A stretch of DNA of 64,000 nucleotides from contig VMER01000001.1 of the NCBI GenBank assembly GCA_007375645.1, forward strand, positions 209,211 to 273,210, read 5' to 3'. The translations under genes were made by a program, and so were the position numbers. The stretch comes from Parcubacteria group bacterium LiPW_15. GTDB taxonomy: Bacteria > Patescibacteriota > Minisyncoccia > UBA6257 > 2-01-FULL-56-20. Shown piece by piece: positions 1 to 64,000 of the stretch (positions within the stretch are counted from its first letter, which is position 1; each line of letters starts with the position of its first letter). A model generated the notes under the pieces. That model ran no database searches. It saw only the letters and a list, made by a program, of their open reading frames with translations, and had not been told where the DNA came from.

Positions 1-1
1 G

Positions 2-148
2 GCTTGCGCGATGGAGATCGAGGACGTTCTCTTCCAAGTCCTCCTTACCCGAATGAGAACGCACCTTGAGGACGGACTCGAAGTCTATGTCCAGATGCTC
101 TTCCAAGCGAAGGACGCGGACGAGTTCCTGAAGCATCTCACCAAGTAG
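2..148 (+). CDS. C-terminal fragment of a hypothetical protein (high GC), truncated by window start
   Basis: Open frame from window edge to TAG at 146-148; GC-rich codons; possible internal ATG at 11. Confidence 0.3.
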   Translation, partial: ACAMEIEDVLFQVLLTRMRTHLEDGLEVYVQMLFQAKDADEFLKHLTK

Positions 149-163
149 CAACGGAGGTTTGCA

Positions 164-517
164 ATGAATCGACGTCGAAAAGTTCACGGACTCACGCTCA
201 TTGAGGTTCTGGTCATCATCTGCATCTTGGGCATCATCGCCGCACTCGCTTCCGACGTCTTCCTGGAAGAAGGCTCAGGACAGGCAGTCGGCAGGATCGT
301 CTCAGTTCAGACGACGACCTCCGGCGAATACAGGATAACCCTTGCAAGCGGTAGCACGGCAGGGTTCAACTGGTCCCGAGACCTCCACACCAAGAACCGT
401 GCGCTGGCTGAGGAAGCAAAGTCCTACATGCTCCAACAGAAAATCGTTCTCGTGGAGTTCAAGCAAACAGCCCTACCCATCTGTCGCATCACAAACCTGA
501 AACTGCTCAAGGAGTAA
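164..517 (+). CDS. Type IV pilin-like / pseudopilin protein (prepilin-type N-terminal methylation motif)
   Basis: N-terminus ...HGLTLIEVLVIICILGIIAALA matches the G|FTLIE prepilin cleavage/methylation motif plus a hydrophobic helix; GGAGG RBS 8 nt upstream; high GC. Confidence 0.6.
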   Translation: MNRRRKVHGLTLIEVLVIICILGIIAALASDVFLEEGSGQAVGRIVSVQTTTSGEYRITLASGSTAGFNWSRDLHTKNRALAEEAKSYMLQQKIVLVEFKQTALPICRITNLKLLKE

Positions 518-605
518 CGAGGGTATCAACCCCAGACGAAACTCGAAGCCCCGGCGCAAGCCAGGGCTTTTATATTTTATTTCGATCAATCTAAAACTTT
601 TGAAA

Positions 606-2003
606 CTACTTTCTTGCCTCTTCGCGAAGAAGATCAATAAGCTTATCGGTCCTGACTCTTACCTGTTCCGCAGTGTCCCGGCTTCGAACCGTTACGGTTT
701 CGTCTTCAAGCGTTTGGAAATCGATAGTAATGCCGTAAGGGGTTCCTATCTCATCCTGCGAATAATAGCGCTTACCCACGTTTCCCCTATCGTCCCAGGC
801 GATCATAAATTCTTTTCTCAGTTCGTCATAAACTTCTTTGGCTTTTTCCACCAACTCAGGCTTGTTCTTTAAAAGCGGGAAAACCGCGGCTTTGTATGGA
901 GCGAGGTTGAACGGCAACTTTAAAACAGTGCGCTCTCCGTCTTCGTGGTAGGCCTCGCAAAGCACGGCCAAAAAAGTGCGGGTCAAGCCGAAGGAAGGCT
1001 CGATGCAGTGCGGAATGAATTTATTGCCCTCATCGTCGGTGTAATAAAGATCAGCGCCGGAATATTCGATGTGCTGTTTCAAGTCATAATCGGTACGATA
1101 GGCAAAGCCGTGAAGCTCGCCCCAGCCGAGGGACGGAAAATCGTATTCCACGTCATAAGTGTCTTTGGAGTAGAACGAACGCTCATTCTCGTCGTGGCGG
1201 CGCCACCGCATATTCTTATCGCTAAGCCCCAAGTCTTCGGCAAAGAATCTTTTTATCTCCGTCTGCCATTCCTCAAAGGGACGCTTCCAATCCTCTTCGT
1301 GTTTCGGAGGCGCGATGAAATATTCTATTTCCATCTGCTCGAATTCGCGGGTCCTGAAAATAAAATTTCCGGGAGTTATCTCATTCCTAAAAGCCTTGCC
1401 TACTTGGGCGATACCGAACGGCAGTTTCTTACGGCTCGTTTGGAGGACATTCTTAAAGTTTATGAAAATACCCTGAGCCGTCTCCCCTCTTAGATATGCC
1501 TTGGTTTTGGATTCATCCGTAGTTCCCACATAGGTTTCGAAAAGCAGGTTGAATTTCTTGGCTTCCGTCCAATCCGCTCCTCCGCAATTCGGACATTTTA
1601 TTTTCAAATCGTTAAGCTTGTTGCCGATATCTTCGAACTTTATCGCCGCAACCTCATTCACACCCAATTTTTCTTCCAAAAGTTTATCGCCCCGGTGACG
1701 GGTCTTACACTTTTTACAGTCGACCAAAGGATCGCTGAAATTGGAGACATGCCCAGAGGCTTCCCAAACCTTCGGGTTGGTGATAATCGCGGAATCCAGG
1801 CCCACTACATCGTCTCTCCGGTGCACAAAATTTTTCCACCAGACCTGGGCAATATTATTTTTGAGCTCGATACCCATCGGGCCGTAATCCCAGGAATTGG
1901 CGAAGCCGCCGTAAATTTCCGAACCCGGGAACACAAAACCGCGGCGCTTCGCCAAGCTTACTATCTTCTCCATTGATTCCGAACTGTTATTTGTATCGCT
2001 CAT
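606..2003 (-). CDS. glyQS: Glycine--tRNA ligase (class II, alpha2 type)
   Basis: 465 aa; class II aaRS motifs and GlyRS-like N-terminus (FPGSEIYGG, zinc-binding Cys cluster). Confidence 0.93.
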   Translation of the reverse strand: MSDTNNSSESMEKIVSLAKRRGFVFPGSEIYGGFANSWDYGPMGIELKNNIAQVWWKNFVHRRDDVVGLDSAIITNPKVWEASGHVSNFSDPLVDCKKCKTRHRGDKLLEEKLGVNEVAAIKFEDIGNKLNDLKIKCPNCGGADWTEAKKFNLLFETYVGTTDESKTKAYLRGETAQGIFINFKNVLQTSRKKLPFGIAQVGKAFRNEITPGNFIFRTREFEQMEIEYFIAPPKHEEDWKRPFEEWQTEIKRFFAEDLGLSDKNMRWRRHDENERSFYSKDTYDVEYDFPSLGWGELHGFAYRTDYDLKQHIEYSGADLYYTDDEGNKFIPHCIEPSFGLTRTFLAVLCEAYHEDGERTVLKLPFNLAPYKAAVFPLLKNKPELVEKAKEVYDELRKEFMIAWDDRGNVGKRYYSQDEIGTPYGITIDFQTLEDETVTVRSRDTAEQVRVRTDKLIDLLREEARK

Positions 2004-2015
2004 ATTTTTTGTGGT

Positions 2016-3743
2016 TTACGGACGAACGTTACGATCGAGATTCGAAGGTATCTTCGGATCTTCTTTCAAGAAAGTCGTTATCTGGTCGGAAGCGGCCGAG
2101 ATGCCCCTGTCAACGAATACATCCTTGGCGGAAAGCTCCGTCGCGCCGAGCAAGACCACTTCTTTGCCCACCTGGAGATTGGATGGAGTATATTCTATCT
2201 GAAACACCGCCTCAAATGCCGGAGTCACAATTCCCTTGGTGGCCGGAACACTACCCAAATTCCAGGTTATAACGCCGCTTTGCGCGTCATAGGTCGGCTT
2301 GGTATCCGCGTTGCTTTTTACCTGGCCCGTGAAATTCACGCCCGGGATAACCGTGGCTTTGATAACCGTGTCGGCTATATCCGTAGTGTAGTTGGTTACC
2401 TTCCAATGAACCGTGTATTGGGTCTTTTGATTGGCTTTAGGCGGATATGGGCCCTTATTCAAAATGCCGGAAGCTGAATCATAAAAATATCCGGTTGCCT
2501 TCACATCCGTTTGGCCCGCAAGCTTGGTCTCGGTTTTGGAAATGGTGACTGTTTTCTGCGCGGCGACTCCCGGAGGAACCGTCGGAGATTCGAGGGAAAG
2601 ATTGAGCTTCACCGAAAAATTCTTGTCGCCCAACCGGCGGATAGTGAAGGCATTTTTGAGCCTTACGCGGAATGAGATAGAACGCTCTTCGCCGGGATTC
2701 AAAACCGCCAGGTCTCCGACATTCTGCTGGGTCCAGGTAAGGACGTTGGTTATGGAATTGAAAACAGCGCTCGCACTAAGCGTGGAAAAATCATACATCT
2801 CTCCCACCATTCCGGCGGTAAGTTTAAGATTGGAAAGCGGAACCGGAGAATTGTTTTTATACTTCATCTCATAATTGATCTCATCACCGGCACGGGCCAC
2901 ATAGGAATTTGGGTCGGAACCATTGACCAAAACGGACAGCGAAAGCGGAGACGGCGAAATCGCGATATCCGCAGTCTGATTGTCCATCGCGTAGGTCTGG
3001 CCCATATAGTCGGAAGAGGCGGAGGCGGCGAACTGATAACGCGCCAGATCCGCGCCAACGATGTTTCCGTTTACGGTTACACTGTCGGTCTGGCCTTTAG
3101 CGAGCATTGGGAAGATCCACTCCTGATTATTTTTCCGCGCCTCTTCCTTATCCGATTTAACAAAATTGAAAACCGGCGGATAACTCAGTTTAAGCGTGAT
3201 GCTTTTCACGTCTTCGCCGGTGTTGTTCTGCAGTTTTACCTGAGTATCAAAATTTTCGCCGCTATTGATGCTTTGAGGAACGACAACCGTTAAAGATACG
3301 GCCGGAAGGCCCAGGCCCAGATCGAAAGTTTTGGTCGCTTCAAACTGCACATCCGGATTATTCGCGAGATTATATCGCAGTTTTGCCGTCACTTCTTTGA
3401 AACTCTGCGCGCCGCTTAAGGCCACAAGATTTAAGGTTTCCGGAGTAACGCTTCCCGGGCCTACATCTCCGATAGGTTTTTCAAAAACTCTTTGGTCGGC
3501 AGGCTTGCCCAAAAAAGCTATTTCCGGCGGCAAAACAACCAGGAACTTGGCATTTTTTAGAACCTGGTCAGAGGAGTTGGCATAGGAGATCGAAAGCGCG
3601 AACGGCTTGCCGATAAAGACGTCTCCCGGCTTCGCGAAATCAAGACTCACGTTCGGAGCCTTGGGTTCCAAAAAATAATAGATCGCGTAACCAACCGCTC
3701 CCAGCAAAACTAAAACTAATAATGTAATACCAAATTTGCGCAT
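2016..3743 (-). CDS. Membrane-anchored secreted hypothetical protein with repeated beta-rich domains
   Basis: 575 aa; N-terminal signal anchor MRKFGITLLVLVLLGAVGYAIYY; Ser/Thr/Asn/Val-rich beta-sandwich-like repeats; backbone GC. Confidence 0.6.
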   Translation of the reverse strand: MRKFGITLLVLVLLGAVGYAIYYFLEPKAPNVSLDFAKPGDVFIGKPFALSISYANSSDQVLKNAKFLVVLPPEIAFLGKPADQRVFEKPIGDVGPGSVTPETLNLVALSGAQSFKEVTAKLRYNLANNPDVQFEATKTFDLGLGLPAVSLTVVVPQSINSGENFDTQVKLQNNTGEDVKSITLKLSYPPVFNFVKSDKEEARKNNQEWIFPMLAKGQTDSVTVNGNIVGADLARYQFAASASSDYMGQTYAMDNQTADIAISPSPLSLSVLVNGSDPNSYVARAGDEINYEMKYKNNSPVPLSNLKLTAGMVGEMYDFSTLSASAVFNSITNVLTWTQQNVGDLAVLNPGEERSISFRVRLKNAFTIRRLGDKNFSVKLNLSLESPTVPPGVAAQKTVTISKTETKLAGQTDVKATGYFYDSASGILNKGPYPPKANQKTQYTVHWKVTNYTTDIADTVIKATVIPGVNFTGQVKSNADTKPTYDAQSGVITWNLGSVPATKGIVTPAFEAVFQIEYTPSNLQVGKEVVLLGATELSAKDVFVDRGISAASDQITTFLKEDPKIPSNLDRNVRP

Positions 3744-3865
3744 CCCGATTAGAAGCTAGTCGCAATTGCTCACGACTTTGCCGAAATTATAATTAATCAT
3801 GTCGACTATTATAGATTATTTTAGCATTTGGATGATCTAAAAGCGATTGCTGCTTCTAACGGGAC

Positions 3866-4357
3866 TCAGGCCAATTCAATTTTTTCTCCGCGGCTTCGGG
3901 CAGCGCAGGGACCGCAAAAAAAGTTCTGGCTTGCGATATGGAACGCGAAAACATTTCCCCGACCGCAATGTTCGCAAGAAGCATGTTCCGGATCCCAGCC
4001 CAAGATCGCCAATATCTTTCGCCAATCTTTAACGCCCGCGAGAAGCGTGGTCCAAAGATATTCGTCCGGTTCGCCTTCCGCCAAAACTCTTCCCAAAAGA
4101 TAGAAAAAATCCGGAGGTCCGGAGAGCTTTCCCCGTTTTAAAGCGTCCACCACCTGGAGACTTCCCTTCTCTATCATCCGGACGCGAATAAAATTACCCG
4201 GCTCAAGATGCGGAGAAAGTTTGGAGGTTATCTTCCTGGAGCTTTTTACTTTTGCCGAAAATTTTCCGAGGCTTCGCGTAAAAACCGCGACCCGCTCGTC
4301 GAGTTCGCCCTGGGGTTCTTTTTCTAAAACTATCGCTTCGCTTACATACTCATTCAT
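3866..4357 (-). CDS. recO: DNA repair protein RecO (short form)
   Basis: 163 aa; RecO N-terminal OB-fold-like region and C-terminal CxxC...CxxC zinc finger (CEHCG...CGPCA). Confidence 0.72.
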   Translation of the reverse strand: MNEYVSEAIVLEKEPQGELDERVAVFTRSLGKFSAKVKSSRKITSKLSPHLEPGNFIRVRMIEKGSLQVVDALKRGKLSGPPDFFYLLGRVLAEGEPDEYLWTTLLAGVKDWRKILAILGWDPEHASCEHCGRGNVFAFHIASQNFFCGPCAARSRGEKIELA

Positions 4358-4532
4358 ATTTGAATCGGTCCCATTACCTATAATTCTACCAGTTTTTGTG
4401 AGATTTAAGTATGAAAAAGGGCCCCAACCGGAGTTGGGACCCTGAGAAACCGAACCGAAGACAGTGAATGGGAATTACGCGCGGGGCAACCCGGAGTCGT
4501 AGTTCGGATCCGTGAGGAACTCCGCGATGCCT

Positions 4533-5027
4533 TCATCGCTGTCGAGGCGCACGACCCCGCATGCCCATGCCGGGTACGGCGTCTTCCTTGGAATGCTGGG
4601 GGTGCCGCTGTCCGCAGTCGATGCAGACAGGATCCATGAAGTAGACCTTCCAGCCCACGCCGATGGCGAGCTGGCCCAGTCCTCTGACCTTGAACACCGC
4701 GCGCATCTCGGTCAGGAGGAAGGCGTCCACGTCCTTGATCTTTTCGGCCAGGTCGGCAGCCTGGGCCACCCTCTCCTTGTCCGCCGGAGAAAGACCCCCG
4801 AGCAACCTGGAGACCATCTCCATCGTCGTGAGCTTGGACCCCTTCTCCTTGAGCTCAGCGTCCCAACGGTGACGCAGAGCCACGAGCTTCCGAAGGTTCT
4901 CCGGAAGGATGCCGAAGAAGTCGAGCTTCTGGTCCGGGATCGAGAGGCTCCGTTCCGCGGCGGCGATCTCCTCGAGGGTGACGGTCTCGGCCTCCGCGCC
5001 GAGAATGGTCGTGTACTTGAAGTCCAT
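4533..5027 (-). CDS. Hypothetical protein (high-GC cassette gene 1 of 3)
   Basis: 164 aa ORF with balanced composition; high GC; downstream hairpin plus T-run terminator at about 4395-4430. Confidence 0.5.
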   Translation of the reverse strand: MDFKYTTILGAEAETVTLEEIAAAERSLSIPDQKLDFFGILPENLRKLVALRHRWDAELKEKGSKLTTMEMVSRLLGGLSPADKERVAQAADLAEKIKDVDAFLLTEMRAVFKVRGLGQLAIGVGWKVYFMDPVCIDCGQRHPQHSKEDAVPGMGMRGRAPRQR

Positions 5028-5167
5028 CTGAACTTCCTACCTTTCTGCCCATTCTTGGGCGGTCGACGAACTGTGCGTATTATATTTAAATATACTTTTT
5101 TGTCAATAGATTATGAAAAGCGGCCCCCGTAGGGGGCCGCGTTGGCGGAAAGGAATGTGTTCGAAAC

Positions 5168-5584
5168 TCAGTTCACGGGGAGGGACTCGACCCAGCCGAG
5201 CTTCCACCCGGCTCGAAGGTCGACCGAGGACATTCCCCAAAGGATGGGGAATTCGTCCTTGGCCTGCCGGTCGAAGAACTTCTGGGCGAGTTCGTAAGAG
5301 CTCTCCACGCGAAGGTTCTTAAGGAAGAGTTCCCTGGGAATCTCTTCCCCGGCGTGAGCATCCATGAACTCGTCGGCATTCACATTGAGCATCACCAACT
5401 CTTGCTTGAGGTCAGCGATGACGCAGCGAAGCCGGATGAGAAGTTCGCTCGCCAGACCGACGGGATGGAAGATGCCTTCCTGATCTTCCGTCCGAGGATT
5501 GAGCTCGGCGGCACATTTGCTGATTTTGTCCGGCGAAACCGTGACGCAACGGAGCCAAAGCTCCTTGCCGAACGACAGTTCCAT
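5168..5584 (-). CDS. Hypothetical protein (high-GC cassette gene 2 of 3)
   Basis: Start chosen at MELSFG because AAGGAG RBS lies 8 nt upstream; ORF track shows a longer 5168..5626 form. Confidence 0.5.
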   Translation of the reverse strand: MELSFGKELWLRCVTVSPDKISKCAAELNPRTEDQEGIFHPVGLASELLIRLRCVIADLKQELVMLNVNADEFMDAHAGEEIPRELFLKNLRVESSYELAQKFFDRQAKDEFPILWGMSSVDLRAGWKLGWVESLPVN

Positions 5585-5726
5585 CTTCTCTTCTCCTTCT
5601 GCCCGCTTGGGGCAACTCTCTCTCAAAGAGCCGATTGCTATGTAACGACTATAAGTATACGGATTTATTTGATTTTGTCAACCATAATTTAAAAGGCCTC
5701 CGGTTTCCCGAAGGCCTGCGAAACGG

Positions 5727-6152
5727 CTACATCAGCTTATCGTTCTTTTGACTTGCCAAGCCGAAAAGCGCCTGGATCCCGATGGATGTCTGTTCGTTTT
5801 GTGCTTTAGCGCGGACTATCTTCCACCCGCTACGAAGGATGACTTCGTTGATTCCGGCTTCCCAGAATCTCAGTCGTTCCGTAATACGGAAGTCCATCTC
5901 TATCCTGATGATTCCCGCGCGGAAACGACAGAATGTCGCTTCAATATTGTCACCCCGTTTCTCGGCCTCGTCCCCCTCAAGGATGTAGTATGCCCACAGG
6001 TGGAAAAATCGTTTCTCGCCCTCAGTCATATCTCCGATTGGCTCTTCGTCCAAGCCAATCGGAGTATCTACTTCCACGTGGAGTTCGCCCAGATCTTTAC
6101 CAGCGAGTTCGTCATACATTCCGCCATCCAACCAGGACTCTGGCTCGTCCAT
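5727..6152 (-). CDS. Hypothetical acidic protein (high-GC cassette gene 3 of 3)
   Basis: 141 aa; GGGAGG RBS upstream of ATG at 6152; high GC. Confidence 0.5.
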   Translation of the reverse strand: MDEPESWLDGGMYDELAGKDLGELHVEVDTPIGLDEEPIGDMTEGEKRFFHLWAYYILEGDEAEKRGDNIEATFCRFRAGIIRIEMDFRITERLRFWEAGINEVILRSGWKIVRAKAQNEQTSIGIQALFGLASQKNDKLM

Positions 6153-6255
6153 AGTCTTGCCTCCCTATCGAGCTAGATTCAGTTTTAAATAAAACCGTCG
6201 GGAAATGCAAACTTCCTTGATAAAAACGCGTTTCTTGCTTATTATATTGAAGTTC

Positions 6256-6339
6256 GCACAGGTGGTAGAGCGGTCAAATACAAGAGACTGTAAATCTCTC
6301 GCCCATGTGGCTACGCAGGTTCGAATCCTGCCCTGTGCA
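6256..6339 (+). tRNA. tRNA-Tyr (anticodon GTA), long variable arm
   Basis: Manual fold: acceptor GCACAGG/CCTGTGC, 3-bp D-stem with GAGCGGTCAAA loop (nearly identical to E. coli tRNA-Tyr), anticodon stem AGAGA/TCTCT with loop CTGTAAA, long variable arm, T-arm GCAGG-TTCGAAT-CCTGC, discriminator A; CCA not encoded. Confidence 0.8.
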
Positions 6340-6462
6340 CAATATAAAGATTTTGCCCTTACGGTGGTGTCTCGTTGTGACATCGACAAACGTGTTCGAA
6401 TCTCCCGAGATTACTCGGGATTACGCATCTCTACGTCGCTACGCTTCAAGAGCTGCGAGAAC

Positions 6463-6476
6463 TGCCCTGTGCACCA
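6463..6476 (+). repeat. Direct duplicate of the tRNA-Tyr 3' acceptor end, here with encoded CCA (TGCCCTGTGCACCA)
   Basis: 12-13 nt identical to 6327-6339, lying 125 nt downstream of the tRNA; att-site-like or remnant of insertion into the tRNA 3' end. Confidence 0.45.
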
Positions 6477-6494
6477 ATACAAAAACCGCCCGAT

Positions 6495-6854
6495 TTAAAT
6501 CGAGGCGGTTTCGTTTTCTTCTTGGGGCTTCTCCCCTGTTATTTCTTTGAAGTCGGGTTTTGGTTTTCCGTTCCCCTCTTTTTTGGCAAAATTTTGAAGG
6601 CGATTCGTTACCGAGTTGTCTACCCGCATTATCACGACTTTCGCGCGGCGCAAGAACTTCGCAAAAAACGCGTTCAAGACGGCATCCACTTTCTCCGGCA
6701 CGCCGGAAGTTACCCACTTCTCGAGCGGACTCTGTTTTATCTCCTCTGCCGGAGTCTCAATCCGAGGCAAAACCCGGGCCACCATAAAAAGAATGGCGGC
6801 GAGAGAAATGAGAAAGATATTGGTGATGATGAAAGTAAACATGATGCTTACCAC
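6495..6854 (-). CDS. Small hypothetical membrane protein
   Basis: 119 aa ORF with an N-terminal TM helix; GTG/ATG start ambiguous, weak RBS; fills the gap downstream of tsf. Confidence 0.3.
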   Translation of the reverse strand: MVSIMFTFIITNIFLISLAAILFMVARVLPRIETPAEEIKQSPLEKWVTSGVPEKVDAVLNAFFAKFLRRAKVVIMRVDNSVTNRLQNFAKKEGNGKPKPDFKEITGEKPQEENETASI

Positions 6855-6867
6855 TATCGCAATCCAA

Positions 6868-7308
6868 TTATAACTCTATCCTAGAAAAAGTGCGCACCTT
6901 AACATTCTCGCCGACTTTGGCGATAACCTCATTCACAATGTCTTTAACGGTTTTGCTTTCGTCTTTGATATAGGGCTGGGCCAAAAGCGCTTCAACATTT
7001 TCCGGCGCTGCGGCCGCTATCTGCATGGCAATTTCCCGAATCGCTTCTTTGAACGGATCGGAGTGGACAACAAAATCGGTCTCCGCGCGCATATCTACCA
7101 ATACGCCAATGCGATCGTTGTGAACATAAGAGAAGATCATTCCGGCTCCGGCCTCGCGGTCGGCCCTCTTTTCAACCTTAGAAAGGCCCCTTTCGCCGAT
7201 AAGCGCCACAGCCGCGTCAAAATCTCCCTTGGCGTCCGTGAGGGCTCTTTTGCAATCCATTACTCCGGCTCCGGTCTTTTCTCTTAATCTAACAATACTG
7301 TCGTCCAT
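6868..7308 (-). CDS. tsf: Elongation factor Ts (short form)
   Basis: 146 aa; N-terminal UBA-like MDCKRALTDAKGDFDAAV typical of EF-Ts; adjacent to rpsB as in the conserved rpsB-tsf operon. Confidence 0.85.
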   Translation of the reverse strand: MDDSIVRLREKTGAGVMDCKRALTDAKGDFDAAVALIGERGLSKVEKRADREAGAGMIFSYVHNDRIGVLVDMRAETDFVVHSDPFKEAIREIAMQIAAAAPENVEALLAQPYIKDESKTVKDIVNEVIAKVGENVKVRTFSRIEL

Positions 7309-7387
7309 TGGTTTTAAGATTATCGATTAATATTTGTCGACGCAAACGAACAGAAATATTCTAACAAAAAATGCGGATGGAAAAAAG

Positions 7388-8146
7388 TTACGCAGTCGGG
7401 ATTTCCTTCTTTACCGCGAGCGCGGCAGCCTCTTTCTGTCCGGAGTGAATGGCTTCCTTAATTTTCGCGAGGAACCAATTGATGCTCAAGCGGGACTTGG
7501 TGTTGCCCGGAACGAAATAATCCACATCATCCGGGTTGGTGTCGGTGTTCACATACGCGACTATCGGGATGTTCAACTTTCTCGCTTCGCGGATCGCGGC
7601 TTTGTGGGAATTCGGATCAATGACCACGAGAACTTCCGGACGGGTGGTCATATTTTCCATTCCGCTCATAAGTTCATCCATCTTCTCCAAGTCTTTCCTG
7701 ATACCGAGCTGTTCTTTCTTGGTGTACTTTTCAAAAGCACCCGCGGCGTTATCGGCTTTCAACTTTTTATAGTATTCAAGGCGCTTGCTGATAACTTTAT
7801 AGTTGGTGAGCGTTCCGCCAAGCCAACGCACGGAAACCGCCGGATAGCCGAAAGCTTTTTGAATATCGGTCACGGCTTCAAGCGCGGCAGGCTGAGTACC
7901 GACGAAAAGCATCGAGGTTCTGGCCGCGGCTTTGGCTTTTACGAAATCCATAACTTCGTCGAGTTTTTCCAAAATCTTTCCCATATGGATTATTTCCACG
8001 TTGTTTCTGGTCGTCAAAATAAAAGGACGCATCCTGGGATACGTTTTAGTCTTGGTGCGACCGACAAAAACTCCGGCCTCCACCATCGCGTTGGTTTCCG
8101 GGTCGTCTATGGTTTCTACTGGCGCTACAATCGGTTCGTCTGCCAT
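7388..8146 (-). CDS. rpsB: 30S ribosomal protein S2
   Basis: 252 aa; strong S2 family similarity (FVGT..., VIDPN...IP). Confidence 0.95.
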   Translation of the reverse strand: MADEPIVAPVETIDDPETNAMVEAGVFVGRTKTKTYPRMRPFILTTRNNVEIIHMGKILEKLDEVMDFVKAKAAARTSMLFVGTQPAALEAVTDIQKAFGYPAVSVRWLGGTLTNYKVISKRLEYYKKLKADNAAGAFEKYTKKEQLGIRKDLEKMDELMSGMENMTTRPEVLVVIDPNSHKAAIREARKLNIPIVAYVNTDTNPDDVDYFVPGNTKSRLSINWFLAKIKEAIHSGQKEAAALAVKKEIPTA

Positions 8147-8280
8147 TATTTATTTTTTATTTTGTTTATCTTGGTTCGCTTTAAAGCCGGAATATTATTA
8201 TGAGCCTTTTGGCCCAATCACGGCCGAAGCAACGTAGGAAAAGTATAGGTGAAATGGCCTTGAATGTCAATTATTTGCCT

Positions 8281-9375
8281 TTATTCAATCACCCCTCCGC
8301 CGAGCATTATGTCATTTTTCACACCCTCCTTCGCTGAAGCTTCGGAGGGCAAGTAAATGACCGCGGATTGGCCGGGGGCCACGAACTTCTGAGATTTTTT
8401 AAAATCCAATCTCCATCCTCCTTTTTCCTTGACCAAAACAGCCGGGAATAAAGGCTGGCGATAGCGAACACGGGCGGATACTTCAAGAGGATAGTGAATA
8501 GTAGATGGCGAATAGTTGAAATTTACGTCGGTAAGATAAACGGATTTTTCATAAAGAGCAGGATTATCGCTACCCTCCGCGACTACCAGAATATTTTTCT
8601 TCACATCTTTTTTGGCTACATAAAGAGGAACATGGTTTTTTTGGCCCTTCTCATGCTTTAAGTTTCCCACTCCGCCACGCTGGCCGATAGTATAAAAATG
8701 AGCACCAAAATGTTCCCCCACCTTTTCTCCCTTCAAGTTCAAAACCGCGCCTTTTTTCTCCGGAAGATAACTCTTCAGAAAATCTTTAATGGAGACCATG
8801 CCTAAAAAGCATATTCCTTGCGAGTCTTTTTTCTCCGCCGTGGATATTCCGGCTTTTTTGGCGATTTTTCTCACCTCCGGCTTCAGATAATCCCCTATCG
8901 GGAAAAGGGATTTCTCTATCTGCTTCGCGGTCAGAGTCCACAAAAAATAGCTTTGGTCCTTATTCTTGTCCGCGGCGATAGCCAAAGAATTATTTTTCTT
9001 TTTAACGTAATGTCCGGTAGCCACAAAATCGGCCCCGAGCCTCATCGCCCTATCGAAAAATATTCCGAATTTTATCTCCCGGTTGCACATCACATCCGGA
9101 TTCGGGGTAAGGCCTTTCTTATATCCGGCGACCATATAATCCACCACATGTCTTTTATATTCTTTTTCAAAATCCCAAGTGTAAAACGGGATGCTTAAAT
9201 GTTCCGCCACTCGGCGCGCGTCTTCCGCGTCTCGGTCTTGGCAGTTATCTATGTTATAGCCGCGAATAAAAACACCGACTACATCGTAGCCTTGTTTCTT
9301 AAGTAAATACGCGGCAACGGAGCTATCCACTCCCCCCGACATACCGACAAAAACTTTTTTCTTGGCCTTTTTCAT
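8281..9375 (-). CDS. mnmA: tRNA-specific 2-thiouridylase MnmA
   Basis: 364 aa; PP-loop SGGVDSS, catalytic Cys motifs, MnmA domain order. Confidence 0.93.
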   Translation of the reverse strand: MKKAKKKVFVGMSGGVDSSVAAYLLKKQGYDVVGVFIRGYNIDNCQDRDAEDARRVAEHLSIPFYTWDFEKEYKRHVVDYMVAGYKKGLTPNPDVMCNREIKFGIFFDRAMRLGADFVATGHYVKKKNNSLAIAADKNKDQSYFLWTLTAKQIEKSLFPIGDYLKPEVRKIAKKAGISTAEKKDSQGICFLGMVSIKDFLKSYLPEKKGAVLNLKGEKVGEHFGAHFYTIGQRGGVGNLKHEKGQKNHVPLYVAKKDVKKNILVVAEGSDNPALYEKSVYLTDVNFNYSPSTIHYPLEVSARVRYRQPLFPAVLVKEKGGWRLDFKKSQKFVAPGQSAVIYLPSEASAKEGVKNDIMLGGGVIE

Positions 9376-9456
9376 TGCCGCAGGATTATACGATAATTTT
9401 ACAAAATTGAAAAGAAAAGGAGCCCCCGAAGGGGCTCCGAAAAGAACCTGGAAACG

Positions 9457-10692
9457 TTACGTTGGCTTTACTGCGGATGCGTCCATGAGCGCTCCGGTCG
9501 CTCGTTCGATCCTGAGCGAGAGGAGCTGGCCGATGAGGCTGCCGGCCGCGCTGCCGACGATATAGGGAATCGCCTTCTCGGGAGTGATGGACCCGATGAC
9601 CAGCTGATGCATGGTGAGGAACCACACCCCATTCGAAAAGACCGAGGCCCAAGCAAGGTACTGCTGATTGTTCCGTTGACCGGCACGGCTCTTCAAGGTG
9701 AAGCTCAGCGCCTGCCAAGCCGAGAAGAACAGAAGCACCGCTCCGCCGGCGTATCCGATCCACGGATTCACTCCGAAGAACACGGTCTGCGGCACCAAGA
9801 GAACGCCGAGTAGAACGAGCTGGATCTTGGGCCAGGAGATGCTCCCCGTCTTTTCGCGCTCGGCTTCCTCGCTCTTCGTGAAGACGTGAATATCGAACCT
9901 GGCCTTGATGCGCTCCGCCATCTTTTGCGCCAGATTGGCGCCGATCAAAGAGCCGATGACGCTTCCGGTGGTCGTGGGCAGGAACATCGCCCAGTCCATC
10001 TTGAACTTGACGAGGATCGCGAGCTTTGCGAAGTCCGCGCCAAGATTCAAAACCACGGCGAAGAAATGGAACCAGTAGCTGTCGGCGCTTCGCGCAACCC
10101 GAAGGATCGCGAACGTGAAATTGCCGAAGATGGTGAGCGCCATGATGCTCACGAGAACCCAGGCATTGAGAGTCAGCGTGGTTTGCTCTTTCCCCGGCAG
10201 GAGAACCGTGTACCCGTTCAAGGAATAGATCTGTGAGGTAAGCAGCGCGAGGAGTACCGCAACCGTCGGCCAAAGCTTCAGAAGCTGAGGCCTTCCCTTC
10301 GCGCCTTCGGGGCTCAGACCCAACGCGGATTCAATCTTGATCGAAATGGTATTGCCGTGCAGGGTCCCCAGGATGGTCGCGAACACGTAGGGCGCGAGAA
10401 GCGCAGTGGGAAGATCGCTCTTTACGAGAAGGCGAAGCGACCAGAAGAAAGCGAAGTTAGCCGCAACCGCCGCCAAGAGATGGTAGGCGTTGCTGTTGCG
10501 ATTCGCGGACCTGCTCTGCAGGCTGTAGGTGGTGTTCTGCACGTATGCGAGAACCATCACCAAGGCGAGCGTTATGCCCGGGGCCGCGGAAAATGTCCCG
10601 CCCCAGAAAAAGAGCAGCTGGAGAACGATGATCGCTCCGATGATGCGCAAAGGATTCGTGTTCCAGAGTCGAAGCCAGAAGGATCGTTGCAT
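9457..10692 (-). CDS. Polytopic membrane protein with internally duplicated multi-TM domain (high GC)
   Basis: 411 aa; two homologous halves each ending ...GS(V/A)(I/A)GSLIG..L...R; about 10 TM helices; second gene of a minus-strand high-GC operon; a terminator hairpin lies at about 9405-9435, between its 3' end and mnmA. Confidence 0.6.
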   Translation of the reverse strand: MQRSFWLRLWNTNPLRIIGAIIVLQLLFFWGGTFSAAPGITLALVMVLAYVQNTTYSLQSRSANRNSNAYHLLAAVAANFAFFWSLRLLVKSDLPTALLAPYVFATILGTLHGNTISIKIESALGLSPEGAKGRPQLLKLWPTVAVLLALLTSQIYSLNGYTVLLPGKEQTTLTLNAWVLVSIMALTIFGNFTFAILRVARSADSYWFHFFAVVLNLGADFAKLAILVKFKMDWAMFLPTTTGSVIGSLIGANLAQKMAERIKARFDIHVFTKSEEAEREKTGSISWPKIQLVLLGVLLVPQTVFFGVNPWIGYAGGAVLLFFSAWQALSFTLKSRAGQRNNQQYLAWASVFSNGVWFLTMHQLVIGSITPEKAIPYIVGSAAGSLIGQLLSLRIERATGALMDASAVKPT

Positions 10693-10800
10693 GGTTTTCC
10701 CCTTTCAAGTTGCAACTTATTGCTGCGTTCATACTAAACTTTGAGTTTTTAAAAAACAAGAAAGGCCCCCGACGTGAGTCGGGAGCCAAGGTGCAGTGAA

Positions 10801-13596
10801 TCAGATGGGTTCGGGAAGGAACTTGTTCCAGTCGAAGTGTCTGGGCTTCGCGAACCAATCGCGGAGGTAGTCGTGCGGAAGCATCCGCATGAGGATCGGA
10901 CCGGCATCCGGCCCATCCGCAGGGAAGGACACGAAGCAGACTCCAGTGTTGTTCGGAGGGAATCCGCCAGTCGAGCCGTAGAGATCGGTGTGCACTCCGG
11001 CAGCGCAGATGGCATAAACTCCCTTCGAAGTCTCCACCAGGCAGTAGAAGTGCTTATCCCCTACGATGGTAACGACGAAGAACTTCATGAGCCCGTAAGT
11101 GTCGTCACCGCGGACATAGTCGCTCTTCACGAACGCAGCCAGGAGATCCGACCAGCTCGAAAGCTTGGGCGGAGAACCGAGGAAGCGAAGACCCCACTCG
11201 TACCTTCCGGGCGCCTTGATGGTGCCCAGGCCGAAGGTTTCGCTGCCGAATCGCGGGGCGCAAACGGCTTTCTCGAGGAAAGCCTCCTTGCCTCGCCAAA
11301 GCGGCGATGCCAGCAGTCTGGCCCGAAGATGCCTTGCGGGATACTCGCCTTCCAGATCCGCGCCATCCAACGTGTGGATGCGATGATTTCCGTTCGGGAA
11401 GTTCAGCACGCCCACATCGCGGGTGTCGGAGATCTTCTTGTTGATCTCGCTGACACCGCGGATGGTAAGACGAGACTTTTCGAAGCGCCGGAGAACCGCG
11501 CTGTAGAAATCCACGTTCGGGTCGATGTGCCGGTCGTAGACCTGCATCATCTGATGGAACGGAAAGTGATCGCCGCGAAGATGGTGCTGACTGATGCTGA
11601 TCCGGTTGACCTCTTCGGTCAGCCTGAGAACCGCACCCATGTCGCCTCGCTCCGCTGCGCGCTGGATGTCAGCGGTGATTCCCTGGAGCCAAGCCTCGAT
11701 ACGGATGAGCGGCATGACTTCAGGGTCCGGACGGTAAGTGGGATTGAACCACAGATTGCCGTCGGTCGCATCGTCCAACTCCGCCACCATGTGAACGGGC
11801 ATGTCGCTAGCGGTAAAGAGACCTCCACGACGCATGAGCTCGATTGCAGCCTCGTTGACACCGAGATGCATGCGCTGTTTGGGGTCCCAGATGAACCGTT
11901 TCGCCGAACCGCCGAAGTGGTTGTCGGTGTTGACGTAGACGTTGTAGTACTTCGTCTTGGGGTAAGGGAACGCGAAGTTCGTGCCAAGCACCGCTTCTAC
12001 CTTGCTCAAACTCTTGATGGGCAAGGAATCGACGCTCAGAATGCCGTTCGACAGACTGATGAAAAGCGCGCCCGGTTTGAACTGCGGATTGAAGATCGCC
12101 TTGGAGATGGGATGCATCTTCCTGGTCGAGTCGCGCAACGAATCCGTAAGGAAAACGTCGTCGACACAGATCGGCGCCACGTGAACGAACTTCGTCACCG
12201 GCATCCCATCCTTGGAATCCTCCCGACCGACAAGCCGGTGATTCAAGGCATAGGGATGACAGATGATCGTAAGGTCGGCCAGCGTGTCGTTGAAGACTTC
12301 GCTGCCGTACTTGTCGCCGAAATCGGCCAGGAGCTCGTCAGAGACCGCGTCCCTGCTCGGAACGTGAAGCTTGATGCTCTTGTCATGGAGCTTGAGATAG
12401 ACGTTGCCCTGGCTGATGACCTTGCAGTTCGGGATCGCTTTCTCGAACATGCCGACCACCATGGCTCGCAGACGCAGCCGCGTGAGTTCGACCAAACGAT
12501 CGGCAACGTTGGTGAGGATGATGCGCGCTCTCATCTCGGAGAGACGCTTGACCTCCAGCTCCCACTTGTTGGTGGCCGCAAGCCCGCGACGGTGCTTCAT
12601 GGCAGCCGCGAGCTGGCCCTTGGCCATGGAAAGCTCCGCCTCGACTCGTCCCTGCTTTTGGATGGTGAGGTAGCGGCACTCGCTTTGCGCCGCCTCCGCG
12701 ATGATTTCCTCCTCCCGATATCCGAACGCGACGTAGATCGGGCCGGGAAATTCCGGAGCTCCATCCGGTCGAGTGGCGATCTTCTGCCATCCATCCATGA
12801 CTTCGCCGAATTTCTCGGCAATGGTTTGGAAGATGAGCTCGCCAGGGGGCTGGTCGCGCAAGACGCGCTTGACCTCCTCACGATAGTACCTCGGGAACCG
12901 CGCGGGATTGATGCGGATTCCGGACACCGCCGCCCTGTAGACCTTGTTGGTCCAAACGGTCTTCTTGGTGTTCATGTCGATGGTGTTCGTGAGGATGACC
13001 GCATCGGCTCCACGGAGCCTGGCCCCGATCAGAGCCCGGCGAACCGGGTTGTCGGCGATGTTGCGATCGTACTTCAGTCCGATCAGCGCGCCGTTGATGA
13101 GCGCGATTCGCGCGTTGGCACCGCCGGGCAGAACAAAGGGCTCCTGAGGTGTGATCTTCGGAAATTCGAAGCCCTCGGCGCCGGCGGGAAGATCTTCCAT
13201 GCTCAGACGCCCAACGCCAGCGACGAACTTCGTCGTGATACTGGCGTTTGTCCGCCCGGTCAAAGACTTCACCTTGTCCTTCAGAAGCTTGGACGGGATG
13301 TAGGGGTAAAAGTCCTTGTGAAAACGCTCGATGGGAACGTTGTGCCGAACGGCTTTCCTCAGATCCTCGAGCACCTTGTGAGTCCAGAGGTGTTCGCGAA
13401 CCCTGCGGGCGAATTGGCGCATGTCCAGCCGATAGGAGTTGCCGGCAAGCTGCTCGGCAAACTCCTTACTGATGGCACCGTAGATCTCGGTCACGCCGTT
13501 CTTCTTCAGAAGGAAGCCTTCACGGATCAATTCATGAACTCTCGCAGAGAGTCCGGGAATCTTCCAGGCGTCTTTTCGTTTCGCTTTGGTAGCCAT
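10801..13596 (-). CDS. Large hypothetical protein (931 aa, high GC), possible phosphoesterase/nuclease-like motifs
   Basis: Protein-like composition on the minus strand versus low-complexity Arg/Asp antisense ORF on plus; GNH-like and GD-x-H motifs but no confident family; first gene of an operon with the 9457..10692 membrane protein. Confidence 0.6.
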   Translation of the reverse strand: MATKAKRKDAWKIPGLSARVHELIREGFLLKKNGVTEIYGAISKEFAEQLAGNSYRLDMRQFARRVREHLWTHKVLEDLRKAVRHNVPIERFHKDFYPYIPSKLLKDKVKSLTGRTNASITTKFVAGVGRLSMEDLPAGAEGFEFPKITPQEPFVLPGGANARIALINGALIGLKYDRNIADNPVRRALIGARLRGADAVILTNTIDMNTKKTVWTNKVYRAAVSGIRINPARFPRYYREEVKRVLRDQPPGELIFQTIAEKFGEVMDGWQKIATRPDGAPEFPGPIYVAFGYREEEIIAEAAQSECRYLTIQKQGRVEAELSMAKGQLAAAMKHRRGLAATNKWELEVKRLSEMRARIILTNVADRLVELTRLRLRAMVVGMFEKAIPNCKVISQGNVYLKLHDKSIKLHVPSRDAVSDELLADFGDKYGSEVFNDTLADLTIICHPYALNHRLVGREDSKDGMPVTKFVHVAPICVDDVFLTDSLRDSTRKMHPISKAIFNPQFKPGALFISLSNGILSVDSLPIKSLSKVEAVLGTNFAFPYPKTKYYNVYVNTDNHFGGSAKRFIWDPKQRMHLGVNEAAIELMRRGGLFTASDMPVHMVAELDDATDGNLWFNPTYRPDPEVMPLIRIEAWLQGITADIQRAAERGDMGAVLRLTEEVNRISISQHHLRGDHFPFHQMMQVYDRHIDPNVDFYSAVLRRFEKSRLTIRGVSEINKKISDTRDVGVLNFPNGNHRIHTLDGADLEGEYPARHLRARLLASPLWRGKEAFLEKAVCAPRFGSETFGLGTIKAPGRYEWGLRFLGSPPKLSSWSDLLAAFVKSDYVRGDDTYGLMKFFVVTIVGDKHFYCLVETSKGVYAICAAGVHTDLYGSTGGFPPNNTGVCFVSFPADGPDAGPILMRMLPHDYLRDWFAKPRHFDWNKFLPEPI

Positions 13597-13760
13597 TTGG
13601 CATACCTCCTTTTCGTTTCTTCTTTTCAGTTGTCAGGCTGCTGATTTCATTCTAGGCAAAACTGAGTCGACCGCAATAGCTCCGAAACAAATATGGATTA
13701 AAAACAAAAGCCCCGCGAATGTCGAGTGACTCTCGCGGGGCTTTTACAATTATTTTTTAT

Positions 13761-14330
13761 TTAACTTTTGTCTACGCGCTCTACGTACTCGCCGGTCTCG
13801 GTATTAATTTTTACAACATCTCCTTCGTTGATAAAAAGCGGAGCATTAATAGTCGCGCCACCCTCCAAAGTAATAACTTTATTTCCGCCCTGCGCGGTAT
13901 TCCCTTTTATAGACGGCGGAGCCTCTACAACCTTAAAGTCCATCTTGATCGGCATAGCCACTTTGATGACCTTGTCTTTAAATATAGTGGCGACAACCGG
14001 GGTGTTCGGCTTCAAGAACTTGGCCGAGTCCCCTATCACCTCTCCGGAAAGCGAAAATCTATCCGCGGCATTCTTCTCATCGCAGAACCAATACTCTCCG
14101 CGGTTAGCGTAAAGAAATTTGGAATTCTTTCTTTCTATCTCCGCTTCTTCAAAACTATCCGAACCTTGCCAATTGCGTTCCAAAATTTTTCCGGTTATCA
14201 AATTTCTTATCTTGGTGTTCACGGTCGCCTTCCGTTGCTGCATACGCAAAAAATTCATCTCCAAAACTTCGTAGGGAGCGCCCTCCAAAATAAATAAGGT
14301 TCCTTTGGTTAATTCGTTATATGAAAGCAT
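13761..14330 (-). CDS. efp: Elongation factor P
   Basis: 189 aa; EF-P KOW/OB domain architecture. Confidence 0.93.
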   Translation of the reverse strand: MLSYNELTKGTLFILEGAPYEVLEMNFLRMQQRKATVNTKIRNLITGKILERNWQGSDSFEEAEIERKNSKFLYANRGEYWFCDEKNAADRFSLSGEVIGDSAKFLKPNTPVVATIFKDKVIKVAMPIKMDFKVVEAPPSIKGNTAQGGNKVITLEGGATINAPLFINEGDVVKINTETGEYVERVDKS

Positions 14331-14431
14331 CGGTCTTATTAAAATTTGTTCGCGACAGCCTTGTCATGATACCAAAATAAATATTTTTGTCCACCAAACA
14401 AAAAATCACCCCGTTCGGAGTGATTCTTTGC

Positions 14432-14728
14432 CTATTCTGTCGGAGCGGCCGGCGCCTCCGGTCTCTCAAAAGTCGAACCTTCGGGTTCTTCGATTTTCAG
14501 ATTCACCCGAGCATTATTTTTCATACCGACAATCCTCAAAAGCGAACGGATGGCCTTGGCGGTCGAACCTTGGCGGCCGACGACTTGGCCCATGTCTTGC
14601 GGATGCACTCGGAGCGTCAAAAGTACGCCTTGTTCGTCTATTCTGCGTTCAATCTTAATATCATCCGGGTGGTCAACCAGAGCCTTTACAAGGCTCGATA
14701 GAAATTCCTGATCTGCGGTGTTATTCAT
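14432..14728 (-). CDS. KH-domain RNA-binding protein (UPF0109/YlqC-like)
   Basis: KH motif VGRQGSTAKAIRSLL; canonical position downstream of rpsP; start chosen at MNNTADQ. Confidence 0.7.
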   Translation of the reverse strand: MNNTADQEFLSSLVKALVDHPDDIKIERRIDEQGVLLTLRVHPQDMGQVVGRQGSTAKAIRSLLRIVGMKNNARVNLKIEEPEGSTFERPEAPAAPTE

Positions 14729-14798
14729 TTTTAAATAGAATTCGCGACCTTTCAAAAAACATACGACCCACAACCAACAACTTACAACCTAAACCGAA

Positions 14799-15083
14799 TT
14801 ACGCTTTCTTTTCTTTCTTCGCCTTAGTTTTAACGGCAACTTTTTTCGCATCCACGATCTTTTCTTTCACCAAGATATTGTGGAGCGAGGGGCTGGCTAG
14901 AGCTCCAACCTTGAGCCAATAATTGACTCTCTCCTTATTCAAAGTCGCCTTCTTGCTGAAGGGGTTATACGAGCCCAAATCCTCGAGCGCTTCGCCGGTC
15001 AGCTTGGAACGCTTTTCGGCAACCACAACCCGGTAGCTCGGCTGATGCTTTTTGCCTCTCCTTGAAAGTCTTATTACCAACAT
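14799..15083 (-). CDS. rpsP: 30S ribosomal protein S16
   Basis: MLVIRLSRRGKKHQPSYRVV matches the S16 N-terminus; the ORF track shows a 5' extension. Confidence 0.85.
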   Translation of the reverse strand: MLVIRLSRRGKKHQPSYRVVVAEKRSKLTGEALEDLGSYNPFSKKATLNKERVNYWLKVGALASPSLHNILVKEKIVDAKKVAVKTKAKKEKKA

Positions 15084-15185
15084 GTTTTCCAAGTCTAACA
15101 AAAAACCGAAAAAGGTCAACCCCCATATGATTTTATTGACAGTTCTAGGGTCAAAGAGAATACTTCAGGCAGCACAGGAGGAGTT

Positions 15186-15938
15186 ATGCGCATCCGAGGA
15201 ATCCTCATCGTTCTTTTCTTCCCACTGCTTCTGAACGCTCAAGACAACGAGACCTGCAAGGACAATGAGCCTCCGGCGGACTACAACGATCCCATGGAGG
15301 CAATCAAGGCAAGGGCGATCAAGATCGCCCAGGACAGATACGTGAGGCTTGAAGCACAGAGCATTCTCGAGGAAGACTCCGATGAACCGTTTTCCGCAAC
15401 CGCAGTCCGTGTCGGCTGCAGACTGCTCATTTCCAACTTCCACGCGCTTCAGGCGCACTTCGTCACCAGGGAACCAGTCGCTGCCATAGGACCGGTCGAG
15501 AAGGAAAGGTTGGCGGAAATCAGCGTTAAGGGCCTGACTTCGCCCCGCGACCTGATCGCGATCGAATCCGAGACCGCGGTTGCAGGTTTACCACCGATCA
15601 AATTCGCAGAAAAAGTCTCCCCCGGAGAAGTGGTCCTGAACTGGTCGAACGCCAACGGAAGGAATGGATTCCTGAAGTTCTACTACGTTGCTCGAGGCGA
15701 AAAGAATGGTTTCATTCTCCTCGATCGACCGGCCATTCCCGGAGAATCCGGTTTCGGCCTTTTCAATCTCAAAGGAGAATTGGTGGGAATCGTGTCCGCC
15801 AACATCCAGCGCGGCGATGACAACGACGAAGAACCGCCCCAAAGGTTCTACGGCATGGTCATAGCTGCGAATACCGTGAAGGCGTTCCTGCGGGCGATGG
15901 ACGAAGACGTGGGAGCCCTGAACGAGTGCAAGAAGTGA
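15186..15938 (+). CDS. Secreted trypsin-like serine peptidase (high-GC cassette)
   Basis: Signal peptide MRIRGILIVLFFPLLLNA; S1-family GESGFGLF...GELVGIVSA motif resembling GDSGGP; promoter-like TTGACA-17-AATACT upstream; hairpin terminator at about 15945-15970. Confidence 0.6.
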   Translation: MRIRGILIVLFFPLLLNAQDNETCKDNEPPADYNDPMEAIKARAIKIAQDRYVRLEAQSILEEDSDEPFSATAVRVGCRLLISNFHALQAHFVTREPVAAIGPVEKERLAEISVKGLTSPRDLIAIESETAVAGLPPIKFAEKVSPGEVVLNWSNANGRNGFLKFYYVARGEKNGFILLDRPAIPGESGFGLFNLKGELVGIVSANIQRGDDNDEEPPQRFYGMVIAANTVKAFLRAMDEDVGALNECKK

Positions 15939-15975
15939 GCACAAGCCGCCCCGCGAATAGCGGGGCGGATTTATA

Positions 15976-16995
15976 TTATTTGGAGGAAGAAATTATTTTC
16001 GGATACATATCGAGAAGCGCAAAGAGCAGGCTTATTACCAACGGCCCGGCGATAAATCCAATAGGACCGAAAAAACTCACGCCGCCCAAAATACTCAAAA
16101 GCACGATGAACGGATGCGCGTCCACTCCTTTTTCCATAAGCTTGGGACGCAGATAGTTATCCAGGGTTCCCACGATAAGAAGCCCCCAAACCAAGTTCCC
16201 TACTCCGGCAAAAGTTGAACCGGCGATAAAAAGATAGATAGACGCGGGAATAACCACGAGGCCCGTACCTACGGCCGGGATAAGCGCGGCGAGCGCCGCC
16301 ACGAGTCCCCAAAGAATGGGCTGAGGTAAACCGAAAATAAAGAATCCGAACCCGGCGACCAAACCTTGGATTACCGCAACAATCAATGTCCCCTTTATGG
16401 TGGAACTTGCCGCAGTCTCAAGTTTTCCCAAAAGTTCATCGTCCACTCCTTTGGGCATAGGGCTCAATATCGCAAATCTATTTCTTATTTCTTTTCCGTT
16501 TTTAAGACAGAAAAAAAGCGAGAAAAGTCCGAGTACCAAATTCAAGAACGCCGTGGCCACACCGGAGAAAAGCGATCCCAGATGGGCGAGCAGCCAATCA
16601 AGCGCTCCCCTCGCATAGGAATCAACGTCCACAGAAGAGAATGTGAGTTGCGGGACAACCACTTCGATCTTCGAAGCCACCGCATCTATCACCGCGTTTA
16701 TGCCGGCTCCGGCCTCTAGGCCCATATACGCCTGCCTGGCCTCCAAAACAAGCTGTGTTCCTATCGCGGACGCAGGCACAAGAACCAAGAGAACCACCAG
16801 AAGAACGGTCAAAAGAGCGGCTATCGTGGCATGTCCCTTCATCTTCTTATCGAAATATCTATTTATCGGCGAAAACACCACCGCTAAGACCGTTCCGAAG
16901 AAGATCGCCCCGAGATATGGACGTAAGATGAAAAATACCAAAAGCGATACGCCGATGAACAGAGTTAAAAAGAAATATTTTTGATTCTGCTGCAT
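15976..16995 (-). CDS. AI-2E family transporter (PerM/YdiK-like)
   Basis: 339 aa, 8 TM, UPF0118 family pattern. Confidence 0.85.
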   Translation of the reverse strand: MQQNQKYFFLTLFIGVSLLVFFILRPYLGAIFFGTVLAVVFSPINRYFDKKMKGHATIAALLTVLLVVLLVLVPASAIGTQLVLEARQAYMGLEAGAGINAVIDAVASKIEVVVPQLTFSSVDVDSYARGALDWLLAHLGSLFSGVATAFLNLVLGLFSLFFCLKNGKEIRNRFAILSPMPKGVDDELLGKLETAASSTIKGTLIVAVIQGLVAGFGFFIFGLPQPILWGLVAALAALIPAVGTGLVVIPASIYLFIAGSTFAGVGNLVWGLLIVGTLDNYLRPKLMEKGVDAHPFIVLLSILGGVSFFGPIGFIAGPLVISLLFALLDMYPKIISSSK

Positions 16996-16996
16996 T

Positions 16997-18646
16997 TTAT
17001 TTTGATTTTGATTTTATTTTCGACAAAGCGTATTCCAGGCTCGAACCAACTTTCTTTCCGGGATTAAAGATATTTTCCGGGTCAAATATCTTTTTTACTT
17101 CTTCAAAAAGACCGTAAACCTTTTCTCCATACATTTTCTTGAGATAGGGACTGCGTATCAATCCATCGTTATGCTCGGCGGTGATGGAGCCGTGGAATGT
17201 GAGAACAAGCGCATAAACCTTTTCCATAAGTTCCGGGATTATCCTTTTGGTTTCCGGATCATCCAGATTCATCAACGGAATTATGTGAAAATTGCCGTTT
17301 CCAATATGCCCCGCAATCGTATAAATCAGTTTCCCAGAATATGGTAGAAGTATAGCATCAAGTCGAGGTAAAAACTCGCTCAAATCTTCCGGACGGACAA
17401 CAAAATCATCGATAAACGGCGCAGTCTGCTTGTCTTTTATCCTATTCCTCAAAAGATTGAAGCTTTCTCGTCGCATGGTCCAATACTTATCTCCTTCGGC
17501 TTCGCTTTTGATGACCCTGATCGTTATCGGAAGTTTCGTGAGGTCATCCCGCATTCGAACCAGCCGCTCGTCCAATTTGCCCTCGTCGTTATCGGTAAGT
17601 TCCACCAGGAAAATCAATTTGGGCACACCGCCCCGCAAGACCATAAAAAACTCCGGCAGGAACTGAAGCGCGAGTTTCAAAAAATTCTTGGCTTTCATAA
17701 CCCGGATAATATCAAAAAAGAATCTGAGCGCGATCTTTAGAGTATTGTCGTCAAAGGACTCGATGCTTTCCGGGTGATAAGCGAGCGCCCGGCGCGCGAA
17801 TTCGCTGACCGGCTTCTGGTCTTTCAAAAACGCCACCAAAAGTTTTGAGTATTTCTTTTTGGGAATGAGTTTTAATCTGGCTTCGGTTATAAGCCCCAAA
17901 GTCCCCTGTGCCCCGCAAAAAAGCTTGGCCAGATTAAAATGCTCGCCGTCCCAGATATTCCAAAGCGCGTACCCTGCGGTATTCTTGCTGACCTTCGGTC
18001 TCGCATTTTCTATCGTTTCCAAGTTATCAAAAACAAGCGAACGCATTTTGGAATATATCTTCCCTTCAAAATTATTTTCCGCGGCCTTCGCTTCCAACTC
18101 CTTTCGGGCCAGGGGTCCGAAAGAATATTCTTCGCCGTCGGACAAAACCGCCTTAACCTCGGTAATATATTTTTCGGTTTGCCCATAGGCCAAAGTTTTT
18201 TCTCCGGCAGAATTATTGGCCACCATCCCCCCTAGGGCACAGATACTCTTGGAGGCCGGGTAAGACGGCAACATCACTCCAAGTTTGTCCGTCTCTTTTT
18301 CCAGATCTCGGTAAAATAATCCAGGCTCTACAACTGCTTCATCTTTGTTTAACCCGATAAGCTTGTTTAAGTGCGCGGTAAAATCCACCACGATGGATTC
18401 GCCCAATGGTCCGCCGCCCATGTCGGTTCCACCGGAACGCGCCGATATTTCCATTTTGATGTCCCCTGCCGCCCGGTGCGCGGAAACGAATTTAACGAGC
18501 GCTTTAAGCGCGTCTCTGGTTTTGGGCCGAACAATAACCTGCGGCTTTATTTCAAAAATAGATGCATCCCGCGCGTAAAACTCCCGGGACTTTTCGTCAT
18601 CCAATACTTCTCCGTCAAATATTTTTTCTATCGCCTCTTTAAGCAC
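16997..18646 (-). CDS. FAD-binding oxidoreductase (FAD-linked oxidase, GlcD/D-lactate dehydrogenase-like)
   Basis: 549 aa; FAD-binding PCMH domain followed by FAD-oxidase C-terminal domain. Confidence 0.85.
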   Translation of the reverse strand: MLKEAIEKIFDGEVLDDEKSREFYARDASIFEIKPQVIVRPKTRDALKALVKFVSAHRAAGDIKMEISARSGGTDMGGGPLGESIVVDFTAHLNKLIGLNKDEAVVEPGLFYRDLEKETDKLGVMLPSYPASKSICALGGMVANNSAGEKTLAYGQTEKYITEVKAVLSDGEEYSFGPLARKELEAKAAENNFEGKIYSKMRSLVFDNLETIENARPKVSKNTAGYALWNIWDGEHFNLAKLFCGAQGTLGLITEARLKLIPKKKYSKLLVAFLKDQKPVSEFARRALAYHPESIESFDDNTLKIALRFFFDIIRVMKAKNFLKLALQFLPEFFMVLRGGVPKLIFLVELTDNDEGKLDERLVRMRDDLTKLPITIRVIKSEAEGDKYWTMRRESFNLLRNRIKDKQTAPFIDDFVVRPEDLSEFLPRLDAILLPYSGKLIYTIAGHIGNGNFHIIPLMNLDDPETKRIIPELMEKVYALVLTFHGSITAEHNDGLIRSPYLKKMYGEKVYGLFEEVKKIFDPENIFNPGKKVGSSLEYALSKIKSKSK

Positions 18647-18742
18647 TGACTTAATTATACAAGTTCACAACAAAAAACCCGCCAGAGGTCCGATTGGACA
18701 TGGCGGGGATAACGAACTTTCGAAAGCAGTCGGAGAAAGAGC

Positions 18743-19333
18743 TTACGAAATGAGGTCGGCGAGTACCTTGCCCCAGTCCTTGCGCCTGTCCCCGCACAGA
18801 GGAGCCTGTACGAACACCGCCTTAGCGCCGTTAATCGTGAAGCTGGAAATCTCTCCGTTCGCAAAGTAGCTCGGGTTCAAGCACTCGATGGCCGCGATCA
18901 TGGCGTCTTCGTGGTGGTTTCCGTCCGTGACCATGGCCACGAACTTTGCCCCAAGGCTGGCCGCCTTGAGCGCAATCACGAAGCCGTAGGGAACCTCCTC
19001 TCCCGGTCTGTACACTCCCGGTCCGATCGTTTTCATGCTCACCGGCATCATCATGTCGGTGAGGACGACCTCAAACTCGAAAGGAATGACGGACTTGGTC
19101 TCGGATTCCCTTAACGCTTGCCAGTAGGCGCTCCACTCCCTGTCGGAATAATCCGGCTTCTCGGCGAAGCCAGCATCAATGAGGAGGCGCTGGACGTTGT
19201 CGGCATCGACTTTCTTTCTCATGATGTCCATAGCCTCATCGAACGACGAGATGATAGTGAGATCGTGGCCCTTGAGGGTCGCTCTAGCAGACTCGTGGTT
19301 GAATCGACTGTTGTCGATCACGAGAATCTTCAT
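18743..19333 (-). CDS. Receiver (REC)-like domain protein with C-terminal extension (high-GC cassette)
   Basis: Start at MKILVIDNS with AGGAG RBS 5 nt upstream; VVLTDMMMP resembles the REC phospho-acceptor region; own promoter TTGACC-17-TATACT at about 19455-19485 on the minus strand. Confidence 0.5.
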   Translation of the reverse strand: MKILVIDNSRFNHESARATLKGHDLTIISSFDEAMDIMRKKVDADNVQRLLIDAGFAEKPDYSDREWSAYWQALRESETKSVIPFEFEVVLTDMMMPVSMKTIGPGVYRPGEEVPYGFVIALKAASLGAKFVAMVTDGNHHEDAMIAAIECLNPSYFANGEISSFTINGAKAVFVQAPLCGDRRKDWGKVLADLIS

Positions 19334-19533
19334 CGCTTCTCCTGCCTTTCTTTTGAATGTGCGGTAAGCCTGTTTCAGCTTTGTGCGGAAAGTATAATAT
19401 ATTTTCACATTTTGGTCAAGTCATATAGTTTCGCTAAAAAGAAATGCCCCGACCATTTGGTCGGGGCATACAAAGAACTACAAGGAGGTTTCGCGGAACT
19501 TCTCCCAAAGCGGCAACTCACCGCGCATGAACA

Positions 19534-20724
19534 TCATCTTTTCCTGTTCAGAAGGAGTAGGGCGGAAATGACGAGTATCGCGCCAGAAGCCTGCCATGCG
19601 AAACCGATCGAAATATGTTTGGCAACATAGCCGCTTGCAACCAGTCCGATCATTCCTCCTACGTGATGGGAAATCGAGTCCAGAGAGATGAGCGTGGCGC
19701 GCTCCGCAGACGGAATATTGTTATTGAGATGCAGATTCTTCACCGGGCTGAAAAACCCGCGCGCGAACTCATGGAACATGAAGAATGCGATTGCCGGCCA
19801 GAAACTGCCGCAGAGCGCGGTTGCGAATATTCCGGCGCCGATCGCGATCTGGACCAGATTCAACGACTTTTCCGCGCAACCGATCTTTCTTATGAACCAA
19901 GGCGAGGCGGTTGCTCCAAGGATCGTCGCTATAGATATCCCCGCGAAGATAAACCCCAGATAGGTGTTCGAGGGAAGCAGATTTCCAAAGAATATCTGCC
20001 ACTGCATATTCGGCGCCTGCACGGCAACGAACTGCGCGAAGCCGGTAAGCAGAACGAACCTTACGACTCGATTGCCTCTGGCATATCGAACACTGGCCGA
20101 TACTGTTTCCGCCATCGCCCGCACATTCTTGGCAACAGAAAATGTTTTCCGCACAAAACCGTCTTCCTTCATATAAAAGACGGCAAGAATTCCCGCCAAG
20201 AATGAGGTGCTGCCCCCGACGATCCAAGGAAGCGAGGGATGCACGCTCGCCGCATATGCCCCGATCACGGAAGAGAAGATCGATACCGCGCTAAACAGCT
20301 GTTGGTCGCGGGTAAACACAATGTTTACCCCCTCGTCGCATCCTTGCTGCTTTAACCGATCAATGACCCAGGCCTGAAATGCGCCGCTCGCAAAAGTAGC
20401 GCCGACCGCGGAGATAACTTCCGCTAAGACAAATCCCCAGAATGTGTCGGTTATGGCGTATAGGAACATGCCGGCGGAGAACAACACGCAAGAAATGACG
20501 TACGATGCTTTCCGGCCGAACACGTCCGCGAAAGCCCCGGTCGGAATCTCGCAAACGAACAACGTAGAAAAGAAAAAGAAGTTCACCATGTTGATCTCTA
20601 GAAGATCCAAGCCCTTGGCCCTGAGGAATACCACATAGGTCGCGGCAATAAGTCCCATGCCAAAGGCAGAGACGGATTTGAGAATCAAGTAGTGACGGAT
20701 CGTCTGCCTAGCCTCGTGATTCAT
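19534..20724 (-). CDS. MFS transporter
   Basis: 396 aa, 12 TM, MFS signature. Confidence 0.85.
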   Translation of the reverse strand: MNHEARQTIRHYLILKSVSAFGMGLIAATYVVFLRAKGLDLLEINMVNFFFFSTLFVCEIPTGAFADVFGRKASYVISCVLFSAGMFLYAITDTFWGFVLAEVISAVGATFASGAFQAWVIDRLKQQGCDEGVNIVFTRDQQLFSAVSIFSSVIGAYAASVHPSLPWIVGGSTSFLAGILAVFYMKEDGFVRKTFSVAKNVRAMAETVSASVRYARGNRVVRFVLLTGFAQFVAVQAPNMQWQIFFGNLLPSNTYLGFIFAGISIATILGATASPWFIRKIGCAEKSLNLVQIAIGAGIFATALCGSFWPAIAFFMFHEFARGFFSPVKNLHLNNNIPSAERATLISLDSISHHVGGMIGLVASGYVAKHISIGFAWQASGAILVISALLLLNRKR

Positions 20725-21017
20725 AGCTTCCTCCTTTTCAAAGTGCTGTTGCTGAACAAAAAAACCTCGGCTTTTCGTTCAGCCGAGGTTTTTGAAAAAG
20801 TGTTTAGAAAATATGGTTATTTCCTGTTAAATACTTCAAGAATCGCGGCTGAATAAAAAGATTGGCCAAAAGAACCACAAAGGTAGACTTTCTGGTCGGT
20901 CGCAATATTCATATGACGATTCACTTTTACCATGGTTTGGATTTTAACATATACCAAAATACTGTCAAGTAGATAGCTCTCTTCGGTATACACCGTAGAT
21001 AACGTAAAAAATCTAAA

Positions 21018-21070
21018 TTGGTTATCCTCCCGATCTGTTGGCGCGCTTCCCCTTCTGTCGGTATTAAACA
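21018..21070. repeat. Degenerate direct duplicate of the typA 3' end (includes a stop-codon copy) on the far side of an inserted cassette
   Basis: Aligns at about 75-80% identity to 22145-22195 (ttatcc[c/t]ccc...gttggcgcgcttc...tcggt...aaa). Confidence 0.5.
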
Positions 21071-21119
21071 AAAAAACCCGACCTTTCGGTCGGGGCGCGA
21101 TTGCGAGAAAATAAACTGA

Positions 21120-22052
21120 TCAGAGAGGTTTGGCCTGAAGGAGCTTCTTAGCTTTCTCTCTCAGGTCTTCGGGGACGTCCTCATCATTGATGACGGCGAG
21201 GATATCCTCCTTATCGGGATCAAACTTCTTGAGCTTGTTGAAGGCTCCCCGCTTCAAGTCATCCGGAACGAACTTGTCCCGGAGAATGTCGAAAAGATAG
21301 CATTCGTCAAAATTGCGCTTTTTGAACTCCCTGAAGGCTCCCCGCTTCAGATCATCCGGAATGAACTGCCCACAGATGATGTCGAAGAGATCCTCCGTAT
21401 CGATATCACGCTTTTTGAACTCCCTGAAGGCTTTGCGTTTCAGATCATCCGGAATGAACTGTCCATAGATGATACCGAAGAAATAGCTCTCATAGGAGAA
21501 ACGAGGCTTCTTGAGCTCCTTAAGAGCTTCCCACTTCAAGTTATCCGGAACGGACCGTCCGCAGATAATGTTGAAGAGATTGTTTTCCCTAAGGTTGCAC
21601 TTCTTGAGCTCTTCGAAGGCTTCCAGTTTTAGATCATCAGGAACGGACTCTTCGTGGATGATATCGAGGAGACCGTTTATAATAATGCCACGCTTCTTGA
21701 GCTCCTCGAAGACTCGACGCTTCCAGGAAACATCGGGATGGTTCTGAAGGATCCAAAAAAGATCATCCGTCCGGAAGAACTGGAACATCTTGCCCCAGTT
21801 GGCGTCGAATCCCTCCTCGAGCTTCTTCCGGATCGGCTCCGGAAAGAGAGCGATATCCCAGAAACGGCGCTCTTCCTGTTCTCTCCCCACGCCTTGCTGG
21901 ATACCGTAGAAAGCACGAATTGCTCCGTGACCAAGGAAATCGATTCCTCGCGAGCTCTGAAGAACATCTTTCCCGTGCGAAGAGAAGACCTCCGCGTCGG
22001 TCAGGAAGAGAATCTCTCCCCGACATTCGATCCAGGAGACGAACTCACACAT
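21120..22052 (-). CDS. Tandem-repeat protein (about six 31-aa repeats, ...LFDIICGQFIPDDLKRGAFREFKKR...), high-GC cassette
   Basis: 310 aa; repeats visible in protein and as a 93-bp DNA periodicity at about 21150-21750; N-terminal 130 aa unique; own promoter and terminator (21073-21100). Confidence 0.65.
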   Translation of the reverse strand: MCEFVSWIECRGEILFLTDAEVFSSHGKDVLQSSRGIDFLGHGAIRAFYGIQQGVGREQEERRFWDIALFPEPIRKKLEEGFDANWGKMFQFFRTDDLFWILQNHPDVSWKRRVFEELKKRGIIINGLLDIIHEESVPDDLKLEAFEELKKCNLRENNLFNIICGRSVPDNLKWEALKELKKPRFSYESYFFGIIYGQFIPDDLKRKAFREFKKRDIDTEDLFDIICGQFIPDDLKRGAFREFKKRNFDECYLFDILRDKFVPDDLKRGAFNKLKKFDPDKEDILAVINDEDVPEDLREKAKKLLQAKPL

Positions 22053-22112
22053 GTCTCAAGACCCTCCCTTTCTCTCTATTCCTTCTTATTCGGTTGGAAT
22101 TGAACTGCCCGG

Positions 22113-22142
22113 ATTATACTAATTTTAGAGGAGGATGTCAAA
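22113..22142 (-). promoter_or_regulatory. Sigma70-like promoter (TTGACA-18-TATAAT) for the tandem-repeat protein gene
   Basis: Reverse complement reads ttgaca tcctcctctaaaattag tataat. Confidence 0.4.
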
Positions 22143-22146
22143 ACAA

Positions 22147-23967
22147 TTATCCCCCCGAACGGTTGGCGCGCTTCTCGTCTATTTCGGTCAAATAAATTTT
22201 GCGCATCCGGATGGATTTCGGGGTCACCTCCACCAATTCATCATCCCCGATATATTCCAAAGAATCTTCAAGCGATAAGGTGCGCGGAACTTTCAAAAAT
22301 TCCATTCCGCCCACGCCCTTGGAGCGCATGTTGGAAAGCTGTTTTTCTTTGCAAACGTTCACACGGATATCCATTGCTTTGGCGTTCTGGCCCACGATCT
22401 CTCCTTCGTAAACTTCAAGGCCAGGACTGATAAAAAGTTCTCCCCTGTCTTCGGAACCCATCATTCCGTAAGCGCGGGTGATACCGGACTCGGAAGCAAC
22501 CAGACTTCCGTGCGGGTTGGATTCAAAGTCCCCCTTATATTCTTCGTAATCTTCAAAAATGGAATTCATTATTCCCATTCCTTTGGTCTTGGTCATAAAT
22601 ATAGTGCGCAACCCGATGAGGCCCCGGGTCGGCACCAAAAAGTCCATATAGGCCATGCTGTTTTCCACGCGCATGTCTTTCATGTTGCCCTTACGCTTGC
22701 CCATCTCTTCGATGACCACGCCGGTCGCGTCTTCCGGAACCTCCACGGACAAAACTTCCATCGGTTCAAGTTTCTTTCCGTTCTTCTCGTGGAAAATAAC
22801 CTGCGGACGGGATACCTGGAATTCATAACCTTCCCGGCGCATCTTTTCGATAAGGATGGAAAGGTGGAGTTCGCCGCGTCCGGCAACTTCCCAAGTATCA
22901 AAGGTGTCGGTCGCGTTCACGCGCAAAGCCACGTCGGTATCTACTTCCTTGGCCAAACGCTCGGCCAAGTGCCTGGAGGTCACAAATTGGCCTTCCTTGC
23001 CCGCGAACGGAGAATTGTTAACCATAAAATTCATTTTCACGGTCGGCTCTTCAATATCTATGGTCGGAAGCGGCTGCGGATTGTCTTTGTCGGTGATAGT
23101 CTCGCCGATAGAAACATCCGTGATACCCGCGATAGCTACAATGTCTCCCGCGGTCGCTTCGTCCACATCCACACGCGCGAGTCCGTCAAAAAGCATCACG
23201 TTCGTGAGCGACGCTTTTTTGGTCACGCCGTCGCGGCCGATGTGCGCGACTTCTACGTTCTTTTTAAGAGTTCCGGAATAAAGCCTGCCGATGGCGATCT
23301 TGCCCTTATAGTTGTCGTAAAAAAGATTAACGGTGAGCATCTGAAGGGGCTTGGTCTCATCCACTACCGGAGACGGAATATATTTTATTATCGTATCGAA
23401 AACCGGACGGATATCCGTCATCTCCGAGAGCTCGTGCGCATAACCGGCTTTCCCTTGCGCCCCGGAAGCGTAAACCACCGGAAACTCCGCCTGCTCGTCG
23501 GAAGCGCCAAGCTCGATGAAAAGATCGAAAGTGCGCTCCAAGGCCCAGTTCGGACGGGCGCCGGGCTTATCAATTTTATTTATAACTACGATAACTTTGT
23601 GTCCGGCCTGAATAGCTTTTTTTAAAACGAATTTGGTCTGCGGCATTGGACCCTCTTTGGCATCCACCAAAAGCAAAATACCGTCCACCATGCGCATAAT
23701 GCGCTCCACTTCTCCGCCGAAATCGGCGTGGCCCGGGGTGTCCACTATATTTATCTTGATTCCCCCGTAGTGAACCGCGGCATTTTTGGAAAATATGGTG
23801 ATTCCCCGCTCTCTTTCGAGTTCGTTGGAATCCATAATGAGCGTGTCATCGGCGCCGGTCTTCAATTTAAAATCCGCGGACTGCTTCAAAAGAGCATCCA
23901 CGAGAGTGGTCTTGCCGTGGTCAACATGGGCAATTATTGCGATGTTTCGTATGTTTTTTGGGTCCAT
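22147..23967 (-). CDS. typA: Translational GTPase TypA/BipA
   Basis: G-domain [21 protein letters not shown]; EF-G-like domains; start chosen at [10 protein letters not shown] (the ORF track extends 22 codons upstream without a stop). Confidence 0.93.
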
Positions 23968-24245
23968 AGTAGTCTTGATTTTTAATTCGCGAACGTTGAC
24001 GGGAAGGGGGTCGGGGAAACGGGAGCCCGCCACAGCGGGCAGAAGCTATATAATCCATCCGCTAAAGCGAATGGTGGCCGTGTAGGAAACTTACTCTCAA
24101 TTGGCAGCGAGGAGAAAATAGGTATTAGATATTTTATCCGAGCGAACCAATTGACAGCTCGCTGTCTAACCGAGAGGTTGTGAGGGAGCGAAGCGACGTC
24201 TAGGTGCGCGATTATTGCGATATTTCGTATATTTTTGGGATCCAT
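23968..24245 (-). repeat. About 215-bp GC-rich structured insert bounded by an imperfect duplicate of the typA 5' end (ATGGATCCCAAAAATATACGAAATATCGCAATAATCGCGCAC)
   Basis: 24200-24245 on the minus strand is about 86% identical to the true typA start at 23925-23967; the insert contains several stem-loops (GGCAGCGAG...CTCGCTGTC, CCATCCGC-TAAA-GCGAATGG). Confidence 0.5.
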
Positions 24246-24316
24246 GTGATAAAAAAATGGCGCTTGGCCAGTTAGAACTTCATCTGTGCGTTAGATTATG
24301 CGCTATATTTGTCGAT

Positions 24317-24346
24317 TTGACAAGGGATAGCCGGAAAATCTATACT
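24317..24346 (+). promoter_or_regulatory. Sigma70-like promoter (TTGACA-18-TATACT)
   Basis: Sequence match; 57 nt upstream of the 24404 start. Confidence 0.4.
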
Positions 24347-24403
24347 TGCGCTCAGCAGACAAACACAATCCGACAAATTCCTGTCCGAAAGGAGAATGGG
24401 ACC

Positions 24404-24751
24404 ATGCCCAAGCGCATCCTGAACATTCTGAAACAGCGCAACGCGTTCCGGGCCCTGCTTCCCGAGGTTCCCGAAAAGAGATCGGGAAAGCTCCGAGTCT
24501 TCCTGAACAACGAGTTCGACACGACGAACCCGCTCGACAAGGAGGTCTTCGTCTCTTTGGTCGAGGAAGCCGCGAACCGCACCTTCGCGTCGAAAGAGCG
24601 CGAGAAGATCTTCGCCTTCCTGCGGCTCCGCGAAGGCTCGGGCGATATGGGCAAGAAGAAGCTCATCCGGTTCATCCGCGAGTCGATCTTCGCTTCCGAC
24701 AACACCGACACGATGTTCGGAAAGAACATCCTGCGCGGCATGCTTCCGTAA
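24404..24751 (+). CDS. Small hypothetical protein (115 aa, high GC)
   Basis: AAGGAG RBS 8 nt upstream of ATG (MPKRILNIL); the ORF track shows a longer 24215 form lacking an RBS. Confidence 0.5.
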   Translation: MPKRILNILKQRNAFRALLPEVPEKRSGKLRVFLNNEFDTTNPLDKEVFVSLVEEAANRTFASKEREKIFAFLRLREGSGDMGKKKLIRFIRESIFASDNTDTMFGKNILRGMLP

Positions 24752-24761
24752 GGAGACCCCG

Positions 24762-24968
24762 ATGGTGACAATCGCTCAAAAGCTCGCAAAGACCTTCGCG
24801 GCGGCAGAACGGAAGGACCTCGAAAGGTTCATCAGCTACTTCTGCACGCTCGCGGAGAAACGCAAGGAAGACACGATTGCCTCCGTCATCCTCAATACCA
24901 CGAGCGCCGCCCTGCGGATGAAGAACCGAGAAGAGGCTACCCGTCTCCGCAGGAAGTCGAAGCGCTAG
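24762..24968 (+). CDS. Small basic hypothetical protein (68 aa, high GC), operonic with 24404
   Basis: GGAGA RBS; 10-nt gap to the upstream gene; terminator follows. Confidence 0.45.
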   Translation: MVTIAQKLAKTFAAAERKDLERFISYFCTLAEKRKEDTIASVILNTTSAALRMKNREEATRLRRKSKR

Positions 24969-24989
24969 CTCCTACAAGAAACGAAATCC

Positions 24990-25020
24990 GCCCTCGGCAA
25001 CCCGCCGAGGGCTCTTTTTA
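24990..25020 (+). terminator. Intrinsic terminator (GCCCTCGGC...GCCGAGGGC plus T-run)
   Basis: Perfect 9-bp stem followed by TCTTTTT. Confidence 0.55.
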
Positions 25021-25030
25021 TCCAACGCAA

Positions 25031-25489
25031 CTAAAATTTCTTGATGGGCGGGTAAAAATCTCTGTCTATGGTTCGCGCAAAACAATAATCTCCAACAGGG
25101 TGATCCCAAGAGCCGGCCATAAGACCGGTCGGCTTAGCGTCATAGGGCGCAACAGATATGGGCGTGGACAGCTTATATTCCTTCGCGAACTTGGCGCAAA
25201 GTTCGAAGCTCAAATCACCCGTTGTCTTATACGAATACGCCGCGCCTGTTTCCGGATCTACCGGAACATAAACTCCGCGGGTCGAATCAACTAATCCCTC
25301 AAGAGTCGCGGGTAATTTTTGCTTGCCTTGCCAATAGTAAATTATCTGGGATTGGAGATTTTGAAGATCGCTTATTCTCTGATCGTCCATTCTCTGCATC
25401 TTAGCGGCCCCCGGACCGCCGATGCTCCAAAGTCCGAAAATTATCACTATTGCAACCAACCCTACAAAAAGATAGCCGAGTTTTTTCAT
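25031..25489 (-). CDS. Hypothetical membrane-anchored protein
   Basis: 152 aa; N-terminal TM. Confidence 0.55.
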   Translation of the reverse strand: MKKLGYLFVGLVAIVIIFGLWSIGGPGAAKMQRMDDQRISDLQNLQSQIIYYWQGKQKLPATLEGLVDSTRGVYVPVDPETGAAYSYKTTGDLSFELCAKFAKEYKLSTPISVAPYDAKPTGLMAGSWDHPVGDYCFARTIDRDFYPPIKKF

Positions 25490-25492
25490 TTT

Positions 25493-26014
25493 TTAGATAT
25501 GCGCTTCTTCTTGTTTTTCCGCCGCCCTTATGTCCACCAGGTAATAGTAGAAAACGCCGCCGGCCACAATGAGTATTGAAGCCGCCTTCAAGATAAAGGA
25601 TATCGGCGGAAATCCATCCAAAAATTTATTTATCGTCGCGATCAGATCCCCCGCCAAGGTAATGGCGGAAATAAAAAGTGTGAGATATACGAGCCACTTT
25701 CGAATGCGCAGATGTTTTTTGTCCGCATCCTTTTCGTACTGCTTATGAAGATAATTGTTGAGATAGAGGAAAAGCGGGAAAAGGACCACCAGGCTCGAGA
25801 TAGCAAACCGGATGGTGGAATCCGCAAAATTAGTCGGAGAATATCCGTAAGCATTTAAAGTTTCCGGAAAATATTTATCCACGAGCTCAAAAACCAGCAC
25901 GAGAAAACTGACCGCCGAATAATACAGGAGGCCCACCGTAAAAAGATGCAGGAAAAAGTCCTTAGGCGACGCTTTTTTTAGTGATTTGCTGTCCGTTTGT
26001 GTTATTTGTTCCAT
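25493..26014 (-). CDS. Hypothetical integral membrane protein
   Basis: 173 aa; about 4 TM. Confidence 0.55.
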   Translation of the reverse strand: MEQITQTDSKSLKKASPKDFFLHLFTVGLLYYSAVSFLVLVFELVDKYFPETLNAYGYSPTNFADSTIRFAISSLVVLFPLFLYLNNYLHKQYEKDADKKHLRIRKWLVYLTLFISAITLAGDLIATINKFLDGFPPISFILKAASILIVAGGVFYYYLVDIRAAEKQEEAHI

Positions 26015-26182
26015 TTCCGAATTATAACATTTTTCGCGCCACCCGTTTGCTATACTTTAGATATAAGTCCTGCTAGAAGCCGTGATCAAGCTTCCTTCCG
26101 GGATATAACCAAAAATAAAAATTAAGTCGATTAAATAAACAAAAAATGCGGATTGATCTGATCGCGATCCGCTTCTAATGGG

Positions 26183-26962
26183 ATGAAAAACAAAATATTA
26201 ATCATCGCCGGCGTGGTGGCTTTGATCGTCATTGCCGTGCTTGTACTCAACTGGTCGAAAACGATGGCGCCGACAGGAGAGGTGCCGGCCGGTGGTACGG
26301 GAACCACGGGCGGTGAGCAATCAGCGCCGACGGGAGGAACCGGCAATACTACCGGAAAATCCCCCACCCCTATCGTCAAATCCGCCATAACCGTTACCGC
26401 GCCCCTTGCCGGCGCCAAATGGGAGATCGGCAAACTGAATACTATTTCCTGGAGCCGAGCCGCGGGAGTCACGGGAATAATCTATCTCATGTCCGCAGCC
26501 GGACAAAGCATCGGTGTGATCTTACCGACCTTTGGCCCCGATCAGACTTCCTATAACTGGGATACGACCTATGTTTCCGTTTCCGCGACCAATGCTTCGA
26601 GAATTAACGTAACACCAGGCGACTATAAAATCCGTCTGGCATTTTCCGGAAACAATTTGCCGGTCACAGATAGCGGCGTCATCACTCTTTTGCGCTCCGG
26701 CACGCCGGAAGCCGTAACCACGGTTCTGATGCAAAATTACGCTTTTGTACCGAATAATTTCACGGTTTCCAAGGGACAAAAAGTAACCTTCACCAATAAA
26801 GATTCGGTTCAGCACCATCTCGCCGTAACCGCAATTCTAAATTCCATGCCTCTCAACCCGGGAGAATCCTATATCCTGGATACTTCTTCGATGAAGGCCG
26901 GAACTTACAATATCTACTGCGACCTGCATCCGGATATGGTTGGGAAAATTACCGTAAAGTAA
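26183..26962 (+). CDS. Membrane-anchored cupredoxin (plastocyanin/azurin-like blue-copper) domain protein
   Basis: N-terminal TM, Gly/Thr-rich linker, C-terminal ...YNIYCDLHPDMVGKITV (Cys-x2-His-x2-Met type-1 copper ligands). Confidence 0.7.
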   Translation: MKNKILIIAGVVALIVIAVLVLNWSKTMAPTGEVPAGGTGTTGGEQSAPTGGTGNTTGKSPTPIVKSAITVTAPLAGAKWEIGKLNTISWSRAAGVTGIIYLMSAAGQSIGVILPTFGPDQTSYNWDTTYVSVSATNASRINVTPGDYKIRLAFSGNNLPVTDSGVITLLRSGTPEAVTTVLMQNYAFVPNNFTVSKGQKVTFTNKDSVQHHLAVTAILNSMPLNPGESYILDTSSMKAGTYNIYCDLHPDMVGKITVK

Positions 26963-26972
26963 GCTGAACATA

Positions 26973-26998
26973 CCCGGACAGTCCATGGACTGTCCGGG
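26973..26998. repeat. Perfect palindrome CCCGGACAGTCCATGGACTGTCCGGG (terminator-like; a second family member lies at 35618..35645)
   Basis: Seen directly; related copy CCCGGACTAGTCCACTGGACTGTCCGGG at 35618. Confidence 0.5.
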
Positions 26999-28381
26999 TT
27001 ACTCGAAAAACCTTTTCCCTCTCACCCGCTTATGATAAGTGATGGCAAAGCGATGAGCCTCGTCCCGCACTTTGGTTAGCGTGTTTTTGTCGATTCCTCT
27101 GGGAACGATGCCGATTATGTCCGTCCGCTTCCTATCCGGCCCCTTAACCATGCCAATGACCGGGATGCGCAAACCGTTCTCGTCCAAAACTTTTTTAACC
27201 GCGTTTATTTGTCCCGCTCCGCCGTCAACCAGGATAAGTTCGGGCAAGGGCCAGGAGTTTCCGAGACGCCGGCGGATGACTTCTTTCATCATCCCCACGT
27301 CCCCTCCTCCACTCTTAAGCGCGGAGCTACGGAGGGCAGGATTGGGTTCGGAAAAATTCTGAATCTTAAATTTCCGATATTCGTTCTTATCCGGTTCGTT
27401 TCCGGCGAAAACCACCATAGAGCCTACCGCGGACTCCCCGGAAATGTTTGAAATGTCATAACCCTCGATTCGGACGGATGACTTACTCTCTACGCTCGGC
27501 AACAGAGAATCTTCTTTTATGAGCGCGACGTCCTGAATGTGTTGTAACGCAAAGAGCTGTCTCTTTAATCTCTCCGCCTCTTCAAATTCCAGCTTTTTGC
27601 CGGCTCGGATCATTTCTTTCTTCAGATTTTTTATAAGTTTCTCTTTTTTGCCGGCGAAGAACATTTTTAACTTCCCGATGCGTTTTTTGTAATCCGCGCT
27701 CGTTATCGCACCGATACAGGTGCCGGGACAAAGCCCTATTTCATATTCAAAACAGGCGCGTTTGAACTTCGCGTCTTTGGGGTGTATTGACCACGGGAAA
27801 ATCTTTCTCAAGATTCTCATAGCCTCTTTGAGCGCAGAAGCAGACGTGAACGGGCCGTAAGTGGCGCTTCGATTTTTTCCTTTGCCCTCTCGAACCTGCC
27901 TGCCGGCAGGCAGGGCTTCAGCGGAGTAGGGTCGGGCCAAAAGATCCTTGCCACGGACCAAAAGCACCCGCGGGAACTTTTCTTTGGTAATTTCCACATA
28001 CAAAAAACTCTTGTCGTCTTTTTCGAGGACATTATATGGCGGTTGGATTTTCTTAATAAGTTCCGCCTCGAGTATCAACGCCTCTATCGCCGTATCCGTA
28101 TTCCGCGTTTCGATATCGCGGATCTCCCCTACCATTTTCTGAATACGGGGAGCGTGCCTACCCTCCGAAGCCTTACCGCGCCCTCCGAAACCTTGCGTGG
28201 AGGATGGGGCGAAGGAGGGGGGACGGTTAAAGTAGCTCGAAACCCGGCGCTTTAAATTCGCCGCTTTGCCAACATAAAGGATCGCGCCCTTTGCATCTTT
28301 CATTAAGTACACGCCCGGAGTGTCCGGCAAATCCCCACACCTATTGAAAAAATTTGTATTGTTTGGTTTATATCTAGCCAT
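26999..28381 (-). CDS. uvrC: Excinuclease ABC subunit C (UvrC; compact form with a low-complexity insert)
   Basis: GIY-YIG N-terminus (GVYLMKDAKGAILYVGKAANLKRR), UvrBC-interaction and endonuclease regions. Confidence 0.88.
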   Translation of the reverse strand: MARYKPNNTNFFNRCGDLPDTPGVYLMKDAKGAILYVGKAANLKRRVSSYFNRPPSFAPSSTQGFGGRGKASEGRHAPRIQKMVGEIRDIETRNTDTAIEALILEAELIKKIQPPYNVLEKDDKSFLYVEITKEKFPRVLLVRGKDLLARPYSAEALPAGRQVREGKGKNRSATYGPFTSASALKEAMRILRKIFPWSIHPKDAKFKRACFEYEIGLCPGTCIGAITSADYKKRIGKLKMFFAGKKEKLIKNLKKEMIRAGKKLEFEEAERLKRQLFALQHIQDVALIKEDSLLPSVESKSSVRIEGYDISNISGESAVGSMVVFAGNEPDKNEYRKFKIQNFSEPNPALRSSALKSGGGDVGMMKEVIRRRLGNSWPLPELILVDGGAGQINAVKKVLDENGLRIPVIGMVKGPDRKRTDIIGIVPRGIDKNTLTKVRDEAHRFAITYHKRVRGKRFFE

Positions 28382-29202
28382 TTGTAAATACTATTGAAAC
28401 AAAATTATCATAACCCCGCCACCAGTCAGATAAAACGGAAACCTGTTTTTCAATAGGTGTGGGGATAAATTTTGATACAGTTTTTTCTGGTCCATTGCGT
28501 ATGTAAATCCTATTTAATTTTTGCCAAAAAAAGAAGCCTTCCGGTGGTCCCCGATTTGAAGTCGGGAAGAACCGGAAGGCTGTGGGCTACCATGCAGCGT
28601 TGTCGGGGAGTTTATCCCCCTCGGGCATGTGGAGTTCCCTCCAAGAACAAGGGACACACCTCACACACGGCTGCATACCCGTCGGCGAGCGAGACATAGT
28701 TTTTGATTTCTTGACCTACCCTTAGGGCGGCCTCTTTTTGTGCGAAGTCTCTGTCGCCGATTTCGAAGAGCTGGCCGATTATACCACAAACTTCCCGCAA
28801 AAATCCCTGGACCTATGTATCCCGAGGTCGCGGCGAGCAGGGTCACACGCCGTTACTCCCTCACATTTTCGCCGTGAGCAGCTAGCCAATTCGGTCGGGG
28901 GCCCGGCTGGGCTGCCCTCCTACCCTGATTCCTTCGAAGCCGACCGGGCATGGCCGAAGCCCATCAGGAACCATTACCGGAGAGTATAGCATGTCCCTAG
29001 AAAATGTCAACCCTGTCACCAGATCAAGCGCAATCGGCTTGTTTGCCCGACCAGTCTAACCCGCCTCAATAATCCGTCGCCTTCCCCAAAAAACATAAAA
29101 ATCATTTAATTTGCGCCGATACAAAAGGGCTAGCGCTTGGCTCGGTGCGGGGTCAACCCCGTCACCAAGTCGACTACCTACCACCTGCTACTTGCTACAT
29201 CA
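28382..29202. other. 820-bp ORF-free, relatively GC-rich intergenic region; candidate structured ncRNA(s)
   Basis: No ORF over 85 aa in six frames; hairpins throughout; 16-nt direct repeat GTCAACCC(T/C)GTCACCA at about 29017 and 29151. Confidence 0.3.
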
Positions 29203-30063
29203 CTAGTCTTTTTGATACAAAATAAAATCGACAAATCTCTCGAACGGAGATTTCTCCGGCAATTTGGCGTGCGCCGCCTTCGCGATATCTTTTAAATTAG
29301 CGCGCGCTTCTCTATAGCCTTCGGCAATTATGTCCGCGGTTTGGCCGAAATCCAACCAACTATGGTGGGTTACCGCAGGCTTCAAAATTACGTTTGCATC
29401 TTTCACGTGTTCCTTTGCCAATTGATACTCCGCAACCTGCAGAGAATTTTCTATCATAGAACGTATATTGGTCAGTTTTACCTCCTGTTCGAAAATATTT
29501 ACCCAGCGAGAAGAAACATCTACGGCGATGACTATATCCGCGCCCATCCTCCGAACAACATCCGCGGGGACGGGATTCGAAAACGCTCCGTCCACGAGAA
29601 GTTTCTCCCCTATCTTCACCGGCTTAAAAGCCAAGGGTAAGGAGCTCGAAGCTTTTATTGCCAAAGCGAGGCTCCCGGAATCCATAACGGTTTCCTCGCC
29701 ATTACTAACATCCGTGGCAATGGCCGCGAATTTAACATCGCATTTTTCTATCTGCCGGTGAGCAAGTTTCTTTTCCAGGCGCGACTGCATCTCTACATCA
29801 TTAAAAAGAACTCCGTCGCCCCGGGACATTATTTTCCTGGGCGAAAGGGTTCCCTTTTCTCCAAGTTTCAAAAATAGTTCTTCGAGTTCGCTAAGCGGAT
29901 GACCGGCGGCATACCAACCCCCGACGACCGAACCCATACTGGTACCGGCGATGATTTCCGGCTTTATCCCCGCCTCCAAAAGCGCTTTTAAAACGCCGAT
30001 ATGAGCGAGGCCTCTGGCGCCTCCTCCGCCCAGTGCGATTCCGATCTTTTTATTTTTACGCAT
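29203..30063 (-). CDS. Patatin-like phospholipase (RssA-like)
   Basis: GGGARG oxyanion hole, GTSMG serine nucleophile, DGA/G aspartate motif. Confidence 0.9.
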   Translation of the reverse strand: MRKNKKIGIALGGGGARGLAHIGVLKALLEAGIKPEIIAGTSMGSVVGGWYAAGHPLSELEELFLKLGEKGTLSPRKIMSRGDGVLFNDVEMQSRLEKKLAHRQIEKCDVKFAAIATDVSNGEETVMDSGSLALAIKASSSLPLAFKPVKIGEKLLVDGAFSNPVPADVVRRMGADIVIAVDVSSRWVNIFEQEVKLTNIRSMIENSLQVAEYQLAKEHVKDANVILKPAVTHHSWLDFGQTADIIAEGYREARANLKDIAKAAHAKLPEKSPFERFVDFILYQKD

Positions 30064-30224
30064 TGCTCTCTAATTTTATAACTTTTACGCGGAAAAAACA
30101 GGAGGCATGAATATTTTAAAAATGCTTGTTTTCTATACCACAAGAGACGTAGAATGTGGACGAATCTGCCACATCGGCAATGATTCAAGTTCCTTCACAA
30201 TAAAAAGAAGAAAGGAGGCGGGTT

Positions 30225-32927
30225 ATGGAACTCCGCGCAGGAACGACGCTGGTCACAGCGTCCGATCTCGTGAGCATTCCGAACCAGTCTCCTCAATTCA
30301 GAGACTGGGCTTGGTATCAGCTAAACTTCGCCCCCGAGCACCTGGACGACATCGTTTCGGCCCTTCTTCAAAAGGATAAGGGCACGAATGTCCGGGAAGC
30401 CCTGGAATATCTGAATGACTTCCTCGGCGGACACCCCGCTACCGGCGAACGCCTGAACGCAAGCGACATCACCGGAGAGAATACCCAGAGCGCGTTGTTC
30501 AAAAAACTGCGCGTTCTGCTCGGCAAGGATTCCGGCGCGACTAACCCGGATGTTTATCGTTTTCTGGGACAAGTCGGCCATAAATTCATGCCGCTATTCC
30601 TCGGAAGTCAGCGGTTCCCAAGAACCGAATACAAGTTTGGCGGGCCGCTGGCCCAACGATCCCTGTTTCAGAAGCTGGTAGACGAGGAAGACGGACAAAA
30701 AATCCTCTTCCCGTTCCTTGCCGACCAACAGTTTGCCAAATCGGAAATCAAAGATCCGAACCGATCGCAACTGCGGCAGAGCTATGCTCTCTGGAAAAGG
30801 ATCGCGGAGAACGTCAAAGACCACAGCCTGACAGAACTGTACTCCAAACACGGACCAAAGCTCGACCGGCTGACCAGGATGTTGAAGCGAGAGTTTGCTC
30901 CCTATTCCTCGGAACTCGAGGCGCAAAGGGATGCAAAGTCCGAACTCGTGACTCTGAGCCTGATGAGCTGGGTGAGCGCCGTCGAACTCAAAGAACGGCA
31001 GCCCCGCATTTTCTTCACGGAGATACCGGTCCTCGACCGGCATCATCGGCTCGGAGCTTGGAGGATCGATGCCGCAGAAGTACGAACCATTGAAGGCAAA
31101 GCGCCGACGCCCAAACAAAGGGCTAAGCTCAGGGAACTCAGCCTCACTCGGTTCACTTCTGTTGGCCATCTGCTCCAATCGCTTATCTCCTTCTTTGGAG
31201 AAGAGCTGGAGCTCGGCATCTGGGACTGGAAGTTCGCGATTGGCGACGGCGCCCCAAAGCGCGTCATCGATCCGAGAACCATGGTTCAGGATGTTCTCGC
31301 GGAACACACGCGCCAGATACAGCGATATCTGATGCTCGGGAGCCTGGACTGCCACTTAACCGGGCGGCCCCGCGCGAAAACTCTCTGGCATGACGACTAT
31401 TTCTTGCGCGGAACTCTGGCATATTTCTTCCCGACGCATCGGCCGATACTCGAGCAAATAGTCATGACTCCGGAATTGCACAAACAGATCTTCGAAGAAG
31501 AAGTGTTGATGCGATTCGGGAGTGCGAAACAGCGCGCGAAGCTAAGAGAACTGACGAGCCAAGTAGTCGGCAACGTCTTCGCTCTCTGGAACGGAAACGG
31601 AAAGCCGAAGAACGGTTCCGCGCATAAGCCAACCCCGCAAGTATCGCTTTTTGAAGAGCCCTCCGACAAACCGCGTTCTGCTCTTCATTACGTTGAGCAG
31701 ATGCAAAAACCGATTTTCCTCGAAGGCTCGCACGGGCTTCTGGAGGTCGTGGGGCTCGGTGAGGGCGGACGCAAGCGTTACGAACTCCGCCTGGACACGA
31801 TGCTCAAACGGATCGAGGAAGGCGTGATCTCCGGACGAAATATCGGGCAGGGCTGGCTCATTTCCTGTCCGCATCCGGATCACGACGACTCTACGCCGTC
31901 TTGCGCGGTCTATCTCACCGGACACTTTCACTGCTTTGGATGCAAGAACTCCGGCAAGATCGCGGCTGGTTCAATTCCAAAAAATATTGAGCTTGTCCCC
32001 GATCTGCGGCAACAGCACGAGCGAATGCGCCAAGGCACAACGAATGCTCTGGTTCCGGAAAGACATCGCGAGGTCATGCGCACCGTTCAGGCCCATCTCT
32101 CCGCCAAGTTCAGAAACAGTCCGGCCGAACGATATCTTGCGCATGAGCGCCGTCTGGATCCGGAACTTGCCGCGTCTTTTGGCGCCGGATACGGCAGCAA
32201 CGAACTCATTTTGGATCTGCTCCAAGACGGCGTAAGCTACGAGGAGCTTATCCATTACGGTCTGGTGGGAATCTCACCAAAAATGAAACCCTCCAGCCTC
32301 TTGATTCGATCATTACTCCAGAAAGGCTATTCTTTAGAGAGCCTCGGCAGGGAGCTAAAAGTACCGGGCGGCAAAAACGTCTCGGGCCTCCCCTATCCTT
32401 CGCTCTCGAACCGGATAACCTTCCCACTCATGACCGAAAGCTGGGTAACCAGCGTGTACGGAAGGGCCATCTATGCTTGCGACAAGCAATTCTCGCATCG
32501 CAAGCTCACCATTAAGTACACGGGCGTTCCCCACGGCGCTTTCAATGTGGCCGCGCTTAACGCGCCCGGTAATGATCTCATCGTTACCGAAGGCGTGATG
32601 GACGCGCTCTCCCTGATCGAAGCCGGAGTGCCGAACACGCTCGCGCTCATCGGGGTTCAGAACACCGTAATCCTCGAAGCCCTGGAACGGTCGCGCAAGA
32701 AGCTTTGGATCGCGCTCGACATCGACGAAAATAAGTCGGGACAGAACGCGACCGCAAAGATAATCGAACGATTCAGGTCGCGCGGCGTGCCCGTGGGCGA
32801 CTTTACCGCCAAGTTCGCCGCAAGACTCACCGAACAGTACAAGGACTACAACGCCTGGTGGCAGGCATCCGGCCGTCATCTTTCTCTTAACGACCGGGCA
32901 GCTCTTCTCGCTCTTTCCGAAGCGTGA
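30225..32927 (+). CDS. DnaG-like primase-family protein: CHC2 zinc finger plus TOPRIM fused to an unknown 500-aa N-terminal domain (high-GC cassette)
   Basis: CPHPDHDDSTPSCAVYLTGHFHCFGCKNSG is a DnaG-type zinc ribbon; VTEGVMDALSL...ALDIDENKSG is TOPRIM; AAGGAGG RBS; hairpin terminator at about 32930-32960. Confidence 0.72.
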   Translation: MELRAGTTLVTASDLVSIPNQSPQFRDWAWYQLNFAPEHLDDIVSALLQKDKGTNVREALEYLNDFLGGHPATGERLNASDITGENTQSALFKKLRVLLGKDSGATNPDVYRFLGQVGHKFMPLFLGSQRFPRTEYKFGGPLAQRSLFQKLVDEEDGQKILFPFLADQQFAKSEIKDPNRSQLRQSYALWKRIAENVKDHSLTELYSKHGPKLDRLTRMLKREFAPYSSELEAQRDAKSELVTLSLMSWVSAVELKERQPRIFFTEIPVLDRHHRLGAWRIDAAEVRTIEGKAPTPKQRAKLRELSLTRFTSVGHLLQSLISFFGEELELGIWDWKFAIGDGAPKRVIDPRTMVQDVLAEHTRQIQRYLMLGSLDCHLTGRPRAKTLWHDDYFLRGTLAYFFPTHRPILEQIVMTPELHKQIFEEEVLMRFGSAKQRAKLRELTSQVVGNVFALWNGNGKPKNGSAHKPTPQVSLFEEPSDKPRSALHYVEQMQKPIFLEGSHGLLEVVGLGEGGRKRYELRLDTMLKRIEEGVISGRNIGQGWLISCPHPDHDDSTPSCAVYLTGHFHCFGCKNSGKIAAGSIPKNIELVPDLRQQHERMRQGTTNALVPERHREVMRTVQAHLSAKFRNSPAERYLAHERRLDPELAASFGAGYGSNELILDLLQDGVSYEELIHYGLVGISPKMKPSSLLIRSLLQKGYSLESLGRELKVPGGKNVSGLPYPSLSNRITFPLMTESWVTSVYGRAIYACDKQFSHRKLTIKYTGVPHGAFNVAALNAPGNDLIVTEGVMDALSLIEAGVPNTLALIGVQNTVILEALERSRKKLWIALDIDENKSGQNATAKIIERFRSRGVPVGDFTAKFAARLTEQYKDYNAWWQASGRHLSLNDRAALLALSEA

Positions 32928-32973
32928 TTCCCCTCCCGGGGAACCACGCTTCTTTTTTTATTTCAAAATAATT

Positions 32974-35511
32974 TTACTTTCCCTGTTTAAGCACGTGGCG
33001 AAGATACTGAGCCGTAAAACTCTTTGGATTTCTCGCTACTTCTTCCGGCGTTCCCTGGGCGACAATTTCTCCTCCCCTTTCTCCGCCCTCGGGCCCGAGA
33101 TCGATAACCCAGTCCGCGCTTTTAATGACATCCAAATTATGTTCAATGACTACCACGGTGTTCCCCCGGTCCACCAAGCGCTGTAAAACAACGAGAAGCT
33201 GCTCGATGTCCGCAAAGTGAAGTCCGGTGGTCGGCTCATCCAAAAGATAAAGTGTTTTGCGGGTATCACGCTTGCCGAGTTCCGCTGCGAGCTTAACGCG
33301 TTGCGCCTCTCCGCCCGAAAGCGTGGTCGCGGATTGTCCGAGCTCCAGATAACCCAAGCCGACTTCTTCCAGAATACTCAATCGGTCTTTAAGCCACGGA
33401 ATGTCGTCGAAAAACTTGTGCGCCTCTTCGATGGTCATCTTAAGAATGTCGTAAATATTCTTTCCTTTGTATTCCACCTCCAATGTTTCCCTATCAAACC
33501 GCTTTCCCTTACAAATATCGCACTCCACGTAGACCGTGGGCAGAAAATGCATTTCGATAGCTAAGGTCCCATGGCCTTCGCAGTTTTCACAGCGTCCGCC
33601 GGGCACGTTGAAGCTGAACCGGCCCGGTTTATAACCTCGAACTCTCGCATCTTCGGTAGTCGCGAAAAGATCCCGGATAAAAGTCCAAGCGCCGACGTAA
33701 GTGGCCGGATTGGACCGCGGAGTGCGGCCTATCGCTCCCTGGTCGATATTAATGACCCTGTTCATATATTCCAATCCCAGAATGGATTTTACCGCTCCGG
33801 TCTTGATGCCTTCTCCAAGCTCATGGAATTTGCGGGCGATGTTTCTATGAAGCACGTCATAAACCAACGTGGATTTTCCGGAACCGGAAACACCGGTCAC
33901 GGCCGTAAACCTCCCGAGCGGAATATCCACATTTATATTTTTTAAATTATTGGCCGAAGCTCCGCGTATCTTTATCGCTTCTTTGTCCTTGGAAACTTTT
34001 CTTCGGATTTCGGGAATTTCTATCTCCCGCTTCCCGCGCAAAAAATCCAAGGTGAGCGAGTTTTGAGTCTTGTCTTTAAGCAGTTCCGGCATCGGTCCTT
34101 GGGCAATGACCCTGCCGCCGTGCACGCCCGCCCCCGGCCCGAAGTCCACCAAATAATCCGCGGAACGGATAGTATCCTCATCATGCTCCACTACGATCAC
34201 GGTATTTCCCAGATCCCGCAGTTTCTCGAGTGTTTGAATGAGTTTCGCGTTATCTCTCTGGTGCAAACCAATAGTCGGCTCATCCAATATATAGAGAGTT
34301 CCAACCAGCCTGGAACCTATCTGGGATGCCAGGCGAATACGCTGAGCCTCCCCGCCCGAAAGCGTACCGGCCTTGCGGCCCAAAGTCAGATAATCCAAAC
34401 CCACATCCAAAAGAAATTTCAGTCTGGCTTTGATCTCCCGAAGAGGCGCCTCGGAAACTTCTTTAAACCTTTCGTTGCGATTCGAGAAGCTCATGTCGCC
34501 GAAGAATTTGTTGGCTTCTTCGATGGACATATTTACCACTGAATTTATATTTTTGTCTTTGACCAAAACGCTCAAAGCTTCTTTTTTTAAACGCTTACCT
34601 TCGCAAACGTCGCAAAGGTCTTCGGACCAAAGTTCTTTGACGCCCAAACCGTGGCAGGTCTCACAAGCGCCGTAAGGGCTGTTGAAAGAAAATAACCGCG
34701 GTTCGATCTCCGGGAACGAAAAACCGTCGTTGGGGCAGGTGAATTGCGCGGAAAGCGAAACCTCTTTATCGGTTAAGACAGTCAAAACGTTCTTACCGTA
34801 TTTCAAGGCGGATTCCACCGCTTCCGCGAGGCGCAAGCGGTTGTCTTTATCTTTAAAATCCATCCCGCCCGGAATTCTGTCGACTACAAGTTCAATGGTG
34901 TGCTGTTTGTAGCGCGCGAGCTCGATCCGCTCATGAAGCGAATGCATTTTGCCATCCACGCGGACCTCTCTGAAGCCGGCGTTTAAAAGATCGTAAAGCG
35001 TTTGATAATATTCTCCCTTTCTTCCGCGGATCACAGGCGCCAAGATCAAAAGATTATTTTTCTTCTTGTCCTCTTTGGAAATTTGAATGACTGCGTCCAC
35101 GATCTCTTCATTGGTCATCTTGCGAATTTCCGTTCCGCACTCCGGACAATGAGGAGTTCCCGCGCGCGCGAAAAGTACGCGCAGATAATCATAAATTTCG
35201 GTGATGGTCGCGACCGTGGAACGAGGATTCGAAGAATGGCTTTTCTGGTCAATAGAAATCGCCGGAGACAATCCTTCTATCTCATCCACGTCCGGTTTCT
35301 CGAATCTTCCCAAAAATTGTCTGGCGTAAGCAGAAAGGGATTCTATATATCGCCTCTGTCCTTCGGCAAAAATGGTATCAAAAGCCAAACTGGATTTTCC
35401 CGAGCCGGATAGTCCCGTCAAAACGGTCATCTTATCCCGCGGAATTTCCAGGTTTATGTTTTTGAGATTGTGCTCTCTGGCTCCTCTTATTTTGATTTTG
35501 TCTTGTGCCAT
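32974..35511 (-). CDS. uvrA: Excinuclease ABC subunit A (UvrA, compact 845-aa form)
   Basis: Two ABC ATPase modules ([18 protein letters not shown]) and zinc-finger Cys motifs. Confidence 0.95.
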
Positions 35512-35617
35512 TTTGTTTATAAATCCATAAAGTCCCCCGCTGGCGGGGTTCTTAGGGGGTCACAAGCGAGAGTCTAGCATATGTAATAAAAATAGAAAGC
35601 CGCCACGGAACTAAAAA

Positions 35618-35645
35618 CCCGGACTAGTCCACTGGACTGTCCGGG
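35618..35645. repeat. Palindromic hairpin element CCCGGACTAGTCCACTGGACTGTCCGGG (same family as 26973)
   Basis: Seen directly. Confidence 0.45.
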
Positions 35646-35791
35646 CCTTTAATGAGCCCCGAGCCTCTATACCAATATTGCTATTGCGTGACGTTCACCT
35701 TACGGATCTGCCTTCTGTGCTCGGAGCTCACCTACAACATAACTCCCCCATTCGGGCTTAAAAGACCCATTTATGCACAGCGCTAAAATGT

Positions 35792-35820
35792 TTGACATTA
35801 TGACTAAAACATTATACTAT
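35792..35820 (+). promoter_or_regulatory. Near-consensus sigma70 promoter TTGACA-17-TACTAT upstream of the collagen-like gene
   Basis: Sequence match; about 170 nt upstream of the 35993 start. Confidence 0.5.
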
Positions 35821-35992
35821 CTGTGTGCTAGAAAAAAGGGCGGATTTAGGTCAACCCTTATTGCACCTCGAAAAGAAAGCGAAAGGAGAGATGGAATGGT
35901 GAGTTGAGAATCTAACTTCAACCGCCGCTCTAAGTCCCTATCCGATCGTCTCAAACCCCGATCTGAAACGAATTCTACAAAAGGAGAAAAAA

Positions 35993-37642
35993 GTGAACAT
36001 CATCAAGAAGTTCACGGTTCTCGTGGCTCTCGCACTCCTCGTCTGCACCGGGACGGCCTACGCGGCCGATCCGCCGCGTCATCCCGTTCCCGTCGGTGAA
36101 CCCGAAGACGCCACAACCGTCATCGGGCACCAAGGGCGCACGGAGCTGCCCTTTCCGAACCCCGCCAACAACACCCTGTACAAGGCGCTGATCGGTGGGC
36201 CGTGTTGGCTCATCGACACCAGACTGGACTCGAAGTTCGACCCGCCGTACGGAAACAAGTCGGGTCAGCTCGGCGACTTCGTTTCCGGCGAGTCGAGGGC
36301 GTACCGCTTCGGCGGTCACCTGCTCGATCTGCCGCTCACGAACCCGTGCAACGACCTGATTCCGAGTTCCGGCGTCGTCGCCCTCAACCTGGAAGTCCAC
36401 ATCTACACGAACGGCCTCGTACCAGGCGGAGTGTTCTTCGAGAACACCCGCTTCGTCCCCGAACTGTGGTCGGCAACGGCGCAGGTCGGGCAGACAGCCT
36501 TCCTGATCTACGAGAAGGACAAGCTCAGCGACTTCATGCCCGGCTTGGTCCAGATCGGCCCCGCTTCGATATACGAACTCGGCGGCCAGTCCTTCCGGCT
36601 GAAGAACGTCGGGAACAGCATCGACGTCGCCGTGAAGATCAATGGCTACTTCACCGAGGACAAGACCGTCGGCAAGGGTGGTCCGGCCGGCAAGGACGGC
36701 GTGTCCTGTTCCGTCGTGCAGACCAACGACCTGTCCTATAAGATGACCTGCGGTGACAAGATCGTCGCCGAATGGTGGTCCGGCAAGGACGGCAAGCCCG
36801 GCCTCAGCGGCCCGCAGGGAGAACCCGGACCCGTTGGCCCGCAGGGGAAACCCGGACTGAACGGTGGCCCGGGACCTCAGGGCCCCATCGGACCCACGGG
36901 ACAGACCGGAGCTACCGGACCGCAGGGACCCATCGGCCCCACGGGAGCGACCGGACAGACCGGACCCATCGGACCGATCGGACCCACCGGTGCCACGGGA
37001 GCAGTCGGACCCATCGGACCGCAGGGACCCATCGGACCCACAGGGCAAACCGGAGCTACCGGACCCATCGGACCGATCGGACCCACCGGTGCCACGGGAG
37101 CAGTCGGACCCATCGGCCCCATCGGACCCACGGGAGCAACCGGACAGACTGGCCCCGCTGGCCCGACTGGCGCTACCGGACCCATCGGCCCCATCGGTGC
37201 CACCGGCCTGACCGGACCGCAGGGCCCTCAGGGAAATCCAGGACCACAGGGGCAGAAGGGTGACACCGGCAATACCGGTCCAGCGGGACCCATCGGCCTC
37301 ACTGGCCCGGGTGGCCCCGCTGGCCCAATCGGACCCATCGGCCCCGCGGGTCCGCAGGGACCCCCAGGCGTCTGCGCCTGCCCGATCTCGTCCGGCACCA
37401 TCGTCTTGAACTGCCCCAGCGCGCCGGAACCGGAAATCAACGGCCGCGAACCGAACTGCGTAACCTGCGCGAAGACGGTGAGCAACGCCGACATCAAGTC
37501 CTGGAGCAACGTCATCTGCTCCTACTCCGGCGGCCCTCTCGCGAGTGACGCGATTCCCTGTCGCGTATACAACGTCCAGAACGGCTCCTTCAAGGTGGAA
37601 GGAATGGCCGGACAGACCATCACCTGGATGGCCAAGAACTGA
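35993..37642 (+). CDS. Secreted collagen-like protein: signal peptide, about 240-aa globular domain, about 190 aa of G-X-Y triplets, Cys-rich C-terminal domain
   Basis: GTG start after AAGGAG; signal [16 protein letters not shown]; about 60 contiguous Gly-X-Y triplets ([16 protein letters not shown]...); 8 Cys in the C-terminal 90 aa; high GC. Confidence 0.8.
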
Positions 37643-37672
37643 TCTCCTTTCGTCGACAGTCATCGCTCTTTC

Positions 37673-37700
37673 GCGGGCCCTTCGGGGCCCGCCTTTTTTT
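37673..37700 (+). terminator. Intrinsic terminator GCGGGCCCTTCGGGGCCCGC plus T7
   Basis: Seen directly. Confidence 0.6.
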
Positions 37701-37793
37701 GACAAAATTATTTAAAACAGGCATCATTTTGCGAGCGAACGCAACTTGATTCCTGAACGGGCAATATCGCCCACAAACAGAAGGAGAGAAAAA

Positions 37794-38573
37794 GTGAACA
37801 TCATCCGGAGACTCGCGATCCTCATCGCTCTCGCACTCCTCGTCATCGCCGGAACCGGCTACGCAGAGGATCCGACCGCCAGCCCGAGCACGTACTTCAA
37901 CCTCCTGCCCCGGCAGAATCCGTTCGAAGTGCCGGCCCAGAACACGAAACTCAGCCTCGAGCTTCCGTTCGGAGATCGGCGCGAGGTCGTGTACGTTCCG
38001 ATGAAGGCGTGCGTCCTGACCGGTCCCAGTTCCAACTGGTTCGTCGACAAGGAAACCAGGGTCTACTTCGCGGGCAACTGCGGAGGAGTTCCCGAAACCG
38101 CCGAGCATCTGTTCATCCGGGTCACTGCCATCGGCGTGAACATCCAGGACTACGGCTGGGACTTTCCGGGTGCCGGTTTCTACACGACGACACCGAACAG
38201 CGCGTCCACCGAGACAGGCACCCTCTACGGCGGCTGGGTCCAGGCAATCGTTTTCGTGCAGAGAGCCGGACAAGTCGAAACCGGAGCAGCCATCGTGGAG
38301 CTCAAGCTGTTTCAGGCTTCGGGTTTCGCCATGCGCAAAGGATTCGAGCTCGAGCTCAAGTACGGCGAAGCCTACGCGATCGTGGAAGTCGTGGGCTACA
38401 CGTTGCCCAAGACAGCGAAATCGACCGGCCTCTCATGGAAAGGCGTCAGGCTCCCCCACGTGAAGTACACGGTGAACGACCTCGTGACGGACGAGAAGGG
38501 CCTCAGGGTCTGCGTCGGCGCGAACGAAAACGGCTGCACCATCTGGGAAACGATGGTGCCGATGAAATACTAG
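37794..38573 (+). CDS. Secreted hypothetical protein, paralogous leader to the collagen-like gene (no collagen region)
   Basis: GTG start after GAAGGAGAG; N-terminus VNIIRRLAILIALALLVIAGTGYAEDP versus [27 protein letters not shown] in the upstream gene. Confidence 0.62.
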   Translation: MNIIRRLAILIALALLVIAGTGYAEDPTASPSTYFNLLPRQNPFEVPAQNTKLSLELPFGDRREVVYVPMKACVLTGPSSNWFVDKETRVYFAGNCGGVPETAEHLFIRVTAIGVNIQDYGWDFPGAGFYTTTPNSASTETGTLYGGWVQAIVFVQRAGQVETGAAIVELKLFQASGFAMRKGFELELKYGEAYAIVEVVGYTLPKTAKSTGLSWKGVRLPHVKYTVNDLVTDEKGLRVCVGANENGCTIWETMVPMKY

Positions 38574-38593
38574 CTCTTTCGAACGAAACTCGA

Positions 38594-38623
38594 AGGGCCC
38601 CTCGCGGGGGGCCCTCTTTTTTT
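38594..38623. terminator. Bidirectional intrinsic terminator GGGCCCCTCGCGGGGGGCCC plus T-run
   Basis: Seen directly; overlaps the stop of 38622..39326. Confidence 0.55.
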
Positions 38624-39326
38624 ACCTCAAATATTTATCCCAATATCCGTAAAGCGCGCTTGTGGCTTTTAAATCGCCAACGTTATACCTCGCAATATCA
38701 ATATATTTCTTTTCTTTAAATAATCGACTAACGTCATCCCCCGTCACTCCATCCTCCTTTGGGCTCTTTATTCCGAAAGCCCTGCTCCACAAATGAAGTC
38801 CGCCCTTCCTGCGCGTTGCTCCGTAAAAAGTCAGCTGGTCAAAGAGATCAATATGCCGAACTCCCCTTTGCTGATACAGATATCTTCCTTCCATCAGATC
38901 CACGCTCGGCCGGATCTTATATATCGCCGACCGCACGGCCAAAAACGGCGCGTCAAACATTCGCCCGTTGAAAGTTATAAACTCATCGTATTCTTTCGCT
39001 CCATCCCAAAAATTTTTGAGCATTTCTTTTTCGCTCATCGGCCGAAATCTTATTCCGTCCTCGGTAAATTCTTTAGCCTCCACATCCGGCGATTGAAAAT
39101 ATACTGCGCCCTGCTCTTTGTCCGGATCATAAACCCCGATGACCACTATTTCTCCGGTCAAAGGAGAAAAGCCCATACCGCCCTTCAGTTCTTCAAGTGC
39201 TGTTTCATATTCTTCGGTGCTGTCCGAATCCTTTTTTATCCAGCGCGTCAAAACATCCTGGGTCGCGTGATCCAGGGCGTTAAAATCTTCTCCGACCGTC
39301 TCGATGTCAAAAACAAGTCTCGGCAT
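38622..39326 (-). CDS. RNase H-like 3'-5' exonuclease (DnaQ/PolB-exo-like, DEDD)
   Basis: LVFDIETVG (Exo I motif DxE), downstream YNVGD..H motifs; 234 aa. Confidence 0.68.
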   Translation of the reverse strand: MPRLVFDIETVGEDFNALDHATQDVLTRWIKKDSDSTEEYETALEELKGGMGFSPLTGEIVVIGVYDPDKEQGAVYFQSPDVEAKEFTEDGIRFRPMSEKEMLKNFWDGAKEYDEFITFNGRMFDAPFLAVRSAIYKIRPSVDLMEGRYLYQQRGVRHIDLFDQLTFYGATRRKGGLHLWSRAFGIKSPKEDGVTGDDVSRLFKEKKYIDIARYNVGDLKATSALYGYWDKYLR

Positions 39327-39364
39327 TAGTTTAATTATATAACAAAAACATCGTCTCCCGTATT

Positions 39365-40396
39365 CTATTTAATTAGCATTCCGTCCCCGAAAGAAAATAA
39401 CCTGAATTTTTTCTCTATCGCCAACCGGTAGAGTTCAAAAAGTTTTTTATGACCGAGAAGCGCAGAGACAAGCATAAGCAAGCTGGACCTCGGCACATGA
39501 AAGTTGGTTATCAACCCATCAGAAAATTTTAATCTGTCCCCTTCCTTAATAAATAATTCCGTTTCTCCGAAAAGCTTTTTCAGTTTTCCGCCGACAGAAG
39601 CGGATTCCAAAGTTCGAAGCGCCGTTGTACCCACCGGAATTATCCGTTTTCCATTCTTTTTGGCATCATTAAGCGCCGAAGCGGCTTTCGGACTTATTTC
39701 ATAATATTCCTCATGTAGCTTTCCGGTTTTAAGATTCTCTTCCGTAAGCGGCGCGAAAGTTCCCAAGCCCACATGCAAAGTCACATAAACTATTTTTACT
39801 CCCTCTTTTTTAAGACTATTAAGTAAGCCTTTCGTAAAATGAAGCGATGCGGTCGGCGCGGCTACTGATCCTAAAACTTTTGCGAAAACCGTCTGATATT
39901 CCTCCCGGATCTTCTTTTCCGTTAGCGGAACATTTTTTATATATGGCGGCAGCGGTGTTTCCCCGTATTTTTTGAGCACCGAGTAAATCTCCCTTGCATT
40001 GAATGACGGCCTCAATAGATATTCGCCGTCCTGAACGTCCGTTATCACAAAATATTTCCCGTCAGGCAGAAGTAGTTTTTCTCCCACCTTGAGCTTCTTC
40101 GGCGACAAGGCTTTTATATTCTTTCCGACCGTCTCCAGGTATAGGATTTTAACCACGCCGCCGGTTTCCTTTTTGAGCGGCAACCTCGCCGGCAGAACTT
40201 TCGTATCGTTTAAAACAAGAACCGAACCGACGGGCAAATATTTCCCAAGGTTTTTAAAGGTATCAAAATTAACCGCTTTCGTTTTGCGGTCATAAACCAA
40301 AAGTTTCGCCGAATCCCTGGGGTGCGCGGGTTTGTTGGCCACCGCCTCCGATGGGAATTTATAGTCATACTTTTTTAGAACACTTTCTAGGCTCAT
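39365..40396 (-). CDS. queA: S-adenosylmethionine:tRNA ribosyltransferase-isomerase
   Basis: 343 aa; QueA family similarity throughout. Confidence 0.93.
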   Translation of the reverse strand: MSLESVLKKYDYKFPSEAVANKPAHPRDSAKLLVYDRKTKAVNFDTFKNLGKYLPVGSVLVLNDTKVLPARLPLKKETGGVVKILYLETVGKNIKALSPKKLKVGEKLLLPDGKYFVITDVQDGEYLLRPSFNAREIYSVLKKYGETPLPPYIKNVPLTEKKIREEYQTVFAKVLGSVAAPTASLHFTKGLLNSLKKEGVKIVYVTLHVGLGTFAPLTEENLKTGKLHEEYYEISPKAASALNDAKKNGKRIIPVGTTALRTLESASVGGKLKKLFGETELFIKEGDRLKFSDGLITNFHVPRSSLLMLVSALLGHKKLFELYRLAIEKKFRLFSFGDGMLIK

Positions 40397-41568
40397 ATTT
40401 TCCCTTTCTTTATCTCCTCCCTTATTTTTGCCACAAAATTATTGAAGAAATAAATATTGTGGTACGTGAGGTGTCTAAGCGCGGTCACTTCCTTGGCTTT
40501 AAAAAGATGGGCAATGTAGCTCCTCGAATAATTAGCGCAAACCTCACAATCGCATTTCGGATCCAAGGGTTTTTTGTCTTTTAGATATACACTTTTTGAT
40601 ATATCCAATTTCCCGCCAGCGAACCTGTCCCTCACCAAGCCCCGCGCCGGTGAGTGGATGAACGCAGTTCCGTGCCTCGCATAGCGGGTCGGCACAATAC
40701 AGTCAAAAGTATCCACCCCGGCTCTAATAACGTTTTTTATATCTTCGAGATAACCAATACCGAGTAAATGACGAGGCTTGTTCTCGGGAAGCTCTTCAAA
40801 TGTCCATCTAAGCATATCTGTCATTGCCTTGTTGCCGTCGGTGCCGGAAAATGATCCGCCAATACCGAAACCCTCAAACGGCAAGGAGCCGATGAACTTC
40901 GCGGATTCCTGCCGCAAGTCTTTAAACTTCCCACCCTGCACTATTCCATAAAGCGCCTGCTTCTTATTCTTCTTGGCCCTTAGCGACTCCAAGGCCCAGC
41001 GATGCGTCCGTTCCAAAGATTTCTTGGTGTACTCGTGATTGGCCACGGGCGAAGTACACTCGTCAAAAGCAAAAATTATATCCGCGCCCAAAGCCTCCTG
41101 TATCTTGATGGACCTCTCGGGATTCAAAAATATCTTTCTCCCATCCAAGGGCGATGTGAATTGCACACCATCGTCGGTAATGCGCAAAAGTTTCGGTTGC
41201 TGGCCTTCTACGATCTTTGTGTCGGACTTGGCCTTCAATATCTTCCCCATTCCGTGCTCCCGCCCGAATCCCAAACTGAATACCTGGAACCCTCCGGAGT
41301 CAGTCATTAAGGGATGTTTCCAGTTCATAAATTTGTGAAGTCCGCCCATTTCTTTAACCAATTCTTCGCCTGGCTTCAAATGCAGATGAAAAGTGTTCGC
41401 TATCAAAAGCTGGGTTCCGGCTTTCGCCACCTCCTCCGAGGTCAAAGTTTTGACCGTTCCTTGAGTCGCCACGGGAACCATCGCCGGAGTTTCCACTTCT
41501 CCATGCGGCGTCTTTAAAAGCCCCAGCCGGGCCTTAGACTTTTTGGAACGTTTTAATATTTTAAATTC
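40393..41568 (-). CDS. tgt: Queuine tRNA-ribosyltransferase
   Basis: TIM-barrel Tgt motifs, zinc-binding CxCxxC...H; start chosen at MEFKILK. Confidence 0.9.
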   Translation of the reverse strand, partial: EFKILKRSKKSKARLGLLKTPHGEVETPAMVPVATQGTVKTLTSEEVAKAGTQLLIANTFHLHLKPGEELVKEMGGLHKFMNWKHPLMTDSGGFQVFSLGFGREHGMGKILKAKSDTKIVEGQQPKLLRITDDGVQFTSPLDGRKIFLNPERSIKIQEALGADIIFAFDECTSPVANHEYTKKSLERTHRWALESLRAKKNKKQALYGIVQGGKFKDLRQESAKFIGSLPFEGFGIGGSFSGTDGNKAMTDMLRWTFEELPENKPRHLLGIGYLEDIKNVIRAGVDTFDCIVPTRYARHGTAFIHSPARGLVRDRFAGGKLDISKSVYLKDKKPLDPKCDCEVCANYSRSYIAHLFKAKEVTALRHLTYHNIYFFNNFVAKIREEIKKGKI

Positions 41569-41773
41569 CATAAAAAGATTACTGCGAAATACAACATTTA
41601 ATATCGGGCATTTGGAACCAAAACACAACAGTTTACTTGAATTTAGGCCTATTTACCTTGATTTTCCACCCCATTGACAATCCTAGGATATATGTGGTAT
41701 AATGTCCGAGCAAAGTTAAGTCCATCGAAAACGGCCGAAAGGCCATAAAATCACAAAGAAAGAAGGAAAGAAA

Positions 41774-42268
41774 GTGAAAGCGAACGAGATCCAGATCCGC
41801 ATCCCCGCCCTCCCGAAGCTCTCCGAACAGGATATCTGTTCTCGCTGGGGATTCACGAACGTCCTGAAGGACGATTCTCCGGAAGGAGAGGTGATCCTCA
41901 CCCTCACGACCGTCCTCCGGGACGGCGAGAACTCCCTCTCCGACAATGAGTACGAGACCCGCATCGAGAAGGTCGAGGGAAAGCTCGGACTCAGCCAGGC
42001 CCTCTGGCTCGTCGAACATCCGCTTCCGGCGTGTGGGTTCGAAGACGATGACCGCTGGATGCTCGAGCTCTTCATCTCCCCCGACCGGTACGCGACGAAG
42101 AAGATGCACATCTACTTCCCGGCAACGGTCGCGAGGAGCCTGATCAGCAACGGCAACCCGGAAGTTCCGTCTCTGTGCATGGATAGACACAACATGCTGC
42201 TGAGCCTGAGCTGGGATGTGTACGATCTCGATCCCAGCGATCCCATCGCCATCGCCAAGCCGGCCTGA
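41774..42268 (+). CDS. Hypothetical acidic protein (164 aa, high-GC cassette)
   Basis: GTG start after GAAGGAAAG; the plus strand has protein-like composition whereas the overlapping minus ORF is Arg/Ser-rich low complexity. Confidence 0.5.
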   Translation: MKANEIQIRIPALPKLSEQDICSRWGFTNVLKDDSPEGEVILTLTTVLRDGENSLSDNEYETRIEKVEGKLGLSQALWLVEHPLPACGFEDDDRWMLELFISPDRYATKKMHIYFPATVARSLISNGNPEVPSLCMDRHNMLLSLSWDVYDLDPSDPIAIAKPA

Positions 42269-42360
42269 CCCATCTTTCTCCCTCAGCACCTTCGCCCCGT
42301 ATGAAGCAAAAACTTCGCGGGGCGTCACCAAATCGTGAAAGCTCGAAAGAAGGAGAACCA

Positions 42361-42516
42361 TATGCTCGAATTCCTGTACGTTTACGCGACGATCGGGATT
42401 GCCGCCTTTGGCGGATTCTTGGTCAAGGAGAAGCAGAACAGGACGCTCGGAGTCATCTGCCTCAGCGCCGCCAGCGCCCTGGGCGTGGTGCTCGTGGTCG
42501 CCCTCGTACAGTAGTT
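42361..42516 (+). CDS. Small hydrophobic peptide (51 aa, predicted 2 TM)
   Basis: AAGGAG RBS 7 nt upstream of ATG; MLEFLYVYATIGIAAFGGFLVKEKQNRTLGVICLSAASALGVVLVVALVQ; flanked by 23-bp direct repeats; strong terminator downstream (42540-42585). Confidence 0.38.
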
Positions 42517-42577
42517 CCTGCCCCGCCCCAGCACCTTCGCCCCGTATGAAGTTTAGAAACTTCAGCGGGGCGCTTTT

Positions 42578-42835
42578 TTATTTTAAATATCCCTCCGCTC
42601 TGAGCAGTGCCCGCTTCTCACCCAAATTTCCGTTATACCCACCAAGCTTTCCGCTCGAAAGGATTACCCTATGACAGGGCACGTTCTTGTCATGATTATT
42701 TTTCATGATCATCCCCACGGCTCTTGCCGCTCTAAAGTTCCCGGCCTTCGCCGCCACCTGCTTGTAACTCAAAACCTTTCCTCGCGGAATCTTTTTCACT
42801 ACTTCCAAAACCTTTTTTCTAAAATTGTCTTCCAT
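42578..42835 (-). CDS. MGMT-family protein (methylated-DNA-protein-cysteine methyltransferase DNA-binding/active-site domain only)
   Basis: PCHRV active-site motif; 85 aa. Confidence 0.75.
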   Translation of the reverse strand: MEDNFRKKVLEVVKKIPRGKVLSYKQVAAKAGNFRAARAVGMIMKNNHDKNVPCHRVILSSGKLGGYNGNLGEKRALLRAEGYLK

Positions 42836-42843
42836 CTGTTTTT

Positions 42844-42895
42844 TTAAATCCCGTTAGAGGTAGGAAACTTTTAGTTTCCGCAAGCTCTAACCGGG
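42844..42895. promoter_or_regulatory. About 52-bp conserved palindromic element with GAAAC-N5-GTTTC core, in the 5' region of the MGMT gene
   Basis: About 85% identical to 44214..44266; nested inverted repeats TAGAG...CTCTA around GGAAACTTTTAGTTTCC. Confidence 0.45.
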
Positions 42896-42907
42896 ACTAC
42901 TTACGAC

Positions 42908-43576
42908 CTACTGCTTACCACTCATTGATTTCGCCGCCTTCTCCGGAGTCATGGAATTTTCCCTTGTAAACTCCCCCACCCGGGTGCGTTCCAGATCGGC
43001 CAAATATGCACCTCCCACACCTAATTTTGCCCCTATATCCCTCGCTAAGCTCCTTATATAAGCCCCTGGGCCGGTTTCAACCCGAAGCGTAAGAATGGGC
43101 CATTCGTAGTCCAAAACCTCTATATCTTTGATTTCTATAGGCCTTGCTTTTAGCTCCACATTTTTGCCTTTGCGAGCCAAGGAATAGGCGGTCTGACCTC
43201 CGACTTTGAGGGCGCTATAGATCGGCGGAGTTTGCATAATAGTGCCAATAAAAGTTTTCGCTGCTTCTTCTACATTTTCGCGAGTCGGAATTTGCGTTAC
43301 ATGATGTTCTGTCTTCTCGCCTTCTTCATCATCGGTCGTGCTGGTTTTCCCCAGATAAACTTTGGCGATATATTCTTTTTCTTTCCCGACAATTTCTCCG
43401 AGTTTTTTTGTCGCTTCCCGACCGATGCCGATCACCAAAACTCCGCTCGCAAGCGGGTCCAGTGTTCCCGCGTGGCCAATCCCCTTCCTTTGCCCCAGCG
43501 CTTTTTGAATGCCCCTAATAATATCAAATGATGTCGGTCCTTTCGGTTTATATATAGAAAATATCTTATCTTGCAT
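42908..43576 (-). CDS. truB: tRNA pseudouridine(55) synthase
   Basis: TruB catalytic GHAGTLDP motif. Confidence 0.9.
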   Translation of the reverse strand: MQDKIFSIYKPKGPTSFDIIRGIQKALGQRKGIGHAGTLDPLASGVLVIGIGREATKKLGEIVGKEKEYIAKVYLGKTSTTDDEEGEKTEHHVTQIPTRENVEEAAKTFIGTIMQTPPIYSALKVGGQTAYSLARKGKNVELKARPIEIKDIEVLDYEWPILTLRVETGPGAYIRSLARDIGAKLGVGGAYLADLERTRVGEFTRENSMTPEKAAKSMSGKQ

Positions 43577-44210
43577 ATTTGGTTAAGGGACACTTCGCGT
43601 GCTCATGCACCCTAGCCGGGCAATACTGCCGGCCATAATCTATCAAACGATAATTGAAATCAAACCAGTCCTTTTTTGGAATAATTTCTTTGAGGTCCTT
43701 CTCAATTTTTTCTGGATTTTTGTTTTTCGTAAGTCCTAGTTTCTGCGACAAGCGGATAACGTGCGTATCGACTGCGATACCGACCACTATATCGTAGGCA
43801 TTCGCGAGAATCACATTCGCGCTCTTCCGGCCTATACCGGGAATCGTGAGCATCTCCTCCATAGTCTTTGGAATCTTCCCGCCAAACTTTTCTTTAACAA
43901 CCTTTGCCGCGGCCAGAATATTTTTCGCCTTGTTACGATAAAAACCGGTTGGCTTAATATCTTGTTCAAACTCCCCTGGATTTGCCCTCAAGTAGTCGCT
44001 TAACTTCGGATATTTCTTAAAAAGCGCGGGGGTCACCTCATTCACCTTTTTATCCGTGCACTGGGCGGACAGAACAACCGCGACCAACAATTGCCATGGA
44101 TCGCCAAAATCCAAAGCTATTTTTGACTTAGGCAAAAGCTTCTTAAGCGCTGCGACAATTTTCCGCGCCCTCGTCTTTCTAGTTTTTAATTCCGGATTAT
44201 CTTTATTCAT
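43566..44210 (-). CDS. nth: Endonuclease III
   Basis: HhH-GPD, catalytic Lys/Asp, C-terminal 4Fe-4S Cys cluster CPARVHEHAKCP. Confidence 0.9.
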   Translation of the reverse strand: MNKDNPELKTRKTRARKIVAALKKLLPKSKIALDFGDPWQLLVAVVLSAQCTDKKVNEVTPALFKKYPKLSDYLRANPGEFEQDIKPTGFYRNKAKNILAAAKVVKEKFGGKIPKTMEEMLTIPGIGRKSANVILANAYDIVVGIAVDTHVIRLSQKLGLTKNKNPEKIEKDLKEIIPKKDWFDFNYRLIDYGRQYCPARVHEHAKCPLTKYAR

Positions 44211-44213
44211 TTT

Positions 44214-44266
44214 TTTAATCCCGCTAGAGGTAGGAAACTTTCAGTTTCCGCGAACTCTAAGCGGAG
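44214..44266. promoter_or_regulatory. Second copy of the GAAAC-N5-GTTTC palindromic element, in the 5' region of nth
   Basis: AATCCCGCTAGAGGTAGGAAACTTTCAGTTTCCGCGAACTCTAAGCGGAGC. Confidence 0.45.
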
Positions 44267-44608
44267 CTATTTTATCCCACTTCCCGGTGTCGCTTCCCTG
44301 TCGGGACACAAAAGCGCAATTCCCGTCTCATCGCTCGCGGCCAAAAGCATTCCGTTGGATTCCTGGCCCATTAGCGCCCTGGGCTCCAAGTTGGCGACAA
44401 TAACAATTTCTTTCCCCACCAACTGTTCCGGCTCATAAAACTTGCCGATACCTCCCAATATCTGCCGGTTGACCGGGTTCCCGGCTTCGTCTTTGTCGCC
44501 GGCGGAGAGCTGCATTTTTATAAGCTTCTCCGAGCCCTCCACCCGCACGGCTTCGAGCACCTTCGCGACCCTTAATTCAATCTTTGAAAAATCGTCATAA
44601 TTTATCAT
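44267..44608 (-). CDS. tRNA-binding protein (CsaA/EMAP-like OB-fold)
   Basis: 113 aa; MetRS C-terminal-like tRNA-binding domain pattern. Confidence 0.78.
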   Translation of the reverse strand: MINYDDFSKIELRVAKVLEAVRVEGSEKLIKMQLSAGDKDEAGNPVNRQILGGIGKFYEPEQLVGKEIVIVANLEPRALMGQESNGMLLAASDETGIALLCPDREATPGSGIK

Positions 44609-44610
44609 TT

Positions 44611-45354
44611 TTATATTCTACATTGAATAATCCCGTATCTCCACTTCCCGTATTGATCTTTTTTAGGCTCAAATCTATATGCCAATTTATGGCAAATCGC
44701 AGCGATCTTTTCTTTTTCGGGAGAATCGAATTCCATCCAAATCTCCCCTCCCGGCAAAAGATGCTCCTTTGCCACCGCCAAAAACCTTTTAATAAAATAA
44801 AGCCCGTCCTTCCCGCCCCAAAGTGAAGATTTTTTCTCGTATTTTAAGACCGACGAATTCACCTTATTTTTTCGCGCCAAAGGGATATATGGCGGGTTGG
44901 CAAGAATAAAATCGTATTTGCCTTTTATGTTCTTAAATATATCCGATTCAATAACTTTTGATTTTCTGTTTTTCAGATCATTCAGCTTTAAGTTATAAAT
45001 TATTTGTTTGATAAGTTCCGGCTCATATTCGCCGAAATCCACCTTTGCGGTCCTCAAGTGTTTTAGAACGGCAATACCTATGGCCCCGGAACCGGAGAAA
45101 ATATCCAAAACTTTTGCGCTCTTTCGTTTCCCCATCTCTTTAATCGCAAGCTCCGCCCAATACTCCGTTTCCGGCCTGGGTATCAGAGGTTTGTAACGCA
45201 GATCTATCACGCATTTCAAAAACGGCGCCCAGCCGATAACAAAATCCAACGGCTCCCCTTTTTCGATCCGCACCGCGTCTTTTATAAATTCTTTTTGCCA
45301 GTCCCCCTTATATTTGTCCCGCAGAAGAAATTGTAAATCCCGTTTTGCGCTCAT
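44611..45354 (-). CDS. prmC: Release factor glutamine methyltransferase PrmC/HemK
   Basis: SAM-binding DIFSGSG, catalytic ANPPY. Confidence 0.85.
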   Translation of the reverse strand: MSAKRDLQFLLRDKYKGDWQKEFIKDAVRIEKGEPLDFVIGWAPFLKCVIDLRYKPLIPRPETEYWAELAIKEMGKRKSAKVLDIFSGSGAIGIAVLKHLRTAKVDFGEYEPELIKQIIYNLKLNDLKNRKSKVIESDIFKNIKGKYDFILANPPYIPLARKNKVNSSVLKYEKKSSLWGGKDGLYFIKRFLAVAKEHLLPGGEIWMEFDSPEKEKIAAICHKLAYRFEPKKDQYGKWRYGIIQCRI

Positions 45355-45887
45355 CCTTTTAGCTCGATCTTTTTTAAAATTTCGTATTCCGCCCCGGAGT
45401 GATGTAGTTTGGATTCGTAAAGCACCACGAAGTTAACTTCCATTTCCCAATCAACATTCTCGTCCAGTTCCTTTGTGGGCATTTTCCCAAAATCTTCTTC
45501 CTTAAATCTGGCGATGGTGAGATGCGGACTATACGGCCGAACTTCCGGCTTCTGTCCAAAAACCGCTTCTGCCACGGCCTTAAGACGGAGCATTCCTTCC
45601 TTATCGTAGTCCTCACCCATAGTCCAAATAAGCCGAGGCCGTTTCGAACTGGTTCCGAAAGTAATTTTTTTGAACTTAATATTAAAAGGCTTCACGGCGG
45701 TCGCTATGTCGTCCAATTGGCCGACCGCACAATCCGAATTCTCTGCATACCATGGCGGCACGAGAGTTATATGTAGGCCCGTTCCCGAAACAAAACGCAG
45801 CGGCCAGTCTTTATGACTTTCCGCCCATTTGCCGATTTTTTCCCTTAACTCTTCCGAAATGGGAATGCCAACAAAAACCCTTATCAT
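45351..45887 (-). CDS. thpR: RNA 2',3'-cyclic phosphodiesterase (LigT/ThpR, 2H family)
   Basis: Two H-x-T-x motifs (HITL, HLTI). Confidence 0.8.
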   Translation of the reverse strand: MIRVFVGIPISEELREKIGKWAESHKDWPLRFVSGTGLHITLVPPWYAENSDCAVGQLDDIATAVKPFNIKFKKITFGTSSKRPRLIWTMGEDYDKEGMLRLKAVAEAVFGQKPEVRPYSPHLTIARFKEEDFGKMPTKELDENVDWEMEVNFVVLYESKLHHSGAEYEILKKIELKG

Positions 45888-46088
45888 CTAAAGACCAAGC
45901 TTAAGGATGTAGGCGGCTAGGAACCAAAATATGCTCGCTAGAATTACCCCGGCAATAAATCCTGAGAGAGACGAAGCCAAAAGCTTTCCCAATTTAAACC
46001 GGAATGACCTTTTTTCGTGGGAGACAAAATCGTCCACGACCCCATCATTTTTATCCATACAGTCATAATACCATATACGCGCTGTCTT

Positions 46089-46798
46089 CTATTGCCGCCC
46101 GAGATTAAAGATTATTTCGTGCGTCGCGGTTATTGCCGCTGTTTCCGCCCTGAGGGTAAGGGTTCCAAGCCCCGCAAGAGTGAATTTTGCCGCCTTCGCG
46201 GACTCAACCTCAAAGTCATCAAAGCCTCCCTCCGGACCGATAAAAATGCCGATTTTTTTATCCTTATAATCGGGTTTTAATTCCAAGGATTTCCCGCCTA
46301 GGGTGAAAAAAAGTTAACGTCATTCTCCTTTGCTTCGGCCACGGCTTTCTTGAATTCCAATTCTTCGCCCAGGATCGGCAAAACACTCCTTCCGGATTGT
46401 TCCGCGGCCTCTTTCATTATTTTCTCCAGCCTCTCCCTTTTAAGGCCGAATTTGACCGTCCTCCTGGTTACAACCGGCACAATTTTCGAAACACCTATCT
46501 CCACGCATTTTTGAACGGCCAGATCGAAATTCTCTTTTTTTAAGATGGAAAGATAGAGCGTGGTTTTTACCGTCGGATCGCCCATTCCCGCCCGGCCCTC
46601 CAAAATGGAGACCTCCACGGCATCTTTATCGTAAGAAACTATTTCCGCGTCTGCTTCCCTTCCCTGCCCGTCGCTCAAAATTATCTTTTCTCCCGGCTCA
46701 AGGCGCAAAACGCCGCTCACTTGTTTTACAAGTTCTTTGTCCGCTATCCAAAATCTTTTCTCCCCCAAAGGAAAGTTGCCGATAAATCTATGTGCCAT
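46089..46798 (-). pseudogene. rsmE: 16S rRNA (uracil1498-N3)-methyltransferase RsmE interrupted by a single-nucleotide frameshift in a homopolymer
   Basis: ORFs 46298..46798 and 46089..46286 together equal full-length RsmE; they are in different frames and meet at an A7/T7 run (46306-46312); the downstream ORF's frame, read just upstream of its TTG start, gives ...TLGGKS... contiguous with the GPEGGF motif. Confidence 0.7.
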
Positions 46799-46839
46799 AA
46801 ATTAGTAAATAGTAGTTAGTGAATAGTAGATAGAAAAAA

Positions 46840-47613
46840 TTAAAACTTTTTTACACACACATACAGAAATAGCGGAATCTCTTTGCGAGCCTTATTTTCG
46901 GCTTTTGCACGAGGCCCGGGTTGGCTCACCTTGCCCGAATTCCATTCCTCAAGCTTGGTAACGGCGAGTCTAAGCTTTGAAAATATCTTGAAGTAATACT
47001 GCAACGGCCGATGAAACGAAACGGTAAACAAGTCTGGCGCATCGCCGGGGTGCATCTGTATTTTATTTTTTGATTCCGAAAGGTATTCGTCGATCCGCCT
47101 ATACTGAATTTTGTTTTCGTCATCGTATCCCCAGGAGGTTACCTTCGGGTTACGAAAAACCGGATGATTCATAACCAGATGAAGGCTGCCGCCGACCTTC
47201 AATATCCTGGCACATTCACTCAAGACTTTATCCACGCTCTCAATGTTCTGCAAAGCAAGCACAATGACAATCTTATTTATGCTAGCGTTTTTTATAAAAG
47301 GTAAAGATTCGGCGTTGGAAACCTGAAATTCCCCTTCCGGGGCTGATTCCCTAGCAACACCGATCAACTCAGAAGATATATCTATCCCTAGAACTTTCGC
47401 GCCTGCTTTGATAAATTCCTTGCTGAAAAACCCCGGCCCGCAAGCCAGGTCCAAAATCTTATCTCCGCGCTTAATATCCATGAGCCGCAAAAGATTCGGG
47501 AGTATGACCTCTTTTTGATAAGTCCCCTCCCCGGAAAGGAGTTTCTCATACCACTTGGCCACCCCGCCCCAAGAAGTCTTATTTCTTTCTTCCATCTTTT
47601 TTAATTTTAGCAT
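46840..47613 (-). CDS. Class I SAM-dependent methyltransferase
   Basis: LDLACGPG SAM motif I; start may be the internal MEERNK (47595), which would give a small overlap with uvrB. Confidence 0.8.
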   Translation of the reverse strand: MLKLKKMEERNKTSWGGVAKWYEKLLSGEGTYQKEVILPNLLRLMDIKRGDKILDLACGPGFFSKEFIKAGAKVLGIDISSELIGVARESAPEGEFQVSNAESLPFIKNASINKIVIVLALQNIESVDKVLSECARILKVGGSLHLVMNHPVFRNPKVTSWGYDDENKIQYRRIDEYLSESKNKIQMHPGDAPDLFTVSFHRPLQYYFKIFSKLRLAVTKLEEWNSGKVSQPGPRAKAENKARKEIPLFLYVCVKKF

Positions 47614-49606
47614 CTTTCTCCAGCTTATTTGTTTTCTTCATAAGCTCCCGTATCTCATCACGTAAAATAGCGGCAAGCTCAAAATCCAATTCCTTAGCCG
47701 CTAATTTCATTTCCCTTTCCTTGTCTGCGATGAGTTTCAAAAGCGCGGTCTTGGAACGCGGCATTGGTCCGGTCTCCAATTTCAATATTTCCTCAACTGG
47801 CAAAATATCCCGTATTTCTTTGATAACCGTGGTCGGAGTTATGTTGTGCTTCTTGTTATATGCCAGCTGGATCTCGCGTCTGCGGTTGGTTTCTTTGATA
47901 GCCCGCTCTAAAGAACCGGTTATGTGGTCCGCGTACATCAAGACCTCGCCCGCAACGTTTCTAGCCGCACGTCCGATGGTTTGGATAAGCGAAGTTTCGC
48001 TCCGTAAAAATCCCTCTTTATCTGCGTCCAGTATTGCGACCAGTGTTACCTCCGGCAAATCCAATCCTTCGCGCAAAAGGTTCACCCCGACCAGCACGTC
48101 AAAATTGCCTTTACGCAGATTGGTAAGTATCTTAATGCGCTCCAAGGTCTCCACGTCGCTATGGAGATAATTCACCTTGATGCCCTTGCCGGCAAGATAT
48201 TCCGTAAGGTCCTCCGCCATCTTTTTGGTAAGAGTCGTGATAAGAACTCTCTCTTTTCTGGCCACCCTCTCTTCAACTCTGGGAATCAGGTCCTGCACCT
48301 GGCCCTTGGCCGGCAGAATGGTTATTTTGGGGTCAACCAGCCCGGTCGGACGAATTATCTGCTCCACAATTTTTTCGCTCACTTTTTTTTCATAAGGGCC
48401 GGGGGTCGCGGAAGTAAAGATTATTTGGCCGACGCGCTTATTGAACTCCTCAAAACGCAAAGGCCGGTTATCCGCCGCGGACGGCAATCTAAATCCATAT
48501 TCAATAAGAGTCTTTTTGCGCGCCGCATCGCCCTCAGACATTCCCCCGATCTGGGAAACAGTCACGTGAGATTCATCGATGACGGTTAAAAAGTCCGGCT
48601 CCCCCGATTCAGTATGAGGAAAATAATTGAGCAGTGTATCCGGCGCCTCGCCTCTCGCCCGGCCCGAAAGCGGCTGGGAATAGTTTTCTATACCGTGGCA
48701 ATATCCGACTTCGCGGATCATCGCCAGATCGAACTTCGTTCTCCGCTCCAACCTTTCCGCCTCCAACAACTTTCCGTTTTCTTCAAAGTACTTGAGTCGT
48801 TCTTTTAATTCTTTTTGCACCGCGGCAACAGCCCGCTCCCTGTCGATCGGCGAAGTTATAAAGTGTTTGGCCGGAGCGATGTATATTTCCGGAAACTCGG
48901 GAGTAACACCCGGGCGAAAACCTTCCGCCGGAATTATTTCGTATATCTTTTTGATAACGTCGTCTTCCAGAACAAAGTTGTAGATAAGTTCCCTGTCCGG
49001 CGGCATTATCTCCCAGTTGTCTCCGCGCAAGCGAAAACTCCCCCGCGTGAGGTCGCTTGGCGTGCGGGTAAACTGCATGGAGATAAGCTGTCTCGTAAGC
49101 GCTTTCCTGTCTATCTTTTCGCCCACCGCGAAACGGATGATATTTTTTGCGTAGGTTTCCGGCGCGCCCAAACCGTAGATGCAGGAGACGGAAGCCACAA
49201 TGATAACATCCTTGCGGGTCAGCAAAGCAGTCGTCGCCGCATGGCGCAGCTTATCTATCTCTTCGTTTATCATCGCCTCTTTTTCAATATACGTATCGCT
49301 CGTGGGCATATACGCCTCCGGCTGATAATAATCGTAGTAGGAAACGAAGTAGTGCACCGCATTTTTCGGAAATATTTCCCGGAACTCGTTGCAAAGCTGG
49401 GCGGCCAAGGTCTTGTTATGGGCGATAACCAAAGTCGGCTTCTGCGCCTCGTTTATAACGTTCGCAATGGTAAATGTTTTTCCCGAACCGGTCACGCCCA
49501 AAAGGGTTTGATGCCGCAAGCCGTCTTCCAATCCCAAGACAAGCTCTTTTATAGCCTTGGGTTGATCACCGGATGGGATGTTTTTTGAAATAAGTTCGAA
49601 CTTCAT
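47579..49606 (-). CDS. uvrB: Excinuclease ABC subunit B
   Basis: Helicase motifs GVTGSGKT, DESH; UvrB beta-hairpin and C-terminal UVR domain. Confidence 0.95.
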   Translation of the reverse strand: MKFELISKNIPSGDQPKAIKELVLGLEDGLRHQTLLGVTGSGKTFTIANVINEAQKPTLVIAHNKTLAAQLCNEFREIFPKNAVHYFVSYYDYYQPEAYMPTSDTYIEKEAMINEEIDKLRHAATTALLTRKDVIIVASVSCIYGLGAPETYAKNIIRFAVGEKIDRKALTRQLISMQFTRTPSDLTRGSFRLRGDNWEIMPPDRELIYNFVLEDDVIKKIYEIIPAEGFRPGVTPEFPEIYIAPAKHFITSPIDRERAVAAVQKELKERLKYFEENGKLLEAERLERRTKFDLAMIREVGYCHGIENYSQPLSGRARGEAPDTLLNYFPHTESGEPDFLTVIDESHVTVSQIGGMSEGDAARKKTLIEYGFRLPSAADNRPLRFEEFNKRVGQIIFTSATPGPYEKKVSEKIVEQIIRPTGLVDPKITILPAKGQVQDLIPRVEERVARKERVLITTLTKKMAEDLTEYLAGKGIKVNYLHSDVETLERIKILTNLRKGNFDVLVGVNLLREGLDLPEVTLVAILDADKEGFLRSETSLIQTIGRAARNVAGEVLMYADHITGSLERAIKETNRRREIQLAYNKKHNITPTTVIKEIRDILPVEEILKLETGPMPRSKTALLKLIADKEREMKLAAKELDFELAAILRDEIRELMKKTNKLEKDAKIKKDGRKK

Positions 49607-49629
49607 TGTATGTGCTAATTATATCTTAA

Positions 49630-49868
49630 AAACGAAAAAGGGCCCGGATGAGGCCCTTGGCAGTTTGCCTGACGAAGAGGTATTTCACTGTCGGCTCAGA
49701 AACCCCCGCAAGGGCCCGTCAAAGCCTCCCTACTACTATTCTACGCGACCAGGCACCCTCTCCAAAGTTCAGCTCCGGGGATTCGAACCCCGCGCTCATT
49801 AATCGTCCGCATCCAGCGGGTCGACCCCAGGGATTCAAACCCTGTGCCCCTTAACTGCCTCATCCGAG
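49630..49868 (-). ncRNA. Candidate structured ncRNA or cis-regulatory leader (about 240 nt) with its own promoter and intrinsic terminator, immediately upstream of uvrB
   Basis: Minus strand: -35 TTGACA / -10 TAATAT at 49876..49904; two T-loop-like hairpins (CAGGG-TTTGAAT-CCCTG, CGGGG-TTCGAAT-CCCCG); terminal GGGCC-TCATCC-GGGCCC plus U-run ending about 23 nt before the uvrB ATG; no ORF. Confidence 0.4.
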
Positions 49869-49875
49869 CAAATGG

Positions 49876-49904
49876 ATATTATCTCCCACCTCCCGGCCTG
49901 TCAA
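49876..49904 (-). promoter_or_regulatory. Sigma70-like promoter TTGACA-17-TAATAT
   Basis: Reverse complement of 49876..49904. Confidence 0.45.
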
Positions 49905-49919
49905 ACATAAACCAAATGA

Positions 49920-51488
49920 TTAAAGCGTTTCGTAATTGGACTTGAGCCAGTTAAGCAGGTTCTTCGTATCCGAATATCTGTCTCCGGAATTCAGCACGAT
50001 TATAGAAACGGGTACGTCCCCGCTCGGAGTATGGATGTTCCAAACCGAAGCGATAGTTTGTCCGGCGGCTTTTGTTTCTCCGTTTTTCATGCCGATCAGA
50101 TCCGTTTCTCCGGAAAACTCGTTGAAGTTGGCCAGGTCGCCGATGCTTATGGAATCACCGATTTTAATAAGTCCGTTGCGTTCGAATTCCACTCCCTTGC
50201 CGATATCAAAGATGAACGGGCGTTTGTAATAAATATATTGAAGTAATTTGGAAATATCTTTGGCGGTAGAAACATCCTGTGTGCTCAATCCGGACGGATC
50301 GGCGAACCGCGTGTCCAACATGTTGAGCGAGGCGGCCTTGTCGTTCATGCTTTTCACAAAAAGCCTGCTGCCGGAAAAGGACGCCAAAACATTCGCCGCG
50401 TCATTCGAGGATTGCATTAAAAGCGGGTAAAGAAGGTCGAAACCGGTATAATAACTTCCGGAATTAAAGTGGAAAGCCTTGGTAGAACTGCTTCCGCCAG
50501 TGGTCGAAGTCGGAAGCTGTCCGACTCGAATGGAACTTCCAAGATAGATTAGCTCGTGGGCCACCACTCCGGTCATGAGTTTGGTTATCGAGGCGGTCGG
50601 CAGCTTTTCGTTCGAATTTTTTTCAACAATTGTTTCGCCGGAGGCCACATTGGAGATCAAAAAGGATTCCGCGCTTATTGCCGGCAACCCGGCATTCTGC
50701 ACCTTTGGAACAAGCGTTCCGAATCCCCGGTCCGGCATGTCTTCAAACACCAGTATCGGCATCCCCTTTTTGGCAAAATCGAAAACTTCCTTTGCGCCCT
50801 CGTCGGAAAGCCTGATACATCCTCCGGAATATGTTTTCTGAACCGGAGTTCCGTCATTGTAATGCGGCCAGCCATGTATAAAATAATTGCCGTAGAACTG
50901 GATGCTGTATGGCATCCAAACTTTTCCGATGGAAGAAAAATGGTTCACCTCTTTGACTATCACTCCGTAATTTCCGGTAGGAGTCTCCCACCAGCTGCCT
51001 AGCCTGCCCTTGGTCAATATCTCGATCTCTTTTTCCGCAGCTCCCCCGCGATAGAGCGTGAGTTGCATTGTCTTTAGATTTGCCTCAATGAAGTCTTGCT
51101 TTTCCTCCACATACTCTTCCTTTTTGGTTAAAAACCTCTGTTCGTCCGGAAAGATCATTTCGCCCGAATCCGTGAATGATATTTCCGAAGCCGCCAAGCG
51201 GGAATAAAAATTCCGCACCCGCACCGAATTCGTATCGGCCAGATCCAATCTATCCTGCCAGAGAAAATATATTCCGGCGGACACGGCGCAAATGATCATC
51301 AAAAACGCAAAAAACGGCTGAACCCAGCCGTGCCGTTTGCCCGATAAAACATAGTCGCAAACTTTAAAAGCGTTATTTATATCCGCCTCACCCCAGCCTG
51401 CCTCGGAAAGAGAAGCGCGTATCGCGTCTTTAGACCGTCCGGAATTCAGCGAATCACGGACATATTTTACGATTTCTTCGTCGGCCAT
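49920..51488 (-). CDS. Bifunctional L,D-transpeptidase (YkuD) / serine-type D-Ala-D-Ala carboxypeptidase fusion, membrane-anchored
   Basis: HGWPHYNDGTPVQKTYSGGCIRL (LDT catalytic His/Cys) followed by SITKLMT (SxxK), SSN (SxN) and KNG-like motifs. Confidence 0.78.
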   Translation of the reverse strand: MADEEIVKYVRDSLNSGRSKDAIRASLSEAGWGEADINNAFKVCDYVLSGKRHGWVQPFFAFLMIICAVSAGIYFLWQDRLDLADTNSVRVRNFYSRLAASEISFTDSGEMIFPDEQRFLTKKEEYVEEKQDFIEANLKTMQLTLYRGGAAEKEIEILTKGRLGSWWETPTGNYGVIVKEVNHFSSIGKVWMPYSIQFYGNYFIHGWPHYNDGTPVQKTYSGGCIRLSDEGAKEVFDFAKKGMPILVFEDMPDRGFGTLVPKVQNAGLPAISAESFLISNVASGETIVEKNSNEKLPTASITKLMTGVVAHELIYLGSSIRVGQLPTSTTGGSSSTKAFHFNSGSYYTGFDLLYPLLMQSSNDAANVLASFSGSRLFVKSMNDKAASLNMLDTRFADPSGLSTQDVSTAKDISKLLQYIYYKRPFIFDIGKGVEFERNGLIKIGDSISIGDLANFNEFSGETDLIGMKNGETKAAGQTIASVWNIHTPSGDVPVSIIVLNSGDRYSDTKNLLNWLKSNYETL

Positions 51489-52057
51489 TAATTTTCTGGG
51501 GTTGCTCTTCTGCCCTTATGGAAATGGAAAGTCAAAATGAAAAGCAAAGCGAAAATAGTGAAGCTCATTATCGGCATGGTTATGTAGCCGAATTCCAGAA
51601 AATACCTCTGCGCGCAGGAAACAGCGCCGCCAAACGCATTGCACAAAGTGTGGTTAGACCCGCCGTACTGAAGATACGAGTGATAACCGGAAACCAGCAT
51701 TCCAACGACCGACAAGGCGGAACTATATTTAACAATCCGGTGCGACCCGAACCACCAGGAAAGCCCCAGGAAAAGGACCTGCGGAAAAAGAAGCGCTCTC
51801 TGGATCCAGCACAAACTGCACGGCGGAAGTCCGGCGATCTGCGAATAAAAAAGGCTGGATACGGTTGCCGCCACGCTGAACAAAAACGCCAAAGCCAGGG
51901 CTCTGGTCTCCAAAATATCCAAAGTCATATGCAACCGCGGCCTCTCGTGCCGCTTTGAACGCAACAGCAAAAGGACCAGAAAAACTATTATCAGAAGGTC
52001 GCCGATCATCGTGCCGACGGACAGCAACCTAGTTATGCTTTCCGCAAATGGAGTCAT
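51488..52057 (-). CDS. dsbB: Disulfide bond formation protein B (DsbB/BdbC family)
   Basis: 4-TM protein with PCSLCWIQR and a second Cys pair. Confidence 0.7.
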   Translation of the reverse strand: MTPFAESITRLLSVGTMIGDLLIIVFLVLLLLRSKRHERPRLHMTLDILETRALALAFLFSVAATVSSLFYSQIAGLPPCSLCWIQRALLFPQVLFLGLSWWFGSHRIVKYSSALSVVGMLVSGYHSYLQYGGSNHTLCNAFGGAVSCAQRYFLEFGYITMPIMSFTIFALLFILTFHFHKGRRATPEN

Positions 52058-52440
52058 TAGTTTGTCGGCAAAGTGCAGCCGGTTTTCTTAACCAAGGTGC
52101 TAAAATCCAGCTTTCCGTATTCGCGCGAACCATCTTTAAACTCCCAGGTCGGATAACTCTTAATGCCCTTATCTATACAAACTTGAGTCTCGGTCTGACC
52201 GTCCGGCATGGAACACTCCACGTACGGCAGAAGCCTCTCGGAACGGCCGAATTCCGCCTTCTGATCCTGGCAATGCGGACACCAAAAAGCCCCGTAGAAA
52301 ACAGCCCCGCTGTCCTTAAGGCAAGTTGCGAAAGAATCATATTTGTCAGCCTGATAGGGCTGTATGAAAACCAACCAGATAAGTCCGGCAAAAAGAATAA
52401 TACCCACAACGCTCCAAATTATCTTTGATTTTTTAACCAT
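52057..52440 (-). CDS. Membrane-anchored thioredoxin-like thiol:disulfide oxidoreductase (DsbA/BdbD-like)
   Basis: WCPHC active site; N-terminal TM; adjacent to dsbB. Confidence 0.7.
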   Translation of the reverse strand: MVKKSKIIWSVVGIILFAGLIWLVFIQPYQADKYDSFATCLKDSGAVFYGAFWCPHCQDQKAEFGRSERLLPYVECSMPDGQTETQVCIDKGIKSYPTWEFKDGSREYGKLDFSTLVKKTGCTLPTN

Positions 52441-52537
52441 ATGAGAATTATACCAATTGCGCCGCAAAACAAAAATGCTTAATTTCTATCTCTGCCCCAA
52501 AAATTCTACGGCCACAAATAGCAGCTAAAAATTAGGT

Positions 52538-55153
52538 TTATAAGCGTTTATATTGGCGATGGAAAAATCTCTTTGCAGCTTCAACGAGGGCGATGCTCAA
52601 TAAGCCCATCGATAGAACGCCCAAAAGCCAATATCCGGACAGGGAAACCGTTCCGAACACGGTCTGGAGAAACGGAACATAGATCGCGCTCGCCATAAGC
52701 ACCAATCCGATTCCAACTCCGACAACCATATAGCGATTGGAAAACGGAGAATACTTGAAAATACTTCTATCGAAACTCCTGACCGAAAACGCCAGGAATA
52801 GCGTGTAAGTTCCGAAGCTCGCGAAAATAAATGTTCTTACAACCTCCGGCACGAAACCCATTTGCAACAAGGTCCAATAAAGGGCGAATAACAACACGCT
52901 CGTCGACAAACCTATGAATATTACCAAAAATCTCGTAAGCGGATCGAAGAGCTTTACCCCGGACCCGCTCGTGCGTATCGCATGCCGTCCGTCGGTCCCT
53001 TTTTCAAACGCGAACGCGACCGCCGGAAAACTATCCGAAAAAAAGTTTACCCAAAGGATCTGGAGCGCGCTTAAGGGCAATGCTATGCCGGCCAACAATG
53101 ATCCGCCGATAAGAACAAGTTCGTCCGCAACGCTCGAAAGAAGATAAACCAAAACCCTTCTTAAGTTGTTCATTATCTGCCTCCCCTCCTCCACCGCCGC
53201 GGCTATGGTTTCAAAGTTGTCGTCCAATAAAACTAGGTCCGCCACGTCGCGAGCCACTTCCGTTCCGGAGCCCATGGCTATGCCGATATCCGCCTGCTTA
53301 ATGCTTGGAGCGTCGTTCACTCCGTCGCCGGTCATGGCCACAACCTCCCCGAGTTCTTGAAACGCCTTAACTATCTTCATCTTATCCATGGGCGACACCC
53401 GAGAGATCACCTTAAGCGCGGGCAATCTGTTTTTTAACTCTGCGTCCGTAAGCGCGCGAAGTTCTACCGCATCAATAACACTCCCCTCGGCAAGCTCCAT
53501 GCCGACCTCCTTCGCGATCGCTTCGGCAGTGCCGCGATGGTCGCCGGTCACTATCAGAACTTTTATGCCGAATGACTCAACGCGCCTGATGGCATCTTTG
53601 ACGCTCGGTCGGATCGGATCTTTGAGCGTGATGAGGCCCCTAAAGGTCATCCCTGCAAAATCGAAATCATCCGCGAAGCTGAAGTCTTCTTTCTCCGCTA
53701 TCTCTTTGGTGGCAACTCCCAAGACAAGTTCTCCGGACGCGGCAAGAGAGCCGATCTTTTGGAGCATAGCCTCCTTTTCTTTATCGCCCAGATTGGAGCG
53801 TTCCGCTAAGATATCCGGGGCTCCAAGACAAATTACTGCGTGTTTCCCGTCCACACGTGTAAGTGTGGCGGAAAATTTATTTACCGCGTTGAACGGCAAG
53901 GAATTTAAGATATCCATCTCTTTTTTTATTCCCTCGATCGAAGTTCCAAGGGTGGCTGCGGATCGGACCAAGGCGGTTTCCAGAGCGCGTCCGCTCATCC
54001 GCCATTCAAGCGGCGGGTCGTTCGGATTCTCGATTATTACATTCGTGTTGATAAGAGCCATCCGAAGAAGTTCTTTCTCGCTGCCGCCGGCCGGCAGCAC
54101 TTTGTCGAGTTCCATTTTTGCCATAGTAAGAGTGCCGGTTTTGTCGGTGAGAATTATAGTAGTGCTCCCGAGAGTTTCCGCGGCGACAAGCTTGCGCACA
54201 ACTCCTTTACGTTTAACCATGCGCTGCACCCCGACCGCCAAAATCACGGTCATTGCAACCGGCAGGCCCTCCGGTATCGCAGAGACCGCGATCGCCACCG
54301 AAGTAAGGAACATATCGAGCTTGGAGTATCCGGAAGCTATGCCCACAACAAAGATCATCGCCGTGAGGATTGTTAAAAATAATCCCGCGTGGATACTGAA
54401 GCGTTCAATGGCATGCTGAAGCGGGGTTTCTTCGCTTTGGGATTCCGCGACAAGTGCGGCGATTTTTCCGAGCTCGGTCAAAAAATCCGTGCGGCAAACT
54501 ACTGCTGTTCCGACGCCTTGAGTGACGAGCGTTCCGGCAAAAACCATAGAAAGCTGATCGCCCAAAGCGGAACTTATATCCACCACCGAAACATCTTTGG
54601 AAACCGGCAAGGATTCACCGGTAAGTATCGCTTCATCGGCCTGAAAATCGTTCACGAAAACTAACCTGCCATCGGCGGGTACTCGGTCTCCCTGGGTCAA
54701 ACGGACAATATCTCCGGGAACCAGATTCGCGGCTTCAATTTCGCGCTCAACGCCTCCGCGGATAACCCGCGCACGTTGCTTTAGATATGTTTTGAGTTCT
54801 TCGAGCGCCTTCTCCGCTTTGAATTCCTGGTAAAAACCCAGGGCAACATTCACGACAACCGCGGACAGGATAAAGAACATATCCCGATAGTGCGAAATAA
54901 AAAAAGTAACTCCGGCCGCAAACGCCAGAATAAGTATGAGCGGACTCTTAAATTGATTTATAAGGGTCGCAAGCCAAAATACTTTTTTGGGTTTTTCTAT
55001 GATATTGGCCCCGCAAACAGCGAGCCTTATCTTTGCTTCCGCTTCGGACAAACCGGTCTTAAGATCGGTTTGCAGCGCTTTCATGGTTTCCTCACCGGAA
55101 AGCGCCCAAAACGGACGCGCCTCTATTTCTCGTGTTATTTTCTGATATCCCAT
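52538..55153 (-). CDS. P-type cation-transporting ATPase (type IIA/Ca2+-ATPase-like)
   Basis: DKTGTLT phosphorylation site, TGDGVNDAPS hinge, 10 TM, N-terminal cation-ATPase domain. Confidence 0.9.
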   Translation of the reverse strand: MGYQKITREIEARPFWALSGEETMKALQTDLKTGLSEAEAKIRLAVCGANIIEKPKKVFWLATLINQFKSPLILILAFAAGVTFFISHYRDMFFILSAVVVNVALGFYQEFKAEKALEELKTYLKQRARVIRGGVEREIEAANLVPGDIVRLTQGDRVPADGRLVFVNDFQADEAILTGESLPVSKDVSVVDISSALGDQLSMVFAGTLVTQGVGTAVVCRTDFLTELGKIAALVAESQSEETPLQHAIERFSIHAGLFLTILTAMIFVVGIASGYSKLDMFLTSVAIAVSAIPEGLPVAMTVILAVGVQRMVKRKGVVRKLVAAETLGSTTIILTDKTGTLTMAKMELDKVLPAGGSEKELLRMALINTNVIIENPNDPPLEWRMSGRALETALVRSAATLGTSIEGIKKEMDILNSLPFNAVNKFSATLTRVDGKHAVICLGAPDILAERSNLGDKEKEAMLQKIGSLAASGELVLGVATKEIAEKEDFSFADDFDFAGMTFRGLITLKDPIRPSVKDAIRRVESFGIKVLIVTGDHRGTAEAIAKEVGMELAEGSVIDAVELRALTDAELKNRLPALKVISRVSPMDKMKIVKAFQELGEVVAMTGDGVNDAPSIKQADIGIAMGSGTEVARDVADLVLLDDNFETIAAAVEEGRQIMNNLRRVLVYLLSSVADELVLIGGSLLAGIALPLSALQILWVNFFSDSFPAVAFAFEKGTDGRHAIRTSGSGVKLFDPLTRFLVIFIGLSTSVLLFALYWTLLQMGFVPEVVRTFIFASFGTYTLFLAFSVRSFDRSIFKYSPFSNRYMVVGVGIGLVLMASAIYVPFLQTVFGTVSLSGYWLLGVLSMGLLSIALVEAAKRFFHRQYKRL

Positions 55154-55183
55154 ATTTTAATTTATCACCCCCGGAACTATCCC

Positions 55184-56266
55184 TTATAGAATACCATGTA
55201 TCGGCCAGGTGATGACCTCCAAAAACTTTCGGAAAATAGATCTTCCCATCCAGGCCTCCTTTGTGAGCGGCGCGAGTTCGGCAATATCTTCCTCAAATTG
55301 CGCCCTTAACTCAGAAATGAAAATTGGGTCTATGCTCCGTATATTGCCTTCAAAATTTAAAAGCAAACTTTGACTGTCCATATTGGCGCTCCCGATAGTC
55401 CCCCAAACGTCGTCGGCTACCGCCGTCTTGGTGTGCAATATCCGGTTGTTGTCGTACAAATATATCTTCACTCCCGCGTTCAGCGCCAGAATAAAATAGG
55501 AACCTGCCGCGAAATCAACGGTCTTAACGTCGGACGCTTCCGGTAAAAGCAGGCGCACGTCCACCCCTCGCTTCGCGGCTTTTGTAAGTGCGGAAAAAAC
55601 TCTTATGCTAGGCACAAAATACGGCGTCGTTATATATAGATAGCGTTTGGCGCTTCGAATATTTTTCAAAAGATCGTGGTAAATATAACGTCCGCGGAAT
55701 CTCGGTGAATTGGTTATAAAAGAAAACCCGCCCTCCGGGAAAAATGAAGGCTTGAACCTAAAAAACTTTCGCTCCGGGGAAACAACCCACATCCGCTCAA
55801 ATACAGAGCTCATCTCGGAAACCACGGGGCCCGTCATCCGCACATTCGTATCCCGCCAATCCTCCATCCGTTTTTCAAGACCCACTCCCCCGGTGTGGCC
55901 TATTTCACCGTCCACTATCAAAAGTTTCCTATGATCCCGCAAGAACCAGGAAGAAAAGTTCCCGATGCGCCAGGGCCTTATCGGATTAAAGAACTTTATC
56001 TCCACTCCCTCCGCTTTAAGCTCATGTTCCGCCTCAGAGTTCAAAAAGCTATAGCTCCCCACCGCGTCGCAAATGATGCGCACCCTAACTCCCTCTTTGC
56101 TCTTTTTTTTCAAAACCTCAAAAAATCTCTTCCCTAATTCGTCCGGTTCAAAAATAAACTGCTCAATATCGATTGATTTACGCGCCTCTTCGCAATCGAC
56201 AAGCATTGCCTTCCAGGCTTCGGCGGAACGCAGATAGAATTTCCAGGTTGTTTTGGATGTATTCAT
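55184..56266 (-). CDS. cls: Cardiolipin synthase (phospholipase D family, two HKD motifs)
   Basis: HRKLLIVD and HTKTAVADD HKD motifs. Confidence 0.83.
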   Translation of the reverse strand: MNTSKTTWKFYLRSAEAWKAMLVDCEEARKSIDIEQFIFEPDELGKRFFEVLKKKSKEGVRVRIICDAVGSYSFLNSEAEHELKAEGVEIKFFNPIRPWRIGNFSSWFLRDHRKLLIVDGEIGHTGGVGLEKRMEDWRDTNVRMTGPVVSEMSSVFERMWVVSPERKFFRFKPSFFPEGGFSFITNSPRFRGRYIYHDLLKNIRSAKRYLYITTPYFVPSIRVFSALTKAAKRGVDVRLLLPEASDVKTVDFAAGSYFILALNAGVKIYLYDNNRILHTKTAVADDVWGTIGSANMDSQSLLLNFEGNIRSIDPIFISELRAQFEEDIAELAPLTKEAWMGRSIFRKFLEVITWPIHGIL

Positions 56267-56613
56267 TCAAGAGTGATGACGATAAGCCCGAACTTCTTTA
56301 TTTTTTCCTTATATCCCGGAAAGCCATACCACATGTCCGTGGCTTCTTTCGCGGTATGGGTCTTGGGATTAATAGTCTCCGGCTTATATTTTTTAAGAAT
56401 CGCGGCAACCGAAGGAAAATGTTCTGCTTTTTTAACCGTTTTCGCAATTCTTTTTTTGCCGCACACCAAAATCACAACGTCTTTCGCTTTTATATCCTTA
56501 TATCTTGCGGTAGCCGCCCGCGTTTCTATCTTCTTTTTCCCGCTGACCATTGCCTCGAAAATATCATTATCTGCCGCACGAATTCTTAAAATAATTCTTT
56601 TAGACTCAGGCAT
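56263..56613 (-). CDS. ASCH/PUA-like domain protein
   Basis: 116 aa; ASCH-like pattern; overlapping starts and stops with its neighbours. Confidence 0.55.
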   Translation of the reverse strand: MPESKRIILRIRAADNDIFEAMVSGKKKIETRAATARYKDIKAKDVVILVCGKKRIAKTVKKAEHFPSVAAILKKYKPETINPKTHTAKEATDMWYGFPGYKEKIKKFGLIVITLE

Positions 56614-57130
56614 TTTCGATATGGATAAGCGCGGCTCTGATCGCCTCTTTTGTATATTCTTTCCTGTTCAATCTACCCTTGGTTATTATCCCCACCAAGC
56701 CTTCTGCCGAACCGATATGGGGATTCGTAGTGAGACCGGTTTTAAACACCGCTTGATTCATATCCAAACCGTCCTTGAGCATACACTCCACAACCTTCTT
56801 GGGCGCCTCCCACGCGGATGAAAGTCCAAGATGGAATCCTTTTCCATCGTAGATCGCGCAGGCACAGACATTCATGTGTCCGGTCTTGGTGTTTGGTACG
56901 ACCATAAGGCCCGCCTCAATGCCAAAGCTATAATCGCAGTCGGCAAACGAACCTATGGCTCGATTCATCGCACCTCGAATAGTTTCTTCAAGCGATTTGG
57001 GCTGCGCGGAAACTTTTGAATCGACTTCGAGCGCAGAAACTTCCGCGTGTTCCAAATCAGGATATTTTAAGATAATCTCCTTGAGAGCATCAACTTTTAC
57101 AGAGTTTTTTGAACCAACAACTATTTTCAT
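56606..57130 (-). CDS. Non-canonical purine NTP phosphatase (inosine/xanthosine triphosphatase, YjjX/Maf-Ham1 superfamily)
   Basis: 174 aa; YjjX-like N-terminus MKIVVGSKNSVKV and conserved acidic residues. Confidence 0.72.
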   Translation of the reverse strand: MKIVVGSKNSVKVDALKEIILKYPDLEHAEVSALEVDSKVSAQPKSLEETIRGAMNRAIGSFADCDYSFGIEAGLMVVPNTKTGHMNVCACAIYDGKGFHLGLSSAWEAPKKVVECMLKDGLDMNQAVFKTGLTTNPHIGSAEGLVGIITKGRLNRKEYTKEAIRAALIHIENA

Positions 57131-57156
57131 TTACTTTATATTCCGCACACTTCTCG

Positions 57157-57543
57157 TTAATTCTGCAATAATTCCGATTTAGTTGCCACCTCAATCACGT
57201 ATCCGTCCGGGTCTCTAAAATCCACAGTGTATGAACTTCTGTCTTTATAGCTGGATTCTAAGGGCCCTCGAATTATATCTGCCTGCATCCCGGAAAGAAG
57301 CCTGCCAACCTCATCCACCATTTCTCGCGAACCTGCCAAAAAACATATGTGTCTGGGACCAATCGTATTTTCGGGTTTAACGTCTTGCTTGATAAAATAA
57401 ATCTTTGTTTCGCCGTTGCTGAAAGCGTTGGACTCGATTTTATTCCAGCCAATAATTCCAAAGACGGCTTCATAGAACCTAACTGATCGCTCCAGATCGG
57501 AAACCCAGAATTCAATATGTTTTATTGTTGCTTTATTTCCCAT
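57157..57543 (-). CDS. VOC family (glyoxalase/bleomycin-resistance fold) protein
   Basis: 128 aa; paired betaalphabetabetabeta modules. Confidence 0.72.
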   Translation of the reverse strand: MGNKATIKHIEFWVSDLERSVRFYEAVFGIIGWNKIESNAFSNGETKIYFIKQDVKPENTIGPRHICFLAGSREMVDEVGRLLSGMQADIIRGPLESSYKDRSSYTVDFRDPDGYVIEVATKSELLQN

Positions 57544-57551
57544 GATATTTC

Positions 57552-58010
57552 CTATGTTTCTTTCCGCCGCAACATATCTATCATCAACTTAGAATATTCA
57601 GAGATCTCGGGCAAATTATTCAACTCCAGCCACCTTGCATCCGCTATTTCATTTGATTCAATATTTATTTCTTTACCCCTGCTCCTCCCCGCAAAAACCG
57701 TTACCGTATCATTTTTAAATTCTTTCGCAGAGTGAAAGACTCCTATTTCTTTTAAATCCTCAACTTCAATTCCAACTTCTTCTTCCACCTCCCGTTTTGC
57801 AGCCTGTGCCGGTGTCTCGCCTTTCTTGATACCACCGCCCGGAAACATCCAACTTTCGTAGTTGCCGTAATTATTTTTTACCATCAATATCTCCTTGCCA
57901 GATCTTATGATGCATTTCACTCCATGCGTTTTGGGGCGCACTACAAACCAATATGCCTTGGCAAAAGGGTGAAGCAGTATCGACAACTTCCTTAAGATTA
58001 ACTTAATCAT
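57552..58010 (-). CDS. NUDIX hydrolase
   Basis: Nudix box GGGIKKGETPAQAAKREVEEEVG. Confidence 0.82.
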   Translation of the reverse strand: MIKLILRKLSILLHPFAKAYWFVVRPKTHGVKCIIRSGKEILMVKNNYGNYESWMFPGGGIKKGETPAQAAKREVEEEVGIEVEDLKEIGVFHSAKEFKNDTVTVFAGRSRGKEINIESNEIADARWLELNNLPEISEYSKLMIDMLRRKET

Positions 58011-58053
58011 TTATTAATACTCTGCGCCCCGTAGCACTTCTTGGATTTATTTC

Positions 58054-58434
58054 CTATTCTTCAGAACAGTGATAGATCTCAAGACGTATTTCGTCGGGGT
58101 CATCAAGCCATACGTATCTATTTCCAAACTTTCCAACCTTAAACTCACTGTGCTTGATCCCAGCCTCAGAAAGAAACTGTTCAAACTTTTCCAGTTCATC
58201 CAGAGTCCGGACACCAAACCCGATATGATTCATTCCAACATCGTCCTTGTCGTAATTTGGGCTTGGGGTCCCTTTCGGACTTAGCTTGAAGTACAATTTT
58301 ACATCGCCAATTTTATAAACCACCAGATTATCATTACGGAGAGTTGGTTCACCTAAAAACTTAGAATAAAATTCTTCCGTTCTAGACAGATCTTTCACTA
58401 TTAATGATATGTGATCGATAAAGTTTGGCTTCAT
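58054..58434 (-). CDS. VOC family (glyoxalase-like) protein
   Basis: 126 aa; VOC fold signature. Confidence 0.72.
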   Translation of the reverse strand: MKPNFIDHISLIVKDLSRTEEFYSKFLGEPTLRNDNLVVYKIGDVKLYFKLSPKGTPSPNYDKDDVGMNHIGFGVRTLDELEKFEQFLSEAGIKHSEFKVGKFGNRYVWLDDPDEIRLEIYHCSEE

Positions 58435-58453
58435 AGACGCAATATATCACCTC

Positions 58454-61027
58454 CTACTTCCCATGGCATTTCTTATACTTTTTCCCCGATCCGCACGGAC
58501 AAGGATCATTCCTGCCTACTTCCTTGGCGCCCGAAGCTTTGGGCAAGATCTTTACAACCTGTTCCGCGGGCTTTTGTTCCTGAGCCTGACCCGGAGGCGG
58601 GAGCTTGAAGATATTCATAAATATCCAGGCTCCAAAATTAGCCCAAAAAGCTTGATAAAGCGTATGCGCTTCTCCTCGATATTCCACGAGCGGATCGCGT
58701 TGTCCGTAAGCCCTAAGTCCGATGGATTCCGAAAGCGCGTCCAAGTCCTCCAAGTGGTTCATCCAAAGCATGTCCAAAATGCCTAGCATTTGGTTCGCCG
58801 CCAAAGGATGCTTGGCCATCACGGAAACGCGCGCCTTCAAGAACTCCGATAGATTTTCTTCCGTCGCATCTTCCGGATATGGATTTTCCTTATTGGCCAA
58901 TCCGACTTCTTCAAATATTTTTTTTAGGTCCGGCTTTTCTACTTCTGGCATATTCTCCGCGGCCGCTATTCCGGCTGAAAGATTTTTAAAATAACCGTTC
59001 ACCGCGTCGAATATCATGGGTTCCAGAGTCTCCGAATTCATCGCCGTCAATATTTCCTGTCGGCGCTTATAGACCGCCGCCCGATGCTTATTCAAGACAT
59101 CATCGTAGTCGAGCAGGTGTTTCCTCATATCGAAATTCGCCCCCTCAACTTTGGATTGGGCTTCTGCCACGGCGCGGGAAATCATAGCCACATCGATCGG
59201 CTCGTCATCGGGAAGATGGAATCTGTCCATTAGGGACTTTATGCGGTCTCCGCCGAAAATGCGCAGCAAGTCGTCTTCCAGCGACAGGAAGAATTGCGAA
59301 GAACCGGGATCGCCCTGCCTGCCGGCGCGGCCGCGCAGCTGATTGTCTATGCGCCTGGCCTCGTGCCTTTCCGTACCAGTCACATGAAGTCCGCCCAATT
59401 CTCGCACCCGCTTCGCATCTTCCGGTGTCGGCGGATTGCCGCCCAGAATTATGTCCACGCCGCGGCCGGCCATGTTGGTCGCCACGGTTATCGCCCCCGG
59501 CTTACCGGCCTGGGCGACTATCGCTCCCTCCCGTTCATTGTTCTTCGCGTTCAAAGTTTCGTGCGGGATATGCGCCTCGCTTAGCAAATTGTCCAAAAGT
59601 TCGTTCTTAGCAATGGAAGTTGTGCCAACCAAAACCGGCTGGCCCTTTTCGTGCCGTTCTTTTATATCGTTGACCAAAGCTATCCAACGCGCGGCGGAAG
59701 TTTTGTATATGACATCTTTGTGATCATTTCTTATGACCGGCTTGTTCGGAGGAATGCTAACAACTTCCAAATTGTAAACTTTGGAAAATTCTTCCGCGGA
59801 AGTCTGCGCGGTTCCGGTCATGCCGGAGATCTTCTTATACATGCGGAAATAATTCTGAATGGATATCTTTCCGTAAGTCTTGGACTCTTCCTGCACATGC
59901 ACGCCCTCCTTGGCCTCAATCGCCTGGTGTAAGCCGCCGTTATACCGCCTGCCGTGAAGCATTCGGCCGGTGAATTCGTCCACGATAATTATCTCTCCGT
60001 TCTTGACCACATATTCTTTATCCTTATGAAAAAGCGCCTTGGCTTTAAGACTTTCTTCCAAATAATGGACCAGGCGCAGATTCTCGGGCGAGTAAAGATT
60101 ATCGACGCCCACCATTTTTTCCACCTTGGCGATTCCCTCTTCGGTTATGGAAACCGAGCGGCGCTTCTCATCCACCTCGTAATCCTCAGGCGCGTTTAGG
60201 TTGATAACCAGTCTCGCAAAGGTTTTATAGAACTGGCTGGATTCCGCATCCGGCGCAGAAATAATTAGCGGGGTTCTGGCCTCATCGATCAAAATAGAAT
60301 CCACTTCATCGATTATGGCAAAAGGAAATCCCCGCTGGACCTGTTCGGTTACCCGGTAGACCAGATTGTCGCGCAGATAATCAAAACCGAATTCGTGATT
60401 GGTTCCGTAAGTAACATCGGCGAGATACGCTTCGCGCCTGGACGCGGGCCGCAAGAATTCCGATTGCACGCGGAAATTTCCGGTAGTGTCTTCTTCTTTG
60501 TCGATAAGCGCTTGGGCATCCTTCGCAACCTCATAGTCCGGGTCATACAAAAAAGCGGTGTTCGGCACGAGGCAGGAAACCGTAAGTCCCAGCGCGCGAT
60601 ATATCTGGCCCATCCAGACCGCATCGCGGCGAGCCAAGTATTCGTTTACCGTGACCACATGCGCGCCGTGTCCGTAAAGCGCATTCAAATAAACCGGCGC
60701 AACGGCGGTCAGAGTCTTTCCTTCTCCGGTTATCATTTCCGCGACCGCTCCCTTGTTCAAAACCAGTCCGCCGATAAGCTGCACATCGTAGGGTCGCTGT
60801 CCCAAGGTTCGCTTCGCGGCTTCGCGGACAAGAGCGAAAGCGCGCGGCAAAACCAGCCGCTCTTCTTCGCCGCTTTGCAGTCGTTCTCGAAGCTTCAAAC
60901 TCTCCGCCTTCAATTCCTCGCCGGTCAACTTCTGTATTTCCGGTTCGAGCGAATTTACTTCGGCTACAATTGTTTCGAAATCCGCGAGCGTTCTGCGCTC
61001 AAATATTTTTTTTATGAACCCAAGCAT
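58454..61027 (-). CDS. secA: Preprotein translocase ATPase SecA
   Basis: 857 aa; DEAD-like motor, PPXD, C-terminal zinc finger CPCGSGKKYKKCHG. Confidence 0.95.
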   Translation of the reverse strand: MLGFIKKIFERRTLADFETIVAEVNSLEPEIQKLTGEELKAESLKLRERLQSGEEERLVLPRAFALVREAAKRTLGQRPYDVQLIGGLVLNKGAVAEMITGEGKTLTAVAPVYLNALYGHGAHVVTVNEYLARRDAVWMGQIYRALGLTVSCLVPNTAFLYDPDYEVAKDAQALIDKEEDTTGNFRVQSEFLRPASRREAYLADVTYGTNHEFGFDYLRDNLVYRVTEQVQRGFPFAIIDEVDSILIDEARTPLIISAPDAESSQFYKTFARLVINLNAPEDYEVDEKRRSVSITEEGIAKVEKMVGVDNLYSPENLRLVHYLEESLKAKALFHKDKEYVVKNGEIIIVDEFTGRMLHGRRYNGGLHQAIEAKEGVHVQEESKTYGKISIQNYFRMYKKISGMTGTAQTSAEEFSKVYNLEVVSIPPNKPVIRNDHKDVIYKTSAARWIALVNDIKERHEKGQPVLVGTTSIAKNELLDNLLSEAHIPHETLNAKNNEREGAIVAQAGKPGAITVATNMAGRGVDIILGGNPPTPEDAKRVRELGGLHVTGTERHEARRIDNQLRGRAGRQGDPGSSQFFLSLEDDLLRIFGGDRIKSLMDRFHLPDDEPIDVAMISRAVAEAQSKVEGANFDMRKHLLDYDDVLNKHRAAVYKRRQEILTAMNSETLEPMIFDAVNGYFKNLSAGIAAAENMPEVEKPDLKKIFEEVGLANKENPYPEDATEENLSEFLKARVSVMAKHPLAANQMLGILDMLWMNHLEDLDALSESIGLRAYGQRDPLVEYRGEAHTLYQAFWANFGAWIFMNIFKLPPPGQAQEQKPAEQVVKILPKASGAKEVGRNDPCPCGSGKKYKKCHGK

Positions 61028-61042
61028 TAATTAAAGTTTCGA

Positions 61043-61372
61043 TTATTTCCCCTCCTCGTCCTTCTTGAAGTCCTTATATTTCTCAACCGCTCTCTGGAGT
61101 TTGTCTTTAGCCAGGTCTATCGCGGCGTAAAGATCCTCCGCCTCTTCGCTCACCTGGAAAGTCTTGGCCGGAATGTGCAGGTTGGCCTTAGCCATATATA
61201 TCTGTCCTTTTTGGTGATGATGCGTGGTAAGAGCCAGCTCTAAGTGCAGATCGGCGGTTCCCTCGGCATCCAAGCGGCTCAAAACCTTCAAAATAGACTC
61301 GAACTTCTCTTCCGCATACGCCACTATGGCATCGGTGGATTCAAGATTCGTATATTTTATCTTTATGTTCAT
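61043..61372 (-). CDS. hpf: Ribosome hibernation promoting factor (HPF/RaiA, short form)
   Basis: 109 aa; sigma-54 modulation protein/S30EA fold pattern. Confidence 0.85.
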   Translation of the reverse strand: MNIKIKYTNLESTDAIVAYAEEKFESILKVLSRLDAEGTADLHLELALTTHHHQKGQIYMAKANLHIPAKTFQVSEEAEDLYAAIDLAKDKLQRAVEKYKDFKKDEEGK

Positions 61373-61460
61373 GTCGTAATCTTAGCTTAAACCTAGCCAT
61401 TTTTCAAAGATTTGCCGATTAAACCCATATAAATGCTGATAAATATGGCCTTTTCCTGAC

Positions 61461-61489
61461 TTGACTTTTTAATAGATTGGTGCTATAAT
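61461..61489 (+). promoter_or_regulatory. Sigma70-like promoter TTGACT-17-TATAAT (copy 1 of a duplicated about 50-bp promoter module)
   Basis: About 80% identical over about 50 bp to 62433..62480. Confidence 0.5.
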
Positions 61490-61608
61490 TACACCAGATG
61501 CTTGAGATGCGTTTTGGTTCCGGAGTAATGGGCCTGCCTGCCGGTAGGCAGGGGCAATCCAGACTTATTATTCCGGAACTGAATAAACATACAGGAAAAG
61601 GAGTCAGA

Positions 61609-61737
61609 GTGAGACGTCTCACCGATTTCCGCGCCATGGTTGTGGCCGCAATCGCCTTCTCGGCGATCTATTACGCTCTCGTTTCAGTGGCGGAACTGTG
61701 TAAGGCCGCCATCGAACTGCTGAAAGCCATCTGCTAA
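61609..61737 (+). CDS. Small hydrophobic peptide (42 aa, GTG start)
   Basis: AGGAG 5 nt upstream of GTG; predicted single/double TM; the ORF track shows a longer 61498 form with no RBS. Confidence 0.4.
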   Translation: MRRLTDFRAMVVAAIAFSAIYYALVSVAELCKAAIELLKAIC

Positions 61738-61779
61738 TTCTAGCCTGACACAACCCACGGTTTAGGAAGGAGAACGAAC

Positions 61780-62343
61780 ATGAACACGCTGAAGATGAGC
61801 AGGGAGGCAAAGAGCTTCGTGGCCATCCTCCTCGGAGTGCTCGGCATCGGATTGACCATCCTCTGGATGGTCGAGACGAACCAGAAGATGGTCATCGAAG
61901 CTCGACAGAGCTCCGCCGTCCAGGATCTCGATCCCGGCAACTTCGTTCACGACGAGCACGAGCTCGTCATCCGCTACGGCAGCCTGAACGGCGTGCCCGT
62001 GGAGATGGTTCGGGACTACACGCACGGAGGACTCGTCCTTCGCGCTGTCCTCCCGGACAAGGATGACCCGCTCGCCAGCCCCGCCCTCGACGCTCTGAAA
62101 GCGGAAGTCATCCGCCTCTGCTCCTCGAAGGAGCCTGTTCCCCTCGGGGACACGGGGTACACCTTCCTGTTCACCGGGGTATGTGACCCCGAGTGGGCAC
62201 CCTACACCACGATCGAGTCGGCGAGAAACACGAGGAACATCCGCTTCATCCGATGGGTCGAACCGATCATCGGAAACGCCATCCGGGGTGGAGGCTCATG
62301 CGATACGAGCTACCGCCCCGCCGGCTACTCCGTGAAAAGGTAA
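61780..62343 (+). CDS. Hypothetical membrane-anchored protein (187 aa, high GC)
   Basis: GGAAGGAG RBS; N-terminal TM then soluble domain with 3 Cys. Confidence 0.55.
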   Translation: MNTLKMSREAKSFVAILLGVLGIGLTILWMVETNQKMVIEARQSSAVQDLDPGNFVHDEHELVIRYGSLNGVPVEMVRDYTHGGLVLRAVLPDKDDPLASPALDALKAEVIRLCSSKEPVPLGDTGYTFLFTGVCDPEWAPYTTIESARNTRNIRFIRWVEPIIGNAIRGGGSCDTSYRPAGYSVKR

Positions 62344-62364
62344 TCGCCCTTCGCCTCACCCCCC

Positions 62365-62403
62365 GCCCGCACAGAAACTTCAAAGCCTGTGCGGGCTTTT
62401 TTA
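62365..62403 (+). terminator. Intrinsic terminator GCCCGCACAG...CTGTGCGGGC plus T6
   Basis: Seen directly. Confidence 0.6.
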
Positions 62404-62434
62404 GTTCAAAAATAAAAACGCCATTGGCATATGC

Positions 62435-62463
62435 TTGACCTTTACATAGATTAATGATATAAT
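62435..62463 (+). promoter_or_regulatory. Sigma70-like promoter TTGACC-17-TATAAT (copy 2 of the duplicated module)
   Basis: Sequence match; paralogous to 61461..61489. Confidence 0.5.
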
Positions 62464-62511
62464 CGCGCCAGATGTTTGAGACACGATAACTCGACAAAAG
62501 GAGGAAGGCTC

Positions 62512-62976
62512 ATGTCCTTCAAAATGCATGTTGTCAACGTCATCACGACTCTGGTCGAGACCGCGCTTCCGCGGTTCTCGGGCGAAAAGAAGCTTCTTTA
62601 CGTTCTTATCGAAGCCGGAGTGACAAAAGAGAAGGTTGCGGTGCCCAGCCACCGCCGGTTCATCCACCTCCTCTTCCACCGGCCCGGCAACCACACGGCC
62701 GTCATGGTGGCCGTGACCGACAACCCCCACTTTCGCAAAGAAGAAATGAAAGACTGGCGGGTGGTTTCCTGCCACGATTCCTGCTGGAGGTCGGATGGCG
62801 TGGAAAGTCCGCTCTCCAAGCTATACTTCGAGATGTGCAAGGAGGTCGATTCGGCGGCTGCGCCCAGAGACCTTTGGGCGACTGCCCAGTTCTCGATCTT
62901 CGATAGCCCAAAGGTGGTGGAAGTGAAGAAGTTCACCCACGACCGCGAAAACTTCATCGCCCACATCGAGTGGTAA
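62512..62976 (+). CDS. Hypothetical protein (155 aa, high GC)
   Basis: AAAGGAGGAAGG RBS upstream of ATG (MSFKMHVV); the ORF track shows a longer 62476 form. Confidence 0.55.
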   Translation: MSFKMHVVNVITTLVETALPRFSGEKKLLYVLIEAGVTKEKVAVPSHRRFIHLLFHRPGNHTAVMVAVTDNPHFRKEEMKDWRVVSCHDSCWRSDGVESPLSKLYFEMCKEVDSAAAPRDLWATAQFSIFDSPKVVEVKKFTHDRENFIAHIEW

Positions 62977-62989
62977 CAGGGAGAAGACG

Positions 62990-63283
62990 ATGAAAACCAA
63001 GATCAAGGAATACCAACTTCTCGGTGACAAATCCGCAGCCCCGCGCCTGATCCAGTTCAAAGGACGAGAGCTGGTGGTCAGGCAGAAGAAGACCGACGAA
63101 GTATCCGGGATCGACTACGTAATCGTCCCCGGATTCAAGGTCGGAGGACCGCACGCCTCCACTTCCAGGTACTTCACGACCCTTCAGGCCCTCGACGTGG
63201 AACTGGTCGGAAACGACGATCGGGAAGCGATCAAACAGCTCCTCCGGGAGCTCGGATTCAAGGGCCCGATCAGCTTCTGGTGA
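62990..63283 (+). CDS. Hypothetical protein (97 aa, high GC), operonic with 62512
   Basis: AGGGAGAAG RBS; 13-nt gap to the upstream gene. Confidence 0.5.
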   Translation: MKTKIKEYQLLGDKSAAPRLIQFKGRELVVRQKKTDEVSGIDYVIVPGFKVGGPHASTSRYFTTLQALDVELVGNDDREAIKQLLRELGFKGPISFW

Positions 63284-63287
63284 CAGC

Positions 63288-63340
63288 CGCCCCCGCAAGG
63301 AAACTCATCCAAAGCCCATGCGGGGGCTTTTTTATTTTAA
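63288..63340 (+). terminator. Intrinsic terminator (CCCCCGCA...TGCGGGGG plus T-run)
   Basis: Seen directly. Confidence 0.5.
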
Positions 63341-63393
63341 AAAACAAAACCGGCCTTTCGGCCGGTGGAAATTGGGTTGGGATAAGAAGCACC

Positions 63394-63612
63394 CTAGCTT
63401 GACGTCATGCCACCCGTGGAGTCCGCGTCGGGAAGAGCGATGAGGCGGAGCAAGAACTCAGTGTTCGTGACGATGTTCTGCGCAAGCGGCTCCCACCGCA
63501 GCGCTTCGGCCTTGTGATGACCATAGTTCCTGTCATCCAGGATTCGCCTGTAGTCGGCCAACTCGACCTTTATCTTCGCGAGCCTTTCTGCGTCTTCTTT
63601 CGTCATTTTCAC
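63394..63612 (-). CDS. Small hypothetical protein (72 aa, high GC)
   Basis: ORF with a GGAGGGAG-like RBS region upstream; coiled-coil-like. Confidence 0.4.
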   Translation of the reverse strand: MKMTKEDAERLAKIKVELADYRRILDDRNYGHHKAEALRWEPLAQNIVTNTEFLLRLIALPDADSTGGMTSS

Positions 63613-63728
63613 TCCCTCCTTTGGAGCTGACTAATTTATATATCCCGGAATCAACCGCTGTCAAACAAATTAAATCTCCAATTCAAGGCGCTTGAAAAGC
63701 GGCTCTCGGTCTCTATGGGTCCATTTTC

Positions 63729-63870
63729 CTGAACGGCCGCGGAACGCCACAGATCCACTGTGGATCCGAATGGTGACCTCCTATCTGTTTGTTTTAGATG
63801 AATGAGTGCTCTCTTCGGATCCACACTGGATCCATAAATTGAGCACTTCCACGGCCGTTCGCGAAAATCG
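63729..63870. repeat. Long imperfect palindrome (two about 70-bp arms), each arm containing a GGATCCAC(T/AC)TGGATCC sub-palindrome
   Basis: The left arm aligns with the reverse complement of the right arm (gaacggccg...ggatccactgtggatccgaa); a further inverted pair ctatctgtttg / caaacagatag lies at 63779 and 63958. Confidence 0.4.
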
Positions 63871-64000
63871 ACTGTTTTTATACTAGCAAATATCTATCCT
63901 CAAGTGAAGAAGCTCCCCGATCCATAAAACTAAAACCCCCCGGAGGGGGTTTTAGTACAAACAGATAAAATAGAAACAGGTCTAAGTCGATATCATCGTT

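Follow-up and report, generated by a model that had tools for sequence, protein, structure and literature searches.

Compositionally distinct, self-expressed gene units between the housekeeping operons of a Parcubacteria bacterium

Introduction

CPR/Patescibacteria possess tiny genomes in which recognisable mobile elements are few and unexplained genes many, and their acquisition of new genes is poorly understood. A locus of Parcubacteria bacterium LiPW_15, a groundwater member of this group with a tiny genome, raises this question directly. Along a stretch of 64 kb, called "the window" throughout the paper, GC-rich genes with expression signals of their own lie between housekeeping genes. Are these units insertions, by which route did they arrive, and do they resemble any known mobile system?

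Results

Two classes of genes

The analysis was based on this single 64-kb window and on short contigs of relatives. Using a per-gene table, 19 cassette genes in approximately 17 units were compared with 37 core genes, and 7 hypothetical, secreted or membrane genes outside the cassettes formed a third set. All 37 core genes are co-oriented on one strand in tight operons of conserved order; the order tgt-exo-uvrA-uvrC-hyp173-hyp152-typA was kept in the relative L006 despite a TypA identity of just 74%. The units, 0.3-4.3 kb in size, are dispersed along the window next to glyS, tsf, rpsB, efp, typA, uvrABC, secA and similar core genes, and cassette coding sequence accounts for approximately 25% of the window. 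The glycine tRNA ligase of the backbone, originally taken for GlyQS, is the single-chain dimeric type. The only tRNA gene of the window is tRNA-Tyr (6256-6340, plus strand), with units on its 5' side only. The intercalation of cassettes into a housekeeping backbone proved to be real, with composition, Shine-Dalgarno (SD) strength, orientation, promoters and terminators all separating the two classes. Counted as transcription units, the "at least 12" cassettes of the original prediction became approximately 17, as follows.

164-580, plus strand: unit 1, pilin-like 117-aa gene (CDS 164-517; Pfam N_methyl motif; GC3 0.67); SD GGAGG (dG -10.7); terminator approximately 57 nt downstream (dG -17.3); no promoter inside the window
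4418-5106, minus strand: unit 2, par1, 164 aa (CDS 5027-4533; GC3 0.84); promoter 5106-5079 (TTGACA-16-TATAAT, 12/12); terminator 4443-4418; no match in Pfam, PHROG or PADLOC
5120-5681, minus strand: unit 3, par2, 138 aa (CDS 5584-5168); promoter 5681-5654 (11/12); terminator 5140-5120
5694-6152, minus strand: unit 4, par3, 141 aa (CDS 6152-5727), adjoining tRNA-Tyr; composition marginal (GC3 0.60; SD dG -10.5); terminator 5717-5694
9419-13700, minus strand: unit 5, old inherited pair of hyp931 and the membrane protein gene mem411
13596-10801, minus strand: CDS of hyp931 (931 aa; GC3 0.76); terminator 10787-10764
10692-9457, minus strand: CDS of mem411 (411 aa; GC3 0.77); terminator 9438-9419
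15136-15968, plus strand: unit 6, secreted trypsin-like protein, 250 aa (CDS 15186-15938); promoter 15136-15164; terminator 15946-15968
18663-19435, minus strand: unit 7, hyp196 (CDS 19333-18743; GC3 0.77); promoter 19419-19391; terminator approximately 18690-18663
19444-20726, minus strand: unit 8, MFS transporter (CDS 20724-19534; composition intermediate, GC3 0.64; SD dG -10.9), then a GNAT 3' stub (19517-19478) and the GNAT terminator (19469-19444)
21077-22141, minus strand: unit 9, repeat310 (CDS 22052-21120), encoding six tandem repeats of 31 aa; promoter 22141-22113 (12/12); terminator 21094-21077
23968-25012, plus strand: unit 10, c24a (24404-24751) and c24b (24762-24968); promoter 24317-24346; terminator 24990-25012
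24198-24323, minus strand: relic of the typA promoter and first 16 codons, next to unit 10
30087-32974, plus strand: unit 11, primase fusion of 900 aa that joins a Cas4/RecB-like PD-(D/E)XK nuclease to a DnaG-type primase (CDS 30225-32927); SD AAGGAGG; hairpin in common with the convergent uvrA
35792-37692, plus strand: unit 12, secreted collagen-repeat protein, 549 aa (CDS 35993-37642); promoter 35792-35820; terminator 37673-37692
37699-38615, plus strand: unit 13, secreted sec259 (CDS 37794-38573); promoter 37699-37727; terminator 38594-38615
41674-42587, plus strand: unit 14, c41 (41774-42268) and a 50-aa two-helix membrane ORF (42362-42514); GC3 0.82; promoter 41674-41703 (12/12, with TG); terminator hairpin duplicated
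61461-62399, plus strand: unit 15, c61 (61780-62343); promoter 61461-61489; leader palindrome 61533-61552; terminator 62382-62399
62435-63330, plus strand: unit 16, c62 (62512-62976) and c63 (62990-63283); second promoter copy 62435-62463; terminator 63311-63330
63349-63660, minus strand: unit 17, c63b, 72 aa (CDS 63612-63394; GC3 0.75); SD AAGGAG; terminator 63366-63349

Composition and codon usage

Of the eleven segments first listed as GC-richer, ten indeed reach a GC content of 0.54-0.72 against flanks of approximately 0.42-0.50; the exception, 21075-22145, has just 0.47-0.51, yet a GC3 of 0.64 in its gene. The peak of 0.72 in unit 12 is partly due to Gly-X-Y repeats. Mean GC and GC3 were 0.58 and 0.72 for the cassette genes (n=19) and 0.47 and 0.54 for the core genes (n=37; Mann-Whitney p of approximately 1e-7). 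The dinucleotide distance delta* was 192 between cassette and core genes, compared to 22 +/- 7 for a core versus core null and 54 between two halves of the cassette set. GC3 and codon statistics separate the cassettes from the backbone genes. At two-fold codons the mean C/(C+T) was 0.81 for cassette and 0.43 for core genes. The split is almost clean (cassette genes at or above 0.58, core genes at or below 0.59), with repeat310 and the core gene hpf tied at 0.58 and the MFS gene, which itself replaced a slot gene, counted as core at 0.59. At third positions only C is raised (0.41-0.44 versus 0.25), with G3 unchanged and the same pattern on both DNA strands. C-ending codons, AAG over AAA and more Arg relative to Lys characterise the cassette coding style.

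Three simple causes were rejected. The GC3 effect is independent of protein type, since the third set of 7 genes, lying outside the cassettes, has core composition (GC3 0.53). Fast evolution does not raise GC3 either, as an FAD oxidase just 56% identical to its homologue in L001 has a GC3 of 0.53. A general link between SD and GC3 in Paceibacteria was dismissed with a mean difference of 0.004 over 73 other loci. Slot genes of L169, L177, L089, L086 and L087 have a GC3 of 0.64-0.76 and SD dG values of -7.7 or lower, features that both are lacking in the core genes there. With dN/dS values of 0.17-0.31 for most of them (0.75 for c63, on few changes), the cassette ORFs are real genes.

Expression signals and orientation

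A strong SD (SD/anti-SD dG of -7 kcal/mol or lower) precedes 18 of 19 cassette genes and 3 of 37 core genes (Fisher p = 1e-10; random background 7%). Promoters matching at least 10 of 12 consensus positions were found for 11/19 versus 3/37 genes (p = 1e-4), and terminators (hairpin plus T-run, dG of -12 or lower) for 14/19 versus 6/37 (p = 6e-5). The proposal that each cassette has its own promoter, ribosome binding site and terminator was borne out as an enrichment of all three, and most units have both a sigma-70-type promoter and a factor-independent terminator around one or two ORFs. Ten of the 19 cassette genes are oriented opposite to the core strand, compared to none of the 37 core genes. 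We regard the contrast between an SD-less core and SD-led flexible genes as the main point of interest.

Stem sequences had been described as reused between cassettes. The short matches are real; the one at 13689-13762, however, terminates the core gene efp, and generic GGGGC/GCCCC stems are common to most strong terminators in the window. True duplicates were found for two terminator pairs (42285-42325 and 42526-42569; 62360-62402 and 63291-63333) and for one promoter pair (61461-61489 and 62435-62463). The palindrome CCTGCCTGCCGGCAGGCAGG does not extend into a longer shared element, and an Rfam scan of 28300-29300 yielded no match.

Protein families

The characterisation of the products as orphan, often secreted or membrane proteins stood only in part: approximately 6 of 19 have a signal peptide or transmembrane segment, and the orphan label fails for hyp931, mem411 and the primase fusion. 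A word-indexed protein search had returned only the primase fusion itself, while a full HMMER scan yielded at least 135 clusters of its family; orphan calls from the word-indexed search are therefore unreliable. For most small cassette proteins no relatives except near-identical copies were detected, the repeat310 protein being at least 90% identical on at least 8 other metagenome contigs. Relatives of the larger proteins (hyp931, primase fusion) occurred only in similar small genomes, and "foreign" may simply mean "from other Parcubacteria". Scans of 10 cassette proteins against PHROG and PADLOC matched only the primase domain; three scans of viral contigs were negative, whether run with the primase fusion, with the profile of its family or with that of hyp931, and no donor lineage was identified for the cassettes. 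The signal-peptide coding regions of sec259 and of the unit 12 gene are 78% identical. A weak C-terminal G..(L/I)R.GWK motif (E = 0.005) is the only common feature of par1-3, and this single short motif weakly suggests paralogy.

Gain, loss and replacement in relatives

The same housekeeping synteny without the cassette was seen for hyp196, c61 and the primase fusion (compared with L169, L177 and L089), and several of the gaps that hold composition-distinct, self-expressed genes here carry other cargo in close relatives. In L169, a close relative from the Rifle aquifer, hyp196 is missing and window position 19436 is joined directly to 18662, both junctions lying in terminator T-runs. The shell of unit 8 holds a 196-aa GNAT gene instead of the MFS gene there. 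On the left, the two slots are homologous as far as the SD site/ATG, and homology begins again 40 nt ahead of the GNAT stop codon; the MFS gene replaced the GNAT gene in LiPW_15 and left its last 40 nt as a stub. The c24a slot of L169 contains a 118-aa homologue with 38% identity, and the primase fusion is replaced by ORF79 in a relative. Only approximately 530 bp separate exo234 and uvrA in L006, at the position of units 12 and 13. The segment 61584-62496 (c61) is missing in L177 and L178, where the same promoter and leader lead straight into c62. The c61 terminator is 100% identical over 43 nt to the c63 terminator of L177, and dS relative to L177 was 0.74 for c62 and 0.054 for c63.

Nucleotide identity between the Rifle relative and LiPW_15 varied from 74% to 98% across neighbouring genes, with dS values of 0.038-2.36. 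The lowest value belongs to repeat310 (compared with L169), adjoining typA with 0.27, and the typA 5' duplication borders a tract of 95% identity. Junctions carry duplications of 40-55 nt, the duplicates being 15-20% diverged. Recombination had been suggested as the driver, and the gene-to-gene range of dS (approximately 0.04-2.4) between two close genomes together with these junction scars speaks clearly for it. Judged from sequence comparison, the dS mosaic and the junction duplications fit homologous plus illegitimate recombination.

An old pair with elevated GC

Unit ages are mixed, some units being inherited and others variable between close relatives. The trypsin-like gene of unit 6 was found in the Rifle relative L169 (85% amino acid identity, dN/dS 0.21) and in L001 (39%). 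The largest cassette (9400-13650) refuted the idea that every cassette is an insertion in LiPW_15: hyp931/mem411 are present in all close relatives examined, and in L001, L086, L087 and L088 they follow efp with synteny and GC3 step both conserved. Their family comprises 34 members, all on Parcubacteria-like contigs; dN/dS of the unit is 0.17, and a weak metallophosphoesterase-like fold match was obtained. Polarised changes at four-fold sites of hyp931 were 47 S>W versus 23 W>S (p = 0.006), implying an equilibrium GC4 of 0.59 near the core value of 0.61, although polarising by parsimony inflates, at such divergence, the number of changes from the common to the rare state. The GC content of the pair thus appears to be decaying. 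Distant hyp931 homologues and one primase-fusion homologue match the GC content of their own genomes. A single-donor amelioration clock is doubtful, because the youngest-looking unit, the primase fusion, has one of the lowest GC3 values (0.65) and the oldest, hyp931, a higher one (0.76).

No sign of dedicated insertion machinery

A dedicated cargo-insertion mechanism had been considered, but the window gave no sign of one, with no recombinase, conserved attachment site or short flanking target duplication seen. Of the 63 tabulated ORFs, none of those scanned against Pfam or NCBIfam, a set comprising only some of the short cassette ORFs, matched an integrase or transposase. The window showed no direct repeats flanking units, no competence genes, no phage structural or lysogeny genes (the primase domain being the only PHROG match) and no attC-like sites; its hairpins are ordinary terminators with T-runs and without a shared core.

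Discussion

Origin of the units

We consider it probable that the window represents an ordinary streamlined Parcubacteria (Paceibacteria) chromosome with approximately 17 autonomous accessory units from a flexible gene pool, located at operon boundaries and turned over by recombination. In each unit, transcription would start from a sigma-70-type promoter, run through a leader with a strong SD and one or two ORFs, and stop at a GC-rich intrinsic terminator. Entry would have occurred at different times, with some units arriving before the genus diversified and drifting slowly toward core composition, and others varying between near-neighbour species. DNA may have been taken up from related lineages, possibly by transformation, and then recombined homologously in conserved flanks. 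One end would sometimes join illegitimately at a short match such as a terminator T-run or an SD site/ATG, which would leave a diverged second copy of 40-55 nt of flank sequence, be it a promoter, a terminator or the 5' end of a gene. Units would survive only at operon boundaries, because elsewhere an essential operon is broken, and they would need their own promoter, SD and terminator, because they lie outside operons and approximately half of them are reversed.

Alternatively, the units might be native, very highly expressed genes in which translational selection favoured C-ending codons, strong promoters, SDs and terminators alike. We regard this as rather unlikely. The C3-specific shift with unchanged G3, following the sense strand on both DNA strands, agrees with it, as do the strength of all three kinds of expression signals, the position of native translation genes among the highest C/(C+T) values of the core and the stable inheritance of hyp931/mem411. 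However, genes for ribosomal proteins and elongation factors reach a C/(C+T) of just 0.38-0.58 compared to 0.65-0.96 in all cassette genes but one. Presence or absence among close relatives, random orientation against a uniformly oriented core, dN/dS values above those of the core, the amino acid shift and the S>W excess in hyp931 likewise argue against such selection. Part of the C-ending signal could nevertheless reflect selection rather than ancestry, because native hpf, rpsB, typA and rpsP are mildly biased in the same direction (0.53-0.58).

A broader proposal distinguishes two expression regimes in this Parcubacteria lineage, an SD-independent, partly leaderless core and circulating SD-led, C-codon-rich modules, whose ORFs would be exchanged in reusable shells at their expression signals; such a recombinase-free cassette system, perhaps shared with as yet unsampled phages or plasmids of these bacteria, seems unlikely to us. 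An integrase-free cassette system with the SD site and terminator hairpins as recombination sites and ORFs swapped inside promoter-terminator shells, appears more doubtful still. Several junctions look as expected for it: the MFS/GNAT swap begins at the SD site/ATG and retains the old terminator, c61 follows a duplicate of the c62-c63 promoter and ends in the terminator that matches that of c63 in L177, the 50-aa ORF of unit 14 is placed between the duplicated terminator hairpins, and the hyp196 junctions fall into T-runs. Against it, the window lacks a recombinase and a conserved core site, its generic GC-rich stems are also used by core genes such as efp, and junction types vary from case to case among the only 4-5 seen. 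The divergence of the duplicates is expected if one copy arrived with donor DNA.

GC-biased gene conversion at recombination hot spots, lifting the GC content of slot genes in place, would profit from the evident frequency of recombination and from the top core GC3 of typA, the most recently exchanged core tract. It is very improbable, since conversion is strand-symmetric whereas C3 alone rises, the net flux in hyp931 is S>W, and a GC3 shift of 20-30 points as well as the SD and orientation differences are left unexplained. The chimeric or engineered sequence once envisaged, or a binning error, has nothing but sharp compositional steps in its favour and can practically be dismissed: an independent Logan assembly (SRR8863432) matches 15,273 bp (window 8324-23596) across four units at 100% identity, the efp/hyp931 junction is found again in four further metagenomes and other units in Rifle metagenomes, with the same junctions in contigs of other sites (JGI, ENA, Logan), and units are under purifying selection together with their flanks.

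In the window, flexible genes are recognisable from sequence alone by strong SD, C-ending codons and free orientation against an SD-less core. Should the pattern extend to the whole genome and to other lineages, it would provide a simple accessory-genome marker for uncultured CPR, a clue to the origin of flexible genes and a natural case of two translation-initiation styles within one cell. The junction scars offer concrete cases in which recombination has replaced genes in an uncultivated, symbiont-like bacterium.

Comparison with known systems

Atypical composition combined with patchy distribution in close relatives, the general sign of horizontal gene transfer, was found here, and small horizontally acquired islets at operon boundaries are already known as a general phenomenon. 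Classical islands are blocks of more than 10 kb at a tRNA 3' end with integrase and direct repeats, and the units do not have this form. Like integron arrays, they are small, mostly single-gene entities of unrelated function, each ending in hairpin-forming sequence. Integron cassettes, however, are promoterless, co-oriented and collected in a single array by intI and attI; the units have promoters, occur in both orientations and are dispersed, and no integrase or attC motifs were found with them. Homology-facilitated illegitimate recombination during natural transformation is established in Acinetobacter and Streptococcus. One end is anchored by homology and the other joined at a short match, with foreign DNA beside a donor-type tract, as the present junctions also suggest, and the typA 5' duplicate at the edge of its 95%-identity tract and the c61 promoter duplicate would fit this process.

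The original view that the locus resembles no classical system held for island, prophage and integron, but analogues exist in individually transferred Patescibacteria genes (PMC12455944) and phage morons (PMC4378225). For groundwater Patescibacteria, individually transferred genes and small genomic islands were described, with horizontal transfer mostly among Patescibacteria and involving up to 13% of genome length (PMC12455944). Phylum and habitat agree with our case; the passages of that source cited here describe neither a split by SD, promoter and terminator nor slot-by-slot replacement scars. Morons are single ORFs of deviant composition, flanked by promoter and terminator, between adjacent genes of related phages (PMC4378225). 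The units share with them the anatomy of promoter, one or two ORFs and intrinsic terminator, a composition unlike that of the neighbours, the absence of recombinase sites and, for hyp196, c61 and the primase fusion though not for hyp931/mem411, a position between genes that are adjacent in relatives. They differ in that their host is a bacterial chromosome of core housekeeping operons instead of a phage or prophage, and in that some of them are old and inherited. By this analogy, the accessory units would best be read as moron-like, drawn from a C3-rich, SD-using gene pool.

Gene content and authenticity

The analysis was based on 63 curated genes, with core genes assigned by family searches. 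These searches confirmed tsf, rpsB, mnmA, efp, rpsP, typA, uvrA, uvrB, uvrC, queA, tgt, secA and hpf, and most backbone names of the original prediction were retained; glyQS was not, as the glycine tRNA ligase is of the dimeric single-chain type. Several housekeeping proteins were unusually short, namely a RecO-like protein (163 aa, 3866-4357), EF-Ts (146 aa, 6868-7308), UvrC (460 aa, 26999-28381) and UvrA (845 aa, 32974-35511), which fits CPR genome reduction.

The relatives of TypA and UvrA were all CPR/Patescibacteria of the Parcubacteria/Paceibacteria group. Positions 8324-23596 were 100% identical to an independent Logan assembly (contig L081, run SRR8863432), a stretch covering 4 of the claimed cassettes. 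The junction from efp to hyp931, a gene of the largest cassette, was found again in contigs of 4 other data sets (L001, L086, L087, L088), and further units in Rifle-aquifer metagenomes. Therefore, the chimeric or engineered sequence considered in the original prediction was excluded for the parts which could be checked.

Composition and codon choice

In a sliding GC profile the segments described as GC-richer reached 0.54-0.72 against a background of 0.42-0.50. This distinctness was confirmed at the level of genes.

Composition of the three gene classes
Cassette, 19 genes: GC 0.58, GC3 0.72, R/(R+K) 0.52
Core, 37 genes: GC 0.47, GC3 0.54, R/(R+K) 0.39
Other hypothetical, secreted or membrane, 7 genes: GC 0.47, GC3 0.53, R/(R+K) 0.27

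The difference between cassette and core genes lies mainly in codon choice. At two-fold NNY codons C/(C+T) was 0.81 in cassette and 0.43 in core genes, and it split the classes almost cleanly (cassette at least 0.58, core at most 0.59). The sole tie, at 0.58, concerned the cassette gene repeat310 and hpf, and the core gene at 0.59 was MFS, itself a replaced gene in a gap between core operons. C3 alone was raised in the cassettes (0.41-0.44 versus 0.25), equally for genes of either DNA strand, with G3 unchanged. Cassette and core fractions were 0.86 and 0.41 for TTC, 0.76 and 0.33 for TAC, 0.78 and 0.43 for AAC, 0.80 and 0.33 for ATC, 0.45 and 0.13 for CTC, and 0.75 and 0.44 for AAG; GCG and CCG were lower in cassette than in core genes. 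The dinucleotide delta* between cassette and core genes was 192, compared to 22 +/- 7 for random core partitions and 54 for cassette halves, a measure taken on coding DNA and hence not independent of the codon shift. Foreign ancestry is the favoured source of the C-ending codon bias, and selection for expression may be its cause instead. As the reason for the compositional shift, protein type was ruled out by the 7 other hypothetical, secreted or membrane genes with their GC3 of 0.53.

Expression signals

That nearly every cassette carries its own promoter, Shine-Dalgarno (SD) site and terminator was borne out, and more sharply than claimed.

Expression signals and orientation of cassette and core genes
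SD/anti-SD dG <= -7 kcal/mol: cassette 18/19, core 3/37, Fisher p 1e-10
Promoter match >= 10/12 within 150 nt: cassette 11/19, core 3/37, Fisher p 1e-4
Hairpin plus T-run, dG <= -12: cassette 14/19, core 6/37, Fisher p 6e-5
Located on the + strand: cassette 10/19, core 0/37, Fisher p 3e-6

A strong SD site was absent from all 7 other hypothetical genes. Core genes (e.g., at 18604, 9375, 61372) showed no SD signal above random background, for which the rate of this SD strength is 7%; thus, the core does not use SD sites. Several first genes of core operons had a TATAAT-like box 6-12 nt upstream of the start codon, a position which suggests leaderless transcripts. Core-like composition yet a strong SD site was observed for a P-ATPase (52538-55153) and a glyoxalase (58054-58434).

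Strong SD sites and high GC3 were likewise paired in the slot genes, those between core operons, of five related contigs (L169, L177, L089, L086, L087). The pairing was not general, with a mean difference of 0.004 over 73 other Paceibacteria and other loci, and hence characterises this lineage. The clean separation of an SD-less core from SD-led flexible genes is the part most worth following up.

Products of the units

dN/dS values of 0.17-0.31 for most units (c63, 0.75 on few changes) show them to be real genes under relaxed purifying selection. The products had been described as often secreted or membrane-bound, which held for about six (a pilin-like protein, mem411, a trypsin-like protein, a collagen-repeat protein, sec259 and c61), while the remainder look cytoplasmic. 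The primase fusion (30225-32927, 900 aa) joins a Cas4/RecB-like PD-(D/E)XK nuclease to a DnaG-type primase lacking the helicase-binding tail; its family comprises 135 or more clusters with lengths near 900 residues, and its N-terminal half is without a Pfam model. Between the collagen-repeat protein and the secreted protein that follows it, the signal-peptide coding regions were 78% identical (35988-36073, 37789-37874), the mature parts being unrelated.

Gain, loss and age of the units

A close relative from Rifle groundwater (L089, L169, L170, L177) shares 97% (UvrA) and 100% (TypA) amino-acid identity with the window. It lacks the primase fusion; in its place, between uvrA and patatin, sits an ORF of 79 aa that likewise has an SD site and a terminator to itself. 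Also absent are hyp196, with junctions within terminator T-runs, and c61, where a single promoter and leader lead straight into c62; the window carries 2 diverged promoter copies around c61. At the position of MFS the relative has a GNAT gene: homology ends at the SD site/ATG and restarts 40 nt upstream of the GNAT stop, leaving a GNAT stub in the window at 19517-19478. The c24a homologue was only 38% identical. The slot genes of the relative are GC3-rich, too (0.64-0.74). The order tgt-exo-uvrA-uvrC-hyp173-hyp152-typA is kept even in contig L006 (TypA identity 74%), with only short gaps at the places of the units. The genes of the largest cassette, hyp931 and mem411, lie downstream of efp in L001, L086, L087 and L088 with an equal GC3 step (0.65-0.76 versus 0.48-0.58).

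The hyp931 homologues of distant genomes (41-42% GC) have a GC3 like that of their hosts. Among 4-fold sites conserved in 4 orthologues, singleton changes were 47 S>W versus 23 W>S (p = 0.006, with parsimony bias as a caveat), and the implied equilibrium GC4 of 0.59 is near the core value of 0.61. The pattern fits an old import slowly ameliorating. The structure model of hyp931 was confident (pLDDT 87), its resemblance to metallophosphoesterases weak.

Recombination mosaic and junction scars

Adjacent genes differed about 60-fold in dS (0.04 to 2.4; window versus L169, L089, L177).

dS of single genes, window versus Rifle relative
repeat310: 0.038
c63: 0.054
AI-2E: 0.13
typA: 0.27
FAD oxidase: 0.41
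c62: 0.74
uvrA: 0.90
hyp152: 1.38
c24a: 2.36

This spread implies that homologous recombination is very frequent among diverged lineages of these bacteria. The window is a mosaic of tracts with separate histories, in which the exchange of some units, whole or in part, was very recent. repeat310, with six tandem 93-nt (31-aa) repeats at 21214-21726, had a much lower dS than neighbouring genes. The tract 23968-20727, 95% identical to the Rifle relative, stops exactly at a scar, a remnant of typA at 24198-24323 made up of its old promoter and its first 16 codons. The first 48 nt of typA (23920-23967) are duplicated there, 278 nt upstream (24198-24245, 81% identical), and the promoter at the duplicate looks like the original one. 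The ORF of the working copy opens 22 codons further upstream, an extension matched in other Parcubacteria TypA genes.

Altogether 3 insertions were flanked by 40-55-nt duplicates, at the typA 5' end, the c62 promoter and the c41 terminator. For the first two the copies were 81-83% identical, as expected if one copy came with donor DNA of a related species. Insertion would proceed by homologous recombination in the flanks plus an occasional illegitimate join. The proposed recombination-driven cargo insertion was supported as regards recombination; a dedicated apparatus was not, as family searches of scanned ORFs and a repeat search in the window turned up neither a recombinase nor an attC-like motif nor a short target duplication.

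Non-coding elements and repeats

In the patatin-uvrC gap a non-coding stretch (28906-29167, - strand) was 95% identical to L089:3607-3867, compared to 77-87% for the flanking genes. It contains a near-consensus promoter (29010-28983) and the duplicated motif TGGTGAC(A/G)GGGTTGAC. The following 600 nt or so (28382-28980) are without a convincing ORF and may represent a small RNA or leader; Rfam gave no match for this non-coding region. A 21-nt perfect inverted repeat (28331-28351 / 28446-28466, arms 94 nt apart) spans the uvrC start. A 63-nt hairpin-forming repeat occurs between the core genes ogt/truB (42840-42902) and nth/tRNA-binding gene (44210-44272), with copies 86% identical and related CCGTTAGA...TCTAACGG ends at 3853-3862 and L177:134-250; in appearance it is a small REP- or MITE-like element. 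Full or half copies of the palindrome CCTGCCTGCCGGCAGGCAGG occurred at 27895-27914 (uvrC), 59314-59325 (secA), 61533-61552 (c61 leader) and L177 around 1370-1390 (5 matches versus 0.23 expected), with no longer shared sequence around the copies. A structured-looking non-coding element, GGATCCGAATGGTGACCTCC...GAGTGCTCTCTTCGGATCC, at the window end (63760-64000) recurs in the Rifle relative (L177:1500-1950) as 2 or 3 partly diverged copies in tandem.

Comparison with known systems

The mosaic is real, and known processes account for it in outline. As the original prediction had stated, the units resemble neither a classical genomic island, a prophage nor an integron array, and each was rejected as their identity. 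Their anatomical counterpart are the phage 'morons' as described in PMC4378225, matched in every feature but the host replicon. In their biology they correspond to the individually transferred genes which PMC12455944 reports from groundwater Patescibacteria.

Follow-up and report, generated by a model that had tools for sequence, protein, structure and literature searches.

An intact tRNA-Tyr gene in the 64-kb stretch of DNA analysed here, which belongs to a Patescibacteria (CPR) metagenome-assembled genome (the whole stretch is called the window below), is followed, as read from its sequence, by a 134-nt non-coding insertion that is accompanied by a duplication of the target end. Comparison with related contigs established the insertion, its boundaries and its absence from relatives, as well as a homologue beside a tRNA-Tyr gene elsewhere and a parallel case at the 5' end of typA in the same window.

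The tRNA-Tyr gene and its two 3' ends

A single tRNA, tRNA-Tyr(GTA), was identified in the 64-kb window by ARAGORN at 6256-6340, and the Rfam tRNA model (RF00005) scored 61.4 bits at 6256-6339 of the plus strand. The gene is an intact class II gene with a long variable arm, and its sequence is identical to that of the tRNA-Tyr at L002, a related locus. Homology with the region upstream of the L002 tRNA extends from 6230 to the start of the gene. A consensus scan detected a promoter-like sequence (TTGATA, 17 nt, TATTAT; 10 of 12 positions matched) at 6217-6245 of the plus strand, 10 nt upstream of the tRNA. Because CAA, and not CCA, comes after the discriminator A at 6339, the gene does not encode its CCA end. 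These results agree with a preliminary description of this DNA, in which the tRNA was called canonical but lacking an encoded CCA. Among relatives, encoded CCA is variable, being present in L003 and absent in L004 and L172.

The 13-nt sequence CTGCCCTGTGCAC, which comprises the 3' strand of the T stem, the 3' strand of the acceptor stem, the discriminator and one further base, has only two exact sites in the window, both on the plus strand: 6328-6340, where it ends the tRNA gene (copy 1), and 6462-6474 (copy 2). When up to one mismatch was allowed, there were still two matches, compared with 0.02 expected, and two matches were reached in 0 of 100 shuffles. Copy 2 is followed by CA, so that it reads ...GCACCA, with a terminator after it; 6462-6476 would thus represent the displaced ancestral 3' end of the tRNA with its encoded CCA. 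The 13-nt copy followed by CA had been recognized in the preliminary description; the full repeat proved to be longer, at 21-22 nt including 3' flank, with one 1-nt indel and one mismatch (CTGCCCTGTGCAC-AATATAAA versus CTGCCCTGTGCACCAATACAAA). Its extension into the flank reads CAC-AATATAAA versus CACCAATACAAA when one indel is allowed.

The tRNA part of the two copies is identical at 13 of 13 positions, and the indel and the mismatch fall within nine bases of flank. The flank of copy 1 (CAATATAAAGATT / GCACAATATAAAG) is of the type found after the tRNA-Tyr of L172 (GCACAATATAAA; GCACAATATAAAA). The flank of copy 2 (AATACAAAAA) is of the L002 type, and the 18-nt sequence CTGCCCTGTGCACCAATA is identical at 18 of 18 positions to the L002 tRNA end plus flank. 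Two flank types that occur naturally in the clade, combined with a perfectly repeated tRNA part, fit the joining of two alleles better than a decayed local duplication. By sequence, copies 1 and 2 thus resemble two alleles of one gene end.

Downstream of copy 2, an inverted repeat at 6486-6520 forms a hairpin (CCGCC...GGCGG) with T-runs on both strands. A terminator-like site was detected on the minus strand; the plus-strand terminator is a manual reading, since a bulge breaks the stem rule of the tool. This hairpin is likely a bidirectional terminator that ends both the tRNA transcript on the plus strand and the gene for a 119-aa protein on the minus strand, the stop codon of which (6495-6497) falls within it. 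No terminator was found between tRNA-Tyr and the insert, and the first good one lies after copy 2.

Relatives were collected with the rpsB protein, the 22-nt tRNA end and homologues of the 119-aa protein; the collected loci are labelled L002-L175. Alignment with L002, L037, L038 and L045 delimited an insertion of 134 nt at 6341-6474 of the plus strand (equivalently 6328-6461). When these 134 nt are removed, the window tRNA runs into CCAATACAAAAACC and the hairpin at 6486-6508, which gives the layout of tRNA-Tyr-CCA, A-rich stretch and terminator. In L002, the identical tRNA is followed by CCA, AATAAAATATCC and a terminator. In L037 and L038, tRNA-Tyr is followed by CCA, AAAGAAAA and a terminator, and the corresponding region of L045 starts alike. 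No second copy of the tRNA end was found nearby in L002, L037 or L038. Comparison of orthologous loci, which had been put forward in the preliminary description as a check for a conserved tandem tRNA arrangement, therefore revealed no such arrangement; the site is uninterrupted in L002, L037, L038 and L045. Given the uninterrupted layout of the relatives, 6341-6474 is a lineage-specific insertion bounded by the tRNA-end repeat. The restored layout and the 18 nt identical to L002 suggest that copy 2, with its terminator, is the original 3' end and that copy 1 came with the insert. For annotation, the locus holds one tRNA-Tyr gene, with CCA not encoded, and 6462-6476 is a gene fragment.

The insert contains no plausible open reading frame, and no inverted repeat joining both ends of 6341-6474 was found. 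The spacer does contain the T-loop-like sequence and the CCCGAG-ATTA-CTCGGG hairpin that had been reported in it. The former, GTTCGAATC, lies at 6394-6402 of the plus strand and is identical to positions 6319-6327 of the tRNA T arm; alone, this match is weakly significant, its score being reached by 38 of 1,000 shuffles. Joined to 6462-6476, GTTCGAATC would make up 24 nt copied from the tRNA 3' end, with 59 nt (6403-6461) in between. The hairpin, designated hpB, spans 6403-6420 when its closing T-A pair is included (TCCCGAG ATTA CTCGGGA). A second hairpin, hpA, at 6424-6457, has a 9-bp stem (CGCATCTCT / AGAGCTGCG) and a 16-nt loop. On the minus strand the hpA loop reads TGAAGCGTAGCGACGT, a variant of a motif, GGAGCGAAGCGACRT, that is common to L031, L045-50 and the element at typA; the version in the insert has 15 nt with two mismatches. 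As had been concluded from the letters alone, the spacer is not a canonical tRNA: no tRNA, tmRNA, intron or other RNA family was detected in 6340-6476 by ARAGORN or by Rfam searches to E = 10 over 6150-6650. Apart from the tRNA, no RNA family reached the Rfam gathering score in the window. The predicted fold of 6340-6478 was not more stable than those of shuffled sequences (z = -1.1).

Two candidate sources of the spacer were tried and rejected. As a decayed full or half copy of tRNA-Tyr, the spacer gave a best local match reached by 38 of 1,000 shuffles and an anchored extension, in which the region upstream of copy 2 was compared with the variable arm and T arm of the tRNA, reached by 154 of 2,000 (874 of 2,000 for L031). 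The sequence upstream of gmk in L002 (8246-8285, aligned with 6391-6430) gave a borderline value (9 of 300 shuffles) in the wrong orientation.

Neighbourhood of the tRNA-Tyr locus

The locus lies among housekeeping genes (rpsB, tsf, mnmA, recO and a gene for a class II aminoacyl-tRNA synthetase), and the 119-aa neighbour protein is identical to one of Parcubacteria group bacterium LiPW_15, with the closest named relatives in Candidatus Liptonbacteria. Relative to rpsB-tsf, tRNA-Tyr is inverted in the window when compared with L002, L031, L038 and L045. The orientation of tRNA-Tyr to rpsB-tsf flips among the collected loci, with L002, L031, L032, L038 and L045-50 set against L037, L042, L043 and L051. 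The window and L037 have the same junction, at which the inverted tRNA promoter meets the upstream region of a 141/147-aa gene. A history of the inversion was sought from L002, L037, L031 and the window, and no single path of inversion or deletion fits all of the junctions.

Gene content at the locus also varies. Between the 115-aa gene and tRNA-Tyr, gmk and a 79-aa ORF are present in L002 and L037, and gmk alone in L031 and L032. Both gmk and the 79-aa ORF are missing at 6153-6495 of the window (compared with 7808-8937 of L002), and no gmk was detected in the 64 kb by tblastn. A LAGLIDADG_3 or PD-(D/E)XK_5 gene is found directly upstream of tRNA-Tyr in L032 (3590-4390), L035 (2815-3615) and L031 (3075-3449). 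The genomes with these genes have an identical 115-aa neighbour protein and differing tRNA sequences, and the tRNA-Tyr locus looks like a hot spot of homing-endonuclease-type gene conversion.

A high-GC cassette of three genes (4533-6152) on the other side of the tRNA had been mentioned in the preliminary description. A link between this cassette and the insertion was not borne out. A homologue of its first gene, of 141 aa, is found at the corresponding position of L002, similar-sized genes occupy that position in L031, L037 and L045, and a G+C content of 0.57-0.64 is found elsewhere in the window too, for example at 9400-13400. The 141-aa ORF (5727-6152) has 39% identity to the syntenic ORF of L002 (9166-9597), the values for the 119-aa protein and S2 being 70% and 96%, and it belongs to a fast-evolving family that has no Pfam match.

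Related elements at typA and in other Patescibacteria

Searches with nhmmer and pairwise alignment revealed that 6398-6493, on the minus strand, is homologous to a small element that follows tRNA-Tyr at L031 (3577-3720). The E value was 2.8e-6 to 1.3e-5, depending on database size, and the reciprocal search was concordant. The hairpin hpB, which is kept at L031 3659-3677, has seven pairs with one compensatory change and none broken, and hpA has nine pairs with three compensatory changes and one broken, for a total of 16 pairs with four compensatory changes and one broken. The two-hairpin module spans 6403-6457 in the window and 3622-3677 in L031. The proportion of cells pairing was 97% in register and 32-56% when the 3' partners were shifted by one to three columns; these values were reached by 36 of 500 shuffles, a comparison in which two sequences have little statistical power. 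The orientation of the module relative to the tRNA is opposite in L031 and the window, and no direct copy of the tRNA end was found after the L031 element. The element is absent in L032, although the 115-aa neighbour protein there is identical. Thus, presence of the element varies between close genomes.

The same topology, a duplicated target end around a small insert, had been pointed out at the 5' end of typA, and it is supported there by an empty site at L174. A small non-coding element of 236 nt (23968-24203, plus strand) follows typA codon 14 and is related to the wider family described below. The real ATG of typA is at 23967-23965 on the minus strand, and the element is antisense to the gene. 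It carries GGGGTCGGGG, CCGTGTAGGAAA, AACCGAGAGGTT and GGAGCGAAGCGACGT. Beyond the element, at 24204-24245 of the minus strand, codons 1-14 occur a second time, directly beside the ancestral upstream flank. In L174, the gene is uninterrupted, the upstream flank is as in the window, and TypA is 99% identical to the window protein, with a DNA identity of 92.3% (140 of 1,821 nt differ).

The functional codons 1-14 (23926-23967) and the second copy differ at third positions only, in 7 of the 14 codons. This divergence is roughly twice the overall nucleotide divergence between the typA genes of the window and L174, and both copies are about equally far from L174 (7 and 6-8 of 48 sites). Since a neutral pseudo-copy should also change at other codon positions, the synonymous-only differences indicate that one copy evolved as coding sequence elsewhere and was imported with the element. 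The region upstream of typA (24246-24400) differs from L174 (1213-1368) at one position in 155 nt, a stronger conservation than that of synonymous sites.

Elsewhere among Patescibacteria contigs, tRNA-Thr(TGT), tRNA-Thr(GGT) or tRNA-Tyr is followed, 116-188 nt downstream, by a second copy of its own 3' end. Examples are L021 (two), L014, L045-50 and the L009 and L015 types, with partial relatedness among the sequences in between. The repeat measures 12-70 nt over all collected cases, and the insert is ~110-280 nt in relatives. L021 has one such element behind tRNA-Thr(TGT) and another behind tRNA-Tyr; both contain a conserved core, and each terminates in a copy of the 3' end of the tRNA that it follows, of 19 nt for Thr and 12-15 nt for Tyr. 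These two related elements (7408-7580 and 7843-8012) lie within 600 nt, and each begins with an inverted copy of the T loop of its tRNA (TTCAAAT versus TTCGAAT). A compact version is located behind tRNA-Tyr in L045-50, and another in L014. In the L009 and L015 types, tRNA-Thr is followed by a unit of ~132 nt that is repeated ~1.4 times (L009 406-600, L015 8596-8760), and this unit is also found behind tRNA-Thr in L006, L008, L010, L016, L019, L027 and L028; the resulting direct repeat of 47-70 nt takes in the tRNA 3' end, the spacer and an inverted copy of the T arm.

By nhmmer, the E value was 2.7e-4 for L045 against the L021 element behind tRNA-Tyr, 7.5e-3 for L045 against the window typA element, and ~1e-9 to 4e-8 for the two L021 elements against each other. 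Short motifs common to the family include GGGGTCGGG, CCGTGTAGGA and GGAGCGAAGCGACRT. The core found in L021, L045, L014 and the window typA element (23984-24203) consists of GGGGTCGGG, a hairpin, CCGTGTAGGAAA, AACC-GNRA-GGTT and GGAGCGAAGCGACRT, with an inverted T-arm copy before it and a target-end copy after it. An inverted copy of the tRNA T arm opens most elements of the wider family, and the first hairpin has compensatory changes among its members. Rfam searches with E up to 10 or 5 gave no credible match in L021 7250-8150, L045 2700-3130 or window 23900-24320. A hairpin domain, TTGGCAGCGAGG ... GAGCGAACCAA, occurs in the window typA element (24099-24152), in the L014 tRNA-Tyr element (5324-5388) and at L175 2360-2410; it is upstream of typA and co-oriented with it in L175, and antisense to typA in the window.

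The window tRNA-Tyr insert has the terminal target copy and the two-mismatch version of GGAGCGAAGCGACRT. Its significant similarity is to the L031 element only, in which the family's 5' motifs are present. The insert itself has neither the GGGGTCGGG-hairpin-CCGTGTAGGA part nor an inverted copy of the T arm. Because the link to the family runs through the L031 element and the two-mismatch motif only, assignment of the insert to this family on sequence grounds is tentative.

The exact 22-nt 3' end of tRNA-Tyr (GGTTCGAATCCTGCCCTGTGCA) was also found, with no tRNA called, in metagenome contigs L011, L012/L029, L018, L020 and L022-L025. Such sites may be fragments copied from a tRNA gene, or else tRNA-like ends whose contexts are unrelated.

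Origin and significance of the insertion

We propose, with moderate confidence, that the insertion is a coding-free integrative element, decayed or non-autonomous, that came with a target-end copy of its own and left attL/attR-like repeats behind. The incoming DNA would have carried its own last nucleotides of tRNA-Tyr with a short 3' flank, and would have recombined with the chromosomal gene inside the shared tRNA-end segment. The imported copy (6328-6340, flank CAATATAAAG, no CCA) would now complete tRNA-Tyr, and the original 3' end with its CCA and terminator (6462-6520) would have been displaced 134 nt downstream. With one end imported and the other displaced, the two copies would be attL/attR-like junctions. 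The insert, which has no room for a gene, would be either the remnant of a decayed integrative element or a non-autonomous element served by a recombinase in trans, similar to a cis-mobilizable element. An excised site would run the tRNA body directly into ...GTGCACCAATACAAAAACC. The tRNA-Tyr probably stays functional, in which case it would need 3' trimming and CCA addition, and transcription probably continues across the insert to the old terminator.

The same process would have acted at the typA 5' end of the window. A shared insertion/excision mechanism had been suggested in the preliminary description; the imported copy of typA codons supports the shared mechanism. No recombinase was detected by Pfam in 20 window ORFs or in six ORFs beside the L014 and L021 elements. 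A scan of viral contigs with the tRNA end returned only one tRNA-Leu. Scans of viral contigs with GGGGTCGGG...CCGTGTAGGA and with GGAGCGAAGCGACRT returned high-GC coding sequence or numbers of matches close to chance, none of which proved by nhmmer to be a real element. As the viral-contig matches included no free donor, an origin from a phage or plasmid was rejected. With no recombinase found and no known RNA matching the family, the recombination mechanism is an inference, as is the choice of the imported copy. An origin of copy 2 as cDNA of a mature tRNA was also rejected, because orthologous genes encode CCA and the repeats of L021 and L009 include non-tRNA flank.

Loss of integration genes with retention of attL and attR defines a described category of elements, the cis-mobilizable elements or CIMEs (PMC5704250). 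As in att duplications and CIMEs, the 3' end of a tRNA is directly repeated, the gene is made whole by the proximal copy, the original flank stays with the distal copy, the repeats enclose no integration genes, and relatives have an uninterrupted site (at tRNA-Tyr, at typA in L174, and in L032 compared with L031). Unlike these, the insert has 134 nt here and ~110-280 nt in relatives, several different targets are used, no cognate integrase or parent element was found, and hairpins are kept by compensatory changes. To our knowledge, such maintenance of hairpins is not a property of attP arms.

Replacement of a gene end is known from SXT/R391, which replaces the 5' end of prfC, and from e14 or phage 21, which replaces the 3' end of icd; these elements are tens of kilobases long and encode an integrase. 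As with these elements, the typA gene-end copies differ only synonymously and the gene is intact. The typA target, the conserved N-terminal GTPase region of a translational GTPase, may be compared with SXT/R391-type targets. Unlike SXT/R391, e14 and phage 21, the typA insert is non-coding and has 236 nt. The inserts also resemble MITEs in being small and non-coding, in varying in presence between relatives and in being bounded by a repeat of target sequence. Unlike with MITEs, which have a short target-site duplication of fixed length, no terminal inverted repeats were found, the duplication is long, variable (12-70 nt) and always a gene end, and differences between the two copies can point to separate origins.

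An origin in place, with no mobile element involved, appears unlikely. The repeat would then be a local tandem duplication of the tRNA-Tyr region, or a by-product of the rearrangement behind the tRNA inversion and the gmk loss, with the downstream copy decayed to its last 13-22 nt. Consistent with such an origin, the locus is rearranged, with tRNA-Tyr inverted and gmk missing, both copies are followed by tRNA-Tyr-type flanks, and the spacer can be aligned colinearly, with weak similarity, to the tRNA body. That similarity is not significant, however, and the spacer has a significant homologue beside tRNA-Tyr elsewhere, with compensatory hairpin changes. The tRNA part of the repeat is perfect despite the diverged flank, and the typA case cannot be a decayed in-place duplication. 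Further, L037 has the inversion junction of the window but a single tRNA end with CCA and terminator, which indicates that the insertion was a separate and later event.

A more unusual kind of integration is conceivable, although we regard it as doubtful: the tRNA-Tyr and typA inserts may represent a new class of structured non-coding mobile elements of Patescibacteria, ~110-280 nt long, that enter the ends of essential genes. Targets would be the 3' ends of tRNA-Thr and tRNA-Tyr and the 5' end of typA. Each element would bring a replacement end, often with an inverted T-arm copy, and its fold, as RNA or single-stranded DNA, would act in target choice or recombination, rather than the inserts being inert att scars. 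Two observations weigh against the integrative-element reading: compensatory hairpin changes point to a structured RNA or single-stranded DNA more than to the arm sites of an integrase, and tyrosine integrases with sequence specificity would not usually place one family of elements at four targets. Att scars do not typically have such small and similar sizes, several targets and conserved hairpins, which leaves room for such an element. The kind of event is known; its miniature, structured form recurring in Patescibacteria appears to be undescribed in a limited literature search.

It is improbable that the insert was kept as a functional trailer RNA because the tRNA-Tyr transcript crosses it. 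Copy 2 with its CCA would then serve as a processing signal that releases a small RNA, or would modulate 3' maturation of the tRNA. The position of the first good terminator, after copy 2 and not before the insert, and the retention of two hairpins through compensatory changes are compatible with this proposal. A precedent is offered by the 178-bp repeats behind E. coli tyrT, the source of rtT RNA, each of which includes the final 19 nt of tRNA-Tyr; an rtT family exists in Rfam. Like these repeats, the window locus has the 3' end of a tyrosine tRNA repeated downstream and probably co-transcribed. Unlike them, it has one extra copy and no tandem array, and there is no match in sequence or in Rfam, rtT included. 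Several findings oppose this proposal: the closest relatives lack the insert, its fold is no more stable than those of shuffled sequences, and the typA member is antisense to its target gene. The module at L031 lies on the opposite strand relative to its tRNA, so a co-transcribed sense RNA cannot be the conserved unit.

Finally, a split, permuted, intron-containing or second tRNA, with the true 3' end at copy 2 or another tRNA at 6340-6476, which the preliminary description had raised as a split or extended gene and which might be read into the CCA encoded at copy 2 and not at copy 1 and into the T-loop-like GTTCGAATC, has next to no probability, since copy 1 already completes a canonical 61-bit cloverleaf identical to L002, the spacer scores no tRNA in ARAGORN (tmRNA genes included) or in Rfam searched to E = 10, some relatives encode CCA and others do not, and the orthologous loci hold one uninterrupted gene.

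Integration routinely leaves a partial copy of a tRNA 3' end behind, and the finding itself is therefore not surprising. Unusual features are the length of 134 nt with no gene, the second case of the same topology at typA within 64 kb, and the presence of partly related, hairpin-bearing small elements behind tRNA genes in several Patescibacteria. The genomes of Patescibacteria are very small, and their mobile DNA is little known. If the elements are still mobile, they would constitute a compact system that enters essential genes without inactivating them, and they would mark sites of gene flow between lineages.

Follow-up and report, generated by a model that had tools for sequence, protein, structure and literature searches.

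Calcineurin-like metallophosphoesterases (MPEs) include nucleases such as Mre11/SbcD, PolD DP1 and the phage 'DNA repair exonucleases' (PF00149 and relatives), which carry the motifs D-x-H-x-G, D-D, G-N-H and G-D-x-H in a canonical order. Among membrane proteins, those of the TSUP or TauE-SafE group (PF01925, COG0730 YfcA) consist of a duplicated 4-TM unit. An enzyme encoded together with a TM protein is the layout of Rst_Hydrolase-3Tm and of CBASS systems with TM effectors. According to the abstract of one preprint, CPR bacteria in general lack the ability to synthesise nucleotides (bioRxiv 10.64898/2026.07.13.738296).

Here, a gene pair from Parcubacteria group bacterium LiPW_15 is described, encoding a 931-aa protein and a 411-aa membrane protein. 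It lies in a stretch of 64,000 nucleotides, referred to as the window.

The gene pair and its surroundings

Both ORFs are real genes. As in the preliminary description, they occupy the minus strand, 108 bp apart, between mnmA (8281-9375) and efp (13761-14330), and the ORF list reproduces these coordinates (Table 1). The high GC reported for the pair is also borne out, at 0.55-0.575 versus approximately 0.49 for the window, with GC3 values of 0.76 and 0.77 versus 0.49-0.60 in neighbouring genes. Terminators had been placed at about 9405-9435 and 13700-13740, and a hairpin with a T-run is found at each. The term operon did not hold up as well. A two-gene operon is doubtful because a third, strong terminator-like hairpin separates the genes (10 bp stem, 8 GC pairs, -19.7 kcal/mol, T-run after it), and 20 of 38 adjacent pairs among the loci compared lie on opposite strands. 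Of 17 homologous loci in which the two genes are co-directional and the spacer is readable, 14 have an equivalent intergenic hairpin. Overall, the earlier observation is confirmed in part and its interpretation partly supported.

Table 1. Coordinates of features in the window, with conservation among 134 family members for the MPE motifs.
Feature	Position	Strand	Basis or remark
931-aa protein gene	10801-13596	-	ORF list; identical to NCBI hypothetical protein LiPW15_250, Parcubacteria group bacterium LiPW_15
N-terminal domain, basic, all-helical, residues 1-113	13258-13596	-	Predicted secondary structure
Alpha/beta domain, residues 161-535	11992-13116	-	Predicted secondary structure; without conserved catalytic-type residues
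Three-helix coiled-coil insertion in alpha/beta domain, residues 293-387	12436-12720	-	Predicted secondary structure
Predicted calcineurin-like MPE catalytic domain, residues 545-931	10804-11964	-	Foldseek and motifs
MPE motif I, D558-N-H560-F-G562	11911-11925	-	D558 93%, H560 99%, G562 96%
MPE motif II, D608-D609-A-T-D-G613	11758-11775	-	D609 100%; metal-bridging Asp position
MPE motif III, G736-N737-H738	11383-11391	-	G736 99%, N737 95%, H738 100%
MPE motif IV, G846-D-K-H849	11050-11061	-	G846 97%, H849 98%
Family-specific motif G-F-P-P-N-N-T-G, residues 878-885	10942-10965	-	Near expected canonical motif V/VI histidines
411-aa membrane protein gene, LiPW15_249	9457-10692	-	ORF list; 12 TM, three homologous 4-TM repeats
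Repeat R1, residues 1-130	10303-10692	-	hhalign
Repeat R2, residues 131-272	9877-10302	-	hhalign
Repeat R3, residues 273-411	9460-9876	-	hhalign
956-aa antisense ORF, not a gene	10774-13644	+	ORF list; codon use; not conserved
Terminator-like hairpin between the two genes	10764-10787	-	GGCTCCCGAC-TCAC-GTCGGGGGCC, then TTTCTTGTTTTTT
Terminator-like hairpin 3' of membrane gene	9419-9438	-	GGAGCCCC-TTCG-GGGGCTCC and T-run
Terminator-like hairpin after efp, upstream of 931-aa gene	13699-13741	-	GCCCCGCGA...TCGCGGGGC and TTTTGTTTTT; inverted repeat I1

The large protein

The 931-aa protein had been called an orphan, a label that does not fit: it has 34 close, full-length homologues, and clustering at 50% leaves 198 representatives. 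All of the approximately 200 cluster representatives were seen in CPR/Paceibacteria-type genomes, and no model in Pfam, NCBIfam, PADLOC or PHROG matches the protein. Its AlphaFold (AF2) model is confident (pLDDT 86.5, pTM 0.86). In the family sequences inspected, neither a convincing TM helix nor a signal-like N-terminus is seen; the protein is soluble, cytoplasmic and multi-domain.

The N-terminal domain has a pI of 10.2 and a net charge of +12 in the window protein. Across the family its median pI is 9.7, with 93% of 120 members exceeding 8.5, and longer homologues carry 100-300 extra N-terminal residues that are also basic and helical. This domain probably binds a polyanion, nucleic acid being the most plausible. 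In the alpha/beta domain that follows, the positions conserved in at least 90% are P, G and Y only. By hhalign its sequence is unrelated to the C-terminal half of the protein, it has no sequence match in the PDB, and it is probably a non-catalytic scaffold.

The C-terminal domain is, on its modelled fold and motifs, a calcineurin-like MPE with a conserved site. The GNH- and GD-x-H-like motifs that had hinted at a phosphoesterase or nuclease fold are real and nearly invariant family-wide, the motif order fits the fold, and each of motifs I-IV comes after a predicted beta-strand. A Foldseek search of BFVD returned 10 matches at E <= 1e-3, the best to phage proteins (E 4.2e-7); nine are MPEs or share the fold, and the other is a Hint-domain protein with a long but poor alignment. 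Matches in the PDB are weaker (Mre11, PolD DP1, Rv0805, purple acid phosphatase and Vps29, E 3e-3 to 0.1; also GpdQ), and Foldseek does not discriminate which MPE subfamily stands closest. By sequence profile, the domain has no link to any MPE family in Pfam or NCBIfam, nor to any PDB chain.

Conservation reaches 93-100% at D558, H560, D609, N737, H738 and H849, while D608, D609 and G613 are invariant in alignment A1. By analogy with known members of the fold, D558, H560, D609, N737 and H849 would hold two metals, with H738 as the catalytic histidine. The predicted domain would cut phosphoester bonds. A helical insertion (residues 630-707) separates motifs II and III. Conservation does not extend to the canonical motif V/VI histidines, with H869 kept in only 51 of 134 members.

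The membrane protein and its phage relatives

The internal repeat proposed for the membrane protein stands, but the count of two 5-TM halves and 10 TM does not: the protein has 12 TM in three 4-TM repeats, which align with one another over approximately 120 columns (hhalign probability 96-99%, E 4e-9 to 4e-18). Its AF2 model contains 12 long helices (pLDDT 88.1, pTM 0.87), and Foldseek found no similar fold in the PDB (best E 0.11). The protein has 49 homologues. The conserved S-R-x-x-x-R-N loops, together with the Glu closing each fourth helix, face the cytoplasm by the positive-inside rule. The three-by-four repeat layout suggests a pseudo-threefold bundle.

Single-module forms of approximately 89 aa are widespread in phages, with at least 600 clusters, 10 viral contigs and several clear phage contexts. 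These 3-TM mini-proteins (phrog_33664) align with the three core helices in every repeat. One of them shares 37% identity with R3, and the repeats and mini-proteins have a pattern in common: QN..F..SRSRNR..YH..SNG.WF...PY..G...GS..G...S..IE. Unlike the phage forms, which are stand-alone genes in varied places in phage genomes, the 411-aa protein fuses three modules, each with an additional N-terminal helix, and its gene is chromosomal in CPR bacteria and paired with that of a large enzyme. In one phage lineage, the mini-module is flanked by a degenerate MPE 'DNA repair exonuclease' and an NT5C 5'-deoxynucleotidase. This association is confined to three related contigs and was absent from four other phage contigs examined.

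Linkage across genomes

The gene pair had been described as linked, and its co-occurrence was checked. Of 47 informative loci, 38 have the large and membrane genes side by side, with every one of the four combinations of order and orientation represented, and the membrane gene is missing from the other nine. Searching from the membrane-protein side recovers the adjacency in 3/3 long contigs. The pair is usually 40-300 bp apart, while other genes of the block lie at widely varying distances. A single-module membrane form adjoins a large-protein homologue of 35% identity, in the same position as the 12-TM form.

Other neighbours may touch on nucleotides. A family of approximately 180-aa proteins adjoins the large gene, or sits just past the membrane gene, in 11 loci, seven of which are among the 10 that yielded no membrane gene. 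The best match to this family in the PDB, a nucleoside 2-deoxyribosyltransferase, aligns with most of the protein but is not significant (E 0.26). In five loci IMPDH sits 75-231 bp upstream of the large gene, and in eight it is within 2.7 kb. Together with the phage mini-module neighbours, these give weak hints of a nucleotide theme.

Proposed role and alternatives

Our best guess, at a low confidence of roughly 0.4, is that the pair forms a membrane-associated phosphodiesterase or nuclease system tied to nucleic-acid or nucleotide handling. We infer the interaction, substrate and role from the fold and active site, the basic N-terminus, the lack of TM helix or signal in the enzyme, the triple repeat, the adjacency, the weak nucleotide hints and the described inability of CPR bacteria to make nucleotides. 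The enzyme would act at the inner membrane face with the 12-TM protein, which may be a conduit or anchor, and the genes would be transcribed separately yet functionally coupled. The substrate may be nucleic acid or nucleotide-derived material, and the system may feed nucleotide salvage or handle incoming DNA.

Several observations count against such a role. For the pair, these are the separate terminators, the opposite strands in 20/38 pairs, the weak co-evolution, the discordance between partners and the nine loci without a membrane gene. For the enzyme, they are the lack of conservation of the V/VI histidines and the missing profile link to MPEs. The non-significant deoxyribosyltransferase match and the restriction of the phage MPE association to three related contigs belong here too.

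An anti-phage defence or abortive-infection module, with the membrane protein as sensor or effector and the MPE nuclease as effector against invading DNA, is unlikely. A large enzyme with a multi-TM protein fits this layout, and the abundance of the mini-module in phages would suit phage-host conflict. Partners also appear to have been swapped between lineages: relative to the window, locus L020 has a large protein of 37% and a membrane protein of 76% identity, while L007/L049 have 70% and 33%. The presence of the membrane partner is patchy. GC3 exceeds that of neighbouring genes in 32/39 loci, and by a large margin in the window, a hint of horizontal exchange. Nevertheless, PADLOC matched neither protein nor any of ten flanking proteins, with no defence genes around, and no integrase or repeats flank the pair. 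The locus also sits within a housekeeping block conserved across many lineages (L31, rpsB, tsf, TPR, MerR, YceG, L10/L12), and the large protein was not found in GenBank phages, PLSDB plasmids or IMG/VR viral contigs. The abortive-infection or toxin-delivery reading first offered for this locus is thus disfavoured.

Somewhat less probable still is a phosphoesterase with a substrate other than nucleic acid, partnered by a TSUP/TauE-like anion permease. The compound hydrolysed would be a small phosphorylated metabolite, a cyclic nucleotide or a precursor of the cell envelope, with the membrane protein either taking this substrate up or exporting the anionic product. The TauE match of the window protein (PF01925, E 1.1e-5) and similar sub-threshold matches in 12 of 55 family members point this way, as do the JGI label 'YfcA' on some members and the resemblance of the 4-TM repeat to the TSUP unit; however, the window match scores 25.7 bits against a gathering threshold of 32.6 bits and is confined to the glycine-rich last helix, and the repeats number three, not two. 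Rv0805, GpdQ and purple acid phosphatase among the fold matches of the enzyme would suit this reading, whereas a polyanionic polymer is suggested by the strongly basic N-terminal domain and its repeats. The pair often has cell-envelope genes, YceG and large TPR membrane proteins nearby, but the distance of YceG and TPR genes is variable, which fits plain synteny.

It is improbable that the two genes are neighbours by inherited synteny alone, with unrelated functions. The entire block is syntenic, each gene has its own terminator, over half of the adjacent pairs are on opposite strands, and the mirror-tree correlation is weak (Pearson 0.32, Spearman 0.14). Against this, adjacency is found from both search directions and persists through four arrangements and the replacement of partner subtypes, the single-module form holds the same position beside a distant large-protein homologue, and the pair stays close while the spacing of other block genes drifts.

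The reading of the 931-aa ORF as an antisense artefact of the slightly longer 956-aa plus-strand ORF, which overlaps all of it, is refuted, in line with the preliminary description, by approximately 200 homologue clusters, the invariance of the catalytic motifs and the confidently modelled fold. The plus-strand ORF was itself rejected as a gene, its frame not being conserved: 1-38 stop-generating codons (TTA, CTA, TCA) shut it in every homologue. In the window it is open because the 931-aa gene shares its triplet phase and, owing to GC3-rich codon use, contains none of these codons.

Comparison with known systems

The large protein resembles the MPE nucleases in its four motifs and their canonical order, and the MPE superfamily in its conserved metal-ligand positions and in fold matches that are almost all of this kind. 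Unlike MPE families, its domain lacks a profile HMM match and has GFPPNNTG near the place of the V/VI histidines. It further differs from MPE nucleases in its 80-residue helical insertion and approximately 540 further N-terminal residues, and from Mre11/SbcD in having no Rad50/SbcC-type ATPase neighbour and no match to the Mre11 capping domain.

With TSUP proteins, the 411-aa protein has in common a repeated 4-TM unit, glycine-rich helices and weak HMM matches. TSUP proteins, however, have two repeats and 8 TM, the match to them is limited to the final helix in each repeat of the 411-aa protein, and the S-R-x-x-x-R-N loop is specific to the 411-aa family. Two-gene defence systems such as Rst_Hydrolase-3Tm and CBASS with TM effectors are like the pair in gene layout only; unlike them, it has neither a PADLOC model match nor a defence-island context.

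A functional analogy is offered by ComEC, in which a DNA-uptake channel and a metallo-beta-lactamase nuclease are fused. The folds are unrelated, and the pair consists of two separate proteins with the enzyme in the cytoplasm. Nonetheless, both would combine a membrane conduit with a metal-dependent nuclease domain, in the setting of organisms that depend on scavenged nucleic acid.

Locus organisation and composition

The genes for the large protein (931 aa) and the membrane protein (411 aa) lie 108 bp apart between mnmA and efp, as the preliminary description had placed them, and ORF coordinates confirm this arrangement (table). The high GC content claimed for the region also holds (0.55-0.575, against ~0.49 in the remainder of the window), and hairpins followed by T-runs were found at both sites where terminators had been proposed, 3' of efp and of the membrane gene. 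A third and stronger one separates the two genes of the pair.

Coordinates of features in the window
Feature	Position	Strand	Description
ORF with GC3 >0.7	5168-5626		No Pfam match
tRNA-Tyr (GTA)	6256-6340	+	Sole RNA gene detected in the 64-kb window
mnmA	8281-9375		
Terminator-like hairpin after membrane gene	9419-9438		T-run present
Membrane gene	9457-10692	-	411-aa ORF; protein identical to hypothetical protein LiPW15_249 of Parcubacteria group bacterium LiPW_15
Terminator-like hairpin between pair genes	10764-10787		10-bp stem, 8 GC pairs, -19.7 kcal/mol, then TTTCTTGTTTTTT
Antisense ORF	10774-13644	+	956 aa; covers the whole large gene, in the same triplet phase
Large gene	10801-13596	-	931-aa ORF; protein identical to hypothetical protein LiPW15_250 of Parcubacteria group bacterium LiPW_15
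Terminator-like hairpin after efp	~13699-13741		T-run present
efp	13761-14330		
ORF with GC3 >0.7	18743-19408		No Pfam match
Long primase-like gene	30225-32927	+	900-aa protein; DnaG-type zinc ribbon, and Toprim domain at the C-terminal end
GC peak of window	35975-37705	-	GC 0.64-0.65; 576-aa ORF without Pfam match
ORF with GC3 >0.7	37746-38573		No Pfam match
ORF with GC3 >0.7	61780-62343		No Pfam match
ORF with GC3 >0.7	62476-62976		No Pfam match

GC3 is 0.76 and 0.77 in the two pair genes and 0.49-0.60 in their neighbours in the window, an excess of about +0.2. Across homologous loci, the large gene exceeds its neighbouring genes in 32 of 39 (mean +0.064) and the membrane gene in 24 of 29. 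Horizontal exchange, expression-linked codon bias or another cause may be responsible. The pair seems to be part of a class of functionally unassigned, GC3-rich genes in this genome; some of the window's other GC3-rich ORFs may be spurious. At the GC peak of the window, neither an Rfam family nor a tRNA was detected. Elsewhere in the window, the zinc-ribbon/Toprim protein is unusually long for a primase, and its residues 1-530 have no domain assignment.

The long plus-strand frame opposite the large gene is open only because that gene lacks TTA, CTA and TCA codons (0 among 931). Its homologues contain 1-38 such codons each, so the antisense frame is not conserved. The large ORF is therefore a real minus-strand gene, and its dismissal as an antisense artefact is rejected.

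A metallophosphoesterase of unusual architecture

The large protein was previously regarded as an orphan, a label that no longer applies, as 34 full-length homologues exist at 27-72% identity. A profile search of 1.84 billion representatives returned 198 relatives; most full-length ones measure ~800-1270 aa, and shorter entries resemble fragments. The 46 large-gene loci recovered from GTDB species genomes come nearly all from metagenome-assembled genomes of the Candidate Phyla Radiation (CPR)/Patescibacteria, with Yanofsky-, Giovannoni-, Zambryski-, Lloyd-, Sungii-, Taga- and Azambacteria among the host lineages, and one is from a bin labelled archaeal. The protein matched no Pfam, NCBIfam, PADLOC or PHROG model, a Pfam search of nine distant family members was likewise negative, and PDB sequence searches with the single sequence and with whole-family, C-domain and N-half profiles gave chance matches only.

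Structure prediction with the family alignment (AlphaFold2; pLDDT 86.5, pTM 0.86) delineates three regions. Residues 1-113 are all-helical and strongly basic, with a pI of 10.2 in the window protein, a family-wide median of 9.7 and values >8.5 in 93% of 120 members; longer homologues carry 100-300 extra basic helical residues at the N-terminus. Residues 161-535 form a predicted alpha/beta domain with a three-helix coiled-coil insertion at 293-387, which looks non-catalytic because only Pro, Gly and Tyr are highly conserved there. The conserved polar residues sit in residues 545-931, the C-terminal domain, where motif positions are 93-100% kept among 134 members. Alignment of the N- and C-terminal halves (hhalign), which bears on whether the N-half may be a degenerate second MPE domain, detected no homology between them. 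With no convincing TM helix, and with N-termini that are basic and helical and not signal-like, the protein is probably cytoplasmic.

The C-terminal domain resembles calcineurin-like metallophosphoesterases (MPEs). Motif I, D-x-H(-x-G), corresponds to D558-N-H560-F-G562 after strand 550-557 (93%, 99% and 96% conserved in the 134 members), and motif II, G-D-x-x-D, to L-D608-D609-A-T-D-G after strand 603-607, in which the leading G is replaced and D609, at the metal-bridging Asp position, is 100% conserved. Motif III, G-N-H-[D/E], is found as G736-N737-H738 (99%, 95% and 100%), followed in the window protein by R instead of D/E, and motif IV as G846-D-K-H849 after strand 841-845, with H849 98% conserved. 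The order of these residues and their placement after beta-strands identify them as MPE motifs I-IV. As for the histidines of motifs V/VI (G-H, G-H-x-H), H869 is present in just 51 of 134 members and no G-H-x-H was found; a family-specific motif, GFPPNNTG (878-885), is conserved close to the expected site.

Three-dimensional similarity likewise places the domain within the MPE fold. Foldseek matches in the PDB, with weak scores (3e-3 to 0.1), were mostly of this fold: PolD DP1, Mre11, the Pol delta/zeta B subunit, Rv0805, purple acid phosphatase, Vps29 and GpdQ. A viral structure library gave 10 matches at E <= 1e-3 (best 4.2e-7), nine of them MPEs or of MPE fold; the tenth, a Hint-domain protein, aligned at length and poorly. 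The hint of a phosphoesterase or nuclease fold, drawn earlier from GNH- and GD-x-H-like motifs, is thus borne out. At the sequence level, no curated MPE family in Pfam or NCBIfam matched by profile HMM, the family profile matched no PDB chain, and hhalign detected no relation between the C-domain profile and three phage MPE sequences. Mre11- or SbcD-type capping or DNA-binding domains were not detected by Pfam, and no ABC-ATPase (Rad50/SbcC) or SMC-like neighbour occurs in any locus table or neighbour cluster. We conclude that the large protein belongs to a family of MPE fold that is new and unclassified, with a novel architecture and probable catalytic activity.

A triple-repeat membrane protein with phage relatives

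The membrane protein is predicted (AlphaFold2; pLDDT 88.1, pTM 0.87) to contain 12 long helices grouped 4+4+4. Its repeats (residues 1-130, 131-272 and 273-411) are mutually homologous over ~120 columns in profile-profile comparison (probability 96-99%, E 4e-9 to 4e-18). The internal repetition noted in the preliminary description stands, and its ten TM helices in two 5-TM halves give way to 12 helices from a triplicated 4-TM unit. Every repeat has a conserved Q-N...S-R-x-x-x-R-N loop and a G-S-x-x-G...I-E helix end; by the positive-inside rule, applied to the sequence by eye, the S-R-x-x-x-R-N loops and I-E ends would face the cytoplasm. Foldseek found no similar PDB structure (best E 0.11, TM-scores <= ~0.3).

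Membership of TSUP/TauE (PF01925) was rejected, as the score of 25.7 bits falls below the gathering cut-off of 32.6 and just 12 of 55 members match weakly. Other sub-threshold matches were to TraS, glycine zippers and DUF5698; a suspected kinship of the module with DUF5698/UPF0316 was also set aside, with one of 55 members matching (E 0.009) and no phage mini-protein doing so.

Relatives of the module are found in phages. It matches the phrog_33664 profile (E 6.1e-8, two matched stretches) and aligns with 10 viral-contig proteins; 10 IMG/VR contigs encode three-TM, single-module proteins 89-100 aa long. The mini-proteins are represented in at least 600 clusters, and their neighbourhoods are clearly phage (rIIB/gp32, NinB/NinG, terminases). 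The full-length membrane protein was not found in viral contigs. Intermediate forms include two proteins of 280 aa (P0233) and 220 aa (P0234) and a 180-aa single-module protein at 10946-11488 of locus L005, which had no match in GenBank phages. One- and two-module forms, as judged by length and score, suggest stepwise fusion from a phage-type mini-protein to the 12-TM form.

In one phage lineage, represented by contigs L057, L058 and L062, a mini-module lies directly 3' of a degenerate MPE (phrog_7339, 'DNA repair exonuclease'). In each of the three, the MPE stop codon touches or overlaps the mini-module start; the remaining genes were checked in L057 alone, where positions 1273-4032 encode, in order, an AAA_25 ATPase, endonuclease VII, the degenerate MPE (263 aa; motifs CWH / GDGGE / GNHG / HHG / AHSH), a 93-aa mini-module and an NT5C 5'-deoxynucleotidase. 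A general association of MPE and mini-module in phages was rejected, as it is confined to these three related contigs, and four further phage contigs lack it.

Conserved adjacency of the pair

Linkage was analysed in 50 non-redundant loci: the pair is adjacent in 38, nine with enough flanking sequence lack the membrane gene, and three are uninformative. Downstream of the large gene, the membrane gene is co-directional in 13 loci and convergent in 12; upstream of it, the membrane gene is divergent in 8 and co-directional in 5. Searching from the membrane protein, all three long contigs had a Pfam-less 922-948-aa protein adjoining or one small gene away, two of which were confirmed as members of the large-protein family. 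One large-protein homologue (35% identity) has a 180-aa single-module form of the membrane protein as its downstream neighbour.

The pair had been called a two-gene operon, a view made doubtful by the terminator-like hairpin between the genes, which transcription may nevertheless read through, and by co-direction in just 18 of the 38 adjacent pairs. Among co-directional pairs, 14 of the 17 with a readable spacer have a hairpin and T-run between the genes. The pair is better described as a conserved neighbourhood of separately terminated genes than as an operon.

Between loci, the pairwise identities of one protein track those of the other only weakly (Pearson 0.32, Spearman 0.14). For example, the window pair shares 37% identity with locus L020 in the large protein and 76% in the membrane protein, and 70% and 33%, respectively, with L007/L049. 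Such discordance indicates that partners have been exchanged, or that deep subtypes assort independently, with adjacency kept. Membrane-protein subtype follows gene orientation, not large-protein subtype.

Genomic neighbourhood

The pair sits in a recurring housekeeping block, preceded by L31, rpsB, tsf and a small TPR protein, in that order, and followed in turn by a small MerR/HTH_17 protein, a large protein with TPRs, YceG and L10/L12. The MerR/HTH_17 protein (~75-90 aa) is near the pair in 12 loci (e.g. L003 10898-11116, L050 1491-1742), usually encoded on the strand opposite the large gene and no more than ~1.8 kb downstream of it; it may regulate the locus or just belong to the syntenic block. 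An IMPDH gene precedes the large gene by 75-231 bp in five loci and is within 2.7 kb of it in eight.

A third recurrent neighbour is a family of ~180-aa proteins without Pfam match, found in 11 loci (alignment A7: L009, L011, L012, L014, L027, L029, L033, L036, L040, L041, L044), with no copy in the window. Among the 10 loci in which a membrane gene was not detected, 7 carry a member beside the large gene; elsewhere a member lies just beyond the membrane gene. Members share the pattern IYFAHP...ENPNQPHH...LPFLDG..G.GVAGE, and three copies have lipoprotein-like (lipobox-like) signal sequences. The best PDB match, over most of the length, is a nucleoside 2-deoxyribosyltransferase (7m5h; E 0.26), a resemblance that serves as a lead only.

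A mobile-element origin was rejected: the large protein was not found in GenBank phages, PLSDB plasmids or IMG/VR, and no repeats bracket the pair.

Interpretation and significance

A cytoplasmic, multi-domain and probably active MPE, functionally tied to a 12-TM triple-repeat membrane protein, is well supported. Together they may handle nucleic acid or nucleotides as a phosphodiesterase or nuclease system associated with the membrane, a statement given, as a whole, a probability of about 0.4. The proposal draws on structural neighbours of nuclease type, on nearby genes of nucleotide metabolism, on the basic character of the N-terminal domain and on the inability of CPR bacteria to make nucleotides, as described in a preprint (bioRxiv 10.64898/2026.07.13.738296).

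A bolder version, which is speculative and on balance doubtful, holds that the 12-helix protein arose by triplication of a 3-TM mini-protein otherwise spread through phages, that its fold has no solved counterpart, and that it is the membrane gate or sensor of a giant, hitherto unclassified MPE nuclease. Such a CPR-specific machine of a new type would scavenge DNA or nucleotides across the membrane, or defend against phages, and the phage mini-proteins would represent the same membrane device as a separate protein, or an antagonist of it.

Abortive infection or toxin delivery, as first suggested, is unlikely. Partner swapping between loci, the raised GC3 of the pair and the phage homologues of the membrane module would fit a defence role; however, this has no direct support and genomic context counts against it, as PADLOC-DB 2.0 models matched neither pair protein at E <= 1 nor any of ten flanking window proteins, and the flanks are housekeeping genes, not a defence island. 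A small-molecule phosphoesterase working with a TSUP-like permease is less likely still: the sub-threshold TSUP/TauE matches and fold matches such as Rv0805, GpdQ and purple acid phosphatase would fit it, and a TauE score below the gathering cut-off weighs against it. Mere synteny without a functional tie, which the surrounding conserved block might favour, is very improbable given the adjacency kept across varied orientations.

A large proportion of the genes in the small genomes of CPR/Patescibacteria have no functional assignment. To our knowledge, the defence repertoire of the group has been little studied. From two hypothetical proteins, the present analysis derives a proposal that can be tested: an MPE of unusual architecture with an active site, linked to a 12-TM protein without Pfam family or similar solved structure. 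As the latter is tied to the phage mini-protein family (~89 aa), the function of either would annotate both. Nucleotide handling, if true, would bear on how bacteria described as unable to make nucleotides acquire them; defence, if true, would add a new system in the CPR group.

Comparison with known systems

A literature search returned no publication joining the Candidate Phyla Radiation with metallophosphoesterases, and for Hydrolase-3Tm an incidental mention only. The catalytic fold is a known one. These searches yielded no description of the family or its architecture, of the triple-repeat partner without solved analogue, or of the conserved pairing. Whereas phrog_33664 is a stand-alone, single-module phage protein of ~90 aa, the membrane protein is a 411-aa triple fusion encoded on a CPR chromosome. 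It also differs from TSUP/TauE proteins, which have a duplicated 4+4 TM architecture, in its 4+4+4 arrangement of three homologous repeats.
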